A DNA stretch of 64,000 bases from Escherichia coli. Lineage in GTDB: Bacteria > Pseudomonadota > Gammaproteobacteria > Enterobacterales > Enterobacteriaceae. The position numbers and the translations under genes were made by a program. This document shows positions 1 to 64,000 of the stretch, piece after piece (within the stretch, counting starts at the first letter, position 1; each line of letters opens with the position of its first letter). The notes under the pieces were generated by a model. That model did no database searches and was not told where the DNA came from. It saw only the letters and a list, made by a program, of their open reading frames with translations. The stretch is taken from assembly GCF_003991155.1 (NCBI RefSeq), contig NZ_CP031293.1, one strand, 5' to 3'.

Positions 1-1
1 A

Positions 2-163
2 GCATTAGGCGGAGAAATTAAGGAAGGAAGAGGTTCGCGTTGTAAGTTCATACTAAATATGAGCGTTGCGTGTTTCCATCGGCCTCATCCGTCGCCAGAT
101 ACCGATAAAGGCGCTGTAGAAAGCGTGCGTGACTGGTTACTAAGTATAGGGGTAAAACCATGA
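2..163 (+). CDS. HicA-family toxin-like protein, 5' end truncated by window edge (partial)
   Basis: Open frame running to TGA at 161..163, overlapping the downstream ATG as ATGA. Translation ...EGRGSRCKFILNMSVACFHRPHPSPDTDKGAVESVRDWLLSIGVKP resembles the HicA fold pattern (GS-x-x-x-F ... HP ... D ... G ... L..G). Hand translated; not in ORF track. Confidence 0.45.
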   Translation, partial: ALGGEIKEGRGSRCKFILNMSVACFHRPHPSPDTDKGAVESVRDWLLSIGVKP

Positions 164-519
164 TCAAACTGAAGACGCCAAACTCTATGGAGATTGCCGG
201 GCAACCTGCTGTTATCACTTACGTGCCAGAACTGAATGCATTTCGTGGCAAATTCCTGGGCTTGTCAGGTTATTGTGATTTTGTCTCTGACAGCATTCAG
301 GGGCTGCAAAAAGAAGGGGAGCTTTCCCTGCGAGAGTATCTTGAGGATTGTAAAGCTGCGGGTATTGAGCCGTATGCGCGTACAGAAAAGATTAAGACCT
401 TTACATTACGCTATCCAGAATCGCTGAGTGAACGCCTTAATAATGCGGCTGCGCAGCAACAAGTCTCTGTAAATACTTATATTATTGAAACGCTAAATGA
501 GCGTTTGAATCATTTATAA
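160..519 (+). CDS. HicB-family antitoxin-like protein with C-terminal ribbon-helix-helix-like segment
   Basis: ORF track 119 aa. N-terminal region YVPELNAFRGKFLGLSGYCDF and C-terminal KIKTFTLRYPESLSERLNNAAAQQQVSVNTYIIETLNERL look like a HicB antitoxin with an RHH DNA-binding tail. Start overlaps upstream stop (ATGA). Confidence 0.6.
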   Translation: MIKLKTPNSMEIAGQPAVITYVPELNAFRGKFLGLSGYCDFVSDSIQGLQKEGELSLREYLEDCKAAGIEPYARTEKIKTFTLRYPESLSERLNNAAAQQQVSVNTYIIETLNERLNHL

Positions 520-572
520 ATTTTAGCGGCGTGCATTACGCAGAGTATCTGCCTTTACAGGATCTATCTATG

Positions 573-607
573 TAACTGAACTTAATTTTATAAATTAAGT
601 TCAGTTA
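573..607. terminator. Near-perfect 16-bp-arm inverted repeat between convergent hicB-like gene and nikR; possible bidirectional terminator
   Basis: taactgaacttaattt / aaattaagttcagtta arms read directly from sequence; followed by T-rich tract on + strand. Confidence 0.4.
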
Positions 608-638
608 ATATCTTTTCTTTCCTCGTTTTAGAAATAAC

Positions 639-3441
<2,803 letters not shown>

Positions 3442-3445
<4 letters not shown>

Positions 3446-4386
3446 GCGTGGGCTCCTTCATGACGACGAATACGCGGGTCCAGCGCGGCGTTGAGCAAAT
3501 CGACAATCAAATTACAGACCACAAAAACCACCACCATCATCAGCGTAAAGCACTGGATCACCGGATAGTCACGGTTGAAAATCGCCGACACCGCATAGCG
3601 CCCGACGCCCGGCCAGGCAAAGATGTTTTCGATAATCATCGTCCCGCCAATCAGTTCGCCAATGTGCATCCCCACGGCGGTGATCATCGGCAGCGAGGCA
3701 TTGCGCAGGATGTGGCGGCGTTCGGTCTGTTTGTCGTTCAGGCCGCGCAGTCGCGCCCAGGTCACATGACGCTGACCGGCGACGTCCAGCATACTGGCGC
3801 GCAGCAGACGCGCGTTAATCGCCAGCGACATAAAAGCGATGGAAACCGCAGGCAAAATGATGTGCTGCCAGCCGCCGTAACCCATCGCGGGCAGCCATTG
3901 CAGATACACTGAAAATGCCATCACCAGTAAAAACGCCAACCAGAAGTTAGGCATCGACACGCCAAGAAACGCGATAAAACGCACGGCGAAATCCGGCAGG
4001 CGGTCGCGATGGCGCGCCGCCCAGATGCCGAGCGGCACGGAAGTGAGCAGAATTAATACCAGCGCCGCACCCGCCAGCTCCAGCGTGGCGGGCAGGAAGG
4101 TCAGCATATCGTCCAGCACCGGGCGTTGGCTGGCGAATGAGATACCAAAGTCAAGATGCAGCGCTTTCCACAACCAGGTTCCGTACTGCACGTACAACGG
4201 CTGATCCAGCCCCAGCATGGTGCGGGTAGAAGCCAGCATTTCCGGCGTCGGCGGCAGGTTAGACAGACGCAGATAATCGAGCGCCGGGTCGCCGGTGCCG
4301 AGGCGCAGCATCAGAAAAATGATCACCGAGGCGGCGAGCACCATCGGGATCAGCAGCAGAAAGCGGCGTAATACATAACGCAACAT
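3442..4386 (-). CDS. nikB: Nickel ABC transporter permease NikB
   Basis: ORF track 314 aa polytopic membrane protein; 4-nt overlap with nikC. Confidence 0.93.
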
Positions 4387-5960
4387 TAAGGTTTCACCGG
4401 TTTAATCTGTTCGAACGGGATTTCGGTGGCGATCGGCGCGTAGGGGATGTTACCCAGTTCCGGTTTTGAAACCACCATCATTGAGATATAGCTGATGGGC
4501 AGATAAACCGCCTCGTTATGCAGACGGGTCAGAATGTCGCGATACAGTGCCTGACGTTGTGTTTCGTCGTGTGTCGCCAGCACTTCGCCAATCTCTTTAT
4601 CAATCAGTGGCTTGTCGGCTAAACCTTGCTGTGCCTGGAAGTCAGCGTGCGACGGTACGCGCATTGAACTCAGGAAGGCGTGTGGATCGTATGGCGCGCC
4701 CCAGGTACGGTGGAAAATCATGCCAAAACGACCGTCGCGCTGACGAGCATAGATACTGCTCTCTTCTTCGCCGATCAGCGTGACATCCGCGCCAATCTGG
4801 CGCATATCAGCCTGAATGATTTCGGCCATTGATTTGCTTAACGCATCGGTGCCGATGAACGACAGTTCAATGCGCAGCGGCTGACCATTTTTCTCGCGGA
4901 TGTCTTTGCCTGCGGGCAGCGTCCAGCCTGCTTGTTCCAGCAACGCTTTCGCTTTCTGCGGATCGTACTGGCGCGGTTTCAGGCCGAGATTGGCATAGGG
5001 CACGGAAGGGGCAAACAGGGTGTCGGCGACCTGCTGGGTGCCATACAACGCGTTATCGATCAGCGATTTTTTGTTTACCGCGTAATTAAGAGCTTCACGG
5101 ACTGCCAGCTCGTTGGTGGGGGCTTTGGCAGTATTGAGCGCCAGCATCACGGTTTCGATCGGCTGTGACAGTTGGGTGTGGTAAGCCGGGTTCTGGCTAA
5201 AGCGGGCGAAGGTATCGAGCGGTAATAGCCCTTCATTACCGTATAGTAGATCGATATCGCCGGTTTCAAACGCTACTGCGCGGGTAGTCGGGTCCGGGAT
5301 CACGTTAAAGGTGATCTTTTTAATCGCCGGCTTTTCGCCCCAGTAGTTTTCGTTACGGACGAAGACATCGTACTGATTCAGTTTCGATTCCTGTAAAACC
5401 CACGGCCCGGTGCCAATCGGCGCTTTAATTCCGTTCATGGTTTCGTGGTTTTTAAACTGCGAGGGGGCGATAAAGCGGAAAGGACGGGGCAGGGCCAGTT
5501 CTTGCAGGAAAGGGTAGTAGGCGCTTTTCAGGGTGATTTGCAGCTCGGTTTTACTGAGAGCTTTGACATCAACAATCTGGTTTGCCAGCTCCAGCCAGGC
5601 GTGACGTTGACGGTTGTCGAGCACAGCGCGGAAGTTTTCTGCCGCGGCCTCTGCATCAAACGGTTCACCGTTAGAGAATTTCACATCATCACGCAGGGTG
5701 AAGGTCCAGGTTTTGCCATCTTCTGAATGGGTCCAGCTTTTTGCCAGCCACGGGATCACCGAACCGTCTGCCTGATATTTCACCAGTGGTTCATAAACCA
5801 TGCTCTGGGCGAACATTTGGTTAGGCGTGTAAAGGTGCGGGTTTAGTGGCCCGACATTCACCGGCCAGGCGGTGGTGATTTCATCTGGTGCAGCGGCATG
5901 GACGATAAAAGACGCACAAGCCAGCAGCGCAAATAGAGTGCGGCGGAGTGTAGAGAACAT
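4386..5960 (-). CDS. nikA: Periplasmic nickel-binding protein NikA
   Basis: ORF track 524 aa with signal peptide; family 5 substrate-binding protein; first gene of nik operon. Confidence 0.93.
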
Positions 5961-5998
5961 GGTAACCCCAATGGATTAAAATAGATGGCGGAAATAAG

Positions 5999-6026
5999 TA
6001 TGACGATTTTAAGTATTCGTCATACT
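5999..6026. promoter_or_regulatory. NikR operator (GTATGA-N16-TCATAC) in nikA promoter
   Basis: gtatgacgattttaagtattcgtcatac read directly upstream of nikA; matches the established NikR operator half-site spacing. Confidence 0.7.
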
Positions 6027-6070
6027 GATTACCTGTTCTGGATCAATAGATGGGCAGTCGGGTGGGCGGA

Positions 6071-6658
6071 TCAGTTAACTGAATCGATCCATTGCACACT
6101 GTCGGCGGTGAGCGTAAAGGGGGTAGGGGTGCAGATCGCCAGGCTTAAATTTTCTAGCTGACAATGGCTGACTGACAGCGAGGAGTTATAGGTGCTGTCT
6201 ACGCTGACGATTTGCCAGGCGCTGCCGCCACGCTGTTTAACGATGGCTTCTTTGCGCGTCCAGATGCGCCAGAACATTTCCAGTTGCTGATCAGGATGCA
6301 CGGCGTCCATCTCGGCATGTTCCCCAAGGCTGAATACGGCGTTCGCCAGCCAGCGCCAGTTGGCGCGCGGGCGAATCACTTCGATATCGCAGCCGACTTC
6401 GCCTTCATCGCTCAACAGCAGGGCGATATCGTCACCGCTATGGCTTAAGTTGAACCATAGCGGCGTTTCCGGCGCGAATGCAGGTTTGCCTTGTTCGCCA
6501 TAGATGATCTCCGGTAGCGGGGAAAGCGTGTGCGAAAGCAATGCACGCCCCGCCAGCCAGCGTTCGCGTCGTGGACCTTGCGGTGCTTGCTCGCGTAAAC
6601 CCGGTGGCAGAGGAGCTGCGCTTAAGGTCGAAACTTTCCCCAGAACTATCCGATACAT
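6071..6658 (-). CDS. acpT: Holo-ACP synthase-like phosphopantetheinyl transferase AcpT
   Basis: ORF track 195 aa; synteny between nikA and yhhT. Confidence 0.88.
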   Translation of the reverse strand: MYRIVLGKVSTLSAAPLPPGLREQAPQGPRRERWLAGRALLSHTLSPLPEIIYGEQGKPAFAPETPLWFNLSHSGDDIALLLSDEGEVGCDIEVIRPRANWRWLANAVFSLGEHAEMDAVHPDQQLEMFWRIWTRKEAIVKQRGGSAWQIVSVDSTYNSSLSVSHCQLENLSLAICTPTPFTLTADSVQWIDSVN

Positions 6659-6712
6659 ATCAGGGCCAACGTTTAATGGAAAATGAAAGTGCGTATCGTA
6701 ACACTTGTCGCC

Positions 6713-7762
6713 TCATCCCGGTAATCGACTTTTCGGTCTGCCCGGTCCCAGTAAAATCGCCAGTTTGCTACCGCCTTTGGTGGTTTCCATCCAGATTTTA
6801 CACACGCTGGTTAATGGTACCGAAAGTAGCATCCCTACCGGGCCGAGCAGCCATCCCCAAATTAACAATGAAAGAAATACCACCATGGTGGACATCCCCA
6901 GGCGATGGCCCATCATCCGTGGTTCTAAAATATTGCCGATGACCATATGGACCACTAAAAACAATGCGCCGACCAGAATACATTCGTAAACGCCATTAAA
7001 CAGCAGCACCTGAATCATTGGCGGTACGGCGGAAATTACCGCGCCGATATTGGGCACGTAGTTGAGCAAAAACGCCAGTACTGCCCACATCAGCGCAAAC
7101 TGTACGCCCATTAGCGCCAGCCCCAGCCAGACGATTACGCCTGTCCATAAACTTAGCAGTGTCTTCAATGCAAGATAGTGCGAAACACCTTTTAAGGCGC
7201 GGTGTAGTCCGGCGATGTGAATCTGTGGATTATTCAACGCAAAACGCATTTTGTAAGGGACGTGGCGCACTTCAAACAGCATGAAAACTACGGTCATCAC
7301 CAGCAAAAGCACGCTCGCCATTGCCCCGGAAAGCCCGGTCATTAGCGCCGTGGTGAAGGTAACCATTTTTTCCGAGTCCATCCGCTGCAGCATTCGCTCC
7401 GGCGACATATGCAAATTAAGAAAAGGCAACATCTCCTGCAATTTAAAAAGTTTGCGCGTCAGCTCCTTATTAAACTTCGGCAGCATAGAGATAAATTCGT
7501 TAAACGATGCCGCCAGTACGCCGACCAGCGCGGTTAGTGCGATCAGCATCACCACCACCACAATCGTAATGGCAACGGGGCGTTGTACTCCCCGACGAAT
7601 AAACCAGGTGACGAGCGGGTTGAGGACGATGGCAAAAAACAGCGCCAGTAACAGCTGCACAATGATATCTGCCGCTGCGTGAATTCCCGCGAGGATCACC
7701 ACCAGCGAGGCCAGCTTGAGCAGAATGTGCATGCCCGTTTTATCGGGTTGAGGGGTTTCCAT
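6713..7762 (-). CDS. yhhT: AI-2E family transporter YhhT
   Basis: ORF track 6713..7843; start moved to internal Met (METPQPDKTGMHILL...) giving 349 aa; polytopic membrane protein. Confidence 0.88.
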   Translation of the reverse strand: METPQPDKTGMHILLKLASLVVILAGIHAAADIIVQLLLALFFAIVLNPLVTWFIRRGVQRPVAITIVVVVMLIALTALVGVLAASFNEFISMLPKFNKELTRKLFKLQEMLPFLNLHMSPERMLQRMDSEKMVTFTTALMTGLSGAMASVLLLVMTVVFMLFEVRHVPYKMRFALNNPQIHIAGLHRALKGVSHYLALKTLLSLWTGVIVWLGLALMGVQFALMWAVLAFLLNYVPNIGAVISAVPPMIQVLLFNGVYECILVGALFLVVHMVIGNILEPRMMGHRLGMSTMVVFLSLLIWGWLLGPVGMLLSVPLTSVCKIWMETTKGGSKLAILLGPGRPKSRLPG

Positions 7763-7893
7763 TGGGGCTTCCTTGTGACTTTTTGTATTAAGTGTAGCGG
7801 GAGTCACGCCAGCAATATTCTGATTCTTACTGCTGATTTTCACGTCAGCACGTGGTAAAAATGAAACACTGTTGTAAAAATGTGGTGATCCTC

Positions 7894-9111
7894 ATGCCCG
7901 AACCCGTAGCCGAACCCGCGCTAAACGGATTGCGCCTGAATTTGCGCATTGTCTCCATTGTCATGTTTAACTTCGCCAGCTACCTCACCATCGGGTTGCC
8001 GCTCGCTGTATTACCGGGCTATGTCCATGATGTGATGGGCTTTAGCGCTTTTTGGGCAGGATTGGTTATCAGCCTGCAATATTTCGCCACCTTGCTGAGC
8101 CGCCCTCATGCCGGACGTTACGCCGATTTGCTGGGACCCAAAAAGATTGTCGTCTTTGGTTTATGCGGCTGCTTTTTGAGCGGTTTGGGGTATCTGACGG
8201 CAGGATTAACCGCCAGTCTGCCCGTCATCAGCCTGTTATTACTGTGCCTGGGGCGCGTGATCCTTGGGATTGGGCAAAGTTTTGCCGGAACGGGATCGAC
8301 CCTATGGGGCGTTGGCGTGGTTGGTTCGCTGCATATCGGGCGGGTGATTTCGTGGAACGGCATTGTCACTTACGGGGCGATGGCGATGGGTGCGCCGTTA
8401 GGTGTCGTGTTTTATCACTGGGGCGGCTTGCAGGCGTTAGCGTTAATCATTATGGGCGTGGCGCTGGTGGCCATTTTGTTGGCGATCCCGCGTCCGACGG
8501 TAAAAGCCAGTAAAGGCAAACCGCTGCCGTTTCGTGCGGTGCTTGGGCGCGTCTGGCTGTACGGTATGGCGCTGGCACTGGCTTCCGCCGGATTTGGCGT
8601 TATCGCCACCTTTATCACGCTGTTTTATGACGCTAAAGGTTGGGACGGTGCGGCTTTCGCGCTGACGCTGTTTAGCTGTGCGTTTGTCGGTACGCGTTTG
8701 TTATTTCCTAACGGCATTAACCGTATCGGCGGCTTAAACGTGGCGATGATTTGCTTTAGCGTTGAGATAATCGGCCTGCTACTGGTTGGCGTGGCGACTA
8801 TGCCGTGGATGGCGAAAATCGGCGTCTTACTCGCGGGGGCGGGGTTTTCGCTGGTGTTCCCGGCATTGGGCGTAGTGGCGGTAAAAGCGGTTCCGCAGCA
8901 AAATCAGGGGGCGGCGCTGGCAACTTACACCGTATTTATGGATTTATCGCTTGGCGTGACCGGACCACTGGCTGGGCTGGTGATGAGTTGGGCGGGCGTC
9001 CCGGTGATTTATCTGGCGGCGGCGGGACTGGTCGCAATCGCGTTATTACTGACGTGGCGATTAAAAAAACGGCCTCCGGTGGAAATACCTGAGGCCATCT
9101 CATCATCTTAA
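7894..9111 (+). CDS. yhhS: MFS transporter YhhS
   Basis: ORF track 7852..9111; start moved to ATG at 7894 (MPEPVAEP...) giving 405 aa; 12-TM MFS-like. Confidence 0.88.
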   Translation: MPEPVAEPALNGLRLNLRIVSIVMFNFASYLTIGLPLAVLPGYVHDVMGFSAFWAGLVISLQYFATLLSRPHAGRYADLLGPKKIVVFGLCGCFLSGLGYLTAGLTASLPVISLLLLCLGRVILGIGQSFAGTGSTLWGVGVVGSLHIGRVISWNGIVTYGAMAMGAPLGVVFYHWGGLQALALIIMGVALVAILLAIPRPTVKASKGKPLPFRAVLGRVWLYGMALALASAGFGVIATFITLFYDAKGWDGAAFALTLFSCAFVGTRLLFPNGINRIGGLNVAMICFSVEIIGLLLVGVATMPWMAKIGVLLAGAGFSLVFPALGVVAVKAVPQQNQGAALATYTVFMDLSLGVTGPLAGLVMSWAGVPVIYLAAAGLVAIALLLTWRLKKRPPVEIPEAISSS

Positions 9112-9114
9112 AAC

Positions 9115-9672
9115 TTACTGAATAACCAGCGTATTAATGATGTTTTCTGCGGTGGTCTGTGCTTTTTGCTGATCGTCAGCGGGCAGCGTAATTTGCATGG
9201 TTAGCAGTTGATTACCCACGTTACCCAGAATAACGGAAGAGTACGCCGTCTGGCCTTTCGCGGAGATAATGCTGTCTAACTGCTGCATTTTGTGACCTTT
9301 CAGCTCAATGGCTTTATTGGTTACCACTTGCAGCTGCGGATCGCGGCTACGTTGCTGATCTTCCAGGCGCTTCGCCAGCACCGCCAGATCTTCTTTCGGA
9401 TCATCGCCCATGATGACGATGACTGCTTTCTGCCCGGTGGCGTCGGACCAGACATGCATGTTATTAGCCTGCGTTCCCAGCTTACCGCTCTGGTCGGTCA
9501 TATCCGCTGGCAGCGAGAAACTTAACTTGCCATCAAGCAGGTTGACGGGATTCCCGGTAGCGTTACTTTCCGCGACCGAACCCTGCGCCGTAGCGTTAGT
9601 GTCTTTATCATCACAGGCCGCAAGCCCCATAACCAGCAGGCCAATTCCGACATATTTAACCAGATTGCGCAT
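9115..9672 (-). CDS. dcrB: Periplasmic lipoprotein DcrB
   Basis: ORF track 9115..9726; start moved to [20 protein letters not shown] (lipobox) giving 185 aa. Confidence 0.88.
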
Positions 9673-9744
9673 TGAATTCTTCCTTTCGATAAACGGCCAT
9701 AACGGCTCATTCATCCATCTTATCACAACTCTGATAACGAACCT

Positions 9745-10410
9745 TTAACTCGCCTGCAAAGCGTTGATTTCGGATTTATCTGCCAGTCTTTTCAACAGCA
9801 TATTGAGTAATACGCCATACATTGGCAGGAAGAAAACGATACTGATTAACACTTTGAAACAGTAATCGACCAGCGCGATTTCCATCCAGTGTTCAGCCAT
9901 AAAGGCATCCGGGCTACGCCAGAAGGCAATGAAGAAGAAGGCCAGCGTGTCGCTGACGTTACCAAACAGGGTGGAAGCCGTCGGTGCCAGCCACCAGTGA
10001 CGACTCTGACGCAGGCGGTTAAAAACGTGCACGTCGAGGATCTGCCCCAGCGCGTAGGCCATGAAACTGGCGGTGGCGATACGGGCGACAAACAGGTTGA
10101 AGTGGGCGAGCGCGCCGAATCCTTGCCATGACCCCATATAAAACAGCGATGAGATGATGTAGGAGATCAGCAATGCGGGGATCATTACCGCAAAGATGAT
10201 GCGACGAGCCAGCGGTGCGCCAAAAATACGCACAGTCAGGTCGGTAGCAAGGAAAATAAACGGAAAGCTAAACGCGCCCCAGGTGGTATGGAAACCAAAA
10301 ATGGATACGGGAAGCTGAACCAGATAGTTACTGGAGGTGATCACCAGAAGATGAAATAACGATAACCAGAACAACGCCTTATAGCGTTGAGTTTGCGAGA
10401 AAACGTTCAT
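9745..10410 (-). CDS. yhhQ: Queuosine-precursor transporter family inner membrane protein YhhQ
   Basis: ORF track 221 aa; polytopic membrane protein; synteny. Confidence 0.88.
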   Translation of the reverse strand: MNVFSQTQRYKALFWLSLFHLLVITSSNYLVQLPVSIFGFHTTWGAFSFPFIFLATDLTVRIFGAPLARRIIFAVMIPALLISYIISSLFYMGSWQGFGALAHFNLFVARIATASFMAYALGQILDVHVFNRLRQSRHWWLAPTASTLFGNVSDTLAFFFIAFWRSPDAFMAEHWMEIALVDYCFKVLISIVFFLPMYGVLLNMLLKRLADKSEINALQAS

Positions 10411-10630
10411 ATTGTACCTTTTTGATTAACCATTGGGGTGAGGGAACCCAATACGTACGACACGTCTGTTACCTTAACATAATAACGTGCTGACCCTTTT
10501 TTCGAGCCGCCGCATGATACTGCTTTACGTTAACAATGCAATGGTTAATTTTCACGCAATCGTTAACCTGGTTTGCTTACGGACTCACAGGGCGTAAACT
10601 AGCGCCGTTTTTTTATGTGATGAGAAGAAA

Positions 10631-10876
10631 ATGACCGATCTCTTTTCCAGCCCTGACCACACACTCGACGCACTTGGCCTGCGCTGCCCGGAACCAGTAA
10701 TGATGGTGCGCAAAACAGTGCGCAATATGCAGCCAGGTGAAACGTTGCTGATTATTGCTGACGATCCGGCGACGACACGCGATATTCCTGGGTTTTGTAC
10801 CTTTATGGAACACGAACTGGTTGCGAAAGAGACGGATGGACTGCCTTATCGTTATTTGATTCGCAAATCGGGGTAA
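10631..10876 (+). CDS. tusA: Sulfur carrier protein TusA
   Basis: ORF track 81 aa; conserved CPxP motif (LRCPEPVM). Confidence 0.95.
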
Positions 10877-10929
10877 GGTGGATCAGGCTAGCGGACCGAT
10901 CGCGCTCAATTTTGCGGCTTGCAACCGGT

Positions 10930-11070
10930 TTGTAGGACGGATAAAAAGTTCAAGCTGCATCTGGCGATACGGTGCGCAATGCCTGATGCGACGCTGTCGC
11001 GTCTTATCATGCCTACGAGTTCGATGCCCTGTGTAGGCCAGATAAGGCGTTTACGCCGCATCCGGCACGC
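10930..11070. repeat. BIME / REP element cluster
   Basis: REP-type palindromic units gcctgatgcgacgctgtcgcgtcttatcatgcctac and tgtaggccagataaggcgtttacgccgcatccggca read from sequence. Confidence 0.7.
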
Positions 11071-11090
11071 AAACGTAATGGAATGCACAA

Positions 11091-11399
11091 ATGGATTATT
11101 TAATTCCAGTTTGTCTGGCATTGCTGGGATTGCTCGCGATCTTCACCCCCAATTGGCTGATCCCTGTTTTTATCGTCGTGGGGGGATGGCTGGGGGTACT
11201 TGCCTGGGGTTGGCTCTGGCTAATGATTTTTTTACCTTTACTTAACGGTGTCGGGCTTGCTTATGCCCTGTGGTTGATGTTCAAAAGGCCATCCATAGCA
11301 TCCCGCCTGGTTGCTGCATGCTGTGTTATCTCCGTCATTCTGATGTTAGCGCTTTATTATGCTTTCCTGACTATGCCGCCGTTCCCGCCTCAGCACTAA
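11091..11399 (+). CDS. Hypothetical small Trp-rich membrane protein (about 3 TM segments)
   Basis: ORF track 102 aa in the convergent tusA/zntA gap, just downstream of the BIME; strongly hydrophobic, coding-like codon usage by eye; weak RBS. Not a gene I recognise. Confidence 0.35.
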   Translation: MDYLIPVCLALLGLLAIFTPNWLIPVFIVVGGWLGVLAWGWLWLMIFLPLLNGVGLAYALWLMFKRPSIASRLVAACCVISVILMLALYYAFLTMPPFPPQH

Positions 11400-11431
11400 G
11401 CCTGATAGCCAGAGGCTATCAGGCAACACTT

Positions 11432-13630
11432 TTACTTCCTGCGCAACAATCTTAACGCATTCGCCGTCACCAGCACCGTCGCACCCGTATCTGCCAGCAC
11501 CGCCAGCCATAGCCCGGTCATTCCTAACAGTGTGGTGACGAGGAAAACGCCTTTCAGCCCCAGCGCAATGGTGATGTTCTGGCGGATATTGGCGTGAGTG
11601 GCGCGTGCCAGTTCAATCATTTGCACCAGACCGCGCAGGTGGTTATGGGTTAATGCTGCATCGGCGGTTTCCAGCGCCACGTCTGTGCCACTGCCCATTG
11701 CAATCCCGATGGCGGCAGCTTTCATCGCTGGCGCGTCGTTAATACCATCACCGACCATCGCCAGCGGCGCATGTTGATTCAGCTCGGTCACCGCTTTGAC
11801 TTTATCTTCCGGCAACAGGCCCGCTTTAAATTCCAGCCCCAACTCCCCGGCAATTGCCGCCGCGGCGCGTGGATTATCGCCGGTGAGGATCACTCCTTTA
11901 ACCCCCAGCGCGTTCAGTTCACTGATAGCAGTTGCAGCATCGGCGCGCAGGGTATCCTGCAACGCAATGACACCCAGCACGTCATCATTACGTACTACCA
12001 GCACTACCGTTTGCCCGGCGCTTTCCAGTTCATTAATCAAACCAGCAAATGCATCAGCAGGATGTTTTCCGGCAGCGCATATCAACACGCGCTCACCGTT
12101 AACCTGCGCTTCAATGCCAGACCCGACCAGCGCCCGCTGTGATTGGGCGGTGGGAATGGCGAGTTCAGCAACCTGTGCTTCGCGCACAATGGCTTGTGCC
12201 AGTGGATGCGTCGCGCCTTGCTCGACCGCCGCCGCCAGTGTCAGCAGTTCAGATTCACTAATACCCGTTGCCGGATGAATCGCGGTAACGCGCGGTTTAC
12301 CGACGGTCAGCGTACCGGTTTTATCAAACGCCACCTGGGTAACACGACCCAGCTGCTCCAGCGCCGCGCCGCCTTTAATCAACGCCCCACGACGCGCTGC
12401 TGCCGCCAGCCCGGAGGTAATCGCCGCGGGCGTGGAGATAACTAACGCACACGGGCAACCAATCAGCAGCAGCGTCAGCCCTTTATAAATCCACTCTTGC
12501 CAGCTGGCGGCAAACAGCAGCGGCGGCACCAGCGTTACCAGCAGGGCGACGGCCATAATCGCTGGCGTATAAATACGGCTGAAGCGGTCGATAAACCGCT
12601 CAATGGGCGCGCGGCGCTCTTCGGCTTCTTCGATCAGTTTCAGAATCCGGTCAATGGCGCTGGCACCCGGTTCTGACAGCACTTCCAGCGTTACCAGACG
12701 GTCTACGCTGGTGGCTCCTGCAGGAACTTTATCGCCCGTTGCGCGCTCCACAGGAATGGATTCGCCGGTCAGGGCGCTTTCATCAAAACTGGCAAACGGT
12801 GAGAGCAGTTTACCGTCGGCAGGCAAACGCCCACCTGCGGCGACTTCAATCACATCGCCAGGGCGCAGGCTGTTAATCGCCACCTCTTCACGCTCACCGT
12901 TACGCAGACGCGTGGCGGTTTCCGGTTTCAGCGCCATTAACGCGCTAACGCCCTGACGCGCGCGGCTGGCGGCCCAGCCTTCCAGTCGTTCACCAATCAA
13001 AAACAGCAGCAACACCATCGCAGCTTCAGCCGTTGCGCCAATAAACAGCGCACCAATAGCGGCTACGCTCATTAACGTTTCAATGGCGAAGTAGCTGCCG
13101 GATTTGATCAGCCGTAATGCCTGACGAGCAATCGGGTACAGCCCAACCAGCGTGGTCGCGATAAACGCCAGTTGCCCGAACGGATGATTGAACTGCTCCA
13201 GACCCCAGCTGATTGCCATCATCACGATTAGCGTAATCAGCGGCAGATTCTCTTTCAGGCGTGATGCTTGTGGTTCGTCGGTAGCCTGTTCATCGCGCAG
13301 GGAATAGCCCGCTTTTTGCACCGCAGATTCAACTTGTGCACGGATGTCATTGTCGGCATCCACCACCAGTTTTTCGGTGGCGAACAACACCTGTACCTGA
13401 TTCACGCCTGCAAGCTGGCGCACGGCATTTTCTACCTTGCGCGCACAGGCGGCGCAGTCCATGCCGCTGACTTTCCAGCTATAGCGGGTGCCGGAGACGT
13501 TTTCAGAGAGCGTTGGCGTGCTGGAACATGCGCCGTCGCAGCAACAGTCGTTGGTGTTCTGTACCGTAGTTAGCGGTTTGAACGCAGCAAAGTGAGGGGC
13601 TTTCTTGCCGTGATTGTCAGGAGTCGACAT
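11432..13630 (-). CDS. zntA: Zn/Cd/Pb-exporting P-type ATPase ZntA
   Basis: ORF track 732 aa; N-terminal GMDCAAC metal-binding motif, CPC transmembrane motif, DKTGTLT phosphorylation site. Confidence 0.95.
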   Translation of the reverse strand: MSTPDNHGKKAPHFAAFKPLTTVQNTNDCCCDGACSSTPTLSENVSGTRYSWKVSGMDCAACARKVENAVRQLAGVNQVQVLFATEKLVVDADNDIRAQVESAVQKAGYSLRDEQATDEPQASRLKENLPLITLIVMMAISWGLEQFNHPFGQLAFIATTLVGLYPIARQALRLIKSGSYFAIETLMSVAAIGALFIGATAEAAMVLLLFLIGERLEGWAASRARQGVSALMALKPETATRLRNGEREEVAINSLRPGDVIEVAAGGRLPADGKLLSPFASFDESALTGESIPVERATGDKVPAGATSVDRLVTLEVLSEPGASAIDRILKLIEEAEERRAPIERFIDRFSRIYTPAIMAVALLVTLVPPLLFAASWQEWIYKGLTLLLIGCPCALVISTPAAITSGLAAAARRGALIKGGAALEQLGRVTQVAFDKTGTLTVGKPRVTAIHPATGISESELLTLAAAVEQGATHPLAQAIVREAQVAELAIPTAQSQRALVGSGIEAQVNGERVLICAAGKHPADAFAGLINELESAGQTVVLVVRNDDVLGVIALQDTLRADAATAISELNALGVKGVILTGDNPRAAAAIAGELGLEFKAGLLPEDKVKAVTELNQHAPLAMVGDGINDAPAMKAAAIGIAMGSGTDVALETADAALTHNHLRGLVQMIELARATHANIRQNITIALGLKGVFLVTTLLGMTGLWLAVLADTGATVLVTANALRLLRRK

Positions 13631-13703
13631 GGCATCCTCCGGTTAAGTTTTTTCTCATTAACCGAAGGATACACTCTGGAGTCGACTCCAGAGTCAAGTT
13701 TTA

Positions 13704-14330
13704 TCAGAGATACAGCGAGCGGACGATGAGGAAATGACCGGCAAAGTAGCAGGCCGCAGCAATCGCGTTATCTGCCCGGAAGCGGCGGCGATAGTGACTA
13801 CCCAGCCAGACAAAGTTACTGATAAATAGCAACGAAGCGCCGACAAACGCAGAGAGCGCCGGAGCGGTCGGACGGAAGAACCACAGTTCACCTGCCAGCC
13901 ACACCATCACCAGCGTCATGCCGATAAACGTGCAGATAGGCCAACGATACTCTTCCAGCCGCGTCCAGATAATCGCCAGTAACAGCGCACCCAGAACCAG
14001 CAACACCAGTGGCAGAGGCCAGAAGAAAGAGAGCGTCATCTGACTGGCGAAATAGATGGTGTACAGCAGGTGCGAGAGGAAAAACGCGCCGATGGCGTAC
14101 ATCAGACGTTGACGTGGCAACAGGGTTAGCGCATCGCCCAGCAGTGAGGCGCACAGTCCCGCCAGCACCAGATAGCTAATGGCGTCGAACATCGGCGCTT
14201 GCCAGGCCAGCAACAGCAGGAGAAGAAGGGTTAATGGTTTAAATACCCAGCGTTGCCAGGTTGGCCCACGATACGATGCATCCACAGATAGCCATGCGGA
14301 AAGACAGACAGCGATAAACGACCAAAGCAT
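13704..14330 (-). CDS. yhhN: Inner membrane protein YhhN
   Basis: ORF track 208 aa polytopic membrane protein; synteny. Confidence 0.88.
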
Positions 14331-14470
14331 CTTAGTTCCTTGAATTCGTTATTTTTTCGTAAGCGGAATGCCTACGGTCTTGCTTCCAGTTTAGTGGCGA
14401 GGGTGGACGGATGACAACACCATAACTGGCAGGGTATGCTTATTTCCGCATTTTCCGATGAGGGATAAAG

Positions 14471-14830
14471 ATGAGTAAACCACCTCTTTTCTTTATTGTT
14501 ATCATTGGCTTAATCATCGTCGCCGCATCGTTTCGTTTTATGCAACAACGACGGGAAAAAGCTGATAATGATATGGCACCGCTCCAGCAAAAGCTGGTGG
14601 TGGTGAGCAACAAGCGGGAAAAACCGATTAACGATCGCCGTTCGCGCCAGCAGGAAGTGACTCCGGCAGGCACCAGTATGCGCTATGAGGCAAGCTTCAA
14701 ACCGCAAAGCGGAGGAATGGAGCAGACGTTTCGCCTCGACGCCCAGCAGTACCACGCCCTGACAGTGGGCGATAAAGGTACGCTGAGCTATAAAGGAACG
14801 CGCTTTGTCAGCTTTGTTGGCGAACAATAA
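14471..14830 (+). CDS. yhhM: DUF2500-family protein YhhM
   Basis: ORF track 119 aa with N-terminal TM helix; synteny. Confidence 0.85.
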   Translation: MSKPPLFFIVIIGLIIVAASFRFMQQRREKADNDMAPLQQKLVVVSNKREKPINDRRSRQQEVTPAGTSMRYEASFKPQSGGMEQTFRLDAQQYHALTVGDKGTLSYKGTRFVSFVGEQ

Positions 14831-14832
14831 GG

Positions 14833-15102
14833 TTATTTTTTAACTTTAAATTTCTTCTGCCAGACCAGCAGTTCAAACACGCCGAAAAGGAAAATGCGCA
14901 CCTTTTCGGCGGTGGTCATCTGCGGGCCATCTTTCGGCAAAGTGGATTTCAATAGCGCCAGCTGCATACCATGCATCAGCACGGTAAAAATCAGCGCCAC
15001 GTTAACAAAAATATTCAGCGGACGTGGGAAGGGATGCACCAGGTTGAGGATTAAAAATCCCCAAACGCAGAGCATTAACAAACGTCCAATATTAATCAAC
15101 AT
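14833..15102 (-). CDS. yhhL: Small membrane protein YhhL (DUF1145)
   Basis: ORF track 14833..15225; start moved to internal Met (MLINIGRLL...) giving 89 aa; stop of rsmD overlaps this start. Confidence 0.78.
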   Translation of the reverse strand: MLINIGRLLMLCVWGFLILNLVHPFPRPLNIFVNVALIFTVLMHGMQLALLKSTLPKDGPQMTTAEKVRIFLFGVFELLVWQKKFKVKK

Positions 15103-15688
15103 CACTTTCTCCTTGTGCTTCGCGTCGATACAGCCGATAAGCCACCTGACCCGCCACTTTTTCCCGATGTAATGACCAGTTCGCCGGAACAGTGGGCAGA
15201 CCGTTTTCGACTTCGCTTTCGACATAAATCAGGGCTTCGTCAGCCAGCCAGCCGTTATCTTCCAGTAAATTTATCGTCTCTTCTAACAATCCACGGCGGA
15301 ACGGTGGATCGACAAACACGATATTATGCGGTGTGCCTTTTTGCGCCAGGAATGACATCGCGTTGCTGTTCACCACGCGTGCATTGCCTGCTTTTAGTGT
15401 CGCCAGATTCTTAATTAACTGCTGAGAAACCACGCGATCCATCTCAATCAACGTGGCCCCCGCAGCGTAGCGCGATAACGCTTCCAGCCCCAGCGCGCCG
15501 CTCCCGGCGAAGCAATCCAGACATTGGGCGTCAACAATGACCGGAGCCAGCCAGTTAAACAACGTTTCGCGTACGCGGTCGGTGGTGGGGCGCAGACCTG
15601 GACTATCAGGAACCGGGAGTTTACGGCCTCGCCACTGCCCGCCAATAATGCGGATTTGGCCGCTGCCGGAATGATTCGGTTTTTTCAT
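15092..15688 (-). CDS. rsmD: 16S rRNA m2G966 methyltransferase RsmD
   Basis: ORF track 198 aa; DPPF motif (VDPPF) typical of N6/N2 methyltransferases; synteny next to ftsY. Confidence 0.9.
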   Translation of the reverse strand: MKKPNHSGSGQIRIIGGQWRGRKLPVPDSPGLRPTTDRVRETLFNWLAPVIVDAQCLDCFAGSGALGLEALSRYAAGATLIEMDRVVSQQLIKNLATLKAGNARVVNSNAMSFLAQKGTPHNIVFVDPPFRRGLLEETINLLEDNGWLADEALIYVESEVENGLPTVPANWSLHREKVAGQVAYRLYRREAQGESDVD

Positions 15689-15837
15689 GATAAATTGCTC
15701 AATCCGCCAGATAACACATACTTGCAGGCGGTGATGTGAATTAAGTTAAGTGATAGACTATTTCATCATTTTTTTAGCTGCTATGTACATAGCGTTAACG
15801 CTGTGCCATGAAGCAACAGCGAGGAGTGTAGTCGCAA

Positions 15838-17325
15838 ATGGCGAAAGAAAAAAAACGTGGCTTTTTTTCCTGGCTGGGCTTTGGTCAAAAAGAGCAGACC
15901 CCGGAAAAAGAGACAGAAGTTCAGAATGAACAACCGGTTGTAGAAGAAATCGTTCAGGCGCAAGAGCCTGTGAAGGCTTCTGAACAAGCCGTTGAAGAGC
16001 AGCCGCAGGCGCATACTGAGGCCGAGGCGGAAACTTTTGCTGCCGACGTTGTGGAAGTCACTGAACAGGTTGCTGAAAGTGAAAAAGCGCAGCCTGAAGC
16101 GGAAGTCGTTGCACAGCCGGAACTGGTCGCAGAAGAAACGCCGGAGCCAGTGGCTATCGAGCGTGAAGAACTGCCGTTGCCGGAAGACGTCAACGCCGAA
16201 GATGTTTCGCCAGAAGAGTGGCAGGCCGAAGCGGAAACCGTAGAGATTGTCGAAGCGGCGGAAGAAGAAGCGGCTAAAGAAGAAATCACCGACGAAGAGC
16301 TGGAAGCACAGGCGCTGGCTGCCGAAGAGGCGGTGATAGTGGTTTCTCCGGCAGAAGAAGAGCAGCCGGTGGAAGAAATCGCTCAGGAGCAGGAAAAACC
16401 GACCAAAGAAGGTTTCTTCGCGCGCCTGAAACGCAGCCTGTTAAAAACCAAAGAAAATCTCGGTTCCGGATTTATCAGCCTGTTCCGCGGTAAAAAAATC
16501 GACGATGATCTGTTTGAAGAGCTGGAAGAACAGCTGTTGATCGCCGATGTGGGCGTGGAAACCACACGTAAAATTATCACCAATCTGACGGAAGGCGCAT
16601 CCCGCAAGCAGCTTCGTGATGCCGAGGCGCTCTATGGCCTGCTGAAAGAAGAGATGGGCGAGATTCTGGCGAAAGTCGATGAGCCGCTGAATGTTGAAGG
16701 TAAAACGCCGTTCGTGATCCTGATGGTGGGCGTCAACGGTGTGGGTAAAACCACGACGATTGGTAAGCTGGCGCGTCAGTTTGAGCAGCAGGGTAAATCG
16801 GTGATGCTGGCGGCAGGCGATACTTTCCGTGCGGCAGCGGTTGAACAGCTTCAGGTCTGGGGTCAGCGCAACAATATTCCGGTGATTGCCCAGCATACCG
16901 GTGCGGATTCCGCTTCTGTTATCTTCGACGCCATTCAGGCCGCTAAAGCGCGTAACATCGACGTCCTGATTGCCGATACCGCCGGACGCCTGCAAAACAA
17001 ATCGCACCTGATGGAAGAGTTGAAGAAAATCGTCCGCGTGATGAAGAAACTCGACGTTGAAGCTCCGCATGAAGTTATGCTGACTATTGATGCCAGCACC
17101 GGGCAGAATGCGGTAAGCCAGGCCAAACTGTTCCACGAAGCCGTTGGCTTAACCGGCATCACGCTAACGAAACTGGACGGCACGGCGAAAGGCGGGGTAA
17201 TTTTCTCGGTGGCTGACCAGTTTGGTATCCCTATCCGCTACATTGGTGTCGGCGAACGTATTGAGGATTTGCGTCCGTTTAAGGCGGACGACTTTATAGA
17301 GGCACTTTTTGCCCGAGAGGATTAA
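15838..17325 (+). CDS. ftsY: Signal recognition particle receptor FtsY
   Basis: ORF track 495 aa; long acidic N-terminal domain, NG domain with GVNGVGKTTT and DTAGR motifs. Confidence 0.95.
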   Translation: MAKEKKRGFFSWLGFGQKEQTPEKETEVQNEQPVVEEIVQAQEPVKASEQAVEEQPQAHTEAEAETFAADVVEVTEQVAESEKAQPEAEVVAQPELVAEETPEPVAIEREELPLPEDVNAEDVSPEEWQAEAETVEIVEAAEEEAAKEEITDEELEAQALAAEEAVIVVSPAEEEQPVEEIAQEQEKPTKEGFFARLKRSLLKTKENLGSGFISLFRGKKIDDDLFEELEEQLLIADVGVETTRKIITNLTEGASRKQLRDAEALYGLLKEEMGEILAKVDEPLNVEGKTPFVILMVGVNGVGKTTTIGKLARQFEQQGKSVMLAAGDTFRAAAVEQLQVWGQRNNIPVIAQHTGADSASVIFDAIQAAKARNIDVLIADTAGRLQNKSHLMEELKKIVRVMKKLDVEAPHEVMLTIDASTGQNAVSQAKLFHEAVGLTGITLTKLDGTAKGGVIFSVADQFGIPIRYIGVGERIEDLRPFKADDFIEALFARED

Positions 17326-17327
17326 CA

Positions 17328-17996
17328 ATGATTCGCTTTGAACATGTCAGCAAGGCTTATCTCGGTGGGAGACAGGCGCTGCAGGGCGTTACGTTCCATA
17401 TGCAGCCGGGTGAGATGGCGTTTCTGACCGGTCATTCCGGCGCAGGGAAAAGTACCCTCCTGAAGCTGATCTGTGGGATTGAGCGGCCCAGCGCCGGGAA
17501 AATCTGGTTTAGCGGCCATGACATCACGCGTCTGAAAAACCGTGAAGTTCCGTTTCTGCGCCGCCAGATTGGCATGATTTTCCAGGATCACCATCTACTG
17601 ATGGACCGTACTGTCTACGATAATGTGGCGATCCCGCTGATTATCGCCGGTGCCAGCGGTGACGATATTCGTCGCCGGGTGTCGGCGGCACTGGATAAAG
17701 TCGGGCTACTGGACAAAGCGAAGAACTTTCCTATTCAGCTTTCCGGCGGTGAACAACAACGTGTTGGCATTGCCCGCGCGGTGGTGAACAAGCCTGCGGT
17801 ACTGCTGGCGGATGAACCGACCGGTAACCTGGACGACGCGTTGTCGGAAGGCATTTTACGTCTGTTTGAAGAGTTTAACCGCGTTGGGGTAACCGTATTG
17901 ATGGCAACGCACGACATCAACCTGATCTCGCGGCGTTCCTATCGCATGCTCACCCTGAGCGATGGTCACTTGCATGGAGGCGTGGGCCATGAATAA
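17328..17996 (+). CDS. ftsE: Cell division ABC ATPase FtsE
   Basis: ORF track 222 aa; Walker [10 protein letters not shown], signature LSGGEQQR. Confidence 0.95.
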
Positions 17997-19047
17997 GCGC
18001 GATGCAATCAATCATATTCGGCAGTTTGGCGGGCGTCTGGATCGCTTCCGTAAATCGGTCGGCGGCTCTGGCGACGGCGGTCGTAACGCGCCAAAACGGG
18101 CGAAATCCTCGCCAAAACCGGTAAATCGCAAAACCAACGTTTTCAACGAACAGGTGCGCTATGCCTTCCACGGCGCATTGCAGGATCTGAAAAGCAAACC
18201 GTTCGCCACGTTTTTAACGGTGATGGTTATCGCCATCTCCCTGACGCTGCCCAGCGTCTGTTATATGGTGTACAAAAACGTTAACCAGGCGGCGACGCAA
18301 TATTATCCGTCACCGCAAATCACTGTTTATCTGCAAAAAACGCTGGACGATGACGCCGCTGCGGGCGTGGTGGCACAGTTGCAGGCCGAGCAAGGCGTGG
18401 AGAAAGTGAATTATCTTTCTCGTGAAGACGCACTGGGCGAGTTCCGTAACTGGTCTGGTTTTGGTGGTGCGCTGGATATGCTGGAAGAAAACCCGCTTCC
18501 GGCAGTGGCGGTGGTGATCCCGAAACTCGATTTTCAGGGGACGGAATCACTGAATACGCTGCGTGATCGTATCACCCAGATCAACGGCATTGACGAAGTG
18601 CGGATGGATGACAGCTGGTTTGCCCGTCTGGCGGCGTTAACCGGGCTGGTCGGGCGCGTTTCCGCGATGATCGGCGTGTTGATGGTGGCAGCAGTGTTCC
18701 TCGTCATCGGTAACAGTGTGCGCCTGAGTATCTTTGCTCGCCGTGACTCCATTAACGTGCAGAAACTGATTGGTGCGACGGATGGTTTCATCCTGCGCCC
18801 GTTCCTATACGGAGGCGCATTGCTGGGATTTTCTGGCGCATTGTTGTCATTAATTTTGTCAGAAATTCTGGTGCTGCGATTGTCATCGGCGGTTGCGGAA
18901 GTGGCGCAGGTTTTCGGAACGAAGTTTGATATCAATGGTTTATCGTTCGATGAATGCCTGCTATTGCTGCTGGTATGCTCGATGATTGGCTGGGTGGCAG
19001 CGTGGCTTGCCACGGTACAACATTTACGCCACTTTACGCCTGAATAA
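17989..19047 (+). CDS. ftsX: Cell division ABC permease-like protein FtsX
   Basis: ORF track 17962..19047; start moved to ATG at 17989 ([12 protein letters not shown]), overlapping the ftsE stop; 352 aa. Confidence 0.93.
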
Positions 19048-19063
19048 TAAAAGCGTGTTATAC

Positions 19064-19099
19064 TCTTTCCCTGCAATGGGTTCCGTAGCAGGGAAAGAG
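19064..19099 (+). terminator. Perfect 12-bp-stem hairpin downstream of ftsX (no T-tract)
   Basis: ctctttccctgc ... gcagggaaagag read directly; lacks a following U-run so termination efficiency is uncertain. Confidence 0.4.
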
Positions 19100-19149
19100 A
19101 CCCCGTTGTCTCTTCCCGGTATTTCATCTCTATGTCACATTTTGTGCGT

Positions 19150-19291
19150 AATTTATTCACAGCGTTGCATTGAACTTGTGGATAAAATCACTGTCTGATA
19201 AAACAGTGAATGATAACCTCGTTGCTCTTAAGCTCTGGCACAGTTGTTGCTACCACTGAAGCGCCAGAAGATATCGATTGAGAGGATTTGA
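19150..19291 (+). promoter_or_regulatory. rpoH upstream promoter region (multiple promoters expected)
   Basis: Established knowledge that rpoH is driven by several promoters upstream of the ORF; exact elements not resolved here. Confidence 0.45.
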
Positions 19292-20146
19292 ATGACTGAC
19301 AAAATGCAAAGTTTAGCTTTAGCCCCAGTTGGCAACCTGGATTCCTACATCCGGGCAGCTAACGCGTGGCCGATGTTGTCGGCTGACGAGGAGCGGGCGC
19401 TGGCTGAAAAGCTGCATTACCATGGCGATCTGGAAGCAGCTAAAACGCTGATCCTGTCTCACCTGCGGTTTGTTGTTCATATTGCTCGTAATTATGCGGG
19501 CTATGGCCTGCCACAGGCGGATTTGATTCAGGAAGGTAACATCGGCCTGATGAAAGCAGTGCGCCGTTTTAACCCGGAAGTGGGTGTGCGCCTGGTCTCC
19601 TTCGCCGTTCACTGGATCAAAGCAGAGATCCACGAATACGTTCTGCGCAACTGGCGTATCGTCAAAGTTGCGACCACCAAAGCGCAGCGCAAACTGTTCT
19701 TCAACCTGCGTAAAACCAAGCAGCGTCTGGGCTGGTTTAACCAGGATGAAGTCGAAATGGTGGCCCGTGAACTGGGTGTAACCAGCAAAGACGTACGTGA
19801 GATGGAATCACGTATGGCGGCACAGGACATGACCTTTGACCTGTCTTCCGACGACGATTCCGACAGCCAGCCGATGGCTCCGGTGCTCTATCTGCAGGAT
19901 AAATCATCTAACTTTGCCGACGGCATCGAAGATGATAACTGGGAAGAGCAGGCGGCAAACCGTCTGACCGACGCGATGCAAGGTCTGGACGAGCGTAGCC
20001 AGGATATCATCCGCGCGCGCTGGCTGGACGAAGACAACAAGTCCACGTTGCAGGAACTGGCTGACCGTTACGGCGTTTCCGCTGAGCGTGTGCGCCAGCT
20101 GGAAAAGAACGCGATGAAAAAATTGCGCGCTGCCATTGAAGCGTAA
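19292..20146 (+). CDS. rpoH: RNA polymerase sigma-32 factor RpoH
   Basis: ORF track 284 aa; sigma-70 family regions 2 and 4, RpoH box-like segment. Confidence 0.97.
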
Positions 20147-20162
20147 TTTCCGCTATTAAGCA

Positions 20163-20200
20163 GAGAACCCTGGATGAGAGTCCGGGGTTTTTGTTTTTTG
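20163..20200 (+). terminator. Rho-independent terminator after rpoH
   Basis: GC-rich imperfect hairpin (ccctgga...tccgggg) followed by tttttgttttttg. Confidence 0.6.
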
Positions 20201-20417
20201 GGCCTCTACAATAATCAGTTTCCCCCTCCGGCAAAACGCCAATCCCCACGCAGATTGTTAATAAACTGTCAAAATAGCTATTCCAATATCATAAAAATGG
20301 GGTATGTTTTAGCAGAGTATGCTGCTAAAGCACGGGTAGCTACGTATAAAACGAAATAAAGTGCTGCACAACAACATCACAACACACGTAATAACCAGAA
20401 GAGTGGGGATTCTCAGG

Positions 20418-21521
20418 ATGAACATAAAGGGTAAAGCGTTACTGGCAGGATGTATCGCGCTGGCATTCAGCAATATGGCTCTGGCAGAAGATATTAAAGT
20501 CGCGGTCGTGGGCGCAATGTCCGGTCCGGTAGCCCAGTACGGTGACCAGGAGTTTACTGGTGCTGAGCAGGCGGTTGCGGATATCAATGCTAAAGGCGGC
20601 ATTAAAGGCAACAAACTGCAAATCGTGAAATATGACGATGCCTGTGACCCGAAACAGGCGGTTGCGGTGGCGAACAAAGTCGTTAACGACGGCATTAAAT
20701 ACGTGATTGGTCACCTCTGCTCTTCATCAACGCAGCCAGCGTCTGACATCTACGAAGACGAAGGCATTTTAATGATCACCCCAGCGGCAACCGCACCAGA
20801 GCTGACCGCCCGTGGCTATCAGCTGATCCTGCGCACCACCGGCCTGGACTCCGACCAGGGGCCGACGGCGGCGAAATATATTCTTGAGAAAGTGAAACCG
20901 CAACGCATTGCTATCGTTCACGACAAACAGCAGTACGGCGAAGGTCTGGCGCGTGCAGTGCAGGACGGCCTGAAGAAAGGCAATGCTAACGTGGTGTTCT
21001 TTGATGGTATCACCGCTGGGGAAAAAGATTTCTCAACCCTGGTGGCGCGTCTGAAGAAAGAGAATATCGACTTCGTTTACTACGGTGGTTATCACCCGGA
21101 AATGGGGCAAATCCTGCGTCAGGCACGCGCGGCAGGGTTGAAAACTCAGTTTATGGGGCCGGAAGGTGTGGCTAACGTTTCGCTGTCTAACATTGCGGGC
21201 GAATCAGCGGAAGGGCTGCTGGTGACCAAGCCGAAGAACTACGATCAGGTTCCGGCGAACAAACCCATTGTTGATGCGATCAAAGCGAAAAAACAGGACC
21301 CAAGCGGCGCGTTCGTCTGGACCACCTACGCCGCGCTGCAATCTTTGCAAGCGGGGCTGAATCAGTCTGACGATCCGGCGGAGATCGCTAAATACCTGAA
21401 AGCGAACTCGGTTGATACGGTGATGGGGCCGCTTAGCTGGGATGAGAAAGGCGATCTGAAAGGCTTTGAGTTCGGTGTGTTTGACTGGCACGCCAACGGC
21501 ACGGCGACTGATGCGAAGTAA
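20418..21521 (+). CDS. livJ: Leu/Ile/Val-binding periplasmic protein LivJ
   Basis: ORF track 20361..21521; start moved to [11 protein letters not shown] giving 367 aa; paralog of downstream LivK. Confidence 0.95.
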
Positions 21522-21579
21522 TCATTAATCGGCAACTTTGGGTTGCCGCCAAATTGCTAATATCGAGTACGTTGCTTCA

Positions 21580-21682
<103 letters not shown>

Positions 21683-21720
21683 TTCTCGTTGGTCATCACT
21701 TTTGAAATCAAACTTGACGA

Positions 21721-22104
21721 TTAACGCTTCTCCCAGCCACCCTGTTGTGCCGTAAATCCCAGTGCTCGCATAAACGCCGTCATCACGCCGCGATCTTCCA
21801 CGCCAGCATCCGCCATCCACCAACATGAAACGCCAGGATTGTTACGCAAAACCTCTTCCAGCAGATATTGCCCCACACCGCGACGTCGGGTGACTTCCCG
21901 CACGCGTAGAGAATCCAGTGCCCCCTCGGTGCCGCTTAAGGTTACCCGCACGGCAGCGAGCAGGCGCTCGTTAAAACGCGCGGCGTAGATACGGTGGTTA
22001 TCGTCAACCTGTAAAGAGGAAGGGGAATACTCCGGCCAGATCTTTTGCAGGTCAATCCGGTCCTGGTCGCTAAAGTTTTCTAATCGAATGATGGTCAGCT
22101 TCAT
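21721..22104 (-). CDS. panM: PanD maturation factor PanM (GNAT fold)
   Basis: ORF track 127 aa; synteny between livJ and livK. Confidence 0.88.
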   Translation of the reverse strand: MKLTIIRLENFSDQDRIDLQKIWPEYSPSSLQVDDNHRIYAARFNERLLAAVRVTLSGTEGALDSLRVREVTRRRGVGQYLLEEVLRNNPGVSCWWMADAGVEDRGVMTAFMRALGFTAQQGGWEKR

Positions 22105-22527
22105 GGGGAACCCGTGTAAATCACAAAAGTGGAACCAGTGTAGCGAAATAATTTAATCGGAGGCTTTCTCTTTTTTATTTCTTTTGGCAGGTGATTAATT
22201 TTTTTTCAGCAATAATTACAAAGTTAAAACATTAGAGAATGAAAAATATCCAGCATAATCCCCTAAATGGTAGTGAATTATTCTGCCCTTTGTACCGTTA
22301 TTTTATGCTGACAACGGCGCTTTTTTCTGTTTATCTATCAATAAATTCAGAATATTATCTGTTCTTAATTGACTGAAAAATAGGGATTTTAATCGCTATC
22401 ATCACAAAATGCTGCGCTAAACCCTTAATCAGACAGGTAAAAACAGTGCAGTATAAAAAAAGAACAGTTTGATTTGTTAACACATAAAAACAAAGCAACA
22501 CAACATCACGAATGGGGATTTTTGACT

Positions 22528-23637
22528 ATGAAACGGAATGCGAAAACTATCATCGCAGGGATGATTGCACTGACAATTTCACACACCGCTATGGCTGACG
22601 ATATTAAAGTCGCCGTTGTCGGCGCGATGTCCGGCCCGATTGCCCAGTGGGGCGATATGGAATTTAACGGCGCGCGTCAGGCAATTAAAGACATTAATGC
22701 CAAAGGGGGAATTAAGGGCGATAAACTGGTTGGCGTGGAATATGACGACGCCTGCGACCCGAAACAAGCCGTTGCGGTCGCCAACAAAATCGTTAACGAC
22801 GGCATTAAATATGTTATTGGTCATCTGTGTTCCTCCTCTACCCAACCTGCATCAGATATCTATGAAGACGAAGGTATTCTGATGATCTCGCCGGGAGCGA
22901 CCAATCCGGAGCTGACCCAACGCGGTTATCAATACATCATGCGTACTGCCGGGCTGGACTCTTCCCAGGGGCCAACGGCGGCAAAATACATTCTTGAGAC
23001 GGTGAAGCCCCAGCGCATCGCCATCATTCACGACAAACAACAGTATGGCGAAGGACTGGCACGTTCGGTGCAGGACGGGCTGAAAGCGGCTAACGCCAAC
23101 GTCGTCTTCTTCGACGGCATTACCGCTGGAGAGAAAGATTTCTCCGCGCTGATCGCCCGCCTGAAAAAAGAAAACATCGACTTCGTTTACTACGGCGGTT
23201 ACTACCCGGAAATGGGGCAGATGCTGCGCCAGGCCCGTTCCGTTGGCCTGAAAACCCAGTTTATGGGGCCGGAAGGTGTGGGTAATGCGTCGTTGTCGAA
23301 TATTGCTGGCGATGCTGCCGAAGGCATGTTGGTCACTATGCCAAAACGCTATGACCAGGATCCGGCAAACCAGGGCATCGTTGATGCGCTGAAAGCAGAC
23401 AAGAAAGATCCATCCGGGCCATATGTCTGGATCACCTACGCGGCGGTGCAATCTCTGGCAACAGCCCTTGAGCGTATCGGCAGCGATGAGCCGCTGGCGC
23501 TGGTGAAAGATTTAAAAGCTAACGGTGCAAATACCGTGATTGGGCCGCTGAACTGGGATGAAAAAGGCGATCTTAAGGGATTTGATTTTGGTGTCTTCCA
23601 GTGGCACGCCGACGGTTCATCCACGGCAGCCAAGTGA
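22528..23637 (+). CDS. livK: Leucine-specific binding protein LivK
   Basis: ORF track 22474..23637; start moved to [11 protein letters not shown] giving 369 aa. Confidence 0.95.
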
Positions 23638-23684
23638 TCATCCCACCGCCCGTGAAAAACGGGCGGGTTTAGAAAGGTTACCTT

Positions 23685-24611
23685 ATGTCTGAGCAGTTTT
23701 TGTATTTCTTGCAGCAGATGTTTAACGGCGTCACGCTGGGCAGTACCTACGCGCTGATAGCCATCGGCTACACCATGGTTTACGGCATTATCGGCATGAT
23801 CAACTTCGCCCACGGTGAGGTTTATATGATCGGCAGCTACGTCTCCTTTATGATCATCGCTGCACTGATGATGCTGGGAATTGATACCGGCTGGCTGCTG
23901 GTGGCGGCGGGATTCGTTGGCGCAATCGTCATTGCCAGCGCCTACGGCTGGAGTATCGAACGGGTGGCCTATCGCCCGGTGCGTAACTCTAAGCGCCTGA
24001 TTGCGCTCATCTCGGCAATCGGCATGTCCATCTTCCTGCAAAACTACGTCAGCCTGACCGAAGGTTCGCGCGACGTGGCGCTACCCAGCCTGTTTAACGG
24101 TCAGTGGGTTGTGGGCCATAGTGAAAACTTCTCTGCCTCTATTACCACCATGCAGGCGGTGATCTGGATTGTTACTTTCCTCGCCATGCTGGCGCTGACG
24201 ATTTTCATTCGCTATTCCCGCATGGGGCGCGCCTGTCGTGCCTGCGCGGAAGATCTGAAAATGGCGAGCCTGCTTGGCATCAACACCGATCGGGTGATTG
24301 CGCTGACCTTTGTGATTGGCGCGGCGATGGCGGCGGTGGCGGGTGTGCTGCTCGGTCAGTTCTACGGCGTAATTAACCCCTACATCGGCTTTATGGCCGG
24401 GATGAAAGCCTTTACCGCTGCGGTGCTCGGTGGGATTGGCAGCATTCCGGGAGCGATGATTGGCGGCCTGATTCTGGGGATTGCGGAGGCGCTCTCTTCT
24501 GCCTATCTGAGTACGGAATATAAAGATGTGGTCTCATTCGCCCTGCTGATTCTGGTGTTGCTGGTGATGCCGACCGGTATTCTGGGTCGCCCGGAGGTAG
24601 AGAAAGTATGA
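23685..24611 (+). CDS. livH: Branched-chain amino acid ABC permease LivH
   Basis: ORF track 308 aa membrane protein. Confidence 0.95.
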
Positions 24612-25885
24612 AACCGATGCATATTGCAATGGCGCTGCTCTCTGCCGCTATGTTCTTTGTGCTGGCGGGCGTCTTTATGGGCGTGCAACTGGAGCTGGAT
24701 GGCACCAAACTGGTGGTCGACACGGCTTCAGAGATCCGTTGGCAGTGGGTGTTTATCGGCACGGCGGTGGTCTTTTTCTTCCAGCTTTTGCGACCGGCTT
24801 TCCAGAAAGGGCTAAAAAGCGTTTCCGGGCCGAAGTTTATTCTGCCCGCGATTGATGGCTCCACGGTGAAGCAGAAACTGTTCCTCGTGGCGCTGCTGGT
24901 GCTTGCGGTGGCGTGGCCGTTTATGGTGTCACGCGGGACGGTGGATATCGCCACCCTGACCATGATCTACATTATTCTTGGTCTCGGGCTGAACGTGGTG
25001 GTAGGGCTTTCTGGTCTGCTGGTGCTGGGATACGGCGGCTTTTACGCCATCGGCGCTTACACTTTTGCGCTGCTCAATCACTATTACGGTCTGGGCTTCT
25101 GGACCTGTCTGCCGATTGCCGGGTTGATGGCGGCGGCGGCGGGCTTCCTGCTCGGCTTCCCGGTGTTGCGTCTGCGCGGTGACTATCTGGCGATCGTTAC
25201 CCTCGGTTTCGGCGAAATTGTGCGCATATTGCTGCTCAATAACACTGAAATCACCGGCGGTCCGAACGGAATCAGTCAGATCCCCAAACCGACACTCTTC
25301 GGACTCGAGTTCAGTCGTACTGCCCGCGAAGGCGGCTGGGACACGTTCAGTAATTTCTTTGGCCTGAAATACGATCCCTCCGATCGCGTCATTTTCCTCT
25401 ACCTGGTGGCGTTGCTGCTGGTGGTGTTAAGCCTGTTTGTCATTAACCGCCTGCTGCGGATGCCGCTGGGCCGCGCGTGGGAAGCGTTGCGTGAAGATGA
25501 AATCGCTTGTCGTTCGCTGGGCTTAAGCCCGCGTCGTATCAAGCTGACTGCTTTTACCATCAGTGCCGCGTTTGCCGGTTTTGCCGGAACGCTGTTCGCG
25601 GCGCGTCAGGGCTTTGTCAGTCCGGAATCCTTCACCTTTGCCGAATCGGCGTTTGTGCTGGCGATAGTGGTGCTCGGCGGTATGGGCTCGCAATTTGCAG
25701 TGATTCTGGCGGCAGTTCTGCTGGTGGTATCGCGCGAGTTGATGCGTGATTTCAACGAATACAGCATGTTAATGCTCGGTGGTTTGATGGTGCTGATGAT
25801 GATCTGGCGTCCGCAGGGTTTGCTGCCCATGACGCGCCCGCAACTCAAGCTGAAAAACGGCGCAGCAAAAGGAGAGCAGGCATGA
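24608..25885 (+). CDS. livM: Branched-chain amino acid ABC permease LivM
   Basis: ORF track 425 aa membrane protein; 4-nt overlap with livH. Confidence 0.95.
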
Positions 25886-26649
25886 GTCAGCCATTATTAT
25901 CTGTTAACGGCCTGATGATGCGCTTCGGCGGCCTGCTGGCGGTGAACAACGTCAATCTCGAACTGTACCCGCAGGAGATCGTCTCGTTAATCGGCCCTAA
26001 CGGTGCCGGAAAAACCACGGTCTTCAACTGCCTGACCGGATTCTATAAACCCACCGGCGGCACCATTTTACTGCGCGATCAGCATCTGGAAGGTTTACCG
26101 GGGCAGCAAATTGCCCGCATGGGCGTGGTGCGCACCTTCCAGCATGTACGTCTGTTCCGTGAAATGACGGTGATTGAAAACCTGCTGGTGGCACAGCATC
26201 AGCAACTGAAAACCGGGCTGTTCTCCGGCCTGTTGAAAACACCCTCTTTCCGTCGCGCCCAGAGCGAAGCGCTCGACCGCGCCGCCACCTGGCTTGAGCG
26301 CATTGGTTTGCTGGAACATGCCAACCGTCAGGCGAGTAACCTGGCCTATGGTGACCAGCGCCGTCTGGAGATTGCCCGCTGTATGGTGACGCAGCCGGAG
26401 ATTTTAATGCTCGACGAACCGGCAGCAGGTCTTAACCCGAAAGAGACGAAAGAGCTGGATGAGCTGATTGCCGAACTGCGTAACCATCACAACACCACTA
26501 TCTTGTTGATTGAACATGATATGAAGCTGGTGATGGGGATTTCAGACAGAATTTACGTGGTCAATCAGGGGACGCCGCTGGCAAACGGTACACCGGAGCA
26601 GATCCGTAATAACCCGGACGTGATCCGTGCCTATTTAGGTGAGGCATAA
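25882..26649 (+). CDS. livG: Branched-chain amino acid ABC ATPase LivG
   Basis: ORF track 255 aa; Walker [10 protein letters not shown]. Confidence 0.95.
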
Positions 26650-26650
26650 G

Positions 26651-27364
26651 ATGGAAAAAGTCATATTGTCCTTTGACAAAGTCAGCGCCCACTACGGCAA
26701 AATCCAGGCGCTGCATGAGGTGAGCCTGCATATCAATCAGGGCGAGATTGTCACCCTCATTGGCGCGAACGGGGCGGGGAAAACCACCTTGCTCAGCACG
26801 TTATGCGGCGATCCGCGCGCCACCAGTGGGCGAATTGTGTTTGATGATAAAGACATTACCGACTGGCAGACAGCGAAAATCATGCGCGAAGCGGTGGCGA
26901 TTGTTCCGGAAGGGCGTCGTGTTTTCTCGCGGATGACGGTGGAAGAGAACCTGGCGATGGGCGGCTTTTTTGCCGAACGCGACCAGTTCCAGGAGCGCAT
27001 AAAGTGGGTCTATGAACTGTTTCCACGTCTGCATGAGCGCCGTATTCAGCGGGCGGGCACCATGTCCGGCGGTGAACAGCAGATGCTGGCGATTGGTCGC
27101 GCGCTGATGAGCAATCCGCGTTTGTTGTTACTTGATGAGCCATCGCTCGGTCTTGCGCCGATTATCATCCAGCAAATTTTCGACACCATCGAGCAGCTGC
27201 GCGAGCAGGGGATGACTATCTTCCTCGTCGAGCAGAACGCCAACCAGGCGCTAAAGCTGGCGGATCGCGGCTACGTGCTGGAAAACGGTCATGTTGTGCT
27301 CTCCGATACTGGTGATGCGCTGCTGGCGAACGAAGCGGTGAGAAATGCGTATTTAGGCGGGTAA
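26651..27364 (+). CDS. livF: Branched-chain amino acid ABC ATPase LivF
   Basis: ORF track 26639..27364; start moved to MEKVILSF giving 237 aa; Walker A GANGAGKTT. Confidence 0.95.
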   Translation: MEKVILSFDKVSAHYGKIQALHEVSLHINQGEIVTLIGANGAGKTTLLSTLCGDPRATSGRIVFDDKDITDWQTAKIMREAVAIVPEGRRVFSRMTVEENLAMGGFFAERDQFQERIKWVYELFPRLHERRIQRAGTMSGGEQQMLAIGRALMSNPRLLLLDEPSLGLAPIIIQQIFDTIEQLREQGMTIFLVEQNANQALKLADRGYVLENGHVVLSDTGDALLANEAVRNAYLGG

Positions 27365-27424
27365 TAACACGTTGATTGATAAGGAGTCAAAAGACTCCTT
27401 TGAGACAGGTTACAAATGTAAAAT

Positions 27425-27527
<103 letters not shown>

Positions 27528-27619
27528 AAACGATGAGCAATCTGTAGAGTTTGATTCAGACCTTCTATTTTTCCCGCTTATCCGTGCCCCATCTCCCATT
27601 TTCCCTCGCCCGCGCCGTC

Positions 27620-27730
27620 ACCGCCTTGTCATCTTTCTGACACCTTACTATCTTAAAAATGTAACAAAAAAGTTATTTTTCTGTAATTCGAGCATGTCAT
27701 GTTACCCCGCGAGCATAAAACGCGTGAATT
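27620..27730 (+). promoter_or_regulatory. ugpB promoter region with Pho-box-like repeats
   Basis: ttgtcat-cttt-ctgacac at 27626..27643 and ctgtaat...catgtcat around 27681..27705 resemble PhoB boxes; ugp is an established Pho regulon operon. Confidence 0.5.
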
Positions 27731-27761
27731 CGCGCATTCGGTACAACAAGAGAGATAAACG

Positions 27762-29078
27762 ATGAAACCGTTACATTATACAGCTTCAGCACTGGCGCTC
27801 GGACTGGCGTTAATGGGGAATGCACAGGCAGTGACGACCATTCCGTTCTGGCATTCTATGGAAGGGGAACTGGGTAAAGAGGTGGATTCTCTGGCCCAAC
27901 GTTTTAACGCCGAAAACCCGGATTACAAAATTGTACCGACCTATAAAGGCAACTACGAACAGAATTTAAGCGCGGGGATTGCCGCATTTCGTACCGGCAA
28001 CGCTCCGGCTATTTTGCAGGTTTATGAAGTTGGCACCGCCACCATGATGGCGTCGAAAGCCATTAAACCGGTGTATGACGTATTTAAAGAGGCGGGGATT
28101 CAATTCGATGAGTCGCAGTTTGTGCCGACGGTTTCCGGTTACTACTCCGACAGCAAAACTGGGCACTTACTTTCCCAGCCGTTCAACAGTTCGACCCCCG
28201 TTCTCTATTACAACAAAGACGCCTTCAAGAAAGCAGGATTAGACCCGGAACAACCGCCGAAAACCTGGCAGGATCTGGCGGACTATGCCGCAAAACTGAA
28301 AGCCTCCGGTATGAAGTGCGGCTACGCCAGCGGCTGGCAGGGATGGATCCAACTGGAAAACTTTAGCGCCTGGAACGGTTTGCCGTTTGCCAGCAAAAAC
28401 AACGGCTTTGACGGCACAGACGCGGTGCTTGAGTTCAACAAGCCGGAGCAGGTGAAACACATCGCCATGCTCGAAGAGATGAACAAGAAGGGCGATTTCA
28501 GCTACGTTGGGCGTAAGGATGAATCCACTGAGAAGTTCTATAACGGTGATTGCGCGATGACGACCGCCTCTTCCGGTTCTCTTGCCAACATTCGCGAGTA
28601 CGCCAAATTTAACTATGGCGTAGGCATGATGCCTTACGATGCCGATGCGAAAGACGCGCCGCAAAACGCCATTATCGGCGGAGCCAGTCTATGGGTAATG
28701 CAGGGTAAAGATAAAGAAACCTACACCGGCGTGGCGAAGTTCCTCGACTTCCTCGCAAAGCCAGAAAACGCTGCCGAGTGGCATCAGAAAACCGGCTATC
28801 TGCCAATCACTAAAGCGGCGTATGACCTGACCCGTGAGCAGGGCTTTTACGAGAAAAACCCAGGGGCGGATACCGCGACGCGTCAGATGCTGAACAAGCC
28901 GCCGTTGCCGTTCACCAAAGGGCTGCGTCTGGGCAACATGCCGCAGATCCGCGTGATTGTGGATGAAGAGCTGGAGAGCGTGTGGACCGGTAAGAAGACG
29001 CCACAGCAGGCGCTGGATACCGCCGTTGAGCGTGGGAATCAGTTACTGCGCCGCTTTGAGAAATCGACGAAGTCTTAA
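27762..29078 (+). CDS. ugpB: sn-glycerol-3-phosphate-binding periplasmic protein UgpB
   Basis: ORF track 438 aa with signal peptide. Confidence 0.95.
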
Positions 29079-29087
29079 TCAGTGTAA

Positions 29088-29157
29088 TGTCGGATGCGTT
29101 TCGCTTATCTGACCTGGCATCGCGTGTAGGCCGGATAAGCGAAGCGCATCCGGCACA
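29088..29157. repeat. REP element pair
   Basis: gtcggatgcgtttcgcttatctgacc and tgtaggccggataagcgaagcgcatccggca read from sequence. Confidence 0.65.
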
Positions 29158-29175
29158 GTTCAGGAATTAACTGTA

Positions 29176-30063
29176 ATGTCATCATCCCGTCCGGTGTTCC
29201 GCTCGCGCTGGCTGCCTTATCTGCTGGTCGCGCCGCAGCTCATCATCACCGTTATCTTTTTTATCTGGCCTGCGGGTGAAGCGTTGTGGTACTCGCTGCA
29301 AAGTGTCGATCCGTTTGGTTTTTCCAGCCAGTTTGTCGGCCTGGATAACTTCGTCACGCTGTTTCATGACAGCTATTATCTCGACTCCTTCTGGACGACG
29401 ATAAAATTCAGCACCTTTGTCACCGTCAGCGGTTTGCTGGTGTCACTGTTCTTCGCGGCGTTGGTGGAGTACATCGTGCGCGGCAGCCGTTTCTATCAAA
29501 CCTTAATGCTGCTGCCTTACGCTGTGGCTCCCGCCGTTGCCGCCGTATTATGGATCTTCCTGTTTAACCCTGGTCGCGGGCTGATCACCCATTTTCTCGC
29601 TGAGTTCGGCTACGACTGGAACCACGCGCAAAACAGCGGTCAGGCAATGTTTCTGGTGGTGTTTGCCTCAGTATGGAAGCAAATCAGCTACAACTTCCTG
29701 TTCTTCTATGCCGCGCTGCAATCCATTCCCCGTTCGTTGATCGAAGCCGCAGCCATCGACGGTGCAGGGCCGATTCGCCGCTTCTTTAAGATTGCGCTGC
29801 CGCTTATCGCCCCGGTGAGTTTCTTCCTGCTGGTAGTGAACCTGGTGTATGCCTTCTTCGACACCTTCCCGGTGATCGACGCCGCCACGTCCGGCGGGCC
29901 GGTTCAGGCCACCACGACGCTGATTTATAAGATCTACCGCGAAGGTTTTACCGGACTGGATCTGGCTTCGTCTGCCGCACAGTCGGTGGTGTTGATGTTC
30001 CTCGTCATCGTGCTGACGGTGGTGCAGTTCCGCTATGTTGAAAGCAAGGTGCGTTACCAATGA
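29176..30063 (+). CDS. ugpA: G3P ABC permease UgpA
   Basis: ORF track 295 aa membrane protein. Confidence 0.95.
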
Positions 30064-30905
30064 TTGAGAACCGTCCGTGGCTGACGATATTCAGCCATAC
30101 CATGCTGATCCTCGGGATCGCGGTGATCCTCTTCCCGCTGTACGTGGCGTTTGTCGCGGCGACGCTGGATAAACAGGCCGTCTATGCCGCGCCGATGACG
30201 CTCATCCCCGGCACACATCTGCTGGAAAACATCCACAACATCTGGGTGAACGGGGTAGGCACGAATAGCGCGCCGTTCTGGCGGATGTTGCTTAACAGCT
30301 TTGTGATGGCGTTCAGCATTACGCTCGGCAAAATTACCGTCTCGATGCTCTCGGCATTTGCCATTGTCTGGTTTCGTTTTCCGCTACGTAACCTCTTCTT
30401 CTGGATGATTTTTATCACCCTGATGCTGCCGGTTGAAGTACGTATCTTCCCGACGGTGGAAGTCATCGCCAACCTGCAGATGCTCGACAGCTACGCCGGT
30501 TTAACGCTGCCGCTGATGGCCTCGGCGACCGCTACTTTCCTGTTCCGCCAGTTCTTTATGACGCTGCCGGATGAGCTGGTGGAAGCCGCGCGGATCGACG
30601 GCGCATCGCCAATGCGCTTCTTTTGCGACATCGTTTTTCCGCTCTCCAAAACTAATCTGGCGGCGCTGTTTGTGATCACCTTTATCTACGGCTGGAATCA
30701 GTATTTGTGGCCGTTGTTGATTATTACCGACGTTGATCTCGGCACCACCGTGGCAGGGATCAAAGGGATGATCGCCACTGGCGAAGGCACCACGGAATGG
30801 AACTCGGTAATGGCGGCGATGTTGTTAACGCTTATCCCTCCGGTGGTGATTGTTTTAGTGATGCAGCGTGCCTTCGTGCGCGGCCTGGTCGATAGTGAGA
30901 AATAA
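30060..30905 (+). CDS. ugpE: G3P ABC permease UgpE
   Basis: ORF track 281 aa membrane protein; 4-nt overlap with ugpA. Confidence 0.95.
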
Positions 30906-30906
30906 G

Positions 30907-31977
30907 ATGGCAGGACTGAAATTACAGGCAGTAACCAAAAGCTGGGATGGCAAAACCCAGGTGATTAAACCACTGACCCTTGATGTGGCGGATGGCGAAT
31001 TTATCGTGATGGTCGGGCCGTCTGGCTGCGGAAAATCGACGCTGCTGCGCATGGTTGCCGGGCTGGAGCGGGTGACGGAAGGCGATATCTGGATCAACGA
31101 CCAGCGCGTGACCGAAATGGAGCCGAAAGATCGCGGGATTGCGATGGTGTTCCAGAACTACGCGCTTTATCCGCATATGAGCGTCGAAGAAAACATGGCG
31201 TGGGGGCTGAAAATTCGCGGCATGGGCAAGCAGCAAATAGCCGAGCGCGTTAAAGAAGCGGCGCGCATTCTGGAGCTGGATGGCCTGCTTAAGCGCCGCC
31301 CGCGCGAGCTATCCGGCGGTCAGCGTCAGCGTGTGGCGATGGGTCGCGCGATTGTGCGCGATCCGGCGGTGTTCCTGTTTGATGAGCCGCTCTCTAACCT
31401 CGATGCCAAGCTGCGCGTGCAGATGCGCCTTGAGCTGCAACAGCTGCACCGTCGCCTGAAAACGACTTCACTCTACGTTACTCACGATCAGGTTGAAGCG
31501 ATGACGCTCGCCCAGCGAGTAATGGTGATGAACGGCGGCGTTGCCGAACAGATTGGCACACCAGTTGAAGTCTACGAAAAGCCCGCCAGCCTGTTTGTAG
31601 CGAGTTTTATCGGCAGTCCGGCGATGAACCTGCTGACAGGCCGCGTGAATAACGAAGGCACGCATTTCGAACTGGACGGCGGTATTGAGCTGCCGCTAAA
31701 CGGTGGCTACCGTCAGTATGCCGGGCGTAAAATGACTCTCGGCATTCGCCCGGAACATATTGCGCTAAGCTCGCAGGCAGAAGGCGGCGTACCGCTGGTG
31801 ATGGACACGCTGGAGATCCTCGGCGCAGATAACCTGGCGCACGGACGCTGGGGCGAGCAGAAGCTGGTGGTGCGACTGGCGCATCAGGAGCGCCCGACGG
31901 CAGGCAGCACGCTGTGGCTGCATCTGGCGGAAAATCAGCTGCATCTTTTTGATGGTGAAACAGGACAACGAGTATGA
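30907..31977 (+). CDS. ugpC: G3P ABC ATPase UgpC
   Basis: ORF track 30868..31977; start moved to MAGLKLQAV giving 356 aa; Walker [10 protein letters not shown]. Confidence 0.95.
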
Positions 31978-32717
31978 GTAACTGGCCTTATCCCCGCATC
32001 GTCGCTCATCGTGGCGGCGGTAAGCTGGCCCCGGAAAACACCCTGGCGGCAATCGACGTCGGGGCAAAATACGGTCATAAAATGATCGAATTTGACGCGA
32101 AGTTATCGAAAGATGGCGAGATCTTCCTGCTCCATGACGACAATCTCGAACGCACCAGCAACGGCTGGGGCGTCGCGGGTGAACTGAACTGGCAGGATTT
32201 ACTGCGCGTGGATGCGGGCAGTTGGTACAGCAAAGCGTTTAAAGGTGAGCCGCTGCCGTTGCTTTCGCAGGTGGCGGAACGCTGTCGCGAACACGGGATG
32301 ATGGCGAATATCGAAATCAAACCCACCACTGGCACTGGACCATTAACGGGCAAAATGGTGGCGCTGGCGGCACGCCAACTGTGGGCCGGTATGACGCCGC
32401 CGCTGCTGTCATCGTTTGAGATTGATGCTTTAGAAGCTGCACAGCTGGCGGCACCGGAACTGCCGCGTGGTTTATTGCTTGATGAGTGGCGCGACGACTG
32501 GCGCGAACTGACCGCGCGGCTGGGCTGCGTCTCTATTCATCTCAATCATAAGTTACTCGATAAAGTGCGAGTGATGCAGTTGAAAGACGCCGGACTGCGG
32601 ATTCTGGTTTATACCGTCAATAAACCCCAGCGCGCGGCAGAGTTGCTGCGCTGGGGCGTGGATTGCATCTGTACCGATGCGATTGACGTGATTGGTCCGA
32701 ACTTTACGGCCCAATAG
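31974..32717 (+). CDS. ugpQ: Glycerophosphodiester phosphodiesterase UgpQ
   Basis: ORF track 247 aa; 4-nt overlap with ugpC. Confidence 0.93.
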
Positions 32718-33144
32718 TTTTCAACGGAATGTCAGGCTGCGGCGTGCTGGGCTGATTCAGCATGTCGCCGTTTCTCCTCTCCGGCAGCATATGCTGCTGA
32801 TTCAACGAACTATCCGGATTACGGTTGCTGTTTAACATCCCGCCGTTGGTGTTGGGCAGCATTTGCTGCCGGGCGGGATTTCGCTCCCCCGGCTGTGACT
32901 GCAACACCCGCTGAGAATTATTGTTTATCTGGTTTTCTAAATGCTGCTGTTGCAACTGAGTTTGCGTTTTCAGTTGCTGATTCAGCATCCCTTTTTGCTG
33001 GATTTGCTGAGTCTGCATCTGGGTTTGCATCCGCTGCTGGCTGGGTATCTGATACCCCGGCTGGTTAGGGTTGTTCAGAGTATTAATGGGCTGTGCAAAG
33101 CCGACAAACGGCAGGAGTGCCGTAAGAATCAGAAGTCGTTTCAT
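32704..33144 (-). CDS. yhhA: Gln-rich secreted protein YhhA (DUF2756)
   Basis: ORF track 146 aa; signal peptide, Q-rich low-complexity body; synteny. Confidence 0.85.
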
Positions 33145-33263
33145 CGCGTATCCTCCTCTGAAGATATCCTTTAAGTTTACTCGCTTCCCGACAAAACGAT
33201 GATTAATTCAGAGTTATATACCAGGCTTAGCTGGGGTTGCCCCTTAATCTCTGGAGAATAACG

Positions 33264-35006
33264 ATGATAAAACCGACGTTTTTACGCCGGGTGGCCATTG
33301 CTGCTCTGCTCTCAGGAAGTTGTTTTAGCGCCGCCGCCGCGCCTCCTGCGCCGCCCGTCTCGTATGGTGTGGAGGAAGATGTCTTCCACCCGGTACGCGC
33401 GAAACAGGGAATGGTAGCGTCTGTGGACGCCACTGCCACTCAGGTGGGGGTGGATATTCTCAAGGAGGGCGGGAATGCCGTTGATGCCGCCGTGGCGGTG
33501 GGCTACGCGCTGGCGGTAACGCATCCGCAGGCAGGGAATCTGGGCGGTGGTGGTTTTATGTTAATCCGCTCGAAAAATGGCAATACCACGGCTATCGATT
33601 TCCGCGAAATGGCACCCGCCAAAGCGACCCGCGATATGTTCCTCGATGATCAGGGCAACCCGGACAGCAAAAAATCACTCACTTCGCATCTGGCTTCCGG
33701 CACACCGGGTACGGTAGCAGGTTTCTCGCTGGCGCTGGATAAATACGGCACCATGCCGCTGAACAAAGTCGTGCAGCCCGCGTTTAAACTGGCACGCGAT
33801 GGTTTTATCGTTAACGACGCGCTGGCTGACGATCTCAAAACCTACGGTAGCGAAGTGTTGCCGAATCACGAAAACAGTAAAGCTATCTTCTGGAAAGAGG
33901 GCGAGCCGCTGAAAAAGGGCGACACGCTGGTGCAGGCGAACCTGGCAAAGAGCCTGGAGATGATTGCTGAAAACGGCCCGGACGAATTCTATAAAGGCAC
34001 GATTGCGGAACAGATCGCCCAGGAGATGCAGAAAAACGGTGGCTTGATCACTAAAGAAGATTTAGCAGCCTATAAAGCGGTCGAACGTACTCCGATAAGC
34101 GGCGATTATCGCGGGTATCAGGTTTACTCCATGCCACCGCCATCCTCCGGCGGGATCCATATCGTACAAATCCTCAATATTCTGGAAAACTTCGATATGA
34201 AGAAATACGGCTTTGGCAGCGCCGATGCGATGCAAATCATGGCAGAAGCGGAGAAATACGCCTACGCCGACCGCTCGGAATATCTTGGCGACCCGGATTT
34301 TGTCAAAGTACCGTGGCAGGCGCTGACCAATAAAGCCTATGCCAAATCTATTGCCGATCAAATTGATATCAATAAAGCGAAGCCATCCAGCGAAATTCGC
34401 CCCGGCAAGCTTGCGCCTTATGAGAGTAATCAAACTACCCATTACTCAGTGGTGGATAAAGACGGCAACGCGGTGGCGGTGACCTATACGCTGAACACCA
34501 CCTTCGGGACGGGCATTGTCGCGGGCGAGAGCGGTATTCTGCTTAATAACCAGATGGATGATTTCTCCGCCAAACCGGGCGTACCGAACGTTTACGGGCT
34601 GGTGGGCGGTGATGCCAACGCGGTTGGGCCGAACAAACGCCCGCTGTCGTCGATGTCACCAACCATTGTGGTGAAAGACGGTAAAACCTGGCTGGTTACC
34701 GGTAGCCCTGGCGGGAGTCGGATTATTACCACCGTGCTGCAAATGGTGGTGAATAGCATCGATTATGGCATGAATGTCGCCGAAGCGACCAATGCACCGC
34801 GTTTCCACCATCAGTGGTTGCCGGACGAGCTGCGTGTCGAAAAAGGGTTTAGCCCGGATACGCTCAAGCTGCTGGAAGCAAAAGGTCAGAAAGTGGCGCT
34901 GAAAGAGGCGATGGGCAGTACACAAAGCATTATGGTTGGGCCGGACGGTGAGTTGTACGGCGCATCTGACCCGCGCTCGGTGGATGATTTAACGGCGGGG
35001 TATTAA
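33264..35006 (+). CDS. ggt: Gamma-glutamyltranspeptidase
   Basis: ORF track 33237..35006; start moved to MIKPTFLRR giving 580 aa; signal peptide; autoprocessing Thr region (...QTTHYSV...). Confidence 0.95.
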   Translation: MIKPTFLRRVAIAALLSGSCFSAAAAPPAPPVSYGVEEDVFHPVRAKQGMVASVDATATQVGVDILKEGGNAVDAAVAVGYALAVTHPQAGNLGGGGFMLIRSKNGNTTAIDFREMAPAKATRDMFLDDQGNPDSKKSLTSHLASGTPGTVAGFSLALDKYGTMPLNKVVQPAFKLARDGFIVNDALADDLKTYGSEVLPNHENSKAIFWKEGEPLKKGDTLVQANLAKSLEMIAENGPDEFYKGTIAEQIAQEMQKNGGLITKEDLAAYKAVERTPISGDYRGYQVYSMPPPSSGGIHIVQILNILENFDMKKYGFGSADAMQIMAEAEKYAYADRSEYLGDPDFVKVPWQALTNKAYAKSIADQIDINKAKPSSEIRPGKLAPYESNQTTHYSVVDKDGNAVAVTYTLNTTFGTGIVAGESGILLNNQMDDFSAKPGVPNVYGLVGGDANAVGPNKRPLSSMSPTIVVKDGKTWLVTGSPGGSRIITTVLQMVVNSIDYGMNVAEATNAPRFHHQWLPDELRVEKGFSPDTLKLLEAKGQKVALKEAMGSTQSIMVGPDGELYGASDPRSVDDLTAGY

Positions 35007-35011
35007 GGTTA

Positions 35012-35040
35012 GCGGCCCTCTTAGTGGGAAGAGGGCCGTA
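35012..35040. terminator. Bidirectional hairpin between ggt and yrhB frame
   Basis: cggccctctt ... aagagggccg inverted repeat read from sequence. Confidence 0.5.
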
Positions 35041-35043
35041 TTG

Positions 35044-35328
35044 TCAGGGCAAGCCGAAGGTAGCCTTTTTTATTTCATAATCCTGTAGATATTCTTCCAG
35101 TGGCTTTGCCGTTCCCAGAGAATGAATTTCACCACTGCCTTTATCAATAATAAAAGGTGCGTTACCAGCTAAGCGCGCGGCCTCATCTCCAGATTCAAGA
35201 AATTATTGTGATTCGAAACAGAAATACCAGCCCTGGCTAAAACGTCCATGCAGAGTGATGACGACAGGGAGATCTGCATCATCAAGGTAATGGTTCGCTT
35301 TCGCGAATGCGTCGTGATAAGTAATCAT
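35044..35328 (-). pseudogene. yrhB: yrhB-like reading frame interrupted by in-frame TAA (41 aa N-terminal part plus 52 aa continuing frame)
   Basis: Hand translation of minus strand: MITYHDAFAKANHYLDDADLPVVITLHGRFSQGWYFCFESQ-stop(35203..35205)-FLESGDEAARLAGNAPFIIDKGSGEIHSLGTAKPLEEYLQDYEIKKATFGLP-stop(35044..35046). The continuous 94-codon frame matches my recollection of the length of K-12 YrhB. Confidence 0.55.
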
Positions 35329-35777
35329 AATTATAATAAATATTATTGTTGATCGTTATATTATTATTCTTGCGTTATACTTTGAGAAAAGACGCGTTCA
35401 TCTTCGTCAAAGATATTATTAAATGCTGGTTTTGAAAAAAGTTCATCGGGTAATATACAGTCACGAAATAAGTATCTGCTAATGTTTTGTGATTTCTTTT
35501 TCAGAACGTCGAACGGGATTTTCTTATTTAAGATATCAGAATCTTATGATTCGGGTGAAATTCTAACTAAATCAACATGTCACTAAAATCATCATAGCCA
35601 TTAGCTATTTCGGCTAAAATAGAGATTACATGTCTTCGGTCCATCTCACTTAAGGAGTGTAGTTCCGTTGTAAGTTTTTCCATAGCTTGCATTGCTAAGT
35701 TTCGAACAAGGAATTTTCTGCTGGTAATCTCTAAAAAGATGGCATGGTTTATAATGATTTTTGTTACCTTTTGATTA

Positions 35778-36272
35778 TTATGAACAACTGTCCATGATTT
35801 CGTTTAAGAATGAAGAGAAATCACTAAACGAACTGAATATATTTTCTGTGCCAATATTATCTCTAATTTCAAAAAAGTTATTTTTAATGTCATAAGTAAA
35901 TATTGAAATGCTATCATCCCCGATCACTAACCGTTCTTGTAGATCAGGGTTTATGAAATCATCATTATTTCTATAAAATTCATTTACGGCAAAAAGGTTT
36001 TTAACTGAAGGTTCTGGAATCGAGAGGCTGAATAATCGTAATCCATTAACTTCGAATCCATCCATTGCTCTTAAAAAAGTAAGATAATCAGGTTGATTAT
36101 TAAAGAGAATACTAACTTCATTACATAACTTCTCCAGGCAATTAGTTGGATTAGAATTAAATTTTATTTGGATTATACTTTCAATAAATGATTCCTTGAG
36201 CGGTGCTTCAAATGGATAGTCTAAATCATTCATCATTTTTTTTAATTTATTTATTTGGGTTTTAGTCATCAT
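35778..36272 (-). CDS. Putative immunity protein for the upstream Hcp-HNH effector (yrhA-type position)
   Basis: ORF track 164 aa, AT-rich, start overlaps effector stop (ATGA); position immediately downstream of a polymorphic toxin gene. No catalytic motif recognised. Confidence 0.55.
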   Translation of the reverse strand: MMTKTQINKLKKMMNDLDYPFEAPLKESFIESIIQIKFNSNPTNCLEKLCNEVSILFNNQPDYLTFLRAMDGFEVNGLRLFSLSIPEPSVKNLFAVNEFYRNNDDFINPDLQERLVIGDDSISIFTYDIKNNFFEIRDNIGTENIFSSFSDFSSFLNEIMDSCS

Positions 36273-37447
36273 TTTGTGGGTTCCATAATATTTTTCATGG
36301 GAGGATAAATTGAGCCAGATGGAATGGCCCAGGGAGTGATTTTGCTTTCACCTACTAATATTCCCTTAGCTATTCGTGATTGCATGTTAGTAAAAACTTT
36401 ATGATATGGTTCGTTTTCGATTAATACTAAATTTTCGAAATCATTAGTACCACCATCATCTAGAGATAGTTTATGGTGAACATTATAATTTAGAGGAACA
36501 TTGCCCTTTCTCATTCTTAAAAGGTCTTCGGCGTTGAATCTTCCAGATGCTTCGGAGGTTTTTGCAAGTTTGATAAGAAAATTTTTTCTTACAGTTTTAT
36601 TAAACTCCTTTCGTAAGTTAGCTAAGTCTTTTGAAGGTCTCTTAATGTATATTATTTCTATTATGTCTATACCATCAAGAAGTTTTTGTTGACCTCTAAG
36701 TTTGCCTAAGTAACTATTTATTTCTGTATATGTATCAACATTAGAACGCTTTGTTAAAAGAATAGATGCTGTTGCTATCGCTATGCCCGCTGTTTTTTCA
36801 TTTAGTATTTGATCATAGCCTTTTATTGCATCTCCACCCAGTTTTTCCGCAGTATCTCTGAATCCTTCAATGTTCCCATTGTATACGCCACCAGCAGCAA
36901 GTAGCCTGCCAATAGCTTTGCTGTTTAACGTTTTGAAACGATTATTTGTTTGGTTTTTTGAATTTGGTAAAAACAAACAGTTATAATTTTCAGGGAGTGC
37001 CAAATAGCTGAACTCGGTATTTGCGATAATCTGTTGACAGAGGATAAATTCATAACTAACAGTTATTGTTTCTGTATCCAGTTGATTTTCAATGATCTGA
37101 TGATGAATAGCCGATAAAAAAGCGCCTCTTAGTTGTATATAATAATACTTTTCCCATCTACCAAATCTATTTATTCGATAGAAGTCAAATCCCATAAATA
37201 ATTGTTCATTATTGTTAATGGAATTAATAAATAATGGAGTGCTTTTATCAATTAATTTACAAAATGTTATACCATGGAACTGTGAACCAAGCCCCGTATT
37301 AGTAATACTATTTAAGAGTGAGAATGTAAATATTTCATCCTCATGCCCGCTCTGCCAGCGATTACCTGTAGACTCAGAAGTCCCACAACCTGCGGAGATG
37401 CTTCCTTGTTGTTCTCCCGTTACTGTCAGGTAAACAATATTACTCAT
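36269..37447 (-). CDS. yhhZ: Hcp-domain protein with C-terminal HNH-type nuclease toxin domain (Hcp-ET type, yhhZ)
   Basis: ORF track 392 aa. N-terminus MSNIVYLTVTGEQQGSISAGCGTSESTGNRW...GHEDEI matches the Hcp fold signature; C-terminus NYNVHHKLSLDDGGTNDFENLVLIENEPYHKVF carries an HNH-like motif. Confidence 0.82.
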   Translation of the reverse strand: MSNIVYLTVTGEQQGSISAGCGTSESTGNRWQSGHEDEIFTFSLLNSITNTGLGSQFHGITFCKLIDKSTPLFINSINNNEQLFMGFDFYRINRFGRWEKYYYIQLRGAFLSAIHHQIIENQLDTETITVSYEFILCQQIIANTEFSYLALPENYNCLFLPNSKNQTNNRFKTLNSKAIGRLLAAGGVYNGNIEGFRDTAEKLGGDAIKGYDQILNEKTAGIAIATASILLTKRSNVDTYTEINSYLGKLRGQQKLLDGIDIIEIIYIKRPSKDLANLRKEFNKTVRKNFLIKLAKTSEASGRFNAEDLLRMRKGNVPLNYNVHHKLSLDDGGTNDFENLVLIENEPYHKVFTNMQSRIAKGILVGESKITPWAIPSGSIYPPMKNIMEPTK

Positions 37448-37682
37448 CCCTGAAAAGTCCTTTTATGGCATGCTATTTTATTAATGGCACTATTATGCTT
37501 GTTAATTGTTATTTATTTACTCCAGGAAATTGTAGGCGTATATATTAATAATAAAATATTACACTTTAGGACGTAATTATGAGGTAAATCTCAATATATT
37601 TATTGGGCAAATAAATACATTAAAGGAAGATATGCCGATTTTGAATGACGCCCTTTTTCCATCTCAGAAAAAGGGCACTATC

Positions 37683-38171
37683 TTATTTCACCCGCGCCAT
37701 ATAATACGCATCGACATATTCACCATTACGTAATGCGTACTTCTTGCCAGTCCCTTCAATCTCAAAGCCGAATTTTTTATAGACCTTAATTGCTGGCGCG
37801 TTATCGACGAACACCGTTAGCTCGATACGATCTACCCGCAACCAGTTGTCGCACATATCAATCATTTCGCGCATCAGGGCGCTGGCGACGCCGCGGTTCT
37901 TCCAGCGAGAGTCGACACAGATACCAAAATCGGCAACATGACTGCGGCGCGGGCGTTGCTGTACATCAATGGTGAGATGACCTACTACGGTTCCATCAAT
38001 ACAGGCGACGAGTTGCTTGATGCCGGGGCGTTCGGCGAGTCGCTCCTGCCACATATAGTCTGAAGGATGAGGCACCTGTAGCGTGTTGTAATACACCTCC
38101 GGCTGGGCGTGAATCTGCCTGATGGCCTCGTAATCCCGTGTTTCTGCGTGGCGTATCACTATCTCACTCAT
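37683..38171 (-). CDS. yhhY: GNAT-family N-acetyltransferase YhhY
   Basis: ORF track 37683..38264; start moved to MSEIVIRHAET giving 162 aa; GNAT acetyl-CoA motif region (RWKNRGVASALM). Confidence 0.88.
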   Translation of the reverse strand: MSEIVIRHAETRDYEAIRQIHAQPEVYYNTLQVPHPSDYMWQERLAERPGIKQLVACIDGTVVGHLTIDVQQRPRRSHVADFGICVDSRWKNRGVASALMREMIDMCDNWLRVDRIELTVFVDNAPAIKVYKKFGFEIEGTGKKYALRNGEYVDAYYMARVK

Positions 38172-38266
38172 TCCTTTGTCCTCTTTGGGGTAAATGTCCC
38201 TTTCAACATCATTGACTTTCAAATGCGAGTCAAATGCATTTTTTTTGCAAAAAGTGTTGGACAAGT

Positions 38267-38289
38267 GCGAATGAGAATGATTATTATTG
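38267..38289 (+). promoter_or_regulatory. Fur box in ryhB promoter
   Basis: gcgaatgagaatgattattattg immediately upstream of the ryhB 5' end; resembles Fur consensus gataatgataatcattatc. Confidence 0.6.
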
Positions 38290-38293
38290 TCTT

Positions 38294-38386
38294 GCGATCA
38301 GGAAGACCCTCGCGGAGAACCTGAAAGCACGACATTGCTCACATTGCTTCCAGTATTACTTAGCCAGCCGGGTGCTGGCTTTTTTT
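38294..38386 (+). ncRNA. ryhB: Fur-regulated small RNA RyhB
   Basis: gcgatcaggaagaccctcgcggagaacctgaaagcacgacattgctcacattgcttccagtattacttagccagccgggtgctggctttt matches the RyhB sequence as I recall it, ending in a GC hairpin plus U-run; lies between yhhY and yhhX as in K-12. Confidence 0.85.
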
Positions 38387-38505
38387 TTGATCTTTCGTTT
38401 TCAAATTATCCACGGGAAGTGCTTGTGTTCGTTATGCGCACTCCAGTAGGAACCACGTCCGCTTTGCGCTAAGGTGTAAATAACCCCCTTAAAAAGGACG
38501 AAATC

Positions 38506-39543
38506 ATGGTCATCAACTGCGCCTTTATTGGCTTCGGCAAAAGCACCACCCGTTACCATCTGCCGTATGTACTTAACCGCAAGGATAGCTGGCATGTCGC
38601 GCATATTTTTCGCCGCCATGCGAAGCCGGAAGAACAGGCTCCCATTTACTCTCATATCCATTTCACCAGCGATCTCGACGAAGTGCTAAACGATCCCGAT
38701 GTTAAGCTGGTTGTCGTCTGCACCCACGCGGATAGCCATTTCGAATACGCGAAGCGCGCGCTGGAAGCCGGGAAAAATGTGCTGGTCGAAAAACCGTTCA
38801 CCCCGACGCTTGCCCAGGCGAAGGAGCTGTTTGAGTTGGCGAAAAGCAAAGGGCTGACCGTCACGCCGTATCAGAATCGTCGCTTTGATTCCTGCTTCCT
38901 GACGGCGAAAAAAGCGATTGAAAGCGGTAAGCTGGGAGAGATTGTTGAAGTGGAAAGCCATTTTGACTATTACCGCCCGGTGGCAGAAACCAAACCTGGG
39001 CTGCCGCAGGATGGCGCGTTCTATGGCCTTGGTGTGCATACCCTCGACCAGATTATCTCGCTGTTCGGTCGCCCGGATCACGTCGCTTATGACATCCGCA
39101 GCCTGCGTAATAAAGCCAATCCTGACGACACCTTCGAAGCGCAGCTGTTTTATGGCGATCTAAAAGCCATCGTCAAAACCAGCCATCTGGTGAAAATCGA
39201 TTATCCGAAATTTATCGTTCACGGTAAGAAAGGTTCGTTTATTAAATACGGTATCGACCAGCAGGAAACCAGCCTGAAGGCTAATATTATGCCGGGCGAA
39301 CCGGGATTCGCAGCGGATGATTCGGTCGGTGTGCTGGAGTATGTCAATGACGAGGGCGTGACGGTCAGAGAAGAGATGAAGCCGGAGGTGGGCGATTACG
39401 GGCGCGTTTATGATGCGTTGCATCAAACCATCACCAACGGTGCGCCAAATTACGTCAAGGAATCTGAAGTTCTTACCAATCTGGAAATCCTTGAACGCGG
39501 TTTTGAGCAAGCTTCTCCCTCCACAGTGACTCTCGCGAAGTAA
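38506..39543 (+). CDS. yhhX: Gfo/Idh/MocA-family NAD(P)-dependent oxidoreductase YhhX
   Basis: ORF track 345 aa; N-terminal Rossmann motif AFIGFGKS. Confidence 0.9.
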   Translation: MVINCAFIGFGKSTTRYHLPYVLNRKDSWHVAHIFRRHAKPEEQAPIYSHIHFTSDLDEVLNDPDVKLVVVCTHADSHFEYAKRALEAGKNVLVEKPFTPTLAQAKELFELAKSKGLTVTPYQNRRFDSCFLTAKKAIESGKLGEIVEVESHFDYYRPVAETKPGLPQDGAFYGLGVHTLDQIISLFGRPDHVAYDIRSLRNKANPDDTFEAQLFYGDLKAIVKTSHLVKIDYPKFIVHGKKGSFIKYGIDQQETSLKANIMPGEPGFAADDSVGVLEYVNDEGVTVREEMKPEVGDYGRVYDALHQTITNGAPNYVKESEVLTNLEILERGFEQASPSTVTLAK

Positions 39544-39548
39544 GTTTG

Positions 39549-39596
39549 ATGACCCCTCGAATAGTTCAATTTTTTTGAACAGAGGGGTCAATTTTC
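39549..39596 (+). terminator. Nested hairpin terminator after yhhX
   Basis: tgacccctc ... gaggggtca outer stem with inner gttcaa/ttgaac stem and T-run. Confidence 0.5.
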
Positions 39597-39665
39597 ACCC
39601 TCTATCATCCCAGGCTGATCGGGTCCACACTAAGCCCATCGAAATCATTCAGGGGGCGAATACAA

Positions 39666-40361
39666 ATGATCTACTTACGCAAAGCAAATGAACGTGGTCA
39701 TGCAAATCATGGCTGGCTGGACTCCTGGCATACTTTCTCTTTTGCCAACTACTACGACCCGAACTTTATGGGTTTCTCCGCGCTGCGCGTGATTAACGAC
39801 GACGTGATTGAAGCAGGGCAGGGCTTTGGCACTCACCCGCATAAAGATATGGAAATTTTGACCTACGTGCTGGAAGGTACTGTTGAGCACCAGGACAGCA
39901 TGGGCAATAAAGAGCAGGTTCCGGCGGGTGAGTTCCAGATTATGAGTGCGGGTACGGGTATCCGTCACTCTGAGTACAACCCAAGCAGCACCGAGCGTCT
40001 GCATCTGTATCAAATCTGGATCATGCCGGAAGAAAACGGCATCACGCCTCGCTATGAGCAGCGCCGTTTCGATGCCGTACAGGGCAAACAGCTGGTGCTC
40101 TCGCCGGATGCGCGAGATGGTTCGCTGAAAGTGCATCAGGATATGGAACTGTATCGTTGGGCATTGCTGAAAGATGAGCAGTCGGTGCATCAGATTGCCG
40201 CTGAACGCCGCGTCTGGATCCAGGTGGTGAAAGGCAATGTCACCATTAACGGCGTGAAAGCCTCGACCAGCGATGGTCTGGCAATCTGGGATGAGCAGGC
40301 AATCTCCATTCATGCGGATAGCGACAGCGAAGTGTTACTGTTCGATCTGCCGCCGGTTTAA
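39666..40361 (+). CDS. yhhW: Pirin-like quercetin 2,3-dioxygenase YhhW
   Basis: ORF track 231 aa; cupin His motifs (HPHKDMEI). Confidence 0.9.
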   Translation: MIYLRKANERGHANHGWLDSWHTFSFANYYDPNFMGFSALRVINDDVIEAGQGFGTHPHKDMEILTYVLEGTVEHQDSMGNKEQVPAGEFQIMSAGTGIRHSEYNPSSTERLHLYQIWIMPEENGITPRYEQRRFDAVQGKQLVLSPDARDGSLKVHQDMELYRWALLKDEQSVHQIAAERRVWIQVVKGNVTINGVKASTSDGLAIWDEQAISIHADSDSEVLLFDLPPV

Positions 40362-40584
40362 AACTCAACGGCATCTTTGAAGCCTGCCTTTTTGCAGGCT
40401 TCCTCGCTCGCTCCGGTCGCGTGCTGATATACGCTTCCGGGGTTTTGCCGTGTCGTTAGCACAATGCGATGCAATTGATTTAGTGTATATCTAATAATTG
40501 TAAACAAGCACTGTTTTCCCCGGGAAGGTTCTGATGCGTCCGTGTTAAACTAAGAGAATCTATCTCTTTTGTACCTTCAGGACG

Positions 40585-41580
40585 ATGAAAAAGAAAAGAC
40601 CCGTACTTCAGGATGTGGCTGACCGTGTAGGCGTGACCAAAATGACGGTCAGCCGTTTTTTACGCAACCCGGAGCAGGTTTCCGTCGCTCTACGCGGCAA
40701 GATTGCCGCCGCTCTTGATGAACTGGGTTATATTCCCAATCGCGCGCCCGATATCCTCTCTAACGCCACCAGCCGGGCGATTGGCGTCCTGTTACCTTCT
40801 CTCACCAACCAGGTTTTTGCGGAAGTATTACGCGGAATCGAAAGCGTCACCGACGCGCACGGTTATCAGACCATGCTGGCCCACTACGGTTATAAACCGG
40901 AAATGGAGCAAGAACGCCTCGAATCCATGCTCTCCTGGAATATCGACGGCCTGATCCTCACTGAACGTACGCACACGCCGCGCACCTTAAAGATGATTGA
41001 AGTGGCGGGGATTCCAGTGGTGGAACTGATGGACAGCAAGTCGCCATGCCTCGATATCGCCGTCGGTTTTGATAACTTTGAAGCGGCACGCCAGATGACC
41101 ACCGCCATTATTGCTCGCGGGCATCGTCACATTGCCTATCTCGGCGCACGCCTCGACGAACGTACTATCATCAAACAGAAGGGATACGAACAGGCGATGC
41201 TGGATGCAGGCCTGGTGCCGTATAGCGTGATGGTCGAGCAATCTTCTTCTTACTCTTCCGGTATTGAACTGATTCGCCAGGCGCGGCGGGAATATCCGCA
41301 GCTGGATGGCGTGTTCTGTACTAATGATGATCTGGCGGTCGGCGCGGCGTTTGAATGTCAGCGTCTGGGGTTAAAAGTTCCTGACGATATGGCGATTGCC
41401 GGTTTCCATGGTCATGACATTGGTCAGGTGATGGAACCACGGTTGGCGAGCGTACTGACGCCGCGTGAGCGGATGGGCAGTATTGGCGCTGAACGCCTGC
41501 TGGCGCGTATTCGTGGCGAATCTGTGACACCGAAAATGTTAGATTTAGGTTTCACCTTGTCACCGGGCGGATCTATTTAA
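40585..41580 (+). CDS. gntR: Gluconate repressor GntR (LacI family)
   Basis: ORF track 331 aa; N-terminal HTH (VTKMTVSRFL). Confidence 0.95.
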   Translation: MKKKRPVLQDVADRVGVTKMTVSRFLRNPEQVSVALRGKIAAALDELGYIPNRAPDILSNATSRAIGVLLPSLTNQVFAEVLRGIESVTDAHGYQTMLAHYGYKPEMEQERLESMLSWNIDGLILTERTHTPRTLKMIEVAGIPVVELMDSKSPCLDIAVGFDNFEAARQMTTAIIARGHRHIAYLGARLDERTIIKQKGYEQAMLDAGLVPYSVMVEQSSSYSSGIELIRQARREYPQLDGVFCTNDDLAVGAAFECQRLGLKVPDDMAIAGFHGHDIGQVMEPRLASVLTPRERMGSIGAERLLARIRGESVTPKMLDLGFTLSPGGSI

Positions 41581-41659
41581 GCCCACAAATTTGAAGTAGC
41601 TCACACTTATACATTTAAGGCACGGATGGATATTGCTTCTGATATTGTCCGGCCGGACA

Positions 41660-41688
41660 ATGTTACCGATAACAGTTACCCGTAACAT
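41660..41688. promoter_or_regulatory. GntR operator palindrome upstream of gntK
   Basis: atgttaccgataacagttacccgtaacat read from sequence; imperfect palindrome of the atgttac...gtaacat type. Confidence 0.6.
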
Positions 41689-41718
41689 TTTTAATTCTTG
41701 TATTGTGGGGGCACCACT

Positions 41719-42246
41719 TTGAGCACGACTAACCATGATCACCACATTTACGTCTTGATGGGCGTATCGGGCAGCGGCAAATCTGCGGTCGCCAGTGAAG
41801 TGGCGCATCAACTTCATGCCGCGTTTCTTGATGGCGATTTCCTCCATCCGCGCTGCAATATCGAAAAAATGGCGTCTGGCGAACCGCTGAATGACGACGA
41901 TCGCAAACCGTGGTTGCAGGCGCTGAACGACGCCGCGTTTGCTATGCAGCGCACTAATAAAGTGTCGCTGATTGTCTGTTCTGCACTGAAAAAACACTAT
42001 CGTGACCTGCTACGCGCGGGTAATCCGAATCTCTCTTTCATCTACCTGAAAGGCGATTTTGATGTGATTGAAAGCCGCCTGAAAGCGCGCAAAGGCCATT
42101 TCTTTAAAACCCAAATGTTGGTGACGCAGTTTGAAACGCTGCAGGAGCCGGGTGCGGACGAAACCGATGTACTGGTGGTAGATATCGATCAACCGCTGGA
42201 AGGTGTTGTGGCAAGCACCATTGAGGTTATTAAAAAAGGCAAATAA
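41719..42246 (+). CDS. gntK: Gluconokinase GntK (TTG start)
   Basis: ORF track 41698..42246; start placed at TTG 41719 giving MSTTNHDHHIYVLMGVSGSGKS, 175 aa; P-loop present. Confidence 0.88.
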   Translation: MSTTNHDHHIYVLMGVSGSGKSAVASEVAHQLHAAFLDGDFLHPRCNIEKMASGEPLNDDDRKPWLQALNDAAFAMQRTNKVSLIVCSALKKHYRDLLRAGNPNLSFIYLKGDFDVIESRLKARKGHFFKTQMLVTQFETLQEPGADETDVLVVDIDQPLEGVVASTIEVIKKGK

Positions 42247-42249
42247 GTA

Positions 42250-43590
42250 GTGACTACATTAACGCTTGTTTTAACAGCAGTAGGGTCTGTTTTACTGCTG
42301 CTGTTTTTAGTCATGAAGGCGCGTATGCACGCTTTCCTGGCTTTGATGGTGGTGTCCATGGGGGCTGGCCTTTTTTCCGGTATGCCGCTCGATAAAATCG
42401 CAGCGACGATGGAAAAAGGGATGGGAGGCACCCTCGGCTTTCTGGCGGTGGTTGTCGCCCTGGGAGCCATGTTTGGCAAGATCTTACATGAAACCGGCGC
42501 AGTCGATCAGATTGCCGTCAAAATGCTCAAATCCTTCGGTCACAGCCGCGCGCATTATGCCATCGGCCTTGCGGGGCTGGTCTGTGCGCTACCGCTGTTC
42601 TTTGAAGTGGCGATTGTTCTGCTGATTAGCGTTGCTTTCTCAATGGCGCGCCACACCGGTACGAACCTGGTGAAGCTGGTAATCCCATTATTCGCAGGCG
42701 TGGCGGCCGCGGCTGCGTTCCTGGTGCCTGGACCAGCGCCAATGCTGCTGGCATCGCAGATGAACGCCGACTTTGGCTGGATGATCCTGATTGGCCTGTG
42801 TGCGGCAATTCCGGGAATGATTATTGCCGGGCCGCTGTGGGGTAATTTCATCAGCCGCTACGTGGAGCTGCATATTCCTGACGACATCAGCGAACCACAT
42901 CTCGGTGAAGGCAAAATGCCGTCCTTCGGATTCAGCCTGTCGCTGATCCTGTTGCCACTGGTGCTGGTGGGGCTGAAAACCATTGCCGCGCGTTTTGTGC
43001 CAGAAGGCTCTACCGCTTACGAATGGTTCGAGTTTATCGGCCATCCGTTTACCGCGATTCTGGTTGCTTGTCTGGTAGCAATTTATGGCCTGGCAATGCG
43101 TCAGGGTATGCCAAAAGACAAAGTGATGGAGATTTGTGGTCACGCGCTGCAACCGGCGGGGATCATTCTGCTGGTGATTGGTGCAGGCGGCGTGTTCAAA
43201 CAGGTGCTGGTTGACTCTGGTGTCGGTCCGGCACTGGGCGAAGCGTTAACCGGCATGGGCCTGCCGATTGCCATCACCTGCTTCGTGCTGGCAGCTGCAG
43301 TGCGCATCATTCAGGGTTCTGCCACTGTTGCCTGTTTAACGGCGGTGGGACTGGTAATGCCGGTCATTGAACAACTGAACTACTCCGGTGCGCAAATGGC
43401 GGCGCTGTCGATTTGTATCGCCGGTGGTTCGATTGTTGTCAGCCACGTTAACGACGCGGGTTTCTGGTTGTTCGGTAAATTTACCGGCGCGACCGAAGCC
43501 GAAACGCTTAAAACCTGGACCATGATGGAAACCATCCTCGGCACTGTTGGTGCCATCGTTGGGATGATTGCGTTCCAGCTGTTGAGTTAA
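42250..43590 (+). CDS. gntU: Low-affinity gluconate transporter GntU (GTG start)
   Basis: ORF track 446 aa GntP-family permease. Confidence 0.9.
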   Translation: MTTLTLVLTAVGSVLLLLFLVMKARMHAFLALMVVSMGAGLFSGMPLDKIAATMEKGMGGTLGFLAVVVALGAMFGKILHETGAVDQIAVKMLKSFGHSRAHYAIGLAGLVCALPLFFEVAIVLLISVAFSMARHTGTNLVKLVIPLFAGVAAAAAFLVPGPAPMLLASQMNADFGWMILIGLCAAIPGMIIAGPLWGNFISRYVELHIPDDISEPHLGEGKMPSFGFSLSLILLPLVLVGLKTIAARFVPEGSTAYEWFEFIGHPFTAILVACLVAIYGLAMRQGMPKDKVMEICGHALQPAGIILLVIGAGGVFKQVLVDSGVGPALGEALTGMGLPIAITCFVLAAAVRIIQGSATVACLTAVGLVMPVIEQLNYSGAQMAALSICIAGGSIVVSHVNDAGFWLFGKFTGATEAETLKTWTMMETILGTVGAIVGMIAFQLLS

Positions 43591-43601
43591 TTACTGCGAC
43601 A

Positions 43602-43640
43602 AATTACTGCGAGCTTGCTCGCAGTAATTCATTTCTCTTA
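43602..43640 (+). terminator. Palindromic terminator after gntU
   Basis: aattactgcgagc-ttg-ctcgcagtaatt perfect palindrome followed by T-rich tract. Confidence 0.55.
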
Positions 43641-43729
43641 TCTCCTCTCTTCATCTTTTTGATCTCTCTCGCAAATTTACCTGCTAATAATCCGTTCTAA
43701 TCACTGCCTAAAGATCGCAGGAGATAAAG

Positions 43730-45826
43730 ATGGAAAAGCACGGAGCTGAATTGCTTTTACAGCGGATGTTAGGAAATACCACCGCTACTTTCAGGGAAGG
43801 GCAATGGGAAGCCATAGATGCAGTGGTTAATCAGCGGCGAAAACTGCTGGTTGTACAGCGCACCGGCTGGGGGAAAAGTGCCGTGTACTTCATCGCCAGT
43901 AAAATCTTCCGCGATCGCGGCGCTGGCCCGACAATTATCATCTCTCCTTTGCTTGCCCTGATGCGTAACCAGGTTGCCGCCGCTGAACGGTTAGGTATTA
44001 CGGCTGAAACGTTGAATTCTACAAACAGGGAAGAATGGCAGCGCATTAGCGATAAGTTGCTGCAAGGTGAGGTCGATTGCTTGCTGGTTTCCCCGGAACG
44101 TTTGGCAAACCAGGACTTTATCGAAACGGTTTTATATCCTATAGCCGATCGTATTGGCTTGCTTGTGGTCGACGAGGCGCACTGCATCTCTGATTGGGGC
44201 CACGATTTTCGCCCGGATTACCGACGTATATTAGATATTTTGCGCCAACTGCCTGCGAATACCCCTGTTCTGGGTACAACCGCGACAGCGAATAACCGTG
44301 TTGTTGAGGATATCCGTCAGCAATTGGGTGACATTGTGATTCAGCGTGGAACGCTGGCTCGCGAAAGTTTGGCGCTTGATGCCTTAGTCTTAGGAGAACA
44401 GTCATCCCGTCTGGCATGGTTAGCAACGGTTATCCCTCAGTTTTCCAAATCGGGAATTGTTTATACCCTGACGACTCGCGATGCTGAACTTGTCGCCGAG
44501 TGGTTAAGGAAAAATGGTATCAGTGCATTTGCTTACTACAGCGGCGTGACTTGTGAAGGCGCGGAAGATTCTAATACTGCCAGGGAATATCTGGAGCAGG
44601 CACTGCTGGCAAATAAAATCAAAGTGCTGGTCGCGACGACGGCATTAGGTATGGGGTTTGATAAACCTGATTTAGGTTTCGTCATTCATTATCAGATGCC
44701 GGGGTCTATTGTCGGTTACTACCAACAGGTGGGGCGTGCCGGGCGTGCTATAGATTCCGCAGTTGGCATATTGCTTTGTGGTGGTGAAGACCGCGCTATT
44801 CATCAATTCTTCCGTGAAAGCGCCTTTCCTGCGGAGGCGCAAATTCATGAAATACTCAACGTACTTAGCGAGAATGACGGTCTTACCCTACGAGGCATTG
44901 AACAACGGACGAATCTTCGTTATGGGCAAATAGAAAAAGCACTGAAATTATTGGTAGCGGAAAATCCATCGCCTGTGGTGTATACCGAGAAATTATGGCG
45001 CAGAACTATCGTCAGTTTTTCTCCTGATCATGAACGAATTAACCATTTGATGAATCAGAGAAAAAGTGAGCTGGCAGACGTTGAAAGCTATATCACGACC
45101 AAGGAGTGCAAAATGCAATTTCTGCGCCGTGCACTCGATGAGCCAAGTGCCGAACGTTGTGGTAAATGTAGCAGTTGTCTTCAACATCCGTTATTGTCGC
45201 CCGACATTGATAGCGGCTTACTCCATGCGGCAAATTTATTTATTAAACACGCTGACCTGCCGTTAAATCTCAATAAACAGGTGGCAGCTGGGGCTTTTAC
45301 GCAATACGGATTTAAAGGGAACTTGCCTGCGGGTTTACAAGGATCTACGGGGCGAATCCTTTCTCGTTGGGGAGATTCCGGGTGGGGAAAGCAGGTAGCA
45401 CAGGAGAAAAAAACGGGGCGCTTAAGTGATGAGCTGGTAGAAGCATGTGCGGAAATGGTTTGCCAACGCTGGAATCCGCATCCTGAACCAACCTGGGTAT
45501 GCTGCGTTCCTTCATTAAGGCACCTCGACCTGGTTCCTGATTTTGCCCGGCGACTGGCGGCGAAACTTGGCTTACCTTTTATTGATGCCATTGAAAAAGT
45601 CGTGGACAATCCACCGCAGAAAATGCAGCAAAACCGTTTTCACCAGTGTCAAAATCTCGACGGGGCGTTTGTGATTACCCCTCCTTTGATGCCAGGTCCG
45701 GCGTTGCTGGTTGACGATATCGTGGATTCTGCATGGACGCTGACAGTTCTGACAGCACTGTTACGCAAGGCAGGTTGCCCGACGGTTTATCCTCTTGCCC
45801 TTGCTTCTACCTCGGTAAAAAATTGA
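43730..45826 (+). CDS. RecQ-family SF2 helicase fused to Cys-cluster and C-terminal ComFC-like phosphoribosyltransferase-type domain
   Basis: ORF track 698 aa. Walker A QRTGWGKS, DEAH box VVDEAHCISDWGHDFRPDY (RecQ-type), TATA motif, motif VI QQVGRAGRA, Cys cluster CGKCSSC, C-terminal PRT-like loop ALLVDDIVDSAWT preceded by ComF-like segment. By my recollection not present at this position in K-12. Confidence 0.8.
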   Translation: MEKHGAELLLQRMLGNTTATFREGQWEAIDAVVNQRRKLLVVQRTGWGKSAVYFIASKIFRDRGAGPTIIISPLLALMRNQVAAAERLGITAETLNSTNREEWQRISDKLLQGEVDCLLVSPERLANQDFIETVLYPIADRIGLLVVDEAHCISDWGHDFRPDYRRILDILRQLPANTPVLGTTATANNRVVEDIRQQLGDIVIQRGTLARESLALDALVLGEQSSRLAWLATVIPQFSKSGIVYTLTTRDAELVAEWLRKNGISAFAYYSGVTCEGAEDSNTAREYLEQALLANKIKVLVATTALGMGFDKPDLGFVIHYQMPGSIVGYYQQVGRAGRAIDSAVGILLCGGEDRAIHQFFRESAFPAEAQIHEILNVLSENDGLTLRGIEQRTNLRYGQIEKALKLLVAENPSPVVYTEKLWRRTIVSFSPDHERINHLMNQRKSELADVESYITTKECKMQFLRRALDEPSAERCGKCSSCLQHPLLSPDIDSGLLHAANLFIKHADLPLNLNKQVAAGAFTQYGFKGNLPAGLQGSTGRILSRWGDSGWGKQVAQEKKTGRLSDELVEACAEMVCQRWNPHPEPTWVCCVPSLRHLDLVPDFARRLAAKLGLPFIDAIEKVVDNPPQKMQQNRFHQCQNLDGAFVITPPLMPGPALLVDDIVDSAWTLTVLTALLRKAGCPTVYPLALASTSVKN

Positions 45827-47028
45827 TGAATCTTTCAGCCAATGCACAAGCGACCCTCCTGCTAACCAGCGATTTTTCTCGCGCGGCGGCGAGTGAGTAT
45901 AAACCTCTTAGTAATAGTGAATGGGGGAAGTTTGCATTATGGCTGAAGCACCAACGTATCAGTCCCGCCGATCTTCTGGTGCCGCAACCGCAAGAGAAAC
46001 TTACAGGCTGGAGCGATCCGCGTATTTCTCAGGAGCGTATTCTTGGCTTGCTGGCGCGTGGCCATAGTCTGGCGTTGGCGGTAGATAAGTGGCAACGCGC
46101 CGGTTTATGGATCTTAACCCGCGGAGATGCCGATTATCCCGTTCGCTTGAAAAACCGATTGCGAACGGATGCACCTCCCGTTTTATTTGGCTGCGGGAAT
46201 AAAGCATTACTGCAAGCGGAAGGTATGGCGATTGTTGGCTCGCGAGATGCTCCGACTGCCGATTTGCGCTATACCCAACAACTGGCAGCGAAACTGGCCC
46301 AACAGGGGATTTGCGTTATCTCTGGTGGTGCGCGAGGTATTGATGAATGTGCAATGGCGTCGGCACTGGAGGCCGGGGGAACTGCCGTTGGCGTATTAGC
46401 TGATAGCTTGTTAAAAACGAGTACGTTAGTGAAATGGCGTGAAGGGCTTATAGCAGGCAACCTGGTGTTGATTTCGCCGTTTTACCCAGAGGTACGTTTC
46501 ACCGTCGGCAATGCGATGGCGCGAAATAAATATATTTATTGCCTTGCTGAAAGCGCAATGGTTGTACGTGCGGGAATGACCGGTGGAACGATAACCGGAG
46601 CGATGGAGGCGTTAAAACATCAGTGGCTGCCTGTGCAGGTTAAACCAAATCAGGATGTGCAATCAGCCAATTCACGATTAGTAGAAAATGGGGCGTCATG
46701 GAGTGCTGAACAGGCTGAGAATGTGACGATCAGACTGCCAGACGTTCCTGGGCTGATGTATGACAGAGCACTCCGTAACGCTCAACCAGAATTGTTTTCG
46801 CTGCACGAAGATGACGCAAATTACGCAGTGATGCCCTCGCATACCCCTGTCGATTTTTATCAACTTTTTGTGGCGGAACTGGCGATCCTTGCAAAGGAAT
46901 CGATAAGTATTGAAAGGCTGGCGTCTTGTACTGGTTTAACCATCGAACAAATTAGTGTGTGGCTGAACCGCGCAGAAGAAGAGGGAAGGGTTATCCGATT
47001 GGGCGAAGGTCATTATCAGTTCAGGTAA
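45826..47028 (+). CDS. DprA/Smf-family (SLOG superfamily) protein, paralog of housekeeping DprA
   Basis: ORF track 45733..47028; likely start ATG 45826 overlapping the helicase stop as TGATG (400 aa). Rossmann-type DprA core AIVGSRDAPTADLRYTQQLAAKLAQQGICVISGGARGIDECAMASALEAGG, N-terminal SAM-like region, C-terminal winged-helix-like tail. Confidence 0.8.
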   Translation: MNLSANAQATLLLTSDFSRAAASEYKPLSNSEWGKFALWLKHQRISPADLLVPQPQEKLTGWSDPRISQERILGLLARGHSLALAVDKWQRAGLWILTRGDADYPVRLKNRLRTDAPPVLFGCGNKALLQAEGMAIVGSRDAPTADLRYTQQLAAKLAQQGICVISGGARGIDECAMASALEAGGTAVGVLADSLLKTSTLVKWREGLIAGNLVLISPFYPEVRFTVGNAMARNKYIYCLAESAMVVRAGMTGGTITGAMEALKHQWLPVQVKPNQDVQSANSRLVENGASWSAEQAENVTIRLPDVPGLMYDRALRNAQPELFSLHEDDANYAVMPSHTPVDFYQLFVAELAILAKESISIERLASCTGLTIEQISVWLNRAEEEGRVIRLGEGHYQFR

Positions 47029-47031
47029 TAA

Positions 47032-47067
47032 AACAGGTGCCGCCTCTGGTTGTGTGCAGCACCTGTT
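47032..47067. terminator. Bidirectional hairpin between DprA-like gene and yhgN
   Basis: aacaggtgccgc ... gcagcacctgtt stem (11 of 12 paired) read from sequence. Confidence 0.5.
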
Positions 47068-47073
47068 TGAACC

Positions 47074-47667
47074 TTACCCTTTCATCCACATTCGAATGCC
47101 GTCGAGGAACATCTGGGTTGCCATCATCACCAGAATCAATCCCATCAGGCGTTCAAGTGCATTCACCCCTTTCTCGCCCAGCAGACGTAAAAATAGCGAA
47201 GACTGTAGCAGGATAACAAAGGTGCCACCCCAGGCCAGCAGCAGAGCAATTACCAGATGTCCCATCTGATTCGGGTACTGATGAGACAACAACATCAGCG
47301 TGGCGAGAATAGTCGGCCCGGCGACTAACGGAATTGCCAACGGCACGATAAACGGCTCTTCACCTGCCGGAAGCCCGCTGCTATTTCCTGAAGCGCTGGG
47401 GAAAATCATCTTAATGGCGATCAGAAACAGAATGATGCCGCCAGAAATGGAGACGGTTTCTGCTCGCAGGCTGAGAAATGCCAGAATTTTCTCACCCGCA
47501 AACAGGAACACCAGCATCACCAGGAGAGCAATAAGCAACTCCCGCACCATGATTGCCCGCCGTCTTTTCGGTTCAGTATGTTTCAGTACGGACATGAAAA
47601 TAGGTAGGTTTCCGAGCGGATCCATAATCAGGATCAATAAAACTGCTGCAGAAATGATTTCATTCAT
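47074..47667 (-). CDS. yhgN: MarC-family inner membrane protein YhgN
   Basis: ORF track 197 aa polytopic membrane protein; synteny next to asd. Confidence 0.9.
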   Translation of the reverse strand: MNEIISAAVLLILIMDPLGNLPIFMSVLKHTEPKRRRAIMVRELLIALLVMLVFLFAGEKILAFLSLRAETVSISGGIILFLIAIKMIFPSASGNSSGLPAGEEPFIVPLAIPLVAGPTILATLMLLSHQYPNQMGHLVIALLLAWGGTFVILLQSSLFLRLLGEKGVNALERLMGLILVMMATQMFLDGIRMWMKG

Positions 47668-47858
47668 AACTCAAATTCCCTGATAATTGCCGCGGACTTT
47701 CTGCGTGCTAACAAAGCAGGATAAGTCGCATTACTGATGGCTTCGCTATCATTGATTAATTTCACTTGCGACTTTGGCTGCTTTTTGTATGGTGAAAGAT
47801 GTGCCAGGAGGAGACCGGCACATTTATACAGCACACATCTTTGCAGGAAAAAACGCTT

Positions 47859-48962
47859 ATGAAAAATGTTGGTTTTATCGGCTGGCGCGGTATGGTCGGC
47901 TCCGTTCTCATGCAACGCATGGTTGAAGAGCGCGACTTCGACGCCATTCGCCCTGTCTTCTTTTCTACTTCTCAGCTTGGTCAGGCTGCGCCGTCTTTTG
48001 GCGGAACCACTGACACACTTCAGGATGCCTTTGATCTGGAGGCGCTAAAGGCCCTCGATATCATTGTGACCTGTCAGGGCGGCGATTATACCAACGAAAT
48101 CTATCCAAAGCTTCGTGAAAGCGGATGGCAAGGTTACTGGATTGACGCAGCATCATCTCTGCGCATGAAAGATGACGCCATCATCATTCTTGACCCCGTC
48201 AATCAGGACGTCATTACCGACGGATTAAATAATGGCATCAGGACTTTTGTTGGCGGTAACTGTACCGTAAGCCTGATGTTGATGTCGTTGGGTGGTTTAT
48301 TCGCCAATGATCTTGTTGATTGGGTGTCCGTTGCAACCTACCAGGCCGCTTCCGGCGGTGGTGCGCGACATATGCGTGAGTTATTAACCCAGATGGGCCA
48401 TCTGTATGGCCATGTGGCAGATGAACTCGCGACCCCGTCCTCTGCTATTCTCGATATCGAACGCAAAGTCACAACCTTAACCCGTAGCGGTGAGCTGCCG
48501 GTAGATAACTTTGGCGTGCCGCTGGCGGGTAGCCTGATTCCGTGGATCGACAAACAGCTTGATAACGGTCAGAGCCGCGAAGAGTGGAAAGGGCAGGCGG
48601 AAACCAACAAGATCCTCAACACATCTTCCGTAATTCCGGTAGATGGTTTATGTGTGCGTGTCGGGGCATTGCGCTGCCACAGCCAGGCATTCACTATTAA
48701 ATTGAAAAAAGATGTGTCTATTCCGACCGTGGAAGAACTGCTGGCTGCGCACAATCCGTGGGCGAAAGTTGTTCCAAACGATCGGGAAATCACTATGCGT
48801 GAGCTAACCCCAGCTGCCGTTACCGGCACGCTGACCACGCCGGTAGGCCGTCTGCGTAAGCTGAATATGGGACCGGAGTTCCTGTCAGCCTTTACCGTAG
48901 GCGACCAGCTGCTGTGGGGGGCCGCGGAGCCGCTGCGTCGGATGCTTCGTCAACTGGCGTAA
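47859..48962 (+). CDS. asd: Aspartate-semialdehyde dehydrogenase
   Basis: ORF track 47799..48962; start moved to [15 protein letters not shown] giving 367 aa. Confidence 0.95.
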
Positions 48963-49234
48963 TCTTTATTCATTAAATCTGGGGCGCGATGCCGCCCCTG
49001 CTAGTGCGTAATACAGGAGTAAGCGCAGATGTTTCATGATTTACCGGGAGTTAAATAGAGCATTGGCTATTCTTTAAGGGTGGCGGAATACACGAGTATT
49101 CACAGCCTTACCTGAAGTGAGGACGACGCAGAGAGGATGCACAGAGTGCTGCGCCGTTCAGGTCAAAAAAATGTCACAACCAGAAGTCAAAAATTCAGTT
49201 GGATGGGGTGACACAATAAAACAGGAAGACAAGC

Positions 49235-51421
49235 ATGTCCGATCGTATCGATAGAGACGTGATTAACGCGCTAATTGCAGGCCATTTTGCGGATCCTTTT
49301 TCCGTACTGGGGATGCATAAAACCACCGCGGGACTGGAAGTCCGTGCCCTTTTACCCGACGCTACCGATGTGTGGGTGATTGAACCGAAAACCGGGCGCA
49401 AACTCGCAAAACTGGAGTGTCTCGACTCCCGTGGATTCTTTAGCGGTGTCATTCCGCGACGTAAGAATTTTTTCCGCTATCAACTGGCTGTTGTCTGGCA
49501 TGGTCAGCAAAACCTGATAGATGATCCTTACCGTTTTGGTCCGCTAATCCAGGAAATGGATGCCTGGCTATTATCTGAAGGTACTCACCTGCGCCCGTAT
49601 GAAACCTTAGGCGCGCATGCAGATACTATGGATGGCGTCACAGGTACGCGTTTTTCTGTCTGGGCTCCAAACGCCCGTCGGGTCTCGGTGGTTGGGCAAT
49701 TCAACTACTGGGACGGTCGCCGTCATCCGATGCGCCTGCGTAAAGAGAGCGGCATCTGGGAACTGTTTATCCCTGGGGCGCATAACGGTCAGCTCTATAA
49801 ATATGAGATGATTGATGCCAATGGCAACTTGCGTCTGAAGTCCGACCCTTATGCCTTCGAAGCGCAAATGCGCCCGGAAACCGCGTCTCTTATTTGCGGG
49901 CTGCCGGAAAAGGTTGTGCAGACTGAAGAGCGCAAAAAAGCGAATCAGTTTGATGCGCCAATCTCTATTTATGAAGTTCACCTGGGCTCCTGGCGTCGCC
50001 ACACCGACAACAATTTCTGGTTGAGCTACCGCGAGCTGGCCGATCAACTGGTGCCTTATGCTAAATGGATGGGCTTTACCCATCTCGAGCTACTGCCCAT
50101 TAACGAGCATCCCTTCGATGGCAGTTGGGGTTATCAGCCAACCGGCCTGTATGCACCGACCCGCCGTTTTGGTACCCGCGACGACTTCCGTTATTTCATT
50201 GATGCCGCACACGCAGCTGGTCTGAACGTGATTCTCGACTGGGTGCCAGGCCACTTCCCGACCGATGACTTTGCGCTTGCCGAATTTGATGGCACGAACT
50301 TGTATGAACACAGCGATCCGCGCGAAGGCTATCATCAGGACTGGAACACGCTGATCTACAACTATGGTCGCCGTGAAGTTAGTAACTTCCTTGTCGGTAA
50401 CGCGCTTTACTGGATCGAACGTTTTGGTATTGATGCGCTGCGCGTCGATGCGGTGGCGTCAATGATTTATCGCGACTACAGCCGTAAAGAGGGGGAGTGG
50501 ATCCCGAACGAATTTGGCGGGCGCGAGAATCTTGAAGCGATTGAATTCTTGCGTAATACCAACCGTATTCTTGGTGAGCAGGTTTCCGGTGCGGTGACAA
50601 TGGCGGAGGAGTCTACCGATTTCCCTGGCGTTTCTCGTCCGCAGGACATGGGCGGTCTGGGCTTCTGGTACAAGTGGAACCTCGGCTGGATGCATGACAC
50701 CCTGGACTACATGAAGCTCGACCCGGTTTATCGTCAGTATCATCACGATAAACTGACCTTCGGGATGCTCTACAACTACACTGAAAACTTCGTCCTGCCG
50801 TTGTCGCATGATGAAGTGGTCCACGGTAAAAAATCGATTCTCGATCGGATGCCGGGCGACGCATGGCAGAAATTCGCTAACCTGCGCGCCTACTACGGCT
50901 GGATGTGGGCATTCCCGGGCAAGAAATTGCTGTTCATGGGGAACGAATTTGCCCAGGGCCGCGAGTGGAACCATGACGCCAGCCTCGACTGGCATCTGTT
51001 GGAAGGCGGCGATAACTGGCACCACGGTGTCCAGCGTCTGGTGCGCGATCTGAACCTCACCTACCGCCACCATAAAGCAATGCATGAACTGGATTTTGAC
51101 CCGTACGGCTTTGAATGGCTGGTGGTGGATGACAAAGAACGCTCGGTGCTGATCTTTGTGCGTCGCGATAAAGAGGGTAACGAAATCATCGTTGCCAGTA
51201 ACTTTACTCCGGTGCCGCGTCATGATTATCGCTTCGGCATTAACCAGCCGGGCAAATGGCGTGAAATCCTCAATACCGATTCCATGCACTATCACGGCAG
51301 TAATGCCGGCAATGGCGGCACGGTACACAGCGATGAGATTGCCAGCCACGGTCGTCAGCATTCACTAAGCCTGACACTACCACCGCTGGCCACTATCTGG
51401 CTGGTTCGGGAGGCAGAATGA
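49235..51421 (+). CDS. glgB: 1,4-alpha-glucan branching enzyme GlgB
   Basis: ORF track 728 aa; GH13 motifs. Confidence 0.95.
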
Positions 51422-53391
51422 CACAACTCGCCATTGGCAAACCCGCACCCCTCGGCGCGCATTACGACGGTCAGGGCGTCAACTTCACACTTTTCTCCGC
51501 TCATGCCGAGCGGGTAGAACTGTGTATCTTTGACGCCAATGGCCAGGAACATCGCTATGACTTGCCAGGGCACAGTGGCGACATTTGGCACGGTTATCTG
51601 CCGGATGCGCGTCCGGGTTTGCGTTATGGTTATCGCGTTCATGGCCCCTGGCAACCCGCCGAGGGGCATCGCTTTAACCCGGCGAAGTTGTTGATTGATC
51701 CTTGCGCGCGGCAAATTGACGGGGAGTTTAAAGATAACCCGCTGCTGCACGCCGGTCATAATGAACCTGACTATCGCGACAACGCCGCCATTGCGCCGAA
51801 ATGCGTAGTGGTGGTTGATCACTATGACTGGGAAGATGATGCCCCGCCGCGCACGCCGTGGGGCAGCACCATCATTTATGAAGCCCATGTCAAAGGATTA
51901 ACGTACCTGCACCCGGAGATCCCGGTCGAGATCCGTGGCACTTATAAAGCCCTGGGGCATCCGGTGATGATCAACTATTTGAAACAGTTGGGCATTACCG
52001 CGCTGGAACTGCTGCCGGTGGCGCAGTTTGCCAGTGAACCACGTCTGCAACGCATGGGGCTAAGTAACTACTGGGGTTACAACCCGGTGGCGATGTTTGC
52101 GCTGCATCCGGCGTATGCCTGCTCCCCAGAAACGGCGCTGCATGAGTTTCGCGATGCAATCAAAGCACTGCATAAAGCGGGTATCGAAGTCATTCTTGAT
52201 ATCGTGCTCAACCATAGCGCGGAACTGGACCTCGACGGCCCGTTATTCTCTCTGCGTGGGATCGACAACCGTAGCTATTATTGGATAAGAGAAGACGGCG
52301 ATTATCACAACTGGACCGGTTGTGGCAACACGCTCAATTTGAGTCATCCGGCGGTAGTGGATTATGCCAGCGCTTGCCTGCGTTATTGGGTAGAAACCTG
52401 CCACGTCGATGGTTTCCGCTTTGATCTGGCGGCAGTCATGGGCCGTACGCCAGAGTTCCGTCAGGATGCGCCGTTGTTTACCGCTATCCAGAACTGCCCC
52501 GTGCTCTCACAGGTGAAGTTAATTGCTGAACCGTGGGATATTGCGCCTGGTGGTTATCAGGTGGGAAATTTCCCGCCACTGTTTGCTGAGTGGAACGATC
52601 ATTTCCGCGATGCTGCCCGTCGTTTCTGGCTGCATTATGATTTGCCTCTGGGGGCGTTTGCCGGGCGTTTTGCTGCCTCCAGCGATGTTTTTAAACGTAA
52701 TGGTCGTCTGCCGAGTGCCGCGATTAATCTCGTCACCGCGCATGACGGTTTTACGCTTCGCGACTGCGTTTGCTTCAACCATAAACACAATGAAGCAAAC
52801 GGAGAAGAAAATCGCGACGGGACCAACAACAATTACAGTAACAATCATGGTAAAGAAGGGTTAGGCGGTACTCTTGATCTGGTTGAACGGCGGCGCGACA
52901 GCATTCACGCCCTGTTAACAACGTTGTTGCTCTCCCAGGGTACGCCGATGTTACTGGCCGGTGACGAACATGGTCACAGCCAGCATGGCAATAACAATGC
53001 CTACTGTCAGGATAACCAATTAACCTGGTTGGACTGGTCGCAGGCAAGCAGTGGTTTAACCGCATTTACCGCCGCGTTAATCCATCTGCGCAAGCGCATT
53101 CCCGCTTTGATGGAGAATCGCTGGTGGGAAGAAGGCGACGGCAATGTCCGTTGGCTAAATCGATATGCTCAACCTTTAAGCACGGATGAGTGGCAAAACG
53201 GGCCGAAACAGCTGCAAATTCTGCTTTCGGATCGCTTTTTGATCGCAATTAACGCCACGCTTGAGGTAACAGAGATTGTTTTACCTGCTGGGGAGTGGCA
53301 CGCCATTCCCCCATTCGCTGGAGAGGATAACCCAGTGATTACGGCTGTCTGGCAGGGACCTGCACACGGATTGTGTGTGTTCCAGAGATGA
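51418..53391 (+). CDS. glgX: Glycogen debranching enzyme GlgX
   Basis: ORF track 657 aa; 4-nt overlap with glgB. Confidence 0.95.
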
Positions 53392-53408
53392 TAAAAAAGG
53401 AGTTAGTC

Positions 53409-54704
53409 ATGGTTAGTTTAGAGAAGAACGATCACTTAATGTTGGCGCGCCAGCTGCCATTGAAATCTGTTGCCCTGATACTGGCGGGAGGACGTGGTAC
53501 CCGCCTGAAGGATTTAACCAATAAGCGAGCAAAACCGGCCGTACACTTCGGCGGTAAGTTCCGCATTATCGACTTTGCGCTGTCTAACTGCATCAACTCC
53601 GGGATCCGTCGTATGGGCGTGATCACCCAGTACCAGTCCCACACTCTGGTGCAGCACATTCAGCGCGGCTGGTCATTCTTCAATGAAGAAATGAACGAGT
53701 TTGTCGATCTGCTGCCAGCACAGCAGAGAATGAAAGGGGAAAACTGGTATCGCGGCACCGCAGATGCAGTTACCCAAAACCTCGACATTATCCGCCGTTA
53801 TAAAGCGGAATACGTGGTGATCCTGGCGGGCGACCATATCTACAAGCAAGACTACTCGCGTATGCTTATCGACCACGTCGAAAAAGGCGCACGTTGCACC
53901 GTTGCTTGTATGCCAGTACCGATTGAAGAAGCCTCCGCATTTGGCGTTATGGCGGTTGATGAGAACGATAAAATTATCGAATTCGTTGAAAAACCAGCTA
54001 ACCCGCCGTCAATGCCGAACGATCCGAGCAAATCTCTGGCGAGTATGGGTATTTACGTCTTTGACGCCGACTATCTGTATGAACTGCTGGAAGAAGACGA
54101 TCGCGATGAGAACTCCAGCCACGACTTTGGCAAAGATTTGATTCCCAAGATCACCGAAGCCGGTCTGGCCTATGCGCACCCGTTCCCGCTCTCTTGCGTA
54201 CAATCCGACCCGGATGCCGAGCCGTACTGGCGCGATGTGGGTACGCTGGAAGCTTACTGGAAAGCGAACCTCGATCTGGCCTCTGTGGTGCCGGAACTGG
54301 ATATGTACGATCGCAATTGGCCAATTCGCACCTACAATGAATCATTACCGCCAGCGAAATTCGTGCAGGATCGCTCCGGTAGCCACGGGATGACCCTTAA
54401 CTCACTGGTATCCGGCGGTTGTGTGATCTCCGGTTCGGTGGTGGTGCAGTCCGTTCTGTTCTCGCGCGTTCGCGTGAATTCATTCTGCAACATTGATTCC
54501 GCCGTATTGTTACCGGAAGTATGGGTAGGTCGCTCGTGCCGTCTGCGCCGCTGCGTCATCGATCGTGCTTGTGTTATTCCGGAAGGCATGGTGATTGGTG
54601 AAAACGCAGAGGAAGATGCACGTCGTTTCTATCGTTCAGAAGAAGGCATCGTGCTGGTAACGCGCGAAATGCTACGGAAGTTAGGGCATAAACAGGAGCG
54701 ATAA
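53409..54704 (+). CDS. glgC: Glucose-1-phosphate adenylyltransferase GlgC
   Basis: ORF track 53373..54704; start moved to [20 protein letters not shown] giving 431 aa. Confidence 0.95.
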
Positions 54705-56137
54705 TGCAGGTTTTACATGTATGTTCAGAGATGTTCCCGCTGCTTAAAACCGGCGGTCTGGCTGATGTTATTGGGGCATTACCCGCAGCACAAATCGCAG
54801 ACGGCGTTGACGCTCGCGTACTGTTGCCTGCATTTCCCGATATTCGCCGTGGCGTGACCGATGCGCAGGTAGTATCCCGTCGTGATACCTTCGCCGGACA
54901 TATCACGCTGTTGTTCGGTCATTACAACGGGGTTGGCATTTACCTGATTGACGCGCCGCATCTCTATGATCGTCCGGGAAGCCCGTATCACGATACCAAC
55001 TTATTTGCCTATACCGACAACGTGTTGCGTTTTGCGCTGCTGGGGTGGGTTGGGGCAGAAATGGCCAGCGGGCTTGACCCATTCTGGCGTCCTGATGTGG
55101 TGCATGCGCACGACTGGCATGCAGGCCTTGCGCCTGCGTATCTGGCGGCGCGCGGGCGTCCGGCGAAGTCGGTGTTTACTGTGCACAACCTGGCCTATCA
55201 AGGCATGTTTTATGCACATCACATGAATGACATCCAATTGCCATGGTCATTCTTTAATATTCATGGGCTGGAATTCAACGGACAAATCTCTTTTCTGAAG
55301 GCCGGTCTGTACTATGCCGATCACATTACGGCAGTCAGCCCAACCTACGCTCGCGAGATCACCGAACCGCAGTTTGCCTACGGTATGGAAGGTCTGTTGC
55401 AACAGCGTCACCGTGAAGGGCGTCTTTCCGGCGTACTGAACGGCGTGGACGAGAAAATCTGGAGTCCAGAGACGGACTTACTGTTGGCCTCGCGTTACAC
55501 CCGCGATACGTTGGAAGATAAAGCGGAAAATAAGCGCCAGTTACAAATCGCAATGGGGCTTAAGGTTGACGATAAAGTGCCGCTTTTTGCAGTGGTGAGC
55601 CGTCTGACCAGCCAGAAAGGTCTCGACCTGGTGCTGGAAGCCTTACCGGGCCTTCTGGAGCAGGGCGGGCAGCTGGCGCTACTCGGCGCGGGCGATCCGG
55701 TGCTGCAGGAAGGTTTCCTTGCGGCGGCAGCGGAATACCCCGGCCAGGTGGGCGTTCAGATTGGCTATCACGAAGCATTTTCGCATCGCATTATGGGCGG
55801 CGCGGACGTCATTCTGGTGCCCAGCCGTTTTGAACCGTGCGGCTTAACGCAACTTTATGGATTGAAGTACGGTACGCTGCCGTTAGTGCGGCGCACCGGT
55901 GGGCTTGCTGATACGGTTTCTGACTGTTCTCTTGAGAACCTTGCAGATGGCGTCGCCAGTGGGTTTGTCTTTGAAGATAGTAATGCCTGGTCGCTATTAC
56001 GGGCTATTCGACGTGCTTTTGTACTGTGGTCCCGTCCTTCACTGTGGCGGTTTGTGCAACGTCAGGCTATGGCAATGGATTTTAGCTGGCAGGTCGCGGC
56101 GAAGTCGTACCGTGAGCTTTACTATCGCTTGAAATAG
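54704..56137 (+). CDS. glgA: Glycogen synthase GlgA
   Basis: ORF track 477 aa; KTGGL motif. Confidence 0.95.
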
Positions 56138-58603
<2,466 letters not shown>

Positions 58604-58610
58604 GTTCGCT

Positions 58611-58648
58611 AAAAAACAGAACGGGGCCAAAAGGTCCCGTTTTTTTTC
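58611..58648 (+). terminator. Rho-independent terminator after glgP
   Basis: aacggggcc-aaaa-ggtcccgtt stem followed by tttttttt. Confidence 0.6.
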
Positions 58649-58719
58649 GCCTTTATTTAGGAAAAGTGTCCAGAGGGGGCGAGGGTTATCGGGGAGTATA
58701 ATTTCGCCATTCAGCAAGA

Positions 58720-60237
58720 ATGGAAAGAATAATGCAAAACGGAAAATGGATTTTGACCTCGCTGGTAATGACTTTTTTTGGCATCCCCATACTGGCGCAA
58801 TTTTTGGCAGCGGTTGTTGCCATGCTGGGGGCCGGGCTTGCCGCTATTCTTGAGGTTTGCAATTTACTCTTTACGCCAACAATTTATCTTCTACTCAACG
58901 TCTTTATGCTGACGCTGGGGGCGATAATCATATTTTTCTCTGGTCGCGTGTGGACTGGTGATAGCGCACCAGAAAAAAGAGAAATAGCCGCCTGGCGACA
59001 ATGCTTTTTTCTCTTACCCGCGCTATTAACCCTGATTGGCTGGATAATCGCGCTACATCTGGCAGATTATCAACTTCGCCAGATGGGAGCCGGTTGGTTG
59101 GCAAACCTTATGCTTCCCTGGTTGGGCGTTTTTACAGTCTCATTCGTCGGTGGTGAGTACTGGTGGATAGTCATTATTCCCGTTGGCGCGCATATCAGTT
59201 TTTCACTGGGATACGGCTGGCCGACCAGACACCCTTTAACCGGCACCTCCGGTCTACGTTGCCGTAATTTACTTCTGTTCATTCTTCTCTTACTGGGTAT
59301 TGTCGCTGGTTATCAGGCTTATTTATATAAACAGCTTAATCCCGGCGTCGGTGTGCGTGAAAATATTGATACCTGGGCCTGGCGACCCGATAAACTTAAT
59401 AATCAACTGACGCCACTGCGTGGTAAACCACAAATTCAATTTACGCAAAACTGGCCGCGACTCGATGGCGCTACGGCGGCGTACCCCATTTATGCCTCTG
59501 CATTTTATGCATTAAGTGTAATACCAGAGGATTTTCACGTTTGGGATTATCTGGATAACTCTCGTACGCCAGAAGCATATAACAAAATCGTTAACGGTGA
59601 TGCCGATATTATTTTCGTGGCGCAACCTTCCGATGGGCAAAAAAAACGCGCTGAGAAATCGGGCGTCACTTTGCTGTACACGCCATTTGCCCGTGAAGCG
59701 TTTGTTTTCATCGTCAATGCGGATAATCCGGTTAATTCCCTGACTGAACAACAAGTGCGTGACATTTTTAGTGGCGAAATTACCAACTGGCGCACGGTTG
59801 GCGGTAAGGATCAGGAGATCCAGACCTGGCAACGCCCGGAAGACTCTGGCAGCCAGACAGTGATGCAATCACAGGTCATGAAAAATGTCCGCATGATCTC
59901 GCCGCAGGAAACCGAAGTGGCAAGCATGATGGAGGGAATGATTAAAGTCGTTGCCGAATACCGTAATACAAACAACGCAATAGGCTACACCTTCCGCTAT
60001 TACGCAACACAAATGAATGCCGATAAAAATATAAAACTGCTAGCGATTAACGGTATTGCACCGACTGCGGAAAATATTCGTAACGGCAAATATCCGTATA
60101 TCATCGATGCCTTTATGGTAACGCGGGAAAATACTACGTCAGAAACACAAAAACTGGTCGAATGGTTTTTAACGCCGCAGGGACAGAGTCTGGTGGAAGA
60201 TGTGGGCTATGTGCCGCTGTATCCAACAATGAAATAA
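58720..60237 (+). CDS. Membrane-anchored PstS-like (PBP type 2) binding-domain protein: N-terminal polytopic domain fused to periplasmic binding domain
   Basis: ORF track 505 aa; about 200 aa hydrophobic N-terminus then PstS-like motifs GATAAYPIYASAF, VAQPSDGQKKRAE, INGIAPTAENIRNGKYPY. The region corresponds to the yzgL pseudogene position of K-12 as I recall it. Confidence 0.7.
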   Translation: MERIMQNGKWILTSLVMTFFGIPILAQFLAAVVAMLGAGLAAILEVCNLLFTPTIYLLLNVFMLTLGAIIIFFSGRVWTGDSAPEKREIAAWRQCFFLLPALLTLIGWIIALHLADYQLRQMGAGWLANLMLPWLGVFTVSFVGGEYWWIVIIPVGAHISFSLGYGWPTRHPLTGTSGLRCRNLLLFILLLLGIVAGYQAYLYKQLNPGVGVRENIDTWAWRPDKLNNQLTPLRGKPQIQFTQNWPRLDGATAAYPIYASAFYALSVIPEDFHVWDYLDNSRTPEAYNKIVNGDADIIFVAQPSDGQKKRAEKSGVTLLYTPFAREAFVFIVNADNPVNSLTEQQVRDIFSGEITNWRTVGGKDQEIQTWQRPEDSGSQTVMQSQVMKNVRMISPQETEVASMMEGMIKVVAEYRNTNNAIGYTFRYYATQMNADKNIKLLAINGIAPTAENIRNGKYPYIIDAFMVTRENTTSETQKLVEWFLTPQGQSLVEDVGYVPLYPTMK

Positions 60238-60262
60238 CGCTCGAGAGAAAGGAATCAGCGCA

Positions 60263-61255
60263 ATGAATAAATTCACCGGTGTTTTACTATTAGGTACGGC
60301 GCTACTGGCGGGATGTGTCGACCGGGAAGGGTACTATAACAGCGTCAGGGAAGAAGACAGCCATGGACTGACGTCTCTGCGGGGGCAACCTGAATTACGT
60401 TACAACGATGATTGGTCAAGATGGCCGAGAGTGTACGGCGCTACAGCCTTATACCCGCTGTATGCCTCCGCGTATTATGAATTAGTACCCGAGCCAAAAG
60501 ATAAGGATCGAACCTCGCTGGCCTGGCAGGCGTATGGTTTGCAACAAACCCGAACAGCTGAAGCCTACGATAGTCTGATTAAGGGTACCGCGACGGTTAT
60601 TTTTGTTGCACAACCGTCGGAAGGACAGAAAAAACGTGCAGAAGAAGCAGGTGTTAAACTCAAATATACCGCTTTCGCCCGCGAAGCCTTTGTCTTTATC
60701 GTTGATATCAAAAACCCGGTTAATTCACTTAGCGAACAGCAGGTCAAAGACATTTTTAGCGGTAAAGTGAGTCGCTGGAATAAAGTGGGCGGCGGTGACG
60801 AAAGTATAAAAGTCTGGCAGCGGCCAGAAGATTCTGGAAGCCAAACGGTTATGAAGGGACTGGTTATGCAAGATACTCCAATGCTGCCAGCCAAAAAATC
60901 CACTGTTATCGATCTTATGGGCGGTTTAATTACCGAAGTCGCCGACTACCAAAATACACCATCTTCTATTGGATACACCTTCTACTATTACGTCACACGT
61001 ATGAATGACAATATGCTCAAAATGCGCAAACAGATCAAACTGCTGGCTATAAATGGCGTTGCACCTACAGAGGAAAATATCCGTAACGGCACTTATCCGT
61101 ACATAATTCATGCTTATATGGTGACGCACGAAAACCCTACGCTGGAAACACAGAAATTCGTCGACTGGTTTTTAAGCCCGCAGGGACAGCAATTGGTAGA
61201 GGATGTGGGCTATGTGCCGATTTATGACGCATCATCCGAATCATCAGGACAATAA
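60263..61255 (+). CDS. PstS-like (PBP type 2) lipoprotein, paralog of the upstream binding domain
   Basis: ORF track 330 aa; lipobox LLAGC; same PstS-like motifs (GATALYPLYASAY, VAQPSEGQKKRAE, INGVAPTEENIRNGTYPY). Confidence 0.7.
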   Translation: MNKFTGVLLLGTALLAGCVDREGYYNSVREEDSHGLTSLRGQPELRYNDDWSRWPRVYGATALYPLYASAYYELVPEPKDKDRTSLAWQAYGLQQTRTAEAYDSLIKGTATVIFVAQPSEGQKKRAEEAGVKLKYTAFAREAFVFIVDIKNPVNSLSEQQVKDIFSGKVSRWNKVGGGDESIKVWQRPEDSGSQTVMKGLVMQDTPMLPAKKSTVIDLMGGLITEVADYQNTPSSIGYTFYYYVTRMNDNMLKMRKQIKLLAINGVAPTEENIRNGTYPYIIHAYMVTHENPTLETQKFVDWFLSPQGQQLVEDVGYVPIYDASSESSGQ

Positions 61256-61257
61256 AG

Positions 61258-61863
61258 ATGAATAAAATCAGACTTTATATTCCTCCGTTAATTCTTGGTT
61301 TTGTTATTGTGCCGTTGTTGGTGTGGCCGACGGTGGTTGCGCTGGCTGCTTGTGTTATCACGCTGAGTTTTATGGGAGAAATACTGTTCTCTATCCCGCT
61401 CATGTTCAGGAGTATTTCACTTCTGGAATTCCAACTTGGGTTATTGGCTGAATATGCACTTTTTTTCTGTGCCATGTGTTGCGTTGGTTGGCAATTTTCT
61501 TGCAGAACTCAATCTGAACTGAAAAGCAGACTCCATTGTTGGTTGGTATTTGCACCAGTTTATTTCTGGTTGCTCCTGTGGAATATCATTTTCTATGTCG
61601 CGCCAGCGCAAATTGCTTTGCTGGAAAATATGCGCAATTTCTTTCTGACCATTGTCTGGTTACCCCTGAATTTTTTTCAATTTGGGTCTCAGCCGTGGAC
61701 TGACTTTATCGGTCCGATAAGCGCCCAGCTTGGTTTTGCATTGGGATATTATTGCCAGTGGCGTAGCAAAAATAGAAGTCAGAGGAAGAAGTGGGGCGAG
61801 TGGGTAACGTGCTTAAGTTTGGCGATTTTAGCTCAGGGGCCGTTATTCAATTATTTACAATGA
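61258..61863 (+). CDS. Polytopic membrane protein resembling the N-terminal membrane domain of the 58720..60237 product
   Basis: ORF track 201 aa; hydrophobic; shares a short motif (GFALGYY vs SFSLGYGW) and size with the N-terminal domain of the first gene. Start 3 nt after the upstream stop. Confidence 0.6.
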   Translation: MNKIRLYIPPLILGFVIVPLLVWPTVVALAACVITLSFMGEILFSIPLMFRSISLLEFQLGLLAEYALFFCAMCCVGWQFSCRTQSELKSRLHCWLVFAPVYFWLLLWNIIFYVAPAQIALLENMRNFFLTIVWLPLNFFQFGSQPWTDFIGPISAQLGFALGYYCQWRSKNRSQRKKWGEWVTCLSLAILAQGPLFNYLQ

Positions 61864-61883
61864 ATAGTCTAAGAATCCAAATA

Positions 61884-61908
61884 GCCCGGTTGCACTTCAC
61901 AACCGGGC
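61884..61908. terminator. Bidirectional hairpin between membrane-protein gene and glpD
   Basis: gcccggttg ... caaccgggc inverted repeat read from sequence. Confidence 0.45.
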
Positions 61909-61915
61909 ATCATCC

Positions 61916-63421
61916 TTACGACGCCAGCGATAACCTCTGCTGCGTATACTCCACCAGCCACTGACTCACACGAGATTGTTGATCCGCATTCAGCCACATG
62001 CCTTGTTTTGTGCGACGCCACAGGGCATCGTCGGCGCGACGGACCCATTCGTGATCCACCAGGTATTTCAGTTCCGCTTCGTAGAACTCATGACCGAAAT
62101 CTTCCCCGAGGTCGCTTATCGCTCCCGCGTTGCCGAGCAGCAGTTCGCTGTTGCTGCCGTAAGTGCGCGCGTAGTGACGTGCCAGCGATTCGGTCAGGAA
62201 CGGGTAACGGCGGCGCAGGCGGGCGGCGTAATCGTCACGGTCGCCTTCAATGGCACCACCCGGCAGCACGCTCTCTTTCGTCCACGTCGGACCAATGCCC
62301 TGATAATATGGCGTCAGTTTTTCCAGCGCATGTTCTGCCAGTTTTCGGTAGGTGGTCAGCTTACCGCCGAATACCGACAGCAGCGGTGCTTTGCCGTTTT
62401 CATCATGGATATCAAGGGTGTAATCACGGGTAATAGCCTGCGGCGAGTCGGACTCATCATCACACAGCGGACGCACACCGGAATAGGTCCAGACGATATC
62501 GTCACGGCTAAGCTGTTTTTTAAAGTGCGCGTTATACACTTTCAGCAGGTAATTGATTTCACTCTCTTCAATCTTCACCGCTTTCGGATCGCCTTTGTAT
62601 TCCACATCGGTGGTGCCGATGATGGAAAACTCGTCCATCCACGGGATCACGAACACAATACGTTTATCTTCGTTTTGCAGAATGTAGGCTTGCTTCTGGG
62701 TATGCACGCGTGGCACCACAATATGGCTGCCTTTGATCAGGCGAATGCCATAAGGCGAAGGCAGATGCATCCCCTCGTCGAAGAACTGTTTCACCCACGG
62801 GCCGGTGGCGTTCACCAGGCCGCGCGCCTGCCAGGTGCATTTTTTGCCGGTATCGATATCTTCTGCTTCCACAATCCACAGGCCGTTTTCGCGGCGAGCA
62901 GAAGTGGCACGAGTACGAGTAAGCACTTCACCGCCTTTACGTACCACCATCTGGGCGTTGGCGAGTACCAGACGGGCGTCGTCTACCCAACAGTCAGAAT
63001 ATTCGAATCCGCGCTTAATTTCCGGTTTTAACACTGAGTTTGCGCCAAAACGCAAACCGGTTGATCCCGGCAGGCTGGTGCGTTTACCCAGATGATCGTA
63101 CATAAACAGACCAATGCGAATCATCCACGCCGGGCGCAGATGCGGACGATGTGGCAGGCGAAAACGCATCGGGAAGGCGATATGCGGAGCCATTTTCAGC
63201 AACACTTCACGTTCAGCCAGCGCCTCGCTGACCAGGCGGAATTCATAGTGCTCAAGGTAGCGCAGGCCACCGTGAATGAGTTTTGAACTGGCGGAAGAGG
63301 TCGCGCAAGCGAGATCCTGCGCCTCCAGCATCAGCACGGATAAACCGCGTCCAGCGGCGTCTGCCGCGATACCAGCACCATTGATGCCGCCACCTATCAC
63401 AATCAGATCTTTGGTTTCCAT
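61916..63421 (-). CDS. glpD: Aerobic glycerol-3-phosphate dehydrogenase GlpD
   Basis: ORF track 61916..63436; start moved to METKDLIVIGGGINGAGIA giving 501 aa; FAD-binding GxGxxG. Confidence 0.95.
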   Translation of the reverse strand: METKDLIVIGGGINGAGIAADAAGRGLSVLMLEAQDLACATSSASSKLIHGGLRYLEHYEFRLVSEALAEREVLLKMAPHIAFPMRFRLPHRPHLRPAWMIRIGLFMYDHLGKRTSLPGSTGLRFGANSVLKPEIKRGFEYSDCWVDDARLVLANAQMVVRKGGEVLTRTRATSARRENGLWIVEAEDIDTGKKCTWQARGLVNATGPWVKQFFDEGMHLPSPYGIRLIKGSHIVVPRVHTQKQAYILQNEDKRIVFVIPWMDEFSIIGTTDVEYKGDPKAVKIEESEINYLLKVYNAHFKKQLSRDDIVWTYSGVRPLCDDESDSPQAITRDYTLDIHDENGKAPLLSVFGGKLTTYRKLAEHALEKLTPYYQGIGPTWTKESVLPGGAIEGDRDDYAARLRRRYPFLTESLARHYARTYGSNSELLLGNAGAISDLGEDFGHEFYEAELKYLVDHEWVRRADDALWRRTKQGMWLNADQQSRVSQWLVEYTQQRLSLAS

Positions 63422-63439
63422 GCTGCCCTCATTCACTTT

Positions 63440-63500
63440 CGTTAAAGTTCATAAATGTTCGTTATCGAACATATTAGCAAAGAATCGCGCTTTGGGTAAC
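63440..63500. promoter_or_regulatory. glpD/glpE divergent control region with GlpR operator palindrome
   Basis: atgttcgttatcgaacat at 63455..63472 is a near-perfect palindrome of the GlpR operator type. Confidence 0.55.
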
Positions 63501-63532
63501 ATTGAAAAAACATTTTAGAGTGATATGTATAA

Positions 63533-63937
<405 letters not shown>

Positions 63938-63981
63938 CGCTTTATACTGTCCCCTTTTGTGTGGAATAAGCGACAGCAACG

Positions 63982-64000
63982 ATGTTGATGATTACCTCTT
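63982..64000 (+). CDS. glpG: Rhomboid protease GlpG, first codons only (partial at window edge)
   Basis: atgttgatgattacctct = MLMITS, the GlpG N-terminus as I recall it; synteny after glpE. Only 19 nt visible. Confidence 0.45.

Follow-up and report, generated by a model that had tools for sequence, protein, structure and literature searches.

The 64,000-nucleotide stretch of Escherichia coli DNA analysed here (the window) opens in the middle of a short gene that overlaps a second one. The first-pass annotation took the two for a HicA/HicB toxin-antitoxin pair, and noticed that the toxin fragment reads G-S-R-C at the place where HicA toxins usually carry their catalytic histidine in a G-S-H motif. 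This locus raises the question of whether such a HicA is a variant operating with other residues, or a toxin that has lost its activity beside an antitoxin that was kept, knowing that the mechanistic knowledge of HicA rests wholly on G-S-H members. For the annotation of the window itself the pair is mundane, hicAB being already named by PGAP, and the arginine branch is the part worth attention.

The hicA-hicB pair and its surroundings

The features of the region are as follows (coordinates in the window, strand, nature):

1..163, plus strand: 3' part of hicA (codons 39-91 and the stop), truncated at the window edge; when complete, the gene measures 276 nt and encodes 91 aa (WP_001260301.1) in window-identical genomes
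32..40, plus strand: GSR codons Gly49-Ser50-Arg51 (GGT TCG CGT); Arg51 is at the canonical catalytic-His position, at the start of strand beta2
77..91, plus strand: HRPHP codons His64-Arg65-Pro66-His67-Pro68, a signature of the subfamily (column counts, AF2 strands and hhalign register)
148..152, plus strand: Shine-Dalgarno AGGGG for hicB, 7 nt before its ATG and within the 3' end of hicA (read from the sequence)
160..519, plus strand: hicB antitoxin, 119 aa, WP_000593555.1 (ORF list; Pfam, PHROG and fold matches)
160..384, plus strand: toxin-binding domain at the HicB N-terminus, residues 1-75, with four strands and a long helix in a partial RNase H-like fold
[quoted passage not shown]
573..617, plus strand: terminator-like hairpin with a 16-bp stem, a 3-nt loop and a T-rich tail (terminator scan; RNA fold of -28.6 kcal/mol, z = -3.5)
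1..632, no strand: window part (right-hand side) of an 817-bp strain-variable hicAB cassette; K-12 homology resumes at window position 633, just past the nikR stop

The frame 2..163 corresponds to the last 53 hicA codons (stop-free translation ALGGEIKEGRGSRCKFILNMSVACFHRPHPSPDTDKGAVESVRDWLLSIGVKP, then the stop), and the hicA TGA (161-163) overlaps the hicB ATG (160-162) in an ATGA junction, exactly as the first-pass annotation had read it. The full-length HicA protein, MRTQVQALRKKQKNTLDQIFKSPVPQGIKWSDIESLVKALGGEIKEGRGSRCKFILNMSVACFHRPHPSPDTDKGAVESVRDWLLSIGVKP (WP_001260301.1), was recovered from genomes identical to the window. These 91 residues matched the Pfam HicA_toxin family (PF07927; E = 3.7e-9, residues 30-80 on positions 1-52 of the 58-position model) and PHROG 8887 'toxin' (E = 2e-26), which bears out the HicA-like layout attributed to the fragment. 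The AlphaFold model of HicA (pLDDT 94) comprises two N-terminal helices followed by an alpha-beta-beta-beta-alpha arrangement, i.e. the dsRBD-like HicA fold, in agreement with solved HicA structures; in it, two strands span residues 51-56 and 59-64, Arg51 being the first residue of beta2 and His64 the end of beta3. The N-terminal 28-residue helical extension is conserved (T15, L16, I19, F20, P23 and W30).

The 119-aa protein, which had been taken for a HicB antitoxin with an RHH tail, matched Pfam HicB (PF05534; E = 3.5e-15) and PHROG 9151 'HicB-like antitoxin' (E = 6e-13), and its top Foldseek match was the Burkholderia pseudomallei HicB (6g26_A/B, probability 1.00), other matches being 6hpb_B (E. 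coli HicB), 6u0i, 6g1c and 2dsy (TTHA0281). Its AF2 model has strands at residues 9-12, 15-22, 27-32 and 40-43, a helix at 46-67, and C-terminal helices at 87-99 and 104-118. The matches of the tail are individually weak yet concordant, and they agree on a predicted RHH domain: Pfam Arc (E = 0.018) and CopG_antitoxin (E = 0.022), Arc repressor (E = 0.014) and AmrZ (E = 0.026) in the profile search against PDB, the Arc-like repressor of PHROG (E = 1.3e-6), and Arc 1b28 with Foldseek (probability 0.96). RefSeq (PGAP) names the pair 'type II toxin-antitoxin system HicA family toxin' and 'HicB family antitoxin' in 2,075 genomes, while NCBIfam gave no match for HicA, HicB or the 53-aa fragment, and PADLOC none for the pair. 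The module at the window edge is a genuine HicA/HicB toxin-antitoxin pair of E. coli, which existing annotation already names, and of a kind that is in itself ordinary.

The hicA-then-hicB order with an RHH-type HicB corresponds to class 4 of Gerdes 2024 (PMC10865869), whose Table S1 lists in this class an ortholog of the present HicB (about 80% identical, as judged by eye) together with the GSR-type HicA of an E. coli plasmid (UIV62394.1); catalytic residues are not discussed in that paper. The B. pseudomallei HicAB system (6G26, 4C26) is likewise a class 4 hicAB with an RHH HicB, but its HicA has 59 aa and the catalytic His24, whereas the present HicA has 91 aa, the 28-residue N-terminal extension, an arginine at that place and the extra invariant His64. 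The two toxins share approximately 18-24% sequence identity, and a phmmer search of the present HicA against PDB gave no match. The Neisseria gonorrhoeae FA1090 system also combines an RHH-type HicB with a dsRBD-type HicA (PMC12297915). In contrast, the HicAB system of E. coli K-12 (b4532/b1438, 6HPB) occupies another chromosomal locus (1.509 Mb), and it comprises a 58-aa HicA with G-S-N-His23 and a HicB with an HTH instead of an RHH (class 3), encoded by genes that are 45 bp apart, without overlap.

In the annotation of identical genomes, nikR (639..1040) is convergent with hicB and is followed by nikEDCBA. When compared by blastn with the nikR-yhhJ region of K-12, the matches stop at the yhhJ stop codon and restart at window position 633; the cassette spans the interval from the yhhJ stop to a few bases past the nikR stop, and hicA starts 72 bp after the yhhJ stop. 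At the same site, K-12 MG1655 harbours 6.7 kb with rhsB-yhhH-yrhC-yhhI between nikR and yhhJ, in agreement with the first-pass annotation, which put rhsB of K-12 on this side of nikR, and the nikR-yhhJ site is a catalogued rhs locus (PMC2935791), so that the junction suspected of being strain-variable is indeed so. In the O157:H7 strain BB24-1 and in NY1601, a gene named 'class II aldolase' stands 49 bp after hicB in place of nikR, which makes the right side of the cassette a second variable junction.

A predicted promoter (TTGACT-16-TACTAT), seen in the identical genomes, lies upstream of the window. Its -35 and -10 boxes are overlapped by a 21-nt imperfect inverted repeat, 76% complementary (TGACTTCATATTGTGATGTCA/TGATGTCATAAAGTGAAGTCA), which is a candidate operator. 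On the other side of the pair, the hairpin at 573-617 is a perfect AT-rich TAACTGAACTTAATTT-TAT-AAATTAAGTTCAGTTA, situated where hicB and nikR converge; it is part of the strain-specific cassette, does not occur in K-12, and may be a terminator for hicB, nikR or both.

Arginine at the place of the catalytic histidine

All characterised HicAs depend for their toxicity or RNase activity on the histidine that opens beta2, which follows Gly-Ser or Gly-Ser-Asn, as exemplified by His24 in B. pseudomallei and N. gonorrhoeae, His23 in E. coli, His28 in Yersinia pestis HicA3 and His36 in Streptococcus pneumoniae (PMC11594946, PMC12297915). In the window, the G-S-R-C tetrapeptide is encoded at 32-43 (GGT TCG CGT TGT). 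Using the hhalign profile-profile comparison of a 32-sequence subfamily alignment with an alignment of five solved HicAs, we obtained a gap-free match over 51 columns (probability 90.5%, E = 1.4e-6), where Gly49, Ser50 and Arg51 fall on Gly22, Ser23 and His24 of B. pseudomallei HicA, and Pro66-His67-Pro68 falls on Pro39-His40-Pro41, His67 being the equivalent of His40 in both the B. pseudomallei and the gonococcal HicA. Independently, the subfamily HMM places 'rGSR' on the 'RGSH' of 9svk_A, the histidine of which corresponds to the B. pseudomallei His24. The essential glycine of HicA toxins is present, Gly49 standing on Gly22 two residues before the catalytic position (Gly22 and His24 are the essential residues in the mutational map of FA1090 HicA; PMC12297915), and the catalytic histidine is absent, its column being occupied by Arg51. 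As judged from these alignments and from the predicted model, the canonical catalytic histidine is replaced by Arg51 in the present HicA, and the G-S-R-C anomaly noticed in the fragment does concern the catalytic site. The B. pseudomallei HicA chains deposited in PDB (4c26 and 6g26) have an alanine at position 24 (GSAHH), i.e. the inactivating H24A mutation, consistent with a wild-type toxin too toxic for production.

The replacement is widespread. A profile search of 1.84 billion representatives retrieved 2,471 clusters at E ≤ 1e-3 and 997 at E ≤ 1e-10, and the residues were counted in the HMM-anchored columns of 148 sequences taken from the best-scoring representatives and clustered at 50% identity. 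Gly49 is kept in 145 of these 148 representatives, Ser50, His64 and Pro66 in 144 each, His67 in 143, and Arg51 in 142, a histidine replacing it in a single one; the exceptions to the motifs are scattered singletons. The near-invariance of Arg51, His64 and His67 across distant relatives points to a conserved subfamily with an altered active site, and not to a decayed toxin. Judged by this conservation, Arg51 is a selected hallmark of the subfamily and no defect of the strain. Hence, the suggestion that this HicA is a variant using different residues is the favoured one, with the correction that the variation is not peculiar to this strain.

The clade, with some 1,000 clusters at 50% identity (E ≤ 1e-10), is found on chromosomes, plasmids and phages, and it extends from Enterobacterales as far as Rhizobiales, Deinococcus and Acidobacteriota. 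A tblastn search found relatives on 231 plasmids, one of them a Vibrio plasmid of 5.7 kb, and also in 51 phage records. The HicAs of Burkholderia phage ST79 (ST79_016/015), of the 12.8-kb Vitreoscilla plasmid p2Vster and of the E. coli plasmid (UIV62394.1) display the GSR and H(R/E)PHP motifs and the N-terminal extension seen here, and in the phage and the Vitreoscilla plasmid the gene is similarly followed by an ATGA-overlapping RHH-type hicB. Since the junction and the GSR and HRPHP motifs recur in phage and plasmid relatives that are only about 50% identical, the arrangement is conserved and is not due to chance. These GSR-type hicAB pairs are borne by phages or plasmids, whereas the present pair is fixed at a chromosomal junction. 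The motifs are conserved, and the gene persists beside its coupled antitoxin on mobile replicons of small size; both facts argue for a functional HicA.

The literature we searched contained no report of toxicity or RNase activity for any member of the GSR subfamily, and nothing relevant on the HRPHP motif, on a His/Arg substitution in HicA, or on hicAB at nikR/yhhJ. Several database copies of GSR-type HicA (Pectobacterium, Leminorella and E. coli) are named 'hexulose-6-phosphate synthase', which looks like a propagated misannotation.

hicA in the source strain and across E. coli

The cassette segment occurs in 2,075 of 5,426 complete E. coli genomes (about 38%), always on the chromosome. Many complete E. 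coli chromosomes match window positions 1-640 with 100% identity. Among approximately 2,073 carriers, hicA is disrupted in about 42%, through at least four independent disruptions:

TAA at codon 2 with a 17-bp promoter deletion (E. coli W type): 788 genomes
Q26*: 82 genomes
1-bp deletion in the GSR codons: 6 genomes
ISSen4 insertion in hicA: at least 1 genome (NCTC9064)

The 1-bp deletion (frameshift) allele is represented by 588 contigs in the protein collection, yet it is rare among complete genomes (6). The hicB gene was found to be intact at every locus examined, its product being WP_000593555.1 in 14 of 15 annotated loci, and a protein with R58L (WP_000593554.1) in NY1601. The comparison of the W-type with the window-type hicA revealed 16 synonymous changes, three conservative amino-acid changes and one stop; for hicB it revealed six synonymous and no non-synonymous changes. 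This repeated loss of hicA with retention of hicB is the pattern expected of a toxin that is harmful when unopposed, and it makes the E. coli locus a natural experiment on the decay of chromosomal toxin-antitoxin modules.

In the E. coli W allele, the 17 missing promoter bp remove one copy of the TGATGTCATA repeat, and PGAP still predicts a HicA, of 76 aa and starting at a CTG codon. In NCTC9064, the IS3-family element ISSen4 interrupts hicA, leaving a 5' remnant on one side and, on the other, a 3' ORF joined to codons that come from the IS; hicB is intact in this strain.

Coming back to the source of the window, no defect was found in 2..163, hicA codons 1-38 and the promoter lying outside the window. 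Perfect matches were obtained with 28 genomes for window positions 1-25000 and with 26 genomes for positions 39001-64000, 19 genomes being in both lists, and all eight genomes sampled from those identical to the window over both segments possess an intact 91-aa hicA (WP_001260301.1). From these identical genomes we infer that the strain of the window most likely possesses an intact hicA. The opposite reading, namely that hicA of this genome is a pseudogene broken upstream of position 1, leaving hicB as an orphan antitoxin, draws on CFSAN061771, which is 100% identical to window positions 1-640 and has Q26* (CAA to TAA) in a hicA that PGAP calls a pseudogene, as well as on the frequency of both the Q26* allele (82 genomes) and the codon-2 stop (788 genomes). 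We regard it as highly improbable, as the eight sampled two-end-identical genomes are all intact, the five named Q26* genomes are absent from both perfect-match lists, and the W-type allele is just 91% identical to the window allele. The use of CFSAN061771 as a proxy for the window was rejected on the basis of the same eight genomes. The idea that the toxin was inactivated and the antitoxin kept is consequently improbable for the window's strain but holds for other E. coli lineages, in which the inactivation stems from nonsense, frameshift and IS mutations and not from the arginine.

Proposed mechanism and its alternatives

Our best explanation of these data, to which we give a probability of about 0.62, is that the pair is a chromosomal type II hicAB operon of class 4, the GSR-type HicA of which is an active, growth-arresting RNase with a relocated histidine, HicB both neutralising this toxin and repressing the operon. 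The catalytic histidine would have moved to His64, or alternatively to His67; this residue would take the acid/base role, and Arg51 would serve as a ligand of the phosphate or of the transition state. In the beta2-beta3 hairpin (51-56 and 59-64), the two-residue turn should place Arg51 and His64 next to each other across the strands, on one face of the sheet, a predicted pairing that we deduced only from the strand boundaries of the AlphaFold model. As regards His67, its counterpart in gonococcal HicA, His40, is reported to be spatially near His24, and the His40Ala mutation has no effect in that toxin (PMC12297915), which indicates that the equivalent of His67 is not catalytic in canonical toxins. 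FA1090 HicA keeps the canonical His24, and the residue that is neutral there upon mutation to alanine is nevertheless invariant, as His67, in the GSR subfamily. HicB would cover the Arg51/His64 face of HicA, as in the solved complexes, and the RHH dimer of HicB would act as repressor of the operon on the imperfect inverted repeat of 21 nt at the predicted promoter. The operon would be terminated by the 573-617 hairpin.

Extended to the whole clade, this proposal becomes more tentative: it is possible that a widely spread group of HicAs moved its catalytic histidine from the start of beta2 to a cross-strand position in beta3 (His64, or His67 just after it), while keeping an arginine at the old site and adding an N-terminal helical module. 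If true, the active site would have migrated within an RNase of the dsRBD fold, and the RNA target or the cleavage chemistry might differ from those of all the HicAs studied so far. Similarly, should the Arg-for-His branch prove toxic, it would represent a second active-site solution in the family, and the 'catalytic His' would become unusable for calling homologues dead or alive.

The main competitor of an active GSR-type toxin is a catalytically dead one, which would either bind RNA or the ribosome stoichiometrically or have no role other than that of HicB's co-repressor or partner; the module would then be no RNase-based toxin-antitoxin system. The canonical catalytic histidine is indeed missing, and its replacement abolishes toxicity in the characterised HicAs (this holds for His-to-Ala in all those tested; PMC11594946, PMC12297915); by analogy, an arginine at this position of beta2 could mean that there is no catalysis, and the literature search returned no experimental report on the subfamily. 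We nevertheless consider a dead HicA rather unlikely, in view of the motifs kept across the 148 distant representatives, including two invariant histidines beside the old site, and of the coupled antitoxin that always accompanies the gene on plasmids and phages. The recurrent disruption of the E. coli hicA, but not of hicB, speaks in the same direction, even if a stoichiometric toxicity would fit all of this as well. It can also be envisaged that Arg51 is itself the key catalytic or binding residue, the conserved histidines being structural, in which case the RNase activity of HicA would depend on this arginine and its cleavage specificity might be another one. Arg51 is conserved as strongly as the histidines, and it occupies precisely the canonical position behind the essential glycine; but arginine serves poorly as a general acid/base at physiological pH, and the two invariant histidines, adjacent in sequence and in the predicted structure, are more economical candidates, so that we hold catalysis by Arg51 to be quite improbable. 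An active RNase with a relocated histidine is thus the reading that we retain.

At the other end of the window (39001-64000, in the annotation of identical genomes), genes named 'RecQ family ATP-dependent DNA helicase' and, twice, 'PstS family phosphate ABC transporter substrate-binding protein' lie beside glgP, glgB and glgX, and these RecQ and PstS genes near the glycogen operon may be an accessory insertion.

Follow-up and report, generated by a model that had tools for sequence, protein, structure and literature searches.

The stem of an intrinsic terminator is GC-rich, 5-14 bp long, and immediately followed by 7-9 U residues; in the two-way layout, a single symmetric hairpin has an A-run on its 5' side and a T-rich run on its 3' side. 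The palindrome described here, at positions 573-607 of a 64,000-nucleotide stretch of Escherichia coli DNA (the window), resembles bidirectional terminators of this kind in its stable stem-loop, its 3-nt loop, its location soon after a stop codon, and a U-rich tract on a transcribed strand. It differs from them in having a long AU-rich stem and interrupted U-tracts, and in the loss of one tail in the chromosomal arrangement represented by the window (state A). REP and BIME elements share with it the form of an extragenic hairpin in a 3' untranslated region and a candidate role in mRNA 3'-end protection, and a BIME-like repeat adjoins the palindrome in a second arrangement (state E). The palindrome, however, is AT-rich rather than GC-rich, has no REP consensus, and is single-copy, whereas its BIME-like neighbor is present at ∼10 places per E. 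coli genome. Integron attC sites and the terminal inverted repeats of insertion sequences or MITEs invite comparison with a palindrome that lies beside a toxin-antitoxin cassette in variable DNA, but this one has no RYYYAAC/GTTRRRY core sites, no extrahelical bases, and no target duplication, is single-copy, and has no integrase or transposase gene nearby. An attC-like site was rejected upon inspection of the core motifs.

The palindrome is a single-copy, chromosomal element that is confined to E. coli, and most likely an ordinary one, an undescribed instance of an AU-rich terminator-like hairpin. The more specific prediction, that it is an AU-rich terminator of the bidirectional type or an RNA 3'-end hairpin, is the reading we favor, tentatively and with somewhat less than even confidence. 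As the sequence-only reading of the window had stated, the palindrome lies in the gap between the convergent hicB and nikR genes, and in the sense orientation it is downstream of the stop codon of both (Table 1). These gene calls agree with the RefSeq annotation of strain 2016C-3878, which is 100% identical over window positions 1-1100. Across state-A genomes, hicA is called as a 91-aa protein, as a 76-aa protein, or not at all (loci L012, L014, and L016-L021), and HicB is identical throughout; the differing calls may mean that the start of the toxin varies or that its gene is decaying. The region upstream of hicA, which is outside the window (locus L007, 2316-2387), contains TTGACT, an 8-bp inverted repeat (TGACTTCA...TGAAGTCA), and two direct GATGTCAT repeats, and these repeats are probably the HicB operator. 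In the literature searched on the locus, nothing concerned the hicB/nikR gap; the nikR-yhhJ interval appears there only as an entry among Rhs loci (PMC2935791).

Table 1. Features in and around the hicB/nikR gap, by position in the window
Feature	Positions	Strand	Remarks
hicA toxin gene, 3' part	1-163	+	Truncated by window start
hicB antitoxin gene	160-519	+	119 aa, Pfam HicB; stop codon 54 nt before palindrome
State-A-specific spacer	531-572	.	Between hicB 3' flank and palindrome; only weak 4-5-bp hairpins inside
Left arm	573-588	.	TAACTGAACTTAATTT; base 573 is T here, C in majority haplotype
Loop	589-591	.	3 nt, TAT (TCT at state-E loci)
Right arm	592-607	.	AAATTAAGTTCAGTTA; hit by IS1A (strain G3/10) and, in state E, by BIME-like repeat
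nikR-proximal spacer	598-638	.	Distal right arm to base before nikR stop; common to states A and E
T-rich tail	608-622	+ (hicB-sense)	ATATCTTTTCTTTCC; with hairpin, the gap's only terminator-like call
nikR	639-1040	-	133 aa, convergent with hicB; TGA stop 639-641, 31 nt from palindrome

By a repeat finder, the element is a perfect palindrome of the form 16+3+16, TAACTGAACTTAATTT-TAT-AAATTAAGTTCAGTTA, with 100% complementary arms spaced 3 nt apart; the arm length given in the sequence-only reading was thus correct, and its description of the arms as near-perfect was not. No longer perfect inverted repeat (loop of 10 nt or less) is present in the window, the second longest having 13-bp arms. When the window was simulated with a first-order Markov model (n = 60), the longest arm was 8-12 bp in 59 simulations, 14 bp in one, and 16 bp in none. 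The palindrome is non-random and far longer than chance allows. The 16-nt arm matched only itself in the window, apart from one further hit with 3 mismatches (0.34 expected by chance), and the palindrome occurs there once. The second-longest repeat, AATTACTGCGAGC-TT-GCTCGCAGTAATT at 43602-43629, lies just after the gntU stop codon. An annotated accessory gene pair for a RecQ-family helicase and a DprA-like protein (∼43730-47028) separates gntU from yhgN in the window; we take these two genes to be adjacent in K-12.

The distribution of the palindrome was surveyed in 5,426 complete E. coli genomes. The gap (520-660) was matched in 1,497 of these and at full length in 1,490, always on the chromosome and adjoining nikR, at a median of 1 and a maximum of 2 places per genome. 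The palindrome is present in the 1,490 genomes, in the arrangement yhhJ-hicAB-palindrome-nikR, the number in which hicAB directly adjoins nikR is likewise 1,490, and about 72% of E. coli genomes do not have the palindrome. It was found only in genomes that carry hicAB, so the observation that the sequence-only reading had named as able to refute it, an unchanged palindrome in strains without hicAB-like genes, was not made. A search for further copies, which that reading had proposed, returned one place per genome and one in the window; with 0 occurrences on plasmids and an arm that matches only itself in the window, the palindrome does not have the many dispersed copies of REP, BIME, or ERIC sequences, and a repeated element was rejected.

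To look beyond E. coli, the inner 11+11 pattern was run against one representative genome for each of 100,044 species; it demanded an A-type arm, so diverged variants could escape it, and it returned only E. coli and one contig of a metagenome-assembled genome labeled Citrobacter sp. (DXKH01000111.1, locus L009). This contig is identical to the E. coli locus of the window and is probably mis-binned. A metagenome scan with a looser pattern returned 34 contigs, 33 in the state-A context and one in state E, and nothing new. The plasmid search gave no true hits, only misfiled E. coli chromosomes and one chance 38-nt match in Cytobacillus; the misfiled entries NZ_CP134663.1 and NZ_OL790696.1 are E. 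coli chromosomes of 4.8-4.9 Mb that are filed as plasmids in PLSDB. In the 1,490 state-A genomes, 3 state-E genomes, and 34 metagenome contigs, the palindrome always lies 31 nt after the nikR stop codon. Over window positions 560-620, 127 genomes are identical to the window and about 1,360 differ from it, nearly all by one base. That base is a C at position 573 in every majority-type sequence that was read, and it leaves the outermost pair mismatched and the arms 15 bp long. The 16th base pair is a trait of a minority haplotype.

From the representative genomes fetched, the yhhJ-nikR interval has at least six states. In state D, the empty site (166 genomes), the yhhJ and nikR stop codons are 8 bp apart; in state A (1,490 genomes, with strains E2348/69, ECOR29, and 2016C-3878 as examples), hicAB and the palindrome lie between the two genes. 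State B1, as in O157:H7, reads yhhJ-hicAB-5.7-kb island-nikR (hicB-aldolase junction in about 581 genomes), and the island encodes an aldolase, HPr, an FGGY kinase, PTS IIC/IIB/IIA, and GntR. State B2, as in ST131, has the island without hicAB; the end of the island nearest GntR is present in roughly 1,630 genomes. State C, in K-12 and others, has an RhsB element abutting nikR. State E is a rare long form, yhhJ-hicAB-island-24-nt copy of the nikR 3' end-DUF3829-palindrome-BIME-like repeat-nikR, that is present in 3 genomes and a few metagenome contigs; one strain with this form is O169:H41 Res13-Lact-PER13-34.

Homology of the window to states B, C, and D ends at ∼633-641, at the nikR stop codon, and homology to state B1 on the hicB side ends at ∼531. 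Alignment thus puts the limit of the conserved nik core at ∼638, by the nikR stop codon, with the palindrome 31 nt inside variable DNA. The sequence-only reading had proposed that the palindrome marks the boundary between core and variable DNA; for K-12, empty-site, and island strains, that boundary is 31 nt nearer nikR. The comparison of junctions across E. coli did place one boundary, that between states A and E, exactly at the left edge of the palindrome (572/573), but the boundaries of the common states are elsewhere. The nikR-proximal spacer (598-638) is missing from K-12, empty-site strains, and the ordinary island states; because it is common to states A and E, it travels with nikR. A homologue of the 42 bp specific to state A (531-572) was looked for in all fetched loci, including those of the island states and state E, and none was found.

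State E provides a second context for the palindrome. There, the sequence reads ...GGGAATTAAAA-TAACTGAGCTTAATTT-TCT-AAATTAAGTTCAGTT-CAGTT, followed by the BIME-like repeat, then AGTTCAGTTAATATCTTTTC... and nikR, and a second variant (L029) reads CAACTGAACTTAATTT-TCT-AAATTAAGTTCAGTG. In this state, the palindrome is 7 kb away from hicB; it has nikR on one side and on the other a DUF3829 gene that is read in the same direction as nikR, and it is upstream of the start of that gene, about 115-150 bp from the putative promoter. States A and E have in common both arms and the spacer on the nikR side, and everything to the left of position 573 is unrelated. By this comparison, the palindrome is part of one nikR 3'-flank haplotype, and is neither part of hicAB nor made by insertion of hicAB. 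Its presence 7 kb from hicB also shows that it is not the insertion scar that the sequence-only reading had suggested; in addition, the core junction is at ∼638, and direct repeats, which a scar or a mobile end would be expected to have, were not seen flanking the palindrome. Membership in a hicAB cassette was likewise rejected, as the exact HicB protein occurs nowhere but at this locus, whether the palindrome is present or not. The gene pair is present without it in 581 island-bearing E. coli genomes, and in Klebsiella pneumoniae and K. aerogenes, the gene for a HicB of 82% identity and the convergent nikR are just 27 bp apart, and the palindrome is missing.

The DUF3829 alleles that adjoin nikR (L025, 8999-9979; L029, 207-1190; L030, 2953-3951; L031, 33-1007) have 61-63% protein identity, and despite this divergence, the region upstream of DUF3829, including the palindrome, is nearly identical. 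Protein relatives of DUF3829 are scarce, with 9 hits in a search of 5.8 billion proteins. On the far side of DUF3829, state E contains a 24-nt copy of the nikR 3' end (CGGCAGGCACTGCAAATGCCCGTG; L025, 8874-8897), which suggests that the DUF3829-palindrome-nikR end was gained by recombination within nikR.

Folding was predicted for both strands, as the sequence-only reading had proposed, and each gave a stable hairpin of about -16 kcal/mol. As RNA, the 35-mer forms the full 16-bp stem at -15.8 kcal/mol and the majority 15-bp form reaches -15.3 kcal/mol (z-scores about -8); as single-stranded DNA, the 35-mer forms a hairpin at -12.9 kcal/mol. When the whole gap is folded in prediction, this hairpin is the dominant feature of either strand. 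Its 3-nt loop (TAT, or TCT in state E) is in the 3-8-nt range of terminators. Of the 16 pairs in the stem, just 3 are G-C, and its base is AU-rich (U-A/A-U/A-U), which bears out the earlier remark that the palindrome is atypical for a simple terminator, and from the few G-C pairs and the A-U-rich base, poor terminator efficiency is predicted. Rfam 15 contained no matching family; the best hit, a Wolbachia sRNA (14.7 bits, E = 0.72), is noise, the gathering score of that family being 290.8.

The tails of the hairpin differ between strands and between states. In a consensus scan of the window with a threshold of 5 T in 8, the palindrome was terminator-like on the + (hicB-sense) strand only, where the tail (AUAUCUUUUCUUU/ATATCTTTTC) clears the threshold and AUAUC precedes the U run. 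The nikR-sense tail in state A is CAUAGAUAGAUCC, with no U-tract at all. In state E, it is AUUUUAAUU, or UGGUUUAAUU in L029, and in that contig the scan scored the hairpin as terminator-like on the nikR/DUF3829-sense strand. The state-E variant seen most often carries a C.A mismatch in the nikR-sense hairpin, which is weakened to -11.3 kcal/mol and missed by the scan. Of the two-way layout, state E has the A-run (...GGGAATTAAAA, AAAA) directly 5' of the left arm and the BIME-like repeat between the right arm and the T-rich run; state A has the T-rich run directly after the right arm, in the nikR-side spacer (ATATCTTTTCTTT), and no A-tract in its 5' flank (...ATCTATCTATG).

We propose that transcription of either strand would yield an RNA hairpin of about -16 kcal/mol, with an AU-rich stem of 15-16 bp and a loop of 3 nt, which could act as a weak-to-moderate factor-independent terminator of the bidirectional type and protect RNA 3' ends, thereby insulating nikR from its neighbor. 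In state E, the hairpin follows nikR and precedes the promoter region of the co-directional DUF3829 gene, with AUUUUAAUU or UGGUUUAAUU as its nikR-sense tail. State A would have arisen by a deletion or recombination that ended at the left arm, removed the nikR-sense tail, and brought hicB within 54 nt. The hairpin now faces hicB with its AUAUCUUUUCUUU tail, where it may terminate transcripts from hicAB and keep them from colliding as often with transcription of the convergent nikR. We infer the occurrence of termination or stabilization, and the direction of the change between states A and E, from the structure, the tails, and the two contexts.

Strains with the island have a different hairpin after hicB (AGCGGCCCAACAATTTCTGTTGCGCCGCT plus ATATTTTT). 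It occupies the same position relative to hicB, is of similar stability (-15.7 versus -15.8 kcal/mol), and has a T-rich tail, but it is unrelated in sequence and has a GC-rich imperfect stem, and the gene that shares it with hicB is the convergent aldolase gene and not nikR. In either arrangement, therefore, hicB is followed by a hairpin of ∼-16 kcal/mol and a T-rich tail. Two further observations count against a terminator role. First, nikR does without such a hairpin where 8 bp separate it from yhhJ (the empty site) or 27 bp from hicB (Klebsiella), and second, the palindrome is split by IS1 in an isolate from a healthy gut.

The rival account that survives best, although we consider it rather unlikely, is that the palindrome is a functionless relic of a longer ancestral nikR-DUF3829 intergenic region, kept by low divergence of the spacer and by arm-to-arm templated repair (quasipalindrome correction), by which palindromes stay perfect in the absence of selection. 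The pattern of variation bears on this account. Eight state-A spacer haplotypes have 14 variable columns, none of them in the core at 574-606 (P about 0.012 under a uniform model). The block that is invariant in state A, however, is 547-620, with no variation in 547-572 or 608-620 either, and conservation specific to the palindrome was discounted because the block reaches beyond it. A relic is consistent with this wider block, and also with the absence of the palindrome from ∼72% of E. coli genomes and from Klebsiella with nikR and hicAB intact, with tolerance of the IS1 disruption, and with the poor score by classical terminator criteria. It does not sit well with a 16-bp perfect inverted repeat far beyond chance, nor with a palindrome that is perfect or near-perfect in two contexts with unrelated flanks, beside DUF3829 alleles only 61-63% identical, and that keeps a U-rich tail on a transcribed strand in both. 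Between states A and E, the loop center has changed (A/C), as have the outermost pair and a single position in the stem (A/G). These events are too few for compensatory change to serve as evidence of RNA structure; the lone stem change, A to G, produces G.U on the + strand and C.A on the - strand.

The palindrome is involved in several rearrangements, and these raise the possibility, in our view an unlikely one, of a hot spot for recombination or insertion, at which an AT-rich palindrome extrudes as a hairpin or cruciform or melts easily, attracts breaks, and shapes the states of the interval. In strain G3/10, IS1A lies in the right arm and has duplicated the 9-bp target AATTAAGTT (593-601); target duplications by IS1 measure 8-9 bp (PMC12428005). 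The BIME-like repeat (∼157 bp; L022, 2526-2701; also L025, L026-L030, and L058) consists of REP pairs around an IHF-type spacer, and in all state-E loci it is flanked on both sides by AGTTCAGTT (598-606) in the manner of a target duplication. Together with the break in A/E homology at the left edge, these insertions in the right arm weakly hint at fragility, and the single-strand DNA hairpin and the status of the interval as a catalogued Rhs locus also favor a hot spot.

In the O157:H7 strain TR01 (GCF_003722195.1; L001, 190-233 and 6001-6063), the 5.7-kb island replaces 572-597, with state-A spacer (528-571 and 598-638) on both sides. This locus may be a real recombinant, which would add to the case for a hot spot, or an assembly or polishing chimera; it was down-weighted as an independent breakpoint because both of its junctions are unique among the 5,426 genomes, which fits a chimera. 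IS1 generally favors AT-rich DNA, and this preference suffices to explain the IS1A insertion without the palindrome. Further evidence against a hot spot is that the boundaries of the common states are elsewhere, at ∼531 (island) and ∼633-641 (RhsB, empty, island), that queries containing the palindrome bias the sample toward nearby events, and that the annotated neighborhood contains no recombinase or integrase gene. That the palindrome is a structure-prone fragile site which seeds shuffling of modules between yhhJ and nikR, by extrusion of the 35-bp AT-rich dyad, seems to us quite improbable; in this reading, extrusion would supply the breaks at which the island was gained and lost, the BIME-like repeat and IS1 were inserted, and states A and E were joined, and if it were so, a variable region of the pan-genome would have a sequence-encoded driver without a dedicated recombinase.

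Least probable, and in our judgment very unlikely, is that the palindrome serves as an operator, or as an architectural site, to which a dimeric protein binds (such as a regulator acting on the DUF3829 promoter or an AT-favoring nucleoid protein), for although the dyad symmetry is perfect, the site lies upstream of the DUF3829 start in state E, and the changes seen spare most arm positions, typical operator half-sites are far shorter than 16-bp arms around a 3-bp center, the palindrome is kept in 1,490 genomes without the DUF3829 gene, and 573-607 contains no NikR operator (GTATGA-N16-TCATAC), has no resemblance to the dyad TTGTCTATGGACAA upstream of the island GntR gene, and shares just 5 of 8 bases with the inverted repeat of the hicA promoter. 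Comparison with the motifs of NikR, GntR, and HicB gave no convincing operator likeness. The GTATGA-N16-TCATAC motif does occur elsewhere in the window, within AGTATGACGATTTTAAGTATTCGTCATACT (5997-6026), 37-66 nt upstream of the nikA start (5960, - strand), in a dyad that we take to be the classical NikR operator.

Based on the above comparisons, the yhhJ-nikR interval consists of modules that are independently present or absent: hicAB, the PTS/aldolase island, DUF3829, RhsB, the BIME-like repeat, and IS1. This mosaic is a more useful result than the palindrome itself, which is a handy marker of one nikR-flank haplotype, and nothing in it should surprise a specialist. If the AU-rich hairpin does terminate or stabilize transcripts, it would set the 3' end of a chromosomal HicAB toxin-antitoxin operon in about a quarter of strains. 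The operon would then be insulated from the convergent nickel regulator gene, which, while of modest practical value, would matter for annotation and engineering of the locus.

Follow-up and report, generated by a model that had tools for sequence, protein, structure and literature searches.

The 309-nt open reading frame (ORF) between tusA and zntA in the 64,000-nt stretch of Escherichia coli DNA analysed here (the window) is a genuine protein-coding gene under weak purifying selection, a conclusion that we regard as solid as far as sequence comparison can carry it. Taken as a whole, the results probably describe a gene for a small polytopic inner-membrane protein, which is older than the genus Escherichia, is transcribed by read-through from tusA and fills a dispensable accessory role. 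The gene order in the window is yhhS, dcrB (-), yhhQ (-), tusA (+), the ORF, zntA (-) and yhhN (-), and the coordinates are collected in Table 1. The list of open reading frames confirmed the position and strand given in an earlier note on this DNA, as well as the product length of 102 aa; the start codon is ATG. The description of the product as very hydrophobic and Trp-rich was also borne out, by a GRAVY value of 1.45 and six Trp among the 102 residues. Its only charged residues are D2, K65, R66, R72 and H102. The same note had called the ORF unrecognised and possibly missed by annotation, which was wrong, since RefSeq and UniProt both list the protein. It is 100% identical to the RefSeq 'hypothetical protein' WP_000385055.1, present at the same locus in strains ECCNB12-2 and SMS-3-5. 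The ORF corresponds to CDS CQP61_RS29725 in NZ_CP033635.1, annotated by PGAP as a hypothetical protein, and UniProt holds the product as the uncharacterized protein A0A1M2T030. Further RefSeq entries for this protein in Escherichia are WP_000385056.1 and WP_000385059.1. The database entries of the 102-aa protein carry no function, family or topology, its accessions were not found in the literature searched, and literature searches on DUF2004 and on the tusA/zntA context gave nothing relevant. The ORF is an already catalogued, real gene, evolutionarily labile and ordinary in kind.

Table 1. Features of the tusA-zntA region in the window, and positions of the DUF2004-annotated gene in the compared loci (numbered within each locus).
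Feature	Coordinates	Strand	Basis
tusA, sulfurtransferase TusA	10631..10876	+	ORF list; annotated in identical RefSeq record
BIME, three alternating REPs between tusA and ORF	10931..11067	.	sequence reading, Rfam, dispersal
Weak Shine-Dalgarno-like GGAA	11080..11083	+	8 nt upstream of ATG; conserved motif
Hydrophobic-protein gene, WP_000385055.1	11091..11399	+	ORF list, selection tests, synteny, AF2 model
G6 run in ORF, codons 30-32	11180..11185	+	sequence; frameshift variants
Hairpin, perfect 11-bp stem, 3-nt loop	11400..11424	.	inverted repeat I2
zntA, Zn/Cd/Pb P-type ATPase, convergent downstream	11432..13630	-	ORF list and RefSeq record
DUF2004-annotated gene, E. coli GF4-3	L004 1891-2385	convergent	
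DUF2004-annotated gene	L016 3001-3495	convergent	
DUF2004-annotated gene	L018/L019 3001-3498	convergent	
DUF2004-annotated gene, E. fergusonii	L017 3001-3567	convergent	
DUF2004-annotated gene, distant contig	L015 688-1176	convergent	

Ten distinct intact alleles, all of 309 nt, were taken from E. coli (four allele classes), E. marmotae, Escherichia sp. E4742, two cryptic lineages, Escherichia sp. MOD1-EC7003 and E. albertii. They were compared with a null in which the same 88 variable columns were moved to other sites with the same consensus base, in 1000 replicates. The pooled pN/pS was 0.38 against 0.735±0.157 in the null, and none of the 1000 replicates was as low; all ten alleles remained free of stops in 0.4% of the replicates (P = 0.004). 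The five other frames gave ratios of 0.86-2.05 or at least five stops, and the variable sites fell on codon positions 1, 2 and 3 in numbers of 26, 19 and 43. The earlier note had proposed a check of conservation and selection, and with these values the frame proved to be kept in diverged relatives. Constraint was strongest in codons 41-66 (0.22) and 81-102 (0.15), and codons 21-40 (0.82) and 67-80 (0.99) appeared near-neutral. Pairwise dN/dS of the alleles was 0.11-0.70. Set against the neighbours, the ORF had 0.1-0.5 vs 0.02-0.05 for tusA, zntA and yhhQ of the same genomes (0.00-0.07 over the genome pairs), and since the neighbours lie so much lower, the ORF protein evolves roughly ten times faster. 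Codon usage did not turn out to be host-like, as had been claimed: the CAI of the ORF was 0.54 vs 0.70±0.06 for the reference of 31 long ORFs of the window, and was no better than that of out-of-frame controls (0.58-0.61). The rare codons AGG, ATA, CTA, GGA and GGG occur in the ORF, and only its GC content (49.5%) is close to the host value.

Disrupted forms of the gene exist as well. Some E. albertii carry a stop at W33, and the databases contain truncated or frame-switched entries for the ORF. The variants P0026, P0027, P0030 and P0038 change at the G6 run between the main frame and the +2 frame, the latter opening at an upstream ATG (MECTNGLF...). Judged from these sequences, the run is probably a mutational hot spot, at which slippage gave rise to several of the frameshifted database entries. 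Phase variation at this site was considered and rejected; the run is interrupted in most lineages, and a programmed switch is unlikely for that reason. In the earlier note, tolerated frameshifts or stops were named as evidence against a gene. A minority of the alleles are indeed disrupted and most E. coli have deleted the gene, whereas the frame is otherwise conserved with a purifying pattern of substitution. Since some alleles are disrupted and most E. coli have deleted it, we regard the gene as real but dispensable.

The ORF was found in 317 of 5426 complete E. coli genomes (5.8%), always in single copy and always on the chromosome, and the carriers include SMS-3-5 and O145:H28 strains. Identity to the ORF of the window was at least 99% in 92 genomes, 95-99% in 172 and 90-95% in 53; among the matches listed of the 317 carriers, the annotation was a hypothetical-protein CDS in every case. 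A search of 5.8 billion proteins gave homologues in Escherichia only (E. coli, E. marmotae, unnamed lineages and E. albertii). Outside E. coli, the tusA-zntA gap contains the same 309-nt frame in E. marmotae, Escherichia sp. E4742, MOD1-EC7003, other cryptic lineages and E. albertii. At every locus fetched the gene was located between these two neighbours, and its stop is 32 nt away from that of zntA unless a DUF2004 gene lies in between. No copies were found on phages or true plasmids, and tblastn detected no paralogue in the window. Several PLSDB 'plasmid' records containing the region are chromosomal in size or content, for instance CP125156.1 (5.37 Mb) and NZ_CP141089.1 (4.94 Mb).

The ORF is entirely absent from K-12 and B2 strains, and no hidden homologue after tusA was detected by tblastn in K-12, E. 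fergusonii, Klebsiella, Enterobacter or Salmonella. The length of the gap was compared with that of K-12, as the earlier note had suggested: the stop codons of tusA and zntA are 555 nt apart in the window vs 101 nt in K-12 MG1655, which is devoid of the REPs, the ORF and the downstream hairpin. In B2 the gap is 268 nt long and contains remnants; in the B2 strain NC101 the three REPs and the left hairpin arm are kept and the ORF is gone. Because NC101 retains the BIME and the left arm, absence of the ORF is a deletion and the derived state. The structure of the gaps indicates at least two different deletions, one giving the K-12-type gap and one the B2-type gap. The ORF is ancestral to the genus Escherichia and has been lost from about 94% of E. 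coli genomes. Other genes or nothing follow tusA in Salmonella, Klebsiella and Enterobacter, and the 3' side of tusA is a junction with variable gene content across Enterobacteriaceae. In the comparison of loci L023 and L024, a citrate chemoreceptor gene was seen 3' of tusA in Salmonella, and yhgN-asd-glgB in the Enterobacter record.

A convergent gene annotated as DUF2004 separates the ORF from zntA in E. coli GF4-3, in Escherichia sp. MOD1-EC7003 and in some E. albertii. The product of this NCBI-annotated gene comprises 162-188 aa, and the gene is present on a distant enterobacterial contig, too. Its presence does not follow that of the ORF: only the DUF2004 gene is found in E. fergusonii, and only the ORF in the window. 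The annotated protein gave no match to current Pfam, NCBIfam or PADLOC, and a scan of the genome collection with the DUF2004 pair gave one additional locus, that of Escherichia sp. MOD1-EC7003. In E. fergusonii CP031282.1 (L017 764-2964), zntA was called as two ORFs of 468 aa and 218 aa, compared to one of 732 aa, and may be disrupted in this strain.

When 1.84 billion representative proteins were searched exhaustively with phmmer, one relative beyond the close Escherichia cluster was obtained, designated P0039 (E 6.6e-6). This protein of 83 aa is encoded directly after tusA on a 1.4-kb enterobacterial contig (Logan ERR10299652, locus L015), and is 37% identical to the 102-aa protein over 82 aa (pairwise E 6e-16). 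The two have in common the C-terminal FPAQH and the loop motif P-x3-[ST]-R-L-[VI]-A, and their genes share the position right after tusA and a convergent DUF2004-like neighbour. The neighbour of P0039 is 58% identical to the DUF2004 gene of GF4-3, and a search with its protein gave Escherichia relatives only. TusA of the contig has 83-88% amino acid identity to, and is equally far from, those of Escherichia, Klebsiella, Enterobacter and Salmonella, and because of this equal distance the contig is assigned to another genus. There are also differences: P0039 is without the first helix, having three helices vs four in the Escherichia protein, and the residue after Met is K instead of D. Its gene is separated from tusA by a spacer of 27-36 nt without REPs and overlaps the DUF2004-like gene by 3 nt. 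A search with P0039 as query returned P0039 itself only, and in a blastn search of the contig against plasmids only tusA was matched.

The second possibility raised in the earlier note was that of a chance open frame in a REP-containing spacer, encoding nothing. The weak ribosome-binding site, the poor codon adaptation, the lack of Pfam matches and the absence from most E. coli would all agree with it. Nevertheless, both frame and length are kept in at least six Escherichia lineages, in which the dS of the flanking genes from the window is 0.1-0.5; pN/pS falls below every null replicate, ten intact alleles would seldom arise by chance, and third-position substitutions are enriched. In addition, a homologue occupies the same position in another genus with DNA that is just 58% identical to that of the window. 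On these sequence comparisons we regard a chance origin as effectively refuted and hardly conceivable, and the other possibility named in the note, a genuine small membrane protein, as the one that holds, given a frame conserved across Escherichia, a frame-specific purifying pattern and the homologue next to tusA. It could also be that the gene is a relic, once functional but now unexpressed or useless in E. coli and drifting to loss, with a constraint inherited from the past. The repeated independent deletions (the 101-nt gap of K-12, the 268-nt gap of B2 with its remnants, and the absence of the ORF from E. fergusonii) point in this direction, as do the stop and frameshift alleles, a dN/dS about ten times that of the neighbours, the poor CAI, and the REPs that part the ORF from tusA. 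A decayed gene is hard to reconcile with the three main E. coli allele classes (100%, 98.7% and 92% identity), which are all intact at 102 aa, or with dN/dS values that are lowest, 0.11-0.13, in the most closely related E. coli comparisons. The Shine-Dalgarno-like motif and the start codon are conserved, and the carriers among the matches listed have a CDS and not a pseudogene. We find a relic unlikely.

AlphaFold2, run on a 16-sequence alignment, predicted four helices at residues 4-18, 21-39(45), 47-65 and 69-93 (pLDDT 78.8, pTM 0.63); about three transmembrane (TM) helices had been expected in the earlier note, which is the number in P0039. Helix 1 (DYLIPVCLALLGLLAI) is similar to helix 2 (NWLIPVFIVVGGWLGV), with a score of 30 vs 15.6±3.1 for shuffles, and the alignment of P0039 to the 102-aa protein begins at residue 21. 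From this likeness and from the three-helix P0039 we infer that the first helix is an internal duplicate of the second, which arose in the Escherichia lineage. The segment K65-R66...R72 is the only basic loop and is placed in the cytoplasm by the positive-inside rule. In the model, the C-terminal tail (PPFPxQH) and the N-terminus of the four-helix form would both be periplasmic. The change after Met, from K in the protein with three helices to D in the one with four, is consistent with an inverted N-terminus.

The most likely function, suggested with low confidence, is a dispensable accessory one, in which the protein would bind a larger membrane protein or modulate it. That it works alone as a transporter or an enzyme is unlikely, because it has just 102 aa and four helices, and conserved residues that are charged or catalytic are absent from its membrane part. 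Family and defence scans (Pfam, NCBIfam, PADLOC) of the protein and of the whole family gave nothing above threshold, and neither the fold search nor the locus context offered a clue to function. AcrZ, KdpF, CydX and MgtS are small accessory inner-membrane proteins of E. coli, with one TM helix and fewer than 50 aa, and for each of them a partner with a nearby gene or a defined regulon is known. The ORF product is like them short, very hydrophobic, without catalytic motifs and presumably weakly expressed, and unlike them it has 102 aa and four predicted helices.

Three more specific roles were weighed against that of an accessory modulator. Immunity proteins of pore-forming colicins, microcins and ionophoric CDI toxins are proteins of about 80-180 aa with 3-4 TM helices, strain-variable and fast-evolving. 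The ORF product is alike in size, number of helices, strain-variable presence and fast evolution, and its site is a junction of variable gene content, as might be expected of an orphan immunity protein against a membrane-acting bacteriocin or a contact-dependent toxin. However, no toxin, export or CDI gene adjoins it in any of about 15 loci, and the lack of a toxin gene argues against such a role; the fixed chromosomal position, the vertical-looking divergence, the absence from plasmids and phages, the lack of PADLOC matches and a GC content close to the host value also speak against it, and we hold it to be highly improbable. Equally specific is the idea of a diverged stand-alone relative of subunit F of the Mrp/Mnh-type cation/proton antiporters (MrpF/PhaF). 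Matches to NCBIfam NF009243 were obtained for 14 of 16 family members (E 0.004-0.01), the family profile touches PDB 6u8y_B, an MrpF-like subunit, in the same segment (E 0.77), and the aligned motif reads F-[KR]-x-P-[ST]-x3-R-L-V-A ... A-L-Y-Y. Compared to MrpF/PhaF/MnhF (NF009243; 6u8y chain B), the product is likewise small and all-helical, with a similar loop motif after a TM helix, but the order of helices differs and fold searches give no support, so a relationship appears scarcely credible. Membership in the family was rejected at 17.1 bits vs a cut-off of 95 for NF009243 and with no Pfam match at E<=10; there is no mrp/mnh/pha operon, the neighbours in every locus being tusA, zntA and sometimes the DUF2004 gene. 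Finally, the product might be a membrane protein that has been the partner of TusA, the sulfur carrier, since ancestral times; it would tether the sulfur relay to the inner membrane or couple it there, and most E. coli would have dispensed with it. The TusA-like YeeD works with the membrane protein YeeE, a loose parallel, and we consider such a partnership very unlikely. It would make tusA and the ORF a bicistronic unit of long standing, the compact form of which survives in the distant enterobacterium, and this too we would expect only with small probability.

The analysis adds to the existing annotation a weak but real purifying selection on the ORF, a tiny family older than Escherichia and tied to the 3' side of tusA, and a probable gain of a helix by internal duplication, accompanied by the change of charge expected from an inverted N-terminus. 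Following repeated deletion, the ORF marks a minority of E. coli genomes, e.g., SMS-3-5 and O145:H28. It may serve as an example of how a fast-evolving small membrane protein arises, changes and disappears at a convergent junction rich in REPs. Should a partner or a phenotype be found, the product would count among the small membrane-protein modulators, whose number is growing. Beyond tidy annotation the importance is small, the gene being already in RefSeq and UniProt.

The BIME described directly upstream of the ORF was recovered as three REP units of alternating orientation, read from the sequence at 10931-10967 (degenerate), 10981-11016 and 11032-11067. They have the characters of REP/BIME elements, i.e., imperfect palindromes of about 35 nt, alternating and dispersed in many copies, and the left part of the gap has a median of 5 matches in an E. 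coli genome, with a maximum of 17. The REP-derived Rfam family naRNA4 gave partial matches at 10935-11013 and 11036-11070 (46.6 and 34.1 bits, under the gathering score of 59.5). K-12 (L002 3151-3251), NC101 (L025 1143-1230) and O145 strains have an extra repeat after tusA (…CCCTCACCCTAACCCTCTCCCCAGAGGGGCGAGGGGACC…), which looks like a boxC-type element. As this repeat is absent from the window (compared at 10877-10900), the spacer after tusA is a lineage-specific mosaic of repeat families.

The lack of a strong ribosome-binding site was noticed earlier and holds, the weak GGAA being the sole signal. TGGAAT(G/A)C precedes the ATG in all Escherichia loci, and AAGGAATGC is found at the same distance from the start in the distant locus L015. 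GGAATGC lies 4-5 nt before the ATG in both Escherichia and the distant locus, and the GGAA motif is conserved at every homologous locus, the distant one included. A promoter consensus scan of positions 10400-11600 found no promoter-like site and none upstream of tusA either; because the promoter of tusA itself was missed, the scan is uninformative. The last REP ends 23 nt before the ATG. Since these 23 nt, like the 27-36 nt spacer of the distant locus, leave no room for a private promoter, read-through makes tusA the probable source of transcription of the ORF. A terminator-like hairpin followed by a T7 run (GGCGTAAACTAGCGCC GTTTTTTTAT) was seen at 10591-10616 (+), about 15-25 nt upstream of the tusA start, and could be a leader, an attenuator or the end of an upstream transcript.

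A history that would accommodate these observations starts from an ancestral unit in which tusA and the ORF formed a bicistron, the protein had three helices and a convergent DUF2004-like gene adjoined. In the Escherichia lineage the first helix would have been duplicated, and D would have replaced K after Met as the N-terminus moved outside. The REPs may then have spread into the spacer that separates the ORF from tusA. Losses of the DUF2004 gene and of the ORF would have occurred independently in different lineages, leaving 94% of complete E. coli genomes without the ORF. In the carriers, transcription from tusA would run on across the BIME as far as the 11-bp hairpin shared with zntA, and the ORF would be the distal cistron of this read-through transcript, with poor translation.

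This hairpin follows the stop codon of the ORF directly and that of zntA at a distance of 7 nt, with folding energies of -20.6 kcal/mol (z -3.5) on the + strand and -22.4 kcal/mol (z -2.9) on the - strand, and it is kept in all loci with the ORF but without the DUF2004 gene. Its tails are AACACUUUUAC (+ strand) and UUAGUGC (- strand), with no canonical U-run, and a terminator scan made no call. We regard it as a putative 3'-end structure shared by the two convergent transcripts, for which the roles of terminator and 3'-end stabiliser are both candidates. In one cryptic Escherichia lineage (L008, around 4310-4335) the loop is TCT and not AGA, its reverse complement, while the stems are identical, and these sequences suggest an inversion of the palindrome. 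In NC101 the left arm that is kept is of the TCT type.

Follow-up and report, generated by a model that had tools for sequence, protein, structure and literature searches.

The tusA/zntA, livJ/panM, livF/ugpB and ugpB/ugpA junctions of the window (the whole 64-kb stretch of Escherichia coli DNA that was analysed) carry nine REP units in four clusters, and we conclude with high confidence that these are best explained overall as members of the E. coli REP (palindromic unit) family grouped into BIMEs. Such an identity is already known and ordinary for E. coli. At ugpB/ugpA two units are predicted to pair into one long mRNA hairpin, and on balance we slightly favour the reading that it would protect the ugpB segment of the message and raise the binding protein over the membrane subunits. 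A first-pass annotation had placed REP-type palindromes at all four junctions and was right to within 1-4 nt; its gene names agree with the genome annotation, from which the following coordinates come.

10631-10876, + strand: tusA
11432-13630, - strand: zntA
20418-21521, + strand: livJ
21721-22104, - strand: panM
26651-27364, + strand: livF
27762-29078, + strand: ugpB
29176-30063, + strand: ugpA

REP units and their arrangement

The 64-kb window was scanned with a consensus regex and an nhmmer profile. Family membership was judged by a GCC[G/T]GATG head and a CTTATC[C/A]GGCCTAC tail, including the conserved CTAC/GTAG tetranucleotide, and identity was scored over the 34 positions of the published consensus, GCCGGATGCGGCGTGAACGCCTTATCCGGCCTAC. 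The regex finds eight units where Markov-simulated sequence would give about 0.1, and the profile, which was made from the window's own REP copies and therefore gives no independent test of the seven strong ones, recovers these eight together with a decayed unit at 29089-29115. Neither search found a unit outside the four clusters, and beyond the nine the top remaining profile match in all 64 kb has only E=3.

All nine units are extragenic, lying between annotated CDSs, and their orientations alternate as in BIMEs. They are imperfect palindromes with a conserved CTAC tail. Head and tail together carry 0-1 substitutions in seven units and 4-5 in the two decayed ones (the 29089 count was read by eye), and all but 10932-10965 fold on themselves, each leaving a single internal position unpaired, at energies from -9.5 to -21.3 kcal/mol. 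The REP assignment of the first-pass annotation holds on alignment to the published consensus: the three good Y units score 33/34, 33/34 and 32/34, the Z-type and short units 27-28/34 with a loop length that differs from Y, and the decayed units 27/34 (10932 unit) and 23/34 (29089 unit). By megablast, a query containing the livJ/panM element has a median of at least 40 places per E. coli genome and one containing the livF/ugpB element at least 29, while the ugpB/ugpA pair, too short and diverged for this search, has a median of one. The two decayed units are weak alone (E=0.043 and 0.012), but they occupy exact BIME partner positions and have better-preserved orthologues in other strains or species, and the notion that the matches are chance palindromes, which has a negligible probability, is refuted by the regex counts, the nhmmer matches and the orthologous copies in other strains.

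REP units are typed as Y, Z1 and Z2; BIME-1 consists of Y, Z1 and an L linker with an IHF site, and BIME-2 of Y and Z2 units, whose number varies between strains (PMC3333891, PMC1187871). The tusA/zntA cluster starts 55 nt after the tusA stop and has the order Y'-Z2-Y.

10932-10965, - strand: decayed Y-type REP unit, GCCAGATGCAGCTTGAACTTTTTATCCGTCCTAC (regex with 4 substitutions; nhmmer E=0.043; 27/34)
10981-11016, + strand: Z2-type REP unit of 36 nt, with a GCCTGATG head and a long stem (regex, nhmmer; self-fold -14.8 kcal/mol)
11033-11066, - strand: Y-type REP unit (32/34 to the published consensus; self-fold -19.1 kcal/mol; regex, nhmmer)
11091-11399, + strand: 102-aa hydrophobic ORF, hypothetical protein WP_000385055.1 (annotation, ORF list)

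The Z2 unit lies head-to-head with the preceding unit (15-bp spacer) and tail-to-tail with the next (16-bp spacer). Self-folding has been lost in the decayed unit (-0.2 kcal/mol); orthologous copies in other E. coli strains are better preserved, and E. marmotae has only a partial copy (27 nt, E=0.001). Related Escherichia carry three or four units here. The cluster may be classed from its sequence as a three-unit element of BIME-2 or atypical kind: with BIME-2, a DNA gyrase target of alternating Y and Z2 units, it shares the alternation, the short spacers and a lineage-variable unit number, but it comprises just 1.5 repeats and includes a decayed Y unit that has lost its fold. The 102-aa ORF matched no Pfam or NCBIfam family and has homologues in Escherichia only, including one at the same position in E. 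marmotae. It separates the BIME from zntA, so the element, though present at this junction as first annotated, does not lie directly at the point of convergence.

The livJ/panM and livF/ugpB clusters comprise two units each.

21581-21614, + strand: livJ/panM Y-type REP unit (33/34 to the published consensus; self-fold -21.3 kcal/mol; regex, nhmmer)
21615-21650, no strand: livJ/panM L-type linker of 36 bp, with IHF-consensus match AATCAGTAAATTG at 21627-21639 (colinear alignment; exact WATCARNNNNTTR match)
21651-21679, - strand: livJ/panM Z1-type REP unit of 29 nt (regex, nhmmer; self-fold -13.2 kcal/mol)
27381-27400, + strand: hairpin AAGGAGUC-AAAA-GACUCCUU, 17 nt past the livF stop and ahead of the BIME-1 (RNA fold)
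27426-27454, + strand: livF/ugpB Z1-type REP unit of 29 nt (regex, nhmmer, alignment to the livJ/panM element)
27455-27490, no strand: livF/ugpB L-type linker of 36 bp; minus strand AAATTCAATATATTG, one mismatch to the IHF consensus (alignment)
27491-27524, - strand: livF/ugpB Y-type REP unit (33/34 to the published consensus; regex, nhmmer)

These two elements align colinearly, linker and flanks included, in opposite orientation, and their order of Y unit, L linker with an IHF-type motif and Z1 unit would make both of them BIME-1; here we take Z1 rather than Z2 to be the short unit type. They share with BIME-1 (RIP/RIB) the 34-nt Y, the 36-bp WATCAR-N4-TTR-type linker, the 29-nt Z1, the tail-to-tail arrangement and the single copy, and nothing structural sets them apart from it except that the livF/ugpB IHF motif is one mismatch off consensus. 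A motif match alone is weak evidence, the window having 12 IHF matches against 4.1 expected. The livJ/panM element lies 59 nt from the livJ stop and 41 nt from that of panM, and the livF/ugpB element 61 nt from that of livF. The latter is at an operon end, as first annotated, but in a tandem setting, with the next promoter region following, and not at a convergent junction. The predicted hairpin at 27381-27400 probably marks where the liv transcript ends, and it went unflagged by the terminator scan because its U-run is short.

The ugpB-ugpA spacer is 97 nt long, with both genes on the same strand, and holds the fourth cluster.

29089-29119, + strand: decayed REP unit, GTCGGATGCGTTTCGCTTATCTGACCTGGCA, 10 nt past the ugpB stop (nhmmer E=0.012; 23/34; self-fold -9.5 kcal/mol)
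29126-29154, - strand: short REP unit with a Y-type head and a Z1-length loop, GCCGGATGCGCTTCGCTTATCCGGCCTAC (exact regex; nhmmer E=1.6e-6; self-fold -14.7 kcal/mol)
29089-29154, + strand: predicted long hairpin in the ugpBAECQ mRNA, the two inverted units paired over ~30 bp (MFE -52.6 kcal/mol)

These can be described as an atypical pair of short REP units, one of them decayed; a better-preserved orthologue of the decayed unit is found in Pseudocitrobacter faecalis. The predicted hairpin has z = -7.1, and none of 200 shuffles was equally stable. We take ugpBAECQ to be the known operon, on which basis the spacer would be co-transcribed.

Variation among strains and species

A comparison among strains found all four sites polymorphic, as would follow from BIMEs being substrates for REP-specific recombination and insertion. 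REP-specific mobile elements and enzymes that recognise the family include IS1397, IS621 and TnpA-REP/RAYT. In strain M7424, IS1397 lies in the loop of the orthologous livJ/panM Y unit with a GTAT duplication, the one natural case of recognition by a REP-specific mobile element at these sites; IS1397 has been shown experimentally to insert into REPs (PMC1525189). Depending on the site, the BIME is replaced by unrelated DNA in 6-85% of strains, and this speaks against any of the four being indispensable. The alternative alleles across the four sites are BoxC, an ataRT toxin-antitoxin module, a TPR gene and an inverted BoxC pair. BoxC repeats (PIT/TMECO; G+C-rich palindromic or triplex-forming) occupy the same kind of site and are the alternative allele at two junctions, but they are an unrelated sequence family and the window has none at these four sites.

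The elements were first described as ordinary for E. coli, and K-12 is indeed identical in kind at three of the four sites. The exception is the tusA/zntA spacer, where K-12 has TMECO no. 16 (3,608,684-3,608,719). This copy does not stand as a feature of the core region: the exact arrangement of the window occurs in only 264 of 5,426 genomes (4.9%) and any BIME in ~15%, and BoxC alone fills the spacer in 84%.

At ugpB/ugpA, 5,104 genomes carry the REP pair (94%) and 318 an inverted BoxC pair (6%), together 5,422 of 5,426, and no empty site was seen among the genomes sampled. In most of the 79 Enterobacterales compared, the ugpB-ugpA spacer is strongly structured. Its median MFE per nt is -0.454 kcal/mol, controls of equal length from upstream of ugpB give -0.167, and z is below -3 in 57/79. 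The spacer contains a species-specific REP pair (at least 16), a BoxC-like repeat (at least 14) or a unique hairpin; Pectobacterium, Dickeya and some others show no significant structure in it (z around 0). In E. coli and E. albertii the left arm of the pair, compared with the invariant right arm, has changed almost entirely by C-to-T substitutions. In our reading these changes would keep G.U pairs in the sense-strand RNA, and T2/A24 would be compensatory for the local hairpin. This bias comes from roughly six events, and C-to-T changes are in any case the most frequent kind of mutation.

Possible functions and competing explanations

Non-coding and semi-selfish, these repeats would survive in the extragenic DNA found at gene ends and, where transcribed, may act through RNA structure. 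From the identity, arrangement, predicted folds and strain distribution of the units we infer the following functional steps. At ugpB/ugpA the ~30-bp hairpin just past the ugpB stop would block 3'-to-5' exonucleases; the ugpB segment of the ugpBAECQ transcript would then be longer-lived than the ugpAECQ part, yielding more binding protein than membrane subunits, as at malE-malF and hisJ-hisQ. The REPs at those two places reportedly alter expression (Newbury 1987, Higgins 1982). Like them, the ugpB/ugpA pair lies between the genes for the binding protein and the first membrane subunit of an ABC importer operon and is predicted to form a stable mRNA hairpin, but here, with one unit decayed, the stable structure is a duplex between units and not two canonical REP hairpins. 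Differential mRNA stability, which the first-pass annotation had raised for this site, fits the predicted hairpin and the comparative evidence, short of proof; no published decay data for ugp mRNA were found in the literature searched.

For the other three clusters the distance to the nearest stop is 41-61 nt, and they lie beyond simpler hairpins. These clusters are likely to serve as 3' barriers or insulators between transcription units, and likely also as protein-binding DNA, with putative IHF binding at both BIME-1 elements and gyrase at the Y/Z2 cluster.

Alternatively, the elements may be neutral selfish DNA at tolerant junctions, the structured spacer reflecting repeated colonisation by palindromic mobile repeats. 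REP-free alleles at all four sites, the alternation of REP, BoxC and other repeat families at the ugp site, and the decay of one tusA/zntA and one ugpB/ugpA unit are what neutrality would give, and the ugpB-ugpA gap, the only sizeable non-coding gap of the operon, would readily tolerate the arrival of palindromic selfish repeats. BIMEs are also enriched in strain-specific loops (PMC1187871). However, nearly every E. coli genome sampled carries one of the two hairpin alleles, the hairpin is mostly still present in species with non-repeat spacers, the decay of the left arm is biased to changes that preserve sense-RNA pairing, and malE-malF and hisJ-hisQ offer precedents for a change in expression. 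We regard neutrality throughout as plausible but fairly unlikely.

The hairpin may also impede terminating ribosomes, a possibility to which we give limited credence and which is compatible with protection of the mRNA. Such hindrance could arise because the hairpin starts 10 nt past the ugpB stop: REPs within 15 nt of a stop are reported to hinder translation (Liang, Rudd and Deutscher 2015, cited after PMC12306157), and ugpB/ugpA is the only cluster inside this limit. It is rather doubtful that the main effect is translational, with terminating ribosomes stalling on this very stable hairpin and UgpB output falling through mRNA cleavage and tmRNA rescue while the message is not stabilised. Binding-protein-dependent ABC importers usually have the binding protein in excess of the membrane subunits, and a fall in UgpB would reverse this stoichiometry. 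Moreover, the first paired base in other species lies anywhere from 0 to 14 nt from the stop (from a fold of the whole spacer, a rough proxy), with no tuning seen.

It is very improbable that the palindromes act as Rho-independent terminators of tusA, livJ/panM, livF and ugpB and belong to no repeat family. They are G+C-rich hairpins at gene ends, and strains without the livJ/panM BIME have a canonical terminator with a T-run after livJ, as if one were needed there. Yet no T-run follows any REP unit, the consensus scan flags none of them, nor any terminator-like site in the ugpB-ugpA spacer, and the units fit a REP consensus that recurs tens of times per genome. Simple hairpins already separate the stop codons from the BIMEs at livJ/panM and livF/ugpB, and a full stop at ugpB/ugpA would abolish the transporter, ugpA lying downstream in the same operon.

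Beyond protection of the ugpB message in E. coli, we tentatively suggest, as a serious though not the favoured possibility, that selection maintains a strong RNA hairpin as such at the ugpB-ugpA position and that lineages recruit whatever palindromic repeats they carry. The recruits would be REP pairs in E. coli, the species-specific REPs found in Klebsiella, Citrobacter and Enterobacter, unique hairpins and inverted BoxC pairs. If this is true, the ugpB-ugpA spacer would offer a clean natural example of structural turnover, with selfish repeats domesticated one after another for a single RNA function.

Identity and anatomy of the REP units

REP and BIME elements were already familiar in the 1980s; in the window they account for palindromes lying in non-coding sequence, which gives them value for annotation. 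The first-pass annotation had placed REP-type palindromes at four gene ends; these are visible by eye and were recovered by both a consensus search and nhmmer, the coordinates being right to within 1-4 nt. Gene context was taken from the annotation of strain 2016C-3878 (NZ_CP029747.1, reverse complement of 4,084,498-4,148,497), from which the window differs by one base over 64 kb, at 34625. Definitions of REP types and BIMEs follow PMC3333891 and PMC1187871.

REP clusters (sites 1-4) and neighbouring genes (genes from annotation)
10631-10876, +, tusA
10932-10965 (-), 10981-11016 (+), 11033-11066 (-), site 1, three REP units
11091-11399, +, hypothetical 102-aa ORF
11432-13630, -, zntA
20418-21521, +, livJ
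21581-21614 (+), 21651-21679 (-), site 2, two REP units
21721-22104, -, panM
26651-27364, +, livF
27426-27454 (+), 27491-27524 (-), site 3, two REP units
27762-29078, +, ugpB
29089-29119 (+), 29126-29154 (-), site 4, two REP units
29176-30063, +, ugpA

All four clusters lie at the gene ends first named for them, but livF and ugpB form a tandem, not a convergent, junction, and tusA/zntA holds an extra small ORF.

A fuzzy consensus search of the 64-kb window (GCC[G/T]GATGCG, 2-22 nt, CTTATC[A/C]GGCCTAC) returned eight units, every one within the four clusters, against a chance expectation of ~0.1 matches in first-order Markov simulations of the window, and the palindromes are therefore not chance occurrences. 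An nhmmer profile added a ninth, decayed unit at 29089-29115 and gave no score better than E=3 elsewhere in the 64 kb, although this profile was made from the window's own copies and is circular where the seven strong units are concerned. Three good Y units match the published consensus GCCGGATGCGGCGTGAACGCCTTATCCGGCCTAC at 32-33/34 positions. Eight of the nine are predicted to fold into an imperfect hairpin with one internal mismatch, the 10932-10965 unit having decayed beyond folding. As no T-run follows any of the nine units in the window, none is terminator-like, and a terminator reading was rejected.

Rfam has no REP family; its naRNA4 family, derived from REP325, gives a sub-threshold match on site 4, and the only family in the window at gathering score is RyhB, an sRNA gene at 38323-38387 (+) between yhhX and yhhY (RF00057, 83 bits). 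Copy number independently supports family membership: the median number of matches per E. coli genome is at least 40 with a query containing the site 2 element and at least 29 with one containing that of site 3. All elements found belong to known families (REP, BIME-1 (RIP/RIB) and BIME-2-like clusters, with BoxC/TMECO as an alternative allele) and K-12 has three of the four copies, which bears out their description as ordinary for E. coli; as a discovery they carry little weight.

Sites 2 and 3 are alike, each a BIME-1 in which a 34-nt Y unit, a 36-bp linker and a 29-nt Z1 unit are arranged tail-to-tail; on alignment they are colinear across units, linker and immediate flanks, in opposite orientations. 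The site 2 linker holds an exact IHF-consensus match (21627-21639) and the site 3 linker one with a single mismatch, weak evidence by itself, since the window contains 12 such matches where 4.1 are expected. The livJ and livF stop codons are each separated from the following BIME by a simple hairpin. Site 1 is a BIME-2-like or atypical cluster in the order decayed Y, Z2, Y, with spacers of 15 and 16 bp, and site 4 combines a decayed unit with a short unit that has a Y-type head.

Strain variation at the junctions and elsewhere in the window

The first-pass annotation had proposed a comparison across strains. Among 5,426 complete E. coli genomes the REP allele is in the majority at sites 2-4, but the tusA/zntA copy is a minority allele.

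Alleles at the four junctions (genomes out of 5,426 unless stated)
Site 1, tusA/zntA: window arrangement, three REPs and ORF, 264
Site 1, tusA/zntA: BoxC and three REPs, without ORF, 527
Site 1, tusA/zntA: K-12 type, BoxC alone, without REP or ORF, 4,575
Site 2, livJ/panM: BIME-1, 3,743 (flanks-only query; every sampled span contains the extra ~100-110 bp)
Site 2, livJ/panM: ataR-ataT module, no REP, ~28% (17/60 evenly spaced rows)
Site 3, livF/ugpB: BIME-1, at least 4,629
Site 3, livF/ugpB: ~1-kb segment with TPR-repeat gene, 659, O157:H7 among them
Site 4, ugpB/ugpA: REP pair, 5,104
Site 4, ugpB/ugpA: inverted BoxC pair, 318, strain GF43 among them

The four junctions are thus places of whole-segment replacement among strains, involving BoxC, ataRT, the TPR gene and a small Escherichia-specific ORF. 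Polymorphism of BIME-bearing spacers was reportedly also described by Bachellier in 1997. It is a known property of such spacers (PMC1187871).

At site 1, the K-12 BoxC copy is TMECO no. 16 of Holder et al. (2015), at 3,608,684-3,608,719, and the sequence shared with K-12 breaks off precisely at the boundary of the first REP. In E. marmotae BoxC, three REPs and the ORF occur together, which indicates that this BIME is old; deletion appears to have removed it from most E. coli. The window allele lacks the BoxC/TMECO present downstream of tusA in K-12, E. marmotae and the 527-genome allele, and the TusA C-terminus reads ...RKSG* in the window vs ...RKGG* in K-12 (window 10860-10930 vs K-12 locus L001, 22650-22760). 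Together, these two differences place a replacement breakpoint inside the tusA 3' end.

The ORF at 11091-11399 (+) encodes a very hydrophobic, hypothetical protein of 102 aa with no family in Pfam or NCBIfam. Its homologues, 84-98% identical and of equal length, were found in Escherichia only (E. coli, E. marmotae and cryptic clades), with fragments in E. albertii. The ORF occurs in this arrangement in only 264/5,426 E. coli genomes yet occupies the corresponding place in E. marmotae, which suggests an ancestral Escherichia gene that most E. coli have lost.

At site 2, the ataR-ataT toxin-antitoxin module takes the place of BIME-1 in about 28-30% of E. coli, among them O157:H7 EDL933 (L091, 1258-2210) and ST131 EC958 (L092), orthologous to window 21522-21720. 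In this allele livJ is followed by a canonical T-run terminator, and 4 bp at the 3' end of panM are shared with ataT. Strain M7424 carries IS1397 (IS3 family) in the loop of the livJ/panM Y REP (L010, 68-1500; orthologous to window 21595-21597), with a GTAT direct repeat on both flanks; insertion of IS1397 into REPs has been shown by experiment (PMC1525189), and this copy is further independent evidence that the site 2 unit belongs to the family. The site 3 alternative, seen in strain 20R2R and O157:H7 PV15-279 (L007, 1460-2500; orthologous to window 27365-27580), encodes a 248-aa tetratricopeptide-repeat protein upstream of the ugp promoter, its segment replacing the livF terminator hairpin as well as BIME-1.

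Elsewhere in the window, overlapping RecQ-family helicase and DprA-like genes are annotated at 43730-47028 (+) between gntU and yhgN, an interval that we take to be empty in K-12; the pair may form a strain-specific island and is perhaps a defence system. Between glgP and glpD, 58729-61863 (+) holds a hypothetical gene and two genes for phosphate-binding proteins of the PstS family, and this interval looks strain-variable relative to K-12. Known from annotation only are a HicA/HicB toxin-antitoxin pair adjoining nikR (1-519, +) and an Hcp1-family (tssD) gene beside yrhA/yrhB remnants (36269-37447, -).

The predicted ugpB-ugpA hairpin

The two site 4 units are inverted, and in ugp mRNA one is predicted to base-pair with the other, giving a near-perfect hairpin of ~30 bp (29089-29154, -52.6 kcal/mol, z = -7.1) that begins 10 nt past the ugpB stop codon and leaves 21 nt before the ugpA start. 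As at malE-malF and hisJ-hisQ, the REP here follows a binding-protein gene, and the classical role of those intercistronic REPs was reportedly set out by Higgins in 1982 and Newbury in 1987. The hairpin fits such a role, as the first-pass annotation had suggested for mRNA stability: it would form a barrier to 3'-to-5' decay of ugp mRNA, which would raise output of the upstream gene relative to the downstream genes. REP-dependent ribosome stalling is reported for REPs 15 nt or less from the stop codon (Liang et al., 2015, as summarised in PMC12306157). Site 4 falls within this distance, and the other three sites, at 41-61 nt, do not. A literature search on a REP or hairpin at ugpB-ugpA found nothing relevant.

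Together, the REP pair and the BoxC pair account for this spacer in 5,422/5,426 genomes. A rare deletion in one strain, LH10-b-1 (L009, 100-200; orthologous to window ~28990-29140), has removed the last ~28 ugpB codons together with the stop codon and first REP, so that ugpB is now fused to the second unit (annotated CDS of 1,233 bp vs 1,317 bp).

Spacers between ugpB and ugpA were compared across 79 Enterobacterales species: their length has a median of 106 nt and their MFE one of -0.454 kcal/mol per nt, vs -0.167 in equal-length controls upstream of ugpB, with z < -3 in 57/79. In Klebsiella, Citrobacter and Enterobacter the structure comes from species-specific REP pairs, in Phytobacter, Kluyvera, Leclercia and others from inverted pairs that are BoxC-like, and elsewhere from unique hairpins; in a minority (Pectobacterium, Dickeya) the spacer is not significantly structured.

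Where both arms derive from the same species-specific repeat family, covariation is expected even without selection on RNA structure. The right arm is invariant among E. coli, E. albertii and Pseudocitrobacter faecalis, and nearly all departures of the left arm from perfect complementarity to it are C-to-T changes, so that G.U pairs are retained in the sense RNA. The local hairpin also shows one compensatory double change (T/A). The pattern comprises about six events and is suggestive only. It is possible, though we lean slightly against it, that selection acts on the ugpB-ugpA hairpin as a structure, which a turnover of different selfish repeat families has supplied, two unrelated alleles segregating within E. 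coli. With two unrelated natural hairpin alleles, ugpB-ugpA is well suited to a test of whether a hairpin sets the subunit stoichiometry of an ABC importer.

Follow-up and report, generated by a model that had tools for sequence, protein, structure and literature searches.

The hairpin between the cell-division gene ftsX and rpoH, which encodes the heat-shock sigma factor, of Escherichia coli is probably a stem-loop in the 3' tail of the ftsYEX mRNA that lacks a U-tract and that both defines and protects the 3' end of this message, in the manner known from Rho-dependent transcripts. The evidence for this reading comes from a published transcript end just past the stem and from the compensatory changes by which the stem is kept across the Enterobacterales. 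The locus was analyzed within a 64,000-nt stretch of E. coli DNA, hereafter the window, and all coordinates refer to this stretch unless MG1655 is named.

The Hairpin and Its Locus

The region is near-universal in the species, with positions 18950-19350 finding a match at 95-100% identity in 5425 of 5426 complete E. coli genomes, where the two genes are annotated as ftsX and rpoH. The stop codon of ftsX, a TAA at 19045-19047, is immediately followed by a second TAA, and the gap from ftsX to rpoH is 244 nt. The length from the hairpin to the rpoH ATG is identical in MG1655 and in the window, so that coordinates convert directly as window = 19292 + (3,600,783 - MG1655 coordinate). The features to which we refer are listed below in their order along the plus strand.

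17989-19047, plus strand: ftsX coding sequence, last gene of ftsYEX (open reading frame list, sequence, and annotation in 5425 E. coli genomes)
19056-19064, plus strand: extended -10 element of rpoH P1, TGtTATACT (sequence; its position fits a start 8 nt downstream)
19063-19074, plus strand: left (5') arm of the hairpin, CTCTTTCCCTGC (sequence, fold, inverted-repeat search, and pair counts)
19072, plus strand: rpoH P1 transcription start, the 10th base of the left arm (MG1655 3,601,003; SMRT-Cappable-seq)
19075-19087, plus strand: loop of 13 nt (fold), hypervariable between genera in both sequence and length
19088-19099, plus strand: right (3') arm, GCAGGGAAAGAG (sequence and fold; its GCAGGG is invariant in 34 Enterobacteriaceae sequences)
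19100-19180, plus strand: pyrimidine-rich spacer with C exceeding G, a candidate Rho loading region (GC skew and lineage comparison)
19105, plus strand: steady-state 3' end of the ftsYEX primary transcript, 6 nt past the last paired base (MG1655 3,600,970; SMRT-Cappable-seq)
19108-19117, plus strand: GTCTCTTCCC, a potential pairing partner of the right arm within P1 RNA (predicted fold of P1 RNA)
19292-20146, plus strand: rpoH coding sequence, reached by P1 transcripts (ATG at 19292)

The inverted repeat spans 19063-19099 and its arms are complementary at 12 of 12 positions. The initial annotation had described a perfect 12-bp hairpin at 19064-19099 with a 12-nt loop; the perfect stem stands, whereas the repeat begins one base earlier and the loop measures 13 nt. 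Within that loop the RNA fold places an inner 4-bp helix, 19076-19079 with 19083-19086, which closes a loop of 3 nt. The 37-mer folds at -24.5 kcal/mol compared with -8.2 +/- 2.3 for dinucleotide shuffles (z = -7.0), with 0/200 shuffles being as stable, and the RNA of the minus strand has a nearly as stable fold. The stem begins 16 nt 3' of the ftsX stop codon, a distance that leaves the hairpin clear of the terminating ribosome. The tail that follows, ACCCCGTTGT, is without a T-run and contains just 3 T in its first 10 nt, and a terminator scan made no call at the hairpin site.

By our own arithmetic, chance would give ~0.15 perfect 12-bp arms per 64 kb at a spacing within 40 nt, and inverted repeats of 11 nt or longer number just 19 in the window. 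A chance origin of this repeat is ruled out because it is conserved with covariation, as described below. Membership of the REP or BIME repeat family was also considered and rejected, the hairpin being single-copy per genome and in the window and lacking the REP consensus: each of 5425 E. coli genomes has it at one place, a pattern search of the window for the 12-mer returned no second copy apart from its own mirror image, and a covariance model of the element matched only this locus in the 64 kb. A scan of 18500-19800 against Rfam 15 gave no match covering 19040-19130, even at E <= 10. Elsewhere in the window, at 29088-29155, there is a REP-like inverted repeat with 28-nt arms that are 86% complementary (GCCGGATAAGCG...GCATCCGGCA).

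A Transcript End and a Promoter at the Hairpin

Full-length transcripts carrying a 5'-triphosphate have been tabulated for E. coli MG1655 by SMRT-Cappable-seq (PMC6131387, supplement). Among them is a reverse-strand transcript, 3600970-3604315 (NC_000913.3), which covers b3464|b3463|b3462 (ftsY, ftsE, ftsX) and whose end is labelled 'novelTTS', while another reverse-strand transcript, 3599880-3601003, covers b3461 (rpoH) (PMC6131387). A TTS is here a site at which read 3' ends accumulate with statistical significance, and 'novel' denotes absence from the EcoCyc sets compared (PMC6131387). Mapping of 3' ends had been put forward in the initial annotation as a check on the hairpin, and the outcome is favorable, as the ftsY|ftsE|ftsX transcript end at 3,600,970 corresponds to 19105. 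This position and that of the rpoH start at 19072 carry an uncertainty of 1-2 nt. On our own reading of the read columns, which are unlabelled, 633 reads begin at the ftsY start, 146 end at the site and 69 pass it, and on the same reading of these columns the passing reads have a median extension of ~70 nt, which is short of rpoH. Curated Term-seq lists from three growth conditions hold no 3' end at the hairpin, a weak negative since no ftsX primary end is listed there (Adams 2021; PMC7815308).

The start at 19072 lies 220 nt upstream of the rpoH ATG and 8 nt after the TATACT hexamer. The last two bases of the extended -10 are the first two of the left arm, and the pattern TG-T-ATA--T is invariant in the 34 Enterobacteriaceae and 20 Enterobacterales sequences that we compared. 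Together, the start and the invariant extended -10 identify this as the distal sigma-70 promoter P1 of rpoH, which is reported to lie slightly more than 200 nt upstream of the start codon (Erickson 1987; Ramirez-Santos 2001). The hairpin had been placed just upstream of the rpoH promoter region, a description that needs correcting, as it overlaps P1 and spans from about -9 to +28 of it. As P1 starts inside the 5' arm, its RNA retains 3 nt (UGC) of that arm, too little for the stable hairpin to form. The transcript published for P1 extends to the rpoH terminator (PMC6131387).

Two further observations concern the neighborhood of P1. The SMRT-Cappable-seq table lists another rpoH start at 19228 (MG1655 3600847), 64 nt upstream of the ATG and with TGaTAACCT 9 nt before it. 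Additionally, a direct repeat, TTTAC-N5-TTTAC, occupies 19023-19037 in the last ftsX codons, ~35-50 nt upstream of the P1 start; it reads GTAAA-N5-GTAAA on the minus strand, resembling a CpxR box, and is conserved to Yersinia, Serratia, and Dickeya, which is ambiguous as the region is also coding.

Conservation and Covariation

Within the species, the hairpin is invariant in six aligned strains, an alignment that includes variants sampled from the 5425 genomes with the locus. A C/T difference at 19101, two bases past the hairpin, is a common E. coli polymorphism in a setting where the hairpin of the aligned strains does not vary. For other genera, a scan of a genome collection with RpoH gave mostly distant Gammaproteobacteria, and Enterobacteriaceae were hence sampled from metagenome contigs, with E. 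coli excluded, using a 21-nt pattern for the sigma-E promoter P3 and DnaA box. This pattern lies downstream of the hairpin and does not include it, and was placed there to sample genera without bias toward the hairpin. The scan yielded 119 loci with 44 distinct hairpin-region sequences, and FtsX identity places some of these loci in Klebsiella pneumoniae, Citrobacter, Atlantibacter, Kosakonia, and Yokenella-like organisms.

All 44 sequences have a hairpin at the same site, with folding energies of -17 to -27 kcal/mol and a single exception at -13.9 from a low-coverage contig. The conserved TGnTATA(A/C)T lies directly 5' of the hairpin in these sequences, and in none of them does a T-run follow it. 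The core, CTTTCCCTGC/GCAGGGAAAG, is nearly invariant, with the upper stem CCCTGC/GCAGGG being the best-conserved part of the hairpin, and the arms are separated by 13-19 nt of hypervariable sequence. In the set of 34 distinct Enterobacteriaceae sequences, 91-100% form any given pair of the 10-bp core and five core pairs show changes on both sides, a number reached by 0/500 shuffles; conservation in this set does not extend to the outermost two pairs of the E. coli stem.

The more distant Enterobacterales were obtained through their FtsX proteins. Salmonella keeps the stem around a 15-nt loop, and Yersinia enterocolitica has an identical 12-bp stem with a different loop of 14 nt. The Serratia stem, CTCTTCTCCTGC/GCGGGAGAAGAG, carries two compensatory pairs and one G-U, and that of Hafnia, CTCTTCCC/GGGAAGAG, shows the matched loss of one T and one A. 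Altered stems are also found in Dickeya (TTCCCCCG/CGGGGGAA), Rahnella (TCCCCCTG/CAGGGGGA), and Brenneria (TTCCCCTGTG/CACAGGGGAA), while Photorhabdus has an unrelated 8-bp stem in the same place. Morganella and Providencia (L208 1672-1720; L209 1678-1725) have unrelated, strong hairpins of 12-15 bp, without the extended -10 and without a U-tract on the gene strand. Acerihabitans (L004 1285-1400) keeps the extended -10 after ftsX and has no comparable hairpin, which counts against the explanation that we favor. A T-run after the stem was found in none of the lineages examined. Beyond this order, the hairpins that follow ftsX in Vibrio and Aeromonas look terminator-like by eye and the terminator scan made no gene-strand call on them; given this result, we make no claim of an ancestral intrinsic terminator.

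Twenty Enterobacterales representatives were aligned with MAFFT on sequence only, the alignment not being fitted to the structure. In this alignment, 86% of cells are paired, compared with at most 59% when the 3' partner columns are slid, and compensatory changes occur in 9 of 13 pairs (22 cells). The covariation score is 0.291, in comparison to 0.179 +/- 0.018 for shuffles (0/500 as high) and at most 0.153 for slid partners. Because pairing and covariation exceed both the shuffled and the slid controls, the hairpin structure is, as judged from the alignment, under selection. Covariation had likewise been named at the outset as a check, and the stem has indeed been kept with compensatory changes across the Enterobacterales. 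Counts of G-U and A-C mismatches display no asymmetry and do not indicate which strand is selected. A conserved small open reading frame through the region was rejected, as the indels of the alignment are not multiples of three.

The hairpin adjoins the -10 in all lineages that possess both, including Dickeya, where the distance of both from the stop codon is 22 nt greater. The nesting of P1 in the hairpin is presumed to be selected, although the data fit selection for compact insulation and the inheritance of an ancestral arrangement alike.

Formation of the ftsYEX 3' End

The distribution of the compensatory changes bears on which RNA the pairing serves. In fifteen of the 22 compensatory cells, the 5' member of the pair precedes 19072, and such pairing is therefore selectable only in RNA initiated further upstream, that is, in the ftsYEX message. 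These pairs, and the weakness of the hairpin that is left in P1 RNA (see below), place the main function of the hairpin at the ftsYEX 3' end. Transcripts from the ftsY promoter carry both arms; they would form the hairpin, and their 3' ends would build up 6 nt past the base of the stem. The hairpin would in this way set the 3' end of the operon and shield it against 3'-to-5' exonucleases. A 3' stabilizing structure for ftsYEX was among the first suggestions made for this sequence, and it is supported by the end at 19105 and by the covariation, with the stabilizing effect itself being presumed.

The hairpin had been judged unlikely to be an efficient intrinsic terminator, which agrees with the absence of a U-tract in every lineage examined and with the negative terminator scan. 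A weak rU:dA hybrid is needed for intrinsic release. At the mapped end, the final 9 nt of RNA, GAGACCCCG, would form a G+C-rich hybrid with the template, and intrinsic release at 19105 is improbable because of this terminal hybrid and the missing U-tract. Polymerase probably continues into the pyrimidine-rich spacer, in which C exceeds G, and would be stopped there, most plausibly by Rho, after which the tail beyond the hairpin would be trimmed back by exonucleases. P1 transcripts, without most of the 5' arm, would skip the stable hairpin and continue into rpoH.

The composition of the spacer is consistent with such a role. Its GC skew is -0.21 at 19100-19179, compared with positive values in the flanking genes, and C exceeds G over the 80 nt past the right arm in 20 of 20 lineages tested, a mild effect. 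A bicyclomycin-sensitive region has been called in the ftsX-rpoH intergenic space, at 3,600,870 or 19205 in the window, with a Rho score of 1.92 and p = 1e-11 (PMC7815308). This score rests on windows of 800 nt and its coordinate falls on the position at which transcription from the sigma-E promoter P3 is expected to begin, and the bicyclomycin sensitivity may reflect promoter induction rather than Rho termination.

The intergenic region contains several other elements. Published Term-seq tables list a very strong 3' end at 19271-19273 (MG1655 3600804/3600802), 21 nt upstream of the rpoH ATG, with a low intrinsic-terminator score (1.2) and flagged as inside a Rho termination region; it could be a stop or cleavage point of P1 or read-through transcripts. 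An inverted repeat at 19188-19209, TCACTGT-CTGATAAA-ACAGTGA, takes in the -10 as well as the start site of P3, the sigma-E promoter; it is called terminator-like on the minus strand by the scan and is perfect in this strain, with one mismatch in MG1655. Further downstream, at 19236-19251, is a sigma-54-type element, TGGCAC-N5-TTGCT, whose TGGCA and TTGC cores are kept in Citrobacter, Enterobacter, and Salmonella, and an RpoN holoenzyme binding peak has been reported between ftsX and rpoH (PMC8743547).

A 3' end 6 nt past the stem is also compatible with release at the hairpin itself. The hairpin would then be a non-canonical terminator that lacks a U-tract and releases the RNA a few nt past the stem, possibly aided by NusA or NusG and involving neither Rho nor trimming. 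The distance comes close to the 7-9 nt at which intrinsic terminators typically release the RNA, the stem has a very high stability, and the 146 reads that end against the 69 that pass would suggest a fairly efficient stop, if the unlabelled columns are read as we read them. However, the U-tract is missing from every lineage, the scan is negative, and a G+C-rich hybrid such as GAGACCCCG is at odds with the weak rU:dA hybrid of established models. On balance, we consider direct release unlikely and favor the protected 3' end set out above.

Possible Roles in the P1 Transcript and Other Alternatives

As the hairpin always adjoins the P1 -10, even in Dickeya, and as its best-conserved part is the upper stem, the element might instead serve the RNA of rpoH P1, either as a 5'-terminal stabilizing stem-loop or as part of a leader with alternative pairings. 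A small 5'-terminal hairpin is possible in P1 RNA; however, a start at 19072 leaves 3 bp of the main stem, and the residual hairpin is weak, at -4.5 kcal/mol in E. coli and -1.5 in a Klebsiella-like sequence (L082), with an overall range of -0.9 to -9.6. In its apical part, structure does not consistently exceed that of shuffled sequences, RNAalifold returned CUGC/GCAG as the sole conserved helix of the P1 leader, and most of the compensatory changes touch bases that are absent from P1 RNA. We accordingly hold a role in P1 RNA to be improbable.

A related idea is that the hairpin, the nested promoter, and the pyrimidine tract form a device that senses where a transcript originated and gates the access of Rho. 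In RNA started upstream, the left arm would capture the purine-rich right arm, leaving the C-rich tract single-stranded for Rho, which would then cut off ftsYEX transcription before rpoH. In P1 RNA, the right arm would pair with the pyrimidine tract (GGGAAAGAGAC with GUCUCUUCCC in E. coli), hiding it from Rho, and P1 transcripts would thereby reach rpoH. The alternative pairing of right arm and tract, in which the tract acts as a downstream copy of the left arm, is predicted in the fold of E. coli P1 RNA. It beats the composition expectation in several of the Enterobacteriaceae, where z reaches -3.6, but Yersinia, Hafnia, Dickeya, and Rahnella lack it, and RNAalifold gave no conserved helix for it. 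As a model built on predicted folds, a switch of this kind strikes us as doubtful in the extreme and on a par with a role in P1 RNA.

Mapped 3' ends are steady-state ends and could be cleavage products, and some reads appear to pass the hairpin. It could thus be a site at which RNase III or RNase E splits an ftsYEX-rpoH co-transcript, affecting the rpoH message from the upstream operon. Typical RNase III substrates comprise roughly two helical turns. The stem here, of 12+4 bp, is shorter, the passing reads extend by a median of only ~70 nt and stop short of rpoH on our own reading of the columns, and we know of no matching 5' end downstream of the hairpin; processing at this site is very unlikely. 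Action at the DNA level, either as a palindromic operator to which a P1 regulator binds or as a cruciform through which P1 becomes supercoiling-sensitive, is barely credible, for although the repeat spans from about -9 to +28 of P1 and the mismatch counts are compatible with a strand-symmetric constraint, the variable arm spacing of 13-19 nt and the hypervariable interior are unfit for a protein of fixed geometry, the arms change compensatorily instead of staying fixed, and a transcript 3' end maps at the stem base.

Comparison With Known Systems

Among known systems, a U-less hairpin that protects the end of ftsYEX mRNA comes closest to a class that Dar and Sorek have described, in which the steady-state ends of Rho-dependent transcripts lie directly after stable stem-loops without a U-rich tail (PMC6061677). 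Past these stem-loops C mildly exceeds G; termination occurs diffusely at some distance beyond them, after which they shield the transcript from PNPase and RNase II (PMC6061677). The ftsYEX hairpin resembles these cases in being a stable stem-loop soon after a stop codon and without a U-rich tail, in having its 3' end directly past the stem with mildly more C than G downstream, and in belonging to an operon of low expression (PMC6061677). It differs from them in also housing the -10 and start site of the next gene, and at ftsYEX both the dependence on Rho and the exonuclease trimming are presumed by comparison with this class (PMC6061677).

Other systems share some of these properties. Canonical intrinsic terminators have stem-loops of similar size and energy and a 3' end a few nt past the stem, but differ in their U-tract of ~7-8 nt, whereas the ftsYEX hairpin has no U-tract after it, no A-tract before it, and a G+C-rich hybrid. 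Like the REP elements that stabilize 3' UTRs, it is an extragenic palindrome after a stop codon and could block exonucleases, unlike them it is single-copy and does not have the REP consensus. The ompA leader is an example of a 5'-terminal stabilizing stem-loop; P1 RNA similarly begins with a few paired bases, but its residual hairpin is weak and the structure is not conserved. In TSS-dependent read-through, the fate of a transcript at a site depends on its start position, as it does here (Yan et al., 2018; PMC6131387). The cause at ftsYEX is nevertheless structural and absolute, since the start site lies inside the 5' arm, which sets it apart from that phenomenon (PMC6131387).

Implications

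In the literature that we searched, we found no discussion of a hairpin between ftsX and rpoH. It is a well-supported further example of the known mRNA-end structures that lack a U-tract, with one unusual feature, namely the promoter nested in its 5' arm, and it leaves the current understanding of termination and of rpoH control unchanged. As a 3'-end hairpin without a U-tract it is clean, conserved, and genetically tractable, and since mutations can be made in its right arm that leave the promoter intact, the locus is useful for testing how hairpins control the ends and the stability of mRNAs. Overall, the hairpin would account for ftsYEX and rpoH staying transcriptionally separate across 244 nt, because transcripts that start at the nested promoter are unable to form the structure at which the upstream message ends.

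Follow-up and report, generated by a model that had tools for sequence, protein, structure and literature searches.

The yrhB gene within the 64,000 nucleotide stretch of Escherichia coli DNA analysed here, which is referred to throughout as the window, is interrupted by an in-frame TAA at codon 42. At a probability of roughly 0.88, this is a lineage-fixed loss-of-function allele that was generated by one G>T transversion at window position 35205. The nonsense allele is already known, in that RefSeq labels the same allele as a pseudogene. Alone it carries little weight, as a further case of a small accessory gene turned into a pseudogene by a point mutation. A by-product of the analysis is more useful: judged from their gene neighbourhoods, the close homologues of YrhB appear to be the cognate immunity genes of Gln_amidase toxins.

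The interrupted yrhB reading frame

The minus strand from 35328 to 35044 translates as MITYHDAFAKANHYLDDADLPVVITLHGRFSQGWYFCFESQ*FLESGDEAARLAGNAPFIIDKGSGEIHSLGTAKPLEEYLQDYEIKKATFGLP*, that is 41 codons, a TAA at 35205..35203, 52 further codons and the natural TGA. Retranslation reproduced exactly the coordinates, strand and codon counts of the original prediction, which had described 41 residues, a TAA and 52 more codons in the same minus-strand frame. The list of open reading frames also has a 41-codon ORF at 35203..35328. The features of the locus are as follows.

35044..35328, minus strand: yrhB pseudogene, a 94-codon frame broken at codon 42, identified from the translation, the RefSeq annotation "yrhB, pseudo, internal stop" and alignment to intact alleles
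35203..35205, minus strand: TAA stop at codon 42, premature; GAA (Glu) is the ancestral codon, and the derived base at 35205 is a T on the minus strand
35206..35328, minus strand: residual 41-codon N-terminal ORF, covering predicted helix 1 and strands 1–2 and matching Imm35 profile positions 1–41 of 85 at 30 bits
35047..35202, minus strand: 52 codons now untranslated, containing the LAGNAPFIIDKD..GEI core motif and 15 of the 21 invariant family columns
35044..35049, minus strand: natural end of yrhB, CCC TGA, read from the sequence

The CCC TGA motif, with yrhB named, is among the E. coli sequences that have elevated +1 frameshifting at the stop codon (PMC2790909). This frameshift-prone terminus has no relation to the TAA at codon 42.

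Origin of the stop codon

The yrhB sequence was aligned with those of six genomes: 2016C-3878, GF131, E7-1N7, ST2747, GON1437, and K-12 MG1655. Which codon had been replaced was a question raised with the original prediction, and the alignment answers it, since GAA (Glu) is present in every aligned allele from outside the window's clade, while the clade member 2016C-3878 has TAA. The change from Glu42 (GAA) to TAA is a single G>T transversion at nucleotide 124 of the CDS, window position 35205, which is T here and G in the intact alleles. This base is the sole difference in yrhB between the window and the alleles of GF131 and E7-1N7, and the tract of identity around it extends for 602 bp in comparison with GF131 and for 1301 bp in comparison with E7-1N7. 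The region past the stop was said still to look like protein sequence, and this is borne out, the whole 285 nt being intact GF131 and E7-1N7 yrhB except for one base.

Glu42 is kept in at least 90% of 25 YrhB-family proteins, which come from Escherichia, Citrobacter, Pectobacterium, Yersinia, Pantoea, Serratia, Enterobacter, Erwinia, and Limnobaculum. This conservation, together with the GAA of the alleles outside the clade, indicates that GAA is ancestral and TAA derived.

The orthologue in K-12 MG1655 (b3446) likewise lies between yrhD and ggt and has the same frame of 94 codons; the DNA identity is 96%, with 12 of 285 nt separating K-12 from the intact yrhB of GF131. In contrast to the TAA of the window, K-12 has GAA at codon 42 and encodes a full protein, and there are also the differences S40A, Q41R, S46T, and G64D. 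The suggestion that the K-12 protein might itself end at this point does not hold, K-12 YrhB being 94 aa long with Glu at position 42. The yrhB pseudogene annotated by PGAP in strain 2016C-3878 (BEN53_RS21000) has the identical sequence and an "internal stop" flag, with no difference from the window.

Distribution of the allele

A 501 bp query was matched at 100% identity by 49 complete E. coli genomes in RefSeq and at 99.8% by two more, the intact GF131 and E7-1N7. A 61-mer centred on the stop has an exact match in those 49 out of 5,426 complete E. coli genomes and in no others. When the 64 kb window was divided into three queries, the same 49 genomes were the top matches each time. Among these carriers, 41 are approximately 100% identical to the window and eight form a sister clade; strain 2016C-3878 is 100% identical to the window over all 64 kb. 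RefSeq (PGAP) marks yrhB as "pseudo; internal stop" in all three of the carriers that were opened, one of which is from the sister clade. The exact 41-aa product is called on 15 Logan contigs, which are assembled from raw public runs, and the intact ancestral protein on 177.

The carriers span several continents; their hosts are humans, cattle, chickens, pigs, dogs, a cat, mink, sheep, and a wild bird, and others are from rivers and wastewater. Sequence type is documented for two of the 49, strains CREC-544 and AR13438, both published as ST457 (PMC5884925, PMC9860340, PMC10100771). The TAA allele is inherited by a coherent group of 49 genomes, made up of a main clone that includes the published ST457 strains and its sister clade. 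A single mutation, in an ancestor shared by main clone and sister clade, is the simplest history. The original prediction that the interruption is probably recent is supported by there being no second change in yrhB; against it, the allele is common to the main clone and the sister clade, the flanks of which are 0.1–0.6% apart. Position 35205 could serve as a one-SNP marker for the ST457-related clade.

Some structural differences are present among the carriers. In the left flank (1..22999), the eight sister-clade genomes have an insertion of approximately 5.7 kb compared to the window, and the annotation of this insertion includes an FGGY-family carbohydrate kinase and a PTS galactitol IIC subunit. 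In eight other genomes, the same flank differs in length by approximately 12 bases. The Hcp-HNH protein encoded near yrhB is WP_061092824.1 in strain 2016C-3878 and WP_000065918.1 in strains FDAARGOS_1268 and CE-O153H30, therefore there is at least one amino acid change in this toxin between sub-lineages that have the yrhB stop in common.

Constraint on yrhB and possible selection for its loss

Pairwise pN/pS among five intact yrhB alleles is 0.10–0.32, which points to a gene ordinarily under constraint. At least 80% of the 501 bp query is covered in 3,794 of the 5,426 genomes. Public protein data hold many frameshifted or truncated E. coli YrhB variants, many of them singletons that may be assembly errors. 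One variant of 112 aa, with 65 cluster members, runs past the natural stop after a frameshift near an A-run. The gene is normally constrained but dispensable.

Fixation of the allele in a clade that occurs worldwide, with isolates from humans, livestock, pets, wildlife, and water, raises the question of whether the inactivation of yrhB was positively selected, or whether a dispensable orphan immunity gene decayed neutrally and was carried along by a successful clone. The gene is also gone or broken elsewhere, being absent from O157:H7 and present as many frameshifted variants in the public data, although many of these are singletons and could be assembly errors. As there was a single mutational event, fixation through selection cannot be told from drift or hitch-hiking, and the intact alleles show the purifying selection described above. 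Positive selection for the loss is therefore considered unlikely.

Effect of the stop codon on the protein

The intact allele matches the Imm35 family (Pfam PF15567) at 76.9 bits over residues 5–83, against a threshold of 27.5 bits. The truncated product scores 30 bits and aligns to profile positions 1–41 of 85 only. Fifteen of the 21 invariant columns of the family lie after the stop, among them the LAGNAPF-IDKD-GEI block. An AlphaFold2 model of YrhB has helices at residues 4–16, 41–46, and 77–91 and strands at 22–30, 33–40, 59–62, and 68–70. It has a mean pLDDT of 88.6 and is used with caution, as four of the five models were not confident. Following this model, which predicts an alpha/beta fold with four strands, the 41-aa fragment retains one helix and two of the strands.

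The stop is in the context CAA TAA T, giving the tetranucleotide UAA-U, and a U at the +4 position is reported to lower read-through in E. coli (PMC5289835). A search for an in-frame restart after the stop found no ATG or GTG; there are only the near-cognate codons ATT, CTG, and ATA, and a TTG at codon 93. Re-initiation past the stop is considered improbable on the basis that there is no canonical in-frame start codon downstream. As about half of Imm35 and 15 of the 21 invariant positions are gone, with a UAA-U context and no canonical restart codon, it is likely that the truncated product is non-functional and that the 3' half of the gene is unexpressed. A scan around yrhB for promoters and terminators returned five promoter-like sites, where 3.3 are expected by chance, and no terminators. 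The locus has these features of a point-mutation pseudogene: a premature in-frame stop at a syntenic position, which is reproducible in independent assemblies and removes conserved parts of the protein.

The 41-residue peptide has kept the native start and the upstream region, and its Imm35 score is just over the threshold (30 versus 27.5 bits). It could therefore have retained or gained a function, as a small protein or a chaperone-like fragment. This is very unlikely given that the peptide would have only helix 1 and two strands of the predicted fold, and that the 15 invariant positions lost include the most conserved motif. The time and divergence involved are too small for a test of selection on the fragment.

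Bypass of the stop by read-through, a suppressor tRNA or recoding, such that full-length YrhB is still made, would be in keeping with the 52 downstream codons being intact. This intactness is, on the other hand, what is expected from the youth of the mutation, with zero other changes over 602 bp. Although yrhB is cited for a recoding-prone sequence, this is only at the natural CCC TGA end. UAA is not a selenocysteine or pyrrolysine codon, the +4U reduces read-through and neither a slippery run nor a structure was noted there. The read-through or suppression context that had been proposed for inspection at the stop turned out to be an efficient termination context, with nothing there to support recoding. 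Programmed recoding of a UGA or UAG with a conserved element was also rejected, the codon being UAA and the aligned alleles outside the 49-genome clade having the sense codon GAA. Bypass is thus highly improbable.

The original prediction had left the choice between a nonsense allele, or pseudogene, which stands, and a sequencing or assembly error in one genome with GAA as the true codon, which is ruled out at 35205 by the population evidence and has a negligible chance of being correct: a single base is the typical size of an error and a neighbouring GAA haplotype exists, but the base is the same in 49 complete genomes that were sequenced independently, by different laboratories and from different hosts, countries, and years. 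Across 64 kb its presence follows a coherent clade, the change is a transversion with no homopolymer run around it, the 41-aa product recurs in the 15 independently assembled Logan contigs, and RefSeq records the internal stop.

The yhhY-ggt interval

The gene order in the window is yhhY-yhhZ-yrhA-yrhD-yrhB-ggt, with yrhB between yrhD and ggt as in K-12. The neighbours of yrhB are as follows.

35567..35692, minus strand: yrhD remnant, a 41-aa ORF closed by TAG; in K-12 this codon is TAT and the frame continues for 10 codons more (51 aa); the aligned GF131 sequence also has TAG
35778..36272, minus strand: yrhA, intact, matching the NCBIfam YrhA family (NF038335) at 127.7 bits; the yrhA start and the yhhZ stop share 4 nt
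[quoted passage not shown]
33264..35006, plus strand: ggt, the convergent downstream neighbour at the end of the variable islet, from RefSeq mapping (1743 nt) and the ORF list

Of seven genomes examined other than K-12, six have yrhD flagged by PGAP as "incomplete, missing C-terminus", and the seventh, SCEC020026, has no yrhD feature. This is either a stop-loss extension in K-12 or a nonsense allele in most strains.

The product of yhhZ/tssD matches Pfam T6SS_HCP at 42.4 bits and TIGR03344, with a weak sub-threshold match to HNH. [quoted passage not shown] The arrangement of the yhhZ/tssD fusion followed by the overlapping small gene yrhA resembles the Hcp-ET effector/immunity modules of the Enterobacteriaceae (Ma et al. 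2017, as reviewed in PMC6730261), as does a syntenic Citrobacter pair of Hcp-Gln_amidase and Imm35. Unlike the immunity gene of such a module, yrhB is not directly after the E. coli toxin, being approximately 450 bp beyond yrhA, and it would correspond to a different toxin specificity.

The content of the interval varies. Both the window and K-12 have Hcp-HNH, yrhA, yrhD, and yrhB, with an IS1 inserted in yrhA in K-12. In strain SCEC020026 the interval holds yrhB alone, in O157:H7 a DUF4225 gene without yrhB, and in Citrobacter portucalensis Hcp-Gln_amidase, Imm35, and an 83-aa gene. The yhhY-ggt interval is better read as a hypervariable, polymorphic islet of Hcp toxins and immunity proteins, with yrhB as an orphan immunity gene within it.

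At the edge of the islet, the longest ggt ORF in the window begins at a TTG at 33237 (33237..35006, plus strand) and would encode 589 aa. In GF131 and E7-1N7, ggt is 1746 nt and is far more diverged from the window than the adjoining islet. This difference in divergence suggests a recombination breakpoint near 34850–35000.

YrhB as a member of the Imm35 family

In K-12, yrhB is annotated as "putative heat shock chaperone". The chaperone label is traced to Ahn et al. 2012 (FEBS Lett 586:1044), where, as cited in PMC10723866, YrhB is reported to be heat-stable with chaperone-like activity, and it has been reused in chaperone screens. The description of YrhB as chaperone-like in the original prediction matches this annotation and this publication, but the family and gene neighbourhood point instead to an Imm35 immunity protein. 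In a search for membership of a chaperone family by sequence, Pfam gave Imm35 only and NCBIfam gave nothing; no solved structures related to YrhB by sequence were found. Imm35 was described as a family of immunity proteins in polymorphic toxin systems, tied to the papain-like toxin Tox-PL1 and to Ntox40, and a role as peptidase inhibitor has been suggested for it (Zhang et al. 2012, PMC3482391).

The intact ancestral allele is like other Imm35 members in matching the full domain. Its close homologues, which are 64–71% identical, are found directly after CdiA or Hcp toxins that end in a Gln_amidase domain, a papain-fold glutamine-deamidase of the Gln_amidase/Tox-PL1 type. In three Pectobacterium loci and two of Yersinia kristensenii, the gene for the homologue overlaps the stop codon of cdiA, and the CdiA domain order is TPS, Fil_haemagg_2, PT-VENN, DUF6862, and Gln_amidase (PF15644). 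In Citrobacter portucalensis, the homologue overlaps the stop of a 386-aa Hcp-Gln_amidase fusion located between yhhY and ggt, and this pair is therefore at the same chromosomal site as yrhB. The YhhZ of the window and the Citrobacter Hcp are 71% identical over residues 1–251 and then unrelated, with HNH in one and Gln_amidase in the other. Such an exchange of the C-terminal toxin domain is the classic pattern in polymorphic toxins.

The window differs from typical Imm35 loci in that the toxin of the islet is Hcp-HNH, with no Gln_amidase toxin directly upstream of yrhB, and in that its copy of the gene is cut to half a domain. No remnant of such a toxin was detected upstream of yrhB by tblastn with the C-terminus of the Citrobacter toxin, which gave nothing significant (E = 0.17). 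With no adjacent Gln_amidase toxin, yrhB in the window is an orphan member of Imm35, and from these comparisons the E. coli yrhB is most likely an orphan immunity gene beside the Hcp-HNH/YrhA module. Among the matches listed, Gln_amidase domains near to that of Citrobacter are found in Salmonella (in Hcp), Scandinavium, Erwinia, Pantoea, Enterobacter, Cronobacter, and Pseudomonas, and no E. coli is named among the matches listed in the search for this glutamine-deamidase domain. Since the homologues are beside Gln_amidase toxins, with one pair at the same site in Citrobacter, the K-12 label of "putative heat shock chaperone" is probably misleading.

A sequence of events can be proposed from these neighbourhoods. 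Intact YrhB would neutralise papain-fold glutamine-deamidase (Tox-PL1/Gln_amidase) toxins delivered by contact-dependent growth inhibition (CDI) or the T6SS. An HNH/YrhA cassette may have displaced the Gln_amidase end of an Hcp toxin, with yrhB being retained as an orphan immunity gene. The window's clade would then have inactivated the orphan through the change of Glu42 to a stop. If YrhB is an orphan immunity protein, its inactivation would leave the lineage without protection against Gln_amidase toxins, a toxin type of other Enterobacterales, and this loss would have come at no obvious cost to its spread. It is put forward only tentatively that YrhB acts mainly in orphan immunity against glutamine deamidases delivered by CDI or Hcp-ET, rather than as a chaperone, and that the ST457-related clade has lost this protection and forms, with the intact strains, a natural knockout and intact pair. 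If true, the ST457-related clade and GF131/E7-1N7, which are one base apart in yrhB, would be a natural test pair in the wild.

One of the sequences carrying a Gln_amidase/Imm35 pair, Pectobacterium CP140126.1, has further CdiA sequence upstream of this pair and of a Transposase_mut gene. At 300..6300 of the locus there are two tandem CdiA C-terminal fragments with PT-VENN, each overlapped at its 5' end by an antisense SymE_toxin gene, which has the appearance of an orphan CdiA-CT array.

Follow-up and report, generated by a model that had tools for sequence, protein, structure and literature searches.

The DNA analysed here is a stretch of 64,000 nucleotides from Escherichia coli (contig NZ_CP031293.1 of assembly GCF_003991155.1; hereafter, the window), which corresponds to the ugpQ-yhhA-ggt ... 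yhhY-yhhX region of E. coli in an orientation reversed relative to that of K-12. Between ggt and yhhY lies an island of 33.5% GC that carries, on the minus strand, yhhZ, yrhA, the segment that concerns us here, and yrhB. The segment fills the interval between the ATG of yrhB (35328, minus strand) and the stop codon of yrhA (35778-35780) exactly. The features referred to below are as follows:

35329..35777, minus strand: the yrhA-yrhB interval (the segment), 449 bp, 31% GC, single-copy
35528..35785, minus strand: relic 1 ('yrhD-long'), 85 codons plus the K-12-equivalent stop at 35528-35530
35567..35683, minus strand: the annotated part of yrhD (MEKLTTELHSLSEMDRR...), 38 codons, with a premature TAG at 35567-35569
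35361..35528, minus strand: relic 2, with AAT in place of ATG at 35526-35528, 53 codons at 35367-35525, and TAA TAA at 35361-35366
35329..35360, minus strand: the yrhB leader, 32 nt, AT-rich, without the AGGAGG ribosome-binding site of Citrobacter sp. FP75
35044..35328, minus strand: yrhB (Pfam Imm35), a pseudogene with an in-frame TAA at 35203-35205
35778..36272, minus strand: yrhA, intact, 164 aa, NCBIfam 'YrhA family', containing the empty IS1E target site
35883..35891, minus strand: the unoccupied IS1E target site GACATTAAA, single copy, within yrhA
36269..37447, minus strand: yhhZ, Hcp plus a putative HNH nuclease domain, intact, 392 aa

Outside the island, RyhB, an iron-responsive small RNA (38323-38387, plus strand; Rfam RF00057, 83 bits), is found between yhhY and yhhX, as in K-12.

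The original prediction, made from the letters alone, had described the segment as an AT-rich spacer of about 450 bp that contains only short frames, and this description holds. Its GC content is 31.2%, whereas the whole window has 52.0% and the island around the segment (35043-37700) has 33.5%, and the longest open reading frame initiated by ATG, GTG, or TTG comprises 41 codons (35567..35692, minus strand). The AT-richness is the same as that of the rest of the island, and is nothing special. The lengths of the stop-free runs in the segment are not clearly above chance (P = 0.05-0.4, dinucleotide shuffles), so the case for past coding has to be made from homology, and ORF length is no evidence for it. 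An Rfam scan gave no match in the segment, and the only sub-threshold matches, two in number and attributable to chance, both lie outside it. A repeat search found no IS-like or other meaningful repeats.

It had also been claimed that there is no IS1 at this locus and that K-12 carries an IS1 in yrhA; both statements proved correct. No copy of the IS1 terminal inverted repeat occurs in the 64-kb window when up to three mismatches are allowed, there is no transposase ORF in the window's ORF list, and GACATTAAA is present once. In K-12, IS1E interrupts yrhA and is flanked by two copies of GACATTAAA, a 9-bp duplication (the insertion of IS1E within K-12 yrhA is also described in PMC12428005). Comparison with K-12 places the empty site at 35883-35891, which is in yrhA and ~105 bp outside the segment.

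The genes on either side of the segment belong to a recognizable type of locus. Pfam and NCBIfam searches of YhhZ identified Hcp and a sub-threshold HNH match (17.3 bits vs. the Pfam cutoff of 21.4 bits), which would make YhhZ an effector of the Hcp-ET type, with an HNH nuclease domain joined to Hcp. Hcp proteins whose C-termini are extended by toxins, among them an HNH DNase type, are described effectors that have immunity genes downstream (reviewed in PMC6730261), and YrhA is presumed to be the immunity partner of YhhZ. On the other side of the segment, YrhB matches Imm35 (PF15567), with 81.8 bits for the K-12 protein and 68.7 bits for its FP75 homologue. In the window strain, the TAA of yrhB is at codon 42, within a cluster of five substitutions in 24 nt relative to K-12, and RefSeq carries an 'internal stop' note on yrhB in an identical genome. 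We also observed that E. coli yrhB is without a recognizable Shine-Dalgarno sequence; the FP75 homologue has AGGAGG 6 nt 5′ of its ATG, and the alignment puts a 12-nt gap in E. coli (35329-35345) where FP75 has AGGAGG (L024, 4262-4295).

The segment shares 95.5% nucleotide identity with the K-12 yrhA-yrhB interval, which contains yrhD. The original prediction had pointed to a 37-codon frame on the minus strand, MEKLTTELHSLSEMDRR...; the frame exists, but it comprises 38 codons and is the annotated gene yrhD (b4612; UniProt P58037, 'uncharacterized protein YrhD'). It begins at the second ATG (35683) of the 41-codon ORF mentioned above. In K-12, yrhD encodes 51 aa, and there are four differences between that allele and the window allele in the 156-nt ORF. 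The window allele has TAG instead of TAT (Tyr39) at codon 39 (35567-35569), which leaves 38 codons, and RefSeq records a partial YrhD pseudogene in a genome that is identical across the region. A word-indexed protein search with YrhD returned short E. coli ORFs only, and Pfam and NCBIfam scans of YrhD and of the conceptual translations of the segment frames gave no family. One apparently divergent YrhD (P0013, 76% identical) was not accepted as a real variant, given that its changes all look like C->T; the changes in P0013 and P0017, both from Logan assemblies, include H->Y, S->F, R->W, A->V, and P->L, and suggest bisulfite-converted or deaminated reads.

At the level of the species, the segment is single-copy and chromosomal, and is found at the same locus in about 3800 of 5426 complete E. 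coli genomes. Distant-mode blastn against E. coli genomes detected no diverged paralogue, and tblastn of plasmids detected no plasmid copy, the three 'hits' being chromosome-sized records. In an evenly spaced sample of the matches, the sequences fall into three haplotype groups. The window-type haplotype (at least 98% identity) accounts for about 13% of matches and has the truncated yrhD. The K-12-type haplotype (about 95.5%) makes up about 73% of matches and has an open yrhD, whilst the B2-type haplotype (about 91.8%; about 12% of matches) has both an ATG to ATA change at the yrhD start and an internal TAA. The lesions are independent, with TAG in the window type and ATA plus TAA in the B2 type. 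In the K-12 type, which is found in ~3/4 of the E. coli that bear the island, not only is the 51-codon yrhD open, but the full 85-codon frame of relic 1 is also stop-free, and this unbroken frame may retain some residual function via a non-canonical start. In the B2-type ExPEC strain XM (L003, 3441-4619), we noted that yhhZ/tssD has an internal stop and that yrhA is intact.

The ggt-yhhY site itself (35007-37700 in the window) is found in several states in E. coli (L006-L009): a full island (about 3750 genomes), yrhB only, a DUF4225 gene instead, an empty site in which about 60 bp separate ggt from yhhY, and a deletion associated with IS1, which in strain AR_0369 has left yrhB and 125 bp of the segment only. 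The island decays at different places in different lineages. In genomes with yrhB only, homology ends 13 nt past the yrhB ATG, and the segment therefore belongs with the yhhZ-yrhA block.

We gathered related loci via homologues of YrhA and then read their genomic contexts. When the segment was compared by tblastx with about 50 kb of these loci, similarity to coding sequences was found across essentially the whole spacer. One match (E = 8e-11) linked an 85-aa gene of Citrobacter to the second minus-strand frame, in which a 59-codon stretch without a start codon is open and which contains relic 2, and a weaker match linked the yrhD frame to an 82-aa gene in a CDI locus of Leclercia. According to the original prediction, the spacer holds what decay has left of further immunity or effector cassettes, and the resemblance of the spacer to coding sequence in related loci supports that inference. 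More precisely, relics of immunity type are supported, with a function that their position suggests by analogy; an effector remnant was not found in the E. coli spacer.

For relic 2, the parent gene is still present at the same chromosomal site in Citrobacter. In Citrobacter youngae the order at this site is yhhY - Hcp-toxin - YrhA - 85-aa gene - 87-aa gene - ggt, and the 53 codons of the E. coli frame at 35367-35525 form an ungapped alignment with codons 2-54 of the Citrobacter 85/86-aa gene, with 45-49% identity (45-47% for the 85-aa protein). The gene occupies this chromosomal locus in three Citrobacter genomes, and the tblastn scores of relic 2 are 46-54 bits, whereas none of 1000 dinucleotide shuffles scores above 21.9 bits. 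One more carrier, Citrobacter sp. FP75, emerged when species-representative genomes were scanned; there, the order is Hcp-toxin (with a different C-terminal domain) - 86-aa gene - yrhB homologue (Imm35) - 83-aa gene - ggt. The FP75 86-aa gene starts one base after the stop codon of the Hcp-toxin gene and precedes yrhB, as in E. coli. The E. coli DNA is colinear with that of FP75 from the 86-aa gene into yrhB, apart from a deletion of ~86 nt that corresponds to the 3′ third of the gene, and the start codon of relic 2 is replaced by AAT (35526-35528). Four intact members of the 85-aa family were found, in three Citrobacter genomes, and a 24-aa piece of the FP75 toxin lies directly 5′ of one paralogue, g85c of Citrobacter portucalensis. 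The FP75 Hcp-toxin gene (L024, 2746-3999) is itself interrupted, codon 81 being followed by an in-frame stop. The C-terminal domain of this toxin gives no match in Pfam, and contains HVHPDGTLRSSLGD, which, by eye, we take to fit the JAMM/JAB metalloprotease motif HxHx7SxxD.

The other part of the segment corresponds to a different family. In BLASTP, relic 1 matches the Leclercia 82-aa protein with 39% identity over 56 residues (E = 9e-12), and the match begins 5′ of the ATG annotated for yrhD. About 38 proteins of 82-85 aa, from Leclercia, Lelliottia, Buttiauxella, Pantoea, and other bacteria, are related to the Leclercia protein. In a MAFFT alignment with 16 family members, the E. coli frame that runs between the stop codons of yrhA and yrhD matches from end to end, including the C-terminus, and the K-12 yrhD stop falls where proteins of the 82-84-aa family naturally end. 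A family HMM that was built without E. coli gives the three haplotypes scores of 49-52 bits, as compared to 9.2 bits for the best of 6000 shuffled translations. The first codon of the family corresponds to GTT (35783-35785) in E. coli, in a position that overlaps the last 8 nt of yrhA; GTT is found there in all five E. coli haplotypes examined, and the family start in none. The 51 codons annotated as yrhD make up the C-terminal 60% of the 85 codons of relic 1, and their reading starts at an internal Met that is conserved in the family. An AlphaFold model of an 82-aa family member is a three-helix bundle (pLDDT 71), and on that model the annotated YrhD would start in the middle of predicted helix 2 and would be without the most conserved segment of the family, KIIADxAIFLEF. 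A PDB profile search and a Foldseek search with the AlphaFold model of the 82-aa family gave no significant neighbour and were uninformative, and no Pfam or NCBIfam model matches either parent family. One member of the 82-aa family, P0172, bears the NCBI name 'MafI family immunity protein'; this assignment was not retained, as neither P0172 nor four other members had an NCBIfam or Pfam match at E <= 10.

The relatives of both relics come together at the ggt site of C. portucalensis (GCA_029104065.1; L027, 767-6120), where the array comprises eight small genes, from five families, and two Hcp-toxin genes that differ in their C-terminal domains. Their order is Hcp-ET1, g84a, g84b, g85c, YrhA, g85d, Imm35, g87, Hcp-ET2, g86. 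The 82-aa family is represented by g84a, the 85-aa family by g85c and g85d, and the 87-aa family by g84b and g86; in the whole array, the 85-aa family is present twice and the 87-aa family three times. The start of g84a overlaps the Hcp-ET1 toxin stop by 17 nt, and g86 likewise overlaps the stop of the Hcp-ET2 toxin. Pfam gave no match for the toxin C-terminal domains of this array. Over its last ~100 aa, Hcp-ET1 shares 78% identity with an ORF located directly 5′ of a member of the 82-aa family in a CDI locus of Lelliottia, and pieces of 14-17 aa of the Hcp-ET1 C-terminus lie directly 5′ of family members in two further locus types (L019-L022). In the CDI loci, the 82-aa gene follows the CdiA-CT/CdiI pair and precedes orphan CT modules.

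Taken together, relic 1, relic 2, and the 32-nt yrhB leader explain the 449 bp almost base for base, with the lost start of relic 2 abutting the stop of relic 1. We conclude that the segment is very probably the decayed remainder of two small, co-oriented orphan genes of immunity type, left from a toxin-immunity array at the ggt-yhhY hot spot. What was observed directly is the homology, the lesions, the synteny, the neighbourhood of the intact relatives, and the near-neutral divergence of relic 1. Each relic has an intact homologue in immunity position, namely g84a for relic 1 and the FP75 86-aa gene for relic 2, and in the relatives these genes travel with specific toxin C-termini; no such fragment is found in E. 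coli, and the island holds no toxin C-terminal remnant beyond yhhZ itself. In CDI, Rhs, and Hcp-ET loci, cognate immunity genes are usually recognized by these two features, their position and their travel with the 3′ end of one particular toxin. By analogy, gene position and co-travel with toxin ends suggest that the parent families would be immunity proteins.

The most economical history would be one in which older toxin-immunity cassettes at the hot spot were displaced by the yhhZ-yrhA cassette. Relic 1 itself descends from an ~82-84-aa gene that, in other Enterobacteriaceae, directly follows a particular toxin C-terminal domain carried by Hcp or CdiA, and relic 2 from the 85/86-aa gene that follows a different Hcp-toxin, that of FP75. 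The yhhZ-yrhA junction would have come to lie around codon 3 of the immunity gene that came next, with the loss of its start and ribosome-binding site, and both leftover genes would have drifted afterwards.

The pattern of divergence is in keeping with drift for relic 1, and is ambiguous for relic 2. Haplotypes differ by 4.4-8.2% across the segment, which equals or exceeds the synonymous divergence of yrhA and yrhB (pS 0.02-0.13). Whereas pN/pS is mostly about 0.14-0.4 for yrhA and yrhB (an outlier being yrhA in the window vs. K-12 comparison, at about 0.7, from two synonymous and six nonsynonymous changes), it is 0.9-1.5 for the full 85-codon frame of relic 1, and the divergence of relic 1 is near-neutral. 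For relic 2, pN/pS is 0.2-0.6 from very few sites. Between the window and K-12, relic 2 has five synonymous and four nonsynonymous changes, so that synonymous changes are above expectation on the basis of nine sites, and this excess could reflect either recent constraint or chance.

These data bear directly on the possibility that yrhD is a genuine, functional 51-aa small-protein gene, that the segment is otherwise ordinary intergenic DNA, and that the window strain merely carries a null allele. We consider this unlikely, even though yrhD is annotated in K-12, is intact in roughly three-quarters of island-bearing genomes, and was present as 68 identical copies in one study (PMC3575317). With one exception, the changes between haplotypes in yrhD are all nonsynonymous, nonsense, or start-loss (pN 0.06-0.07 vs. 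pS 0.03), so that pN/pS is at least 1, and the gene has been inactivated independently in two of the three haplotypes. An intact ORF under purifying selection is not what is found: codon 39 is a nonsense codon in the window, there are the B2-type lesions, and pN/pS is at or above 1. Genomic SELEX did identify a sigma-70 RNA polymerase site upstream of yrhD, which is listed as a constitutive promoter (PMC3946193) and has the sequence TAGAGA-18-TATATT, found at 35865..35836 (minus strand) in the window. Against a gene at this point, no ribosome-binding site is evident 5′ of the yrhD ATG when the sequence is read by eye, homologues of the 51-aa form are found in E. coli only, the ORF begins within predicted helix 2 of the parent family without the KIIADxAIFLEF segment, and the literature searched contains no report of detection of YrhD protein. 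As to the position of the TAGAGA-18-TATATT site, it lies inside the 3′ part of yrhA, downstream of the point at which IS1E is inserted in K-12.

A different reading is that the segment is non-coding regulatory DNA, made up of the promoter and leader of yrhB and of AT-rich DNA bound by H-NS. Although, in genomic SELEX, a weak site for sigma-S RNA polymerase was located between yrhD and yrhB, and the region upstream of yrhD was marked as associated with H-NS (PMC5493296, PMC3946193), we regard this as quite unlikely to be the explanation of the segment, since regulatory signals are compatible with a relic origin and do not replace it. Promoter-like hexamers are present at 35388..35360 and 35352..35324 (minus strand), but in the promoter and terminator scan such matches occur at chance level (five found vs. 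5.9 expected from shuffled sequence), and yrhB is a pseudogene in the window strain, so any promoter there serves nothing. A block of ~60 nt (about 35385-35445) is nearly invariant among haplotypes; its support is marginal, with one difference vs. about 4.8 expected by a hand estimate made before correction for the choice of window. There is no Rfam match that would speak for a structured element. Any present-day activity of the segment is probably limited to transcription signals and the yrhB leader.

Finally, the idea that yrhD and the downstream open frame are the halves of one gene of ~106 aa, split by a frameshift, has practically no chance of being right, for although the two frames abut within 13 nt and some database entries join them via sequence variants (P0006), the halves match two unrelated families that are each complete at 82-86 aa, the HMM of family 1 gives no score on family 2, family 1 naturally ends where yrhD stops, and relic 2 sets in at codon 2 of family 2. 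When the fused yrhD and second-frame query was searched exhaustively with HMMER against 1.84 billion representatives, nothing was found outside E. coli at E <= 1e-3; two repeat proteins were rejected, as they scored only by the adding up of weak repeats. With the halves being two separate families, a single frameshifted gene is ruled out.

If the segment is read as two decayed orphan genes of immunity type, yrhD, which is uncharacterized and restricted to the species, gains an origin: it would be the tail of a dead immunity-type gene, and not a small protein that arose de novo. Its annotation should accordingly be changed to pseudogene or relic, which matters for counts of 'orphan' or small-protein genes. 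The database-wide searches failed here, and the homology was revealed only by comparing syntenic loci. That comparison also brought to light three unannotated families of small proteins which, with their likely Hcp- or CdiA-borne toxin partners, are candidate effector-immunity pairs. On balance, we favour a wider view in which the ggt-yhhY site is a depot of immunity cassettes shared across Enterobacteriaceae, with at least three undescribed immunity families (82-84-, 85/86-, and 81-87-aa), each cognate to an uncharacterized toxin domain borne by Hcp or CdiA, and with yrhD as the fossil of one of them. If so, the K-12 'orphan gene' yrhD would record a past replacement of one toxin cassette by another.

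Orphan immunity genes and toxin-CT/immunity modules have reportedly been described downstream of polymorphic toxin loci by Zhang and colleagues in 2012 and in the CDI and Rhs literature. The segment resembles the orphan immunity arrays of Rhs, CdiA, and Hcp-ET loci in several ways. The relics are on the same strand as the toxin-immunity pair yhhZ-yrhA and directly downstream of it; several small, unrelated genes are involved; the cassette content of one site varies between genomes; and the intact relatives of the relics abut toxin C-termini and carry their fragments. Unlike orphans that protect their host, both E. coli copies are dead, through the loss of start codons, nonsense mutation, and deletion, and unlike orphan toxin-CT modules, no toxin-CT fragment lies beside them. 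In K-12, the same sequence at the same locus is annotated, in the form of yrhD, as a 51-aa gene in its own right. Its small neighbour in the array, yrhB, belongs to a recognized immunity family (Imm35, PF15567), to which the relics have no sequence relation, and the MafI family immunity proteins are likewise small and encoded beside polymorphic toxin genes. Rather than a new kind of system, the segment is a fresh instance of a known process, the decay of orphan immunity genes beside a polymorphic toxin gene.
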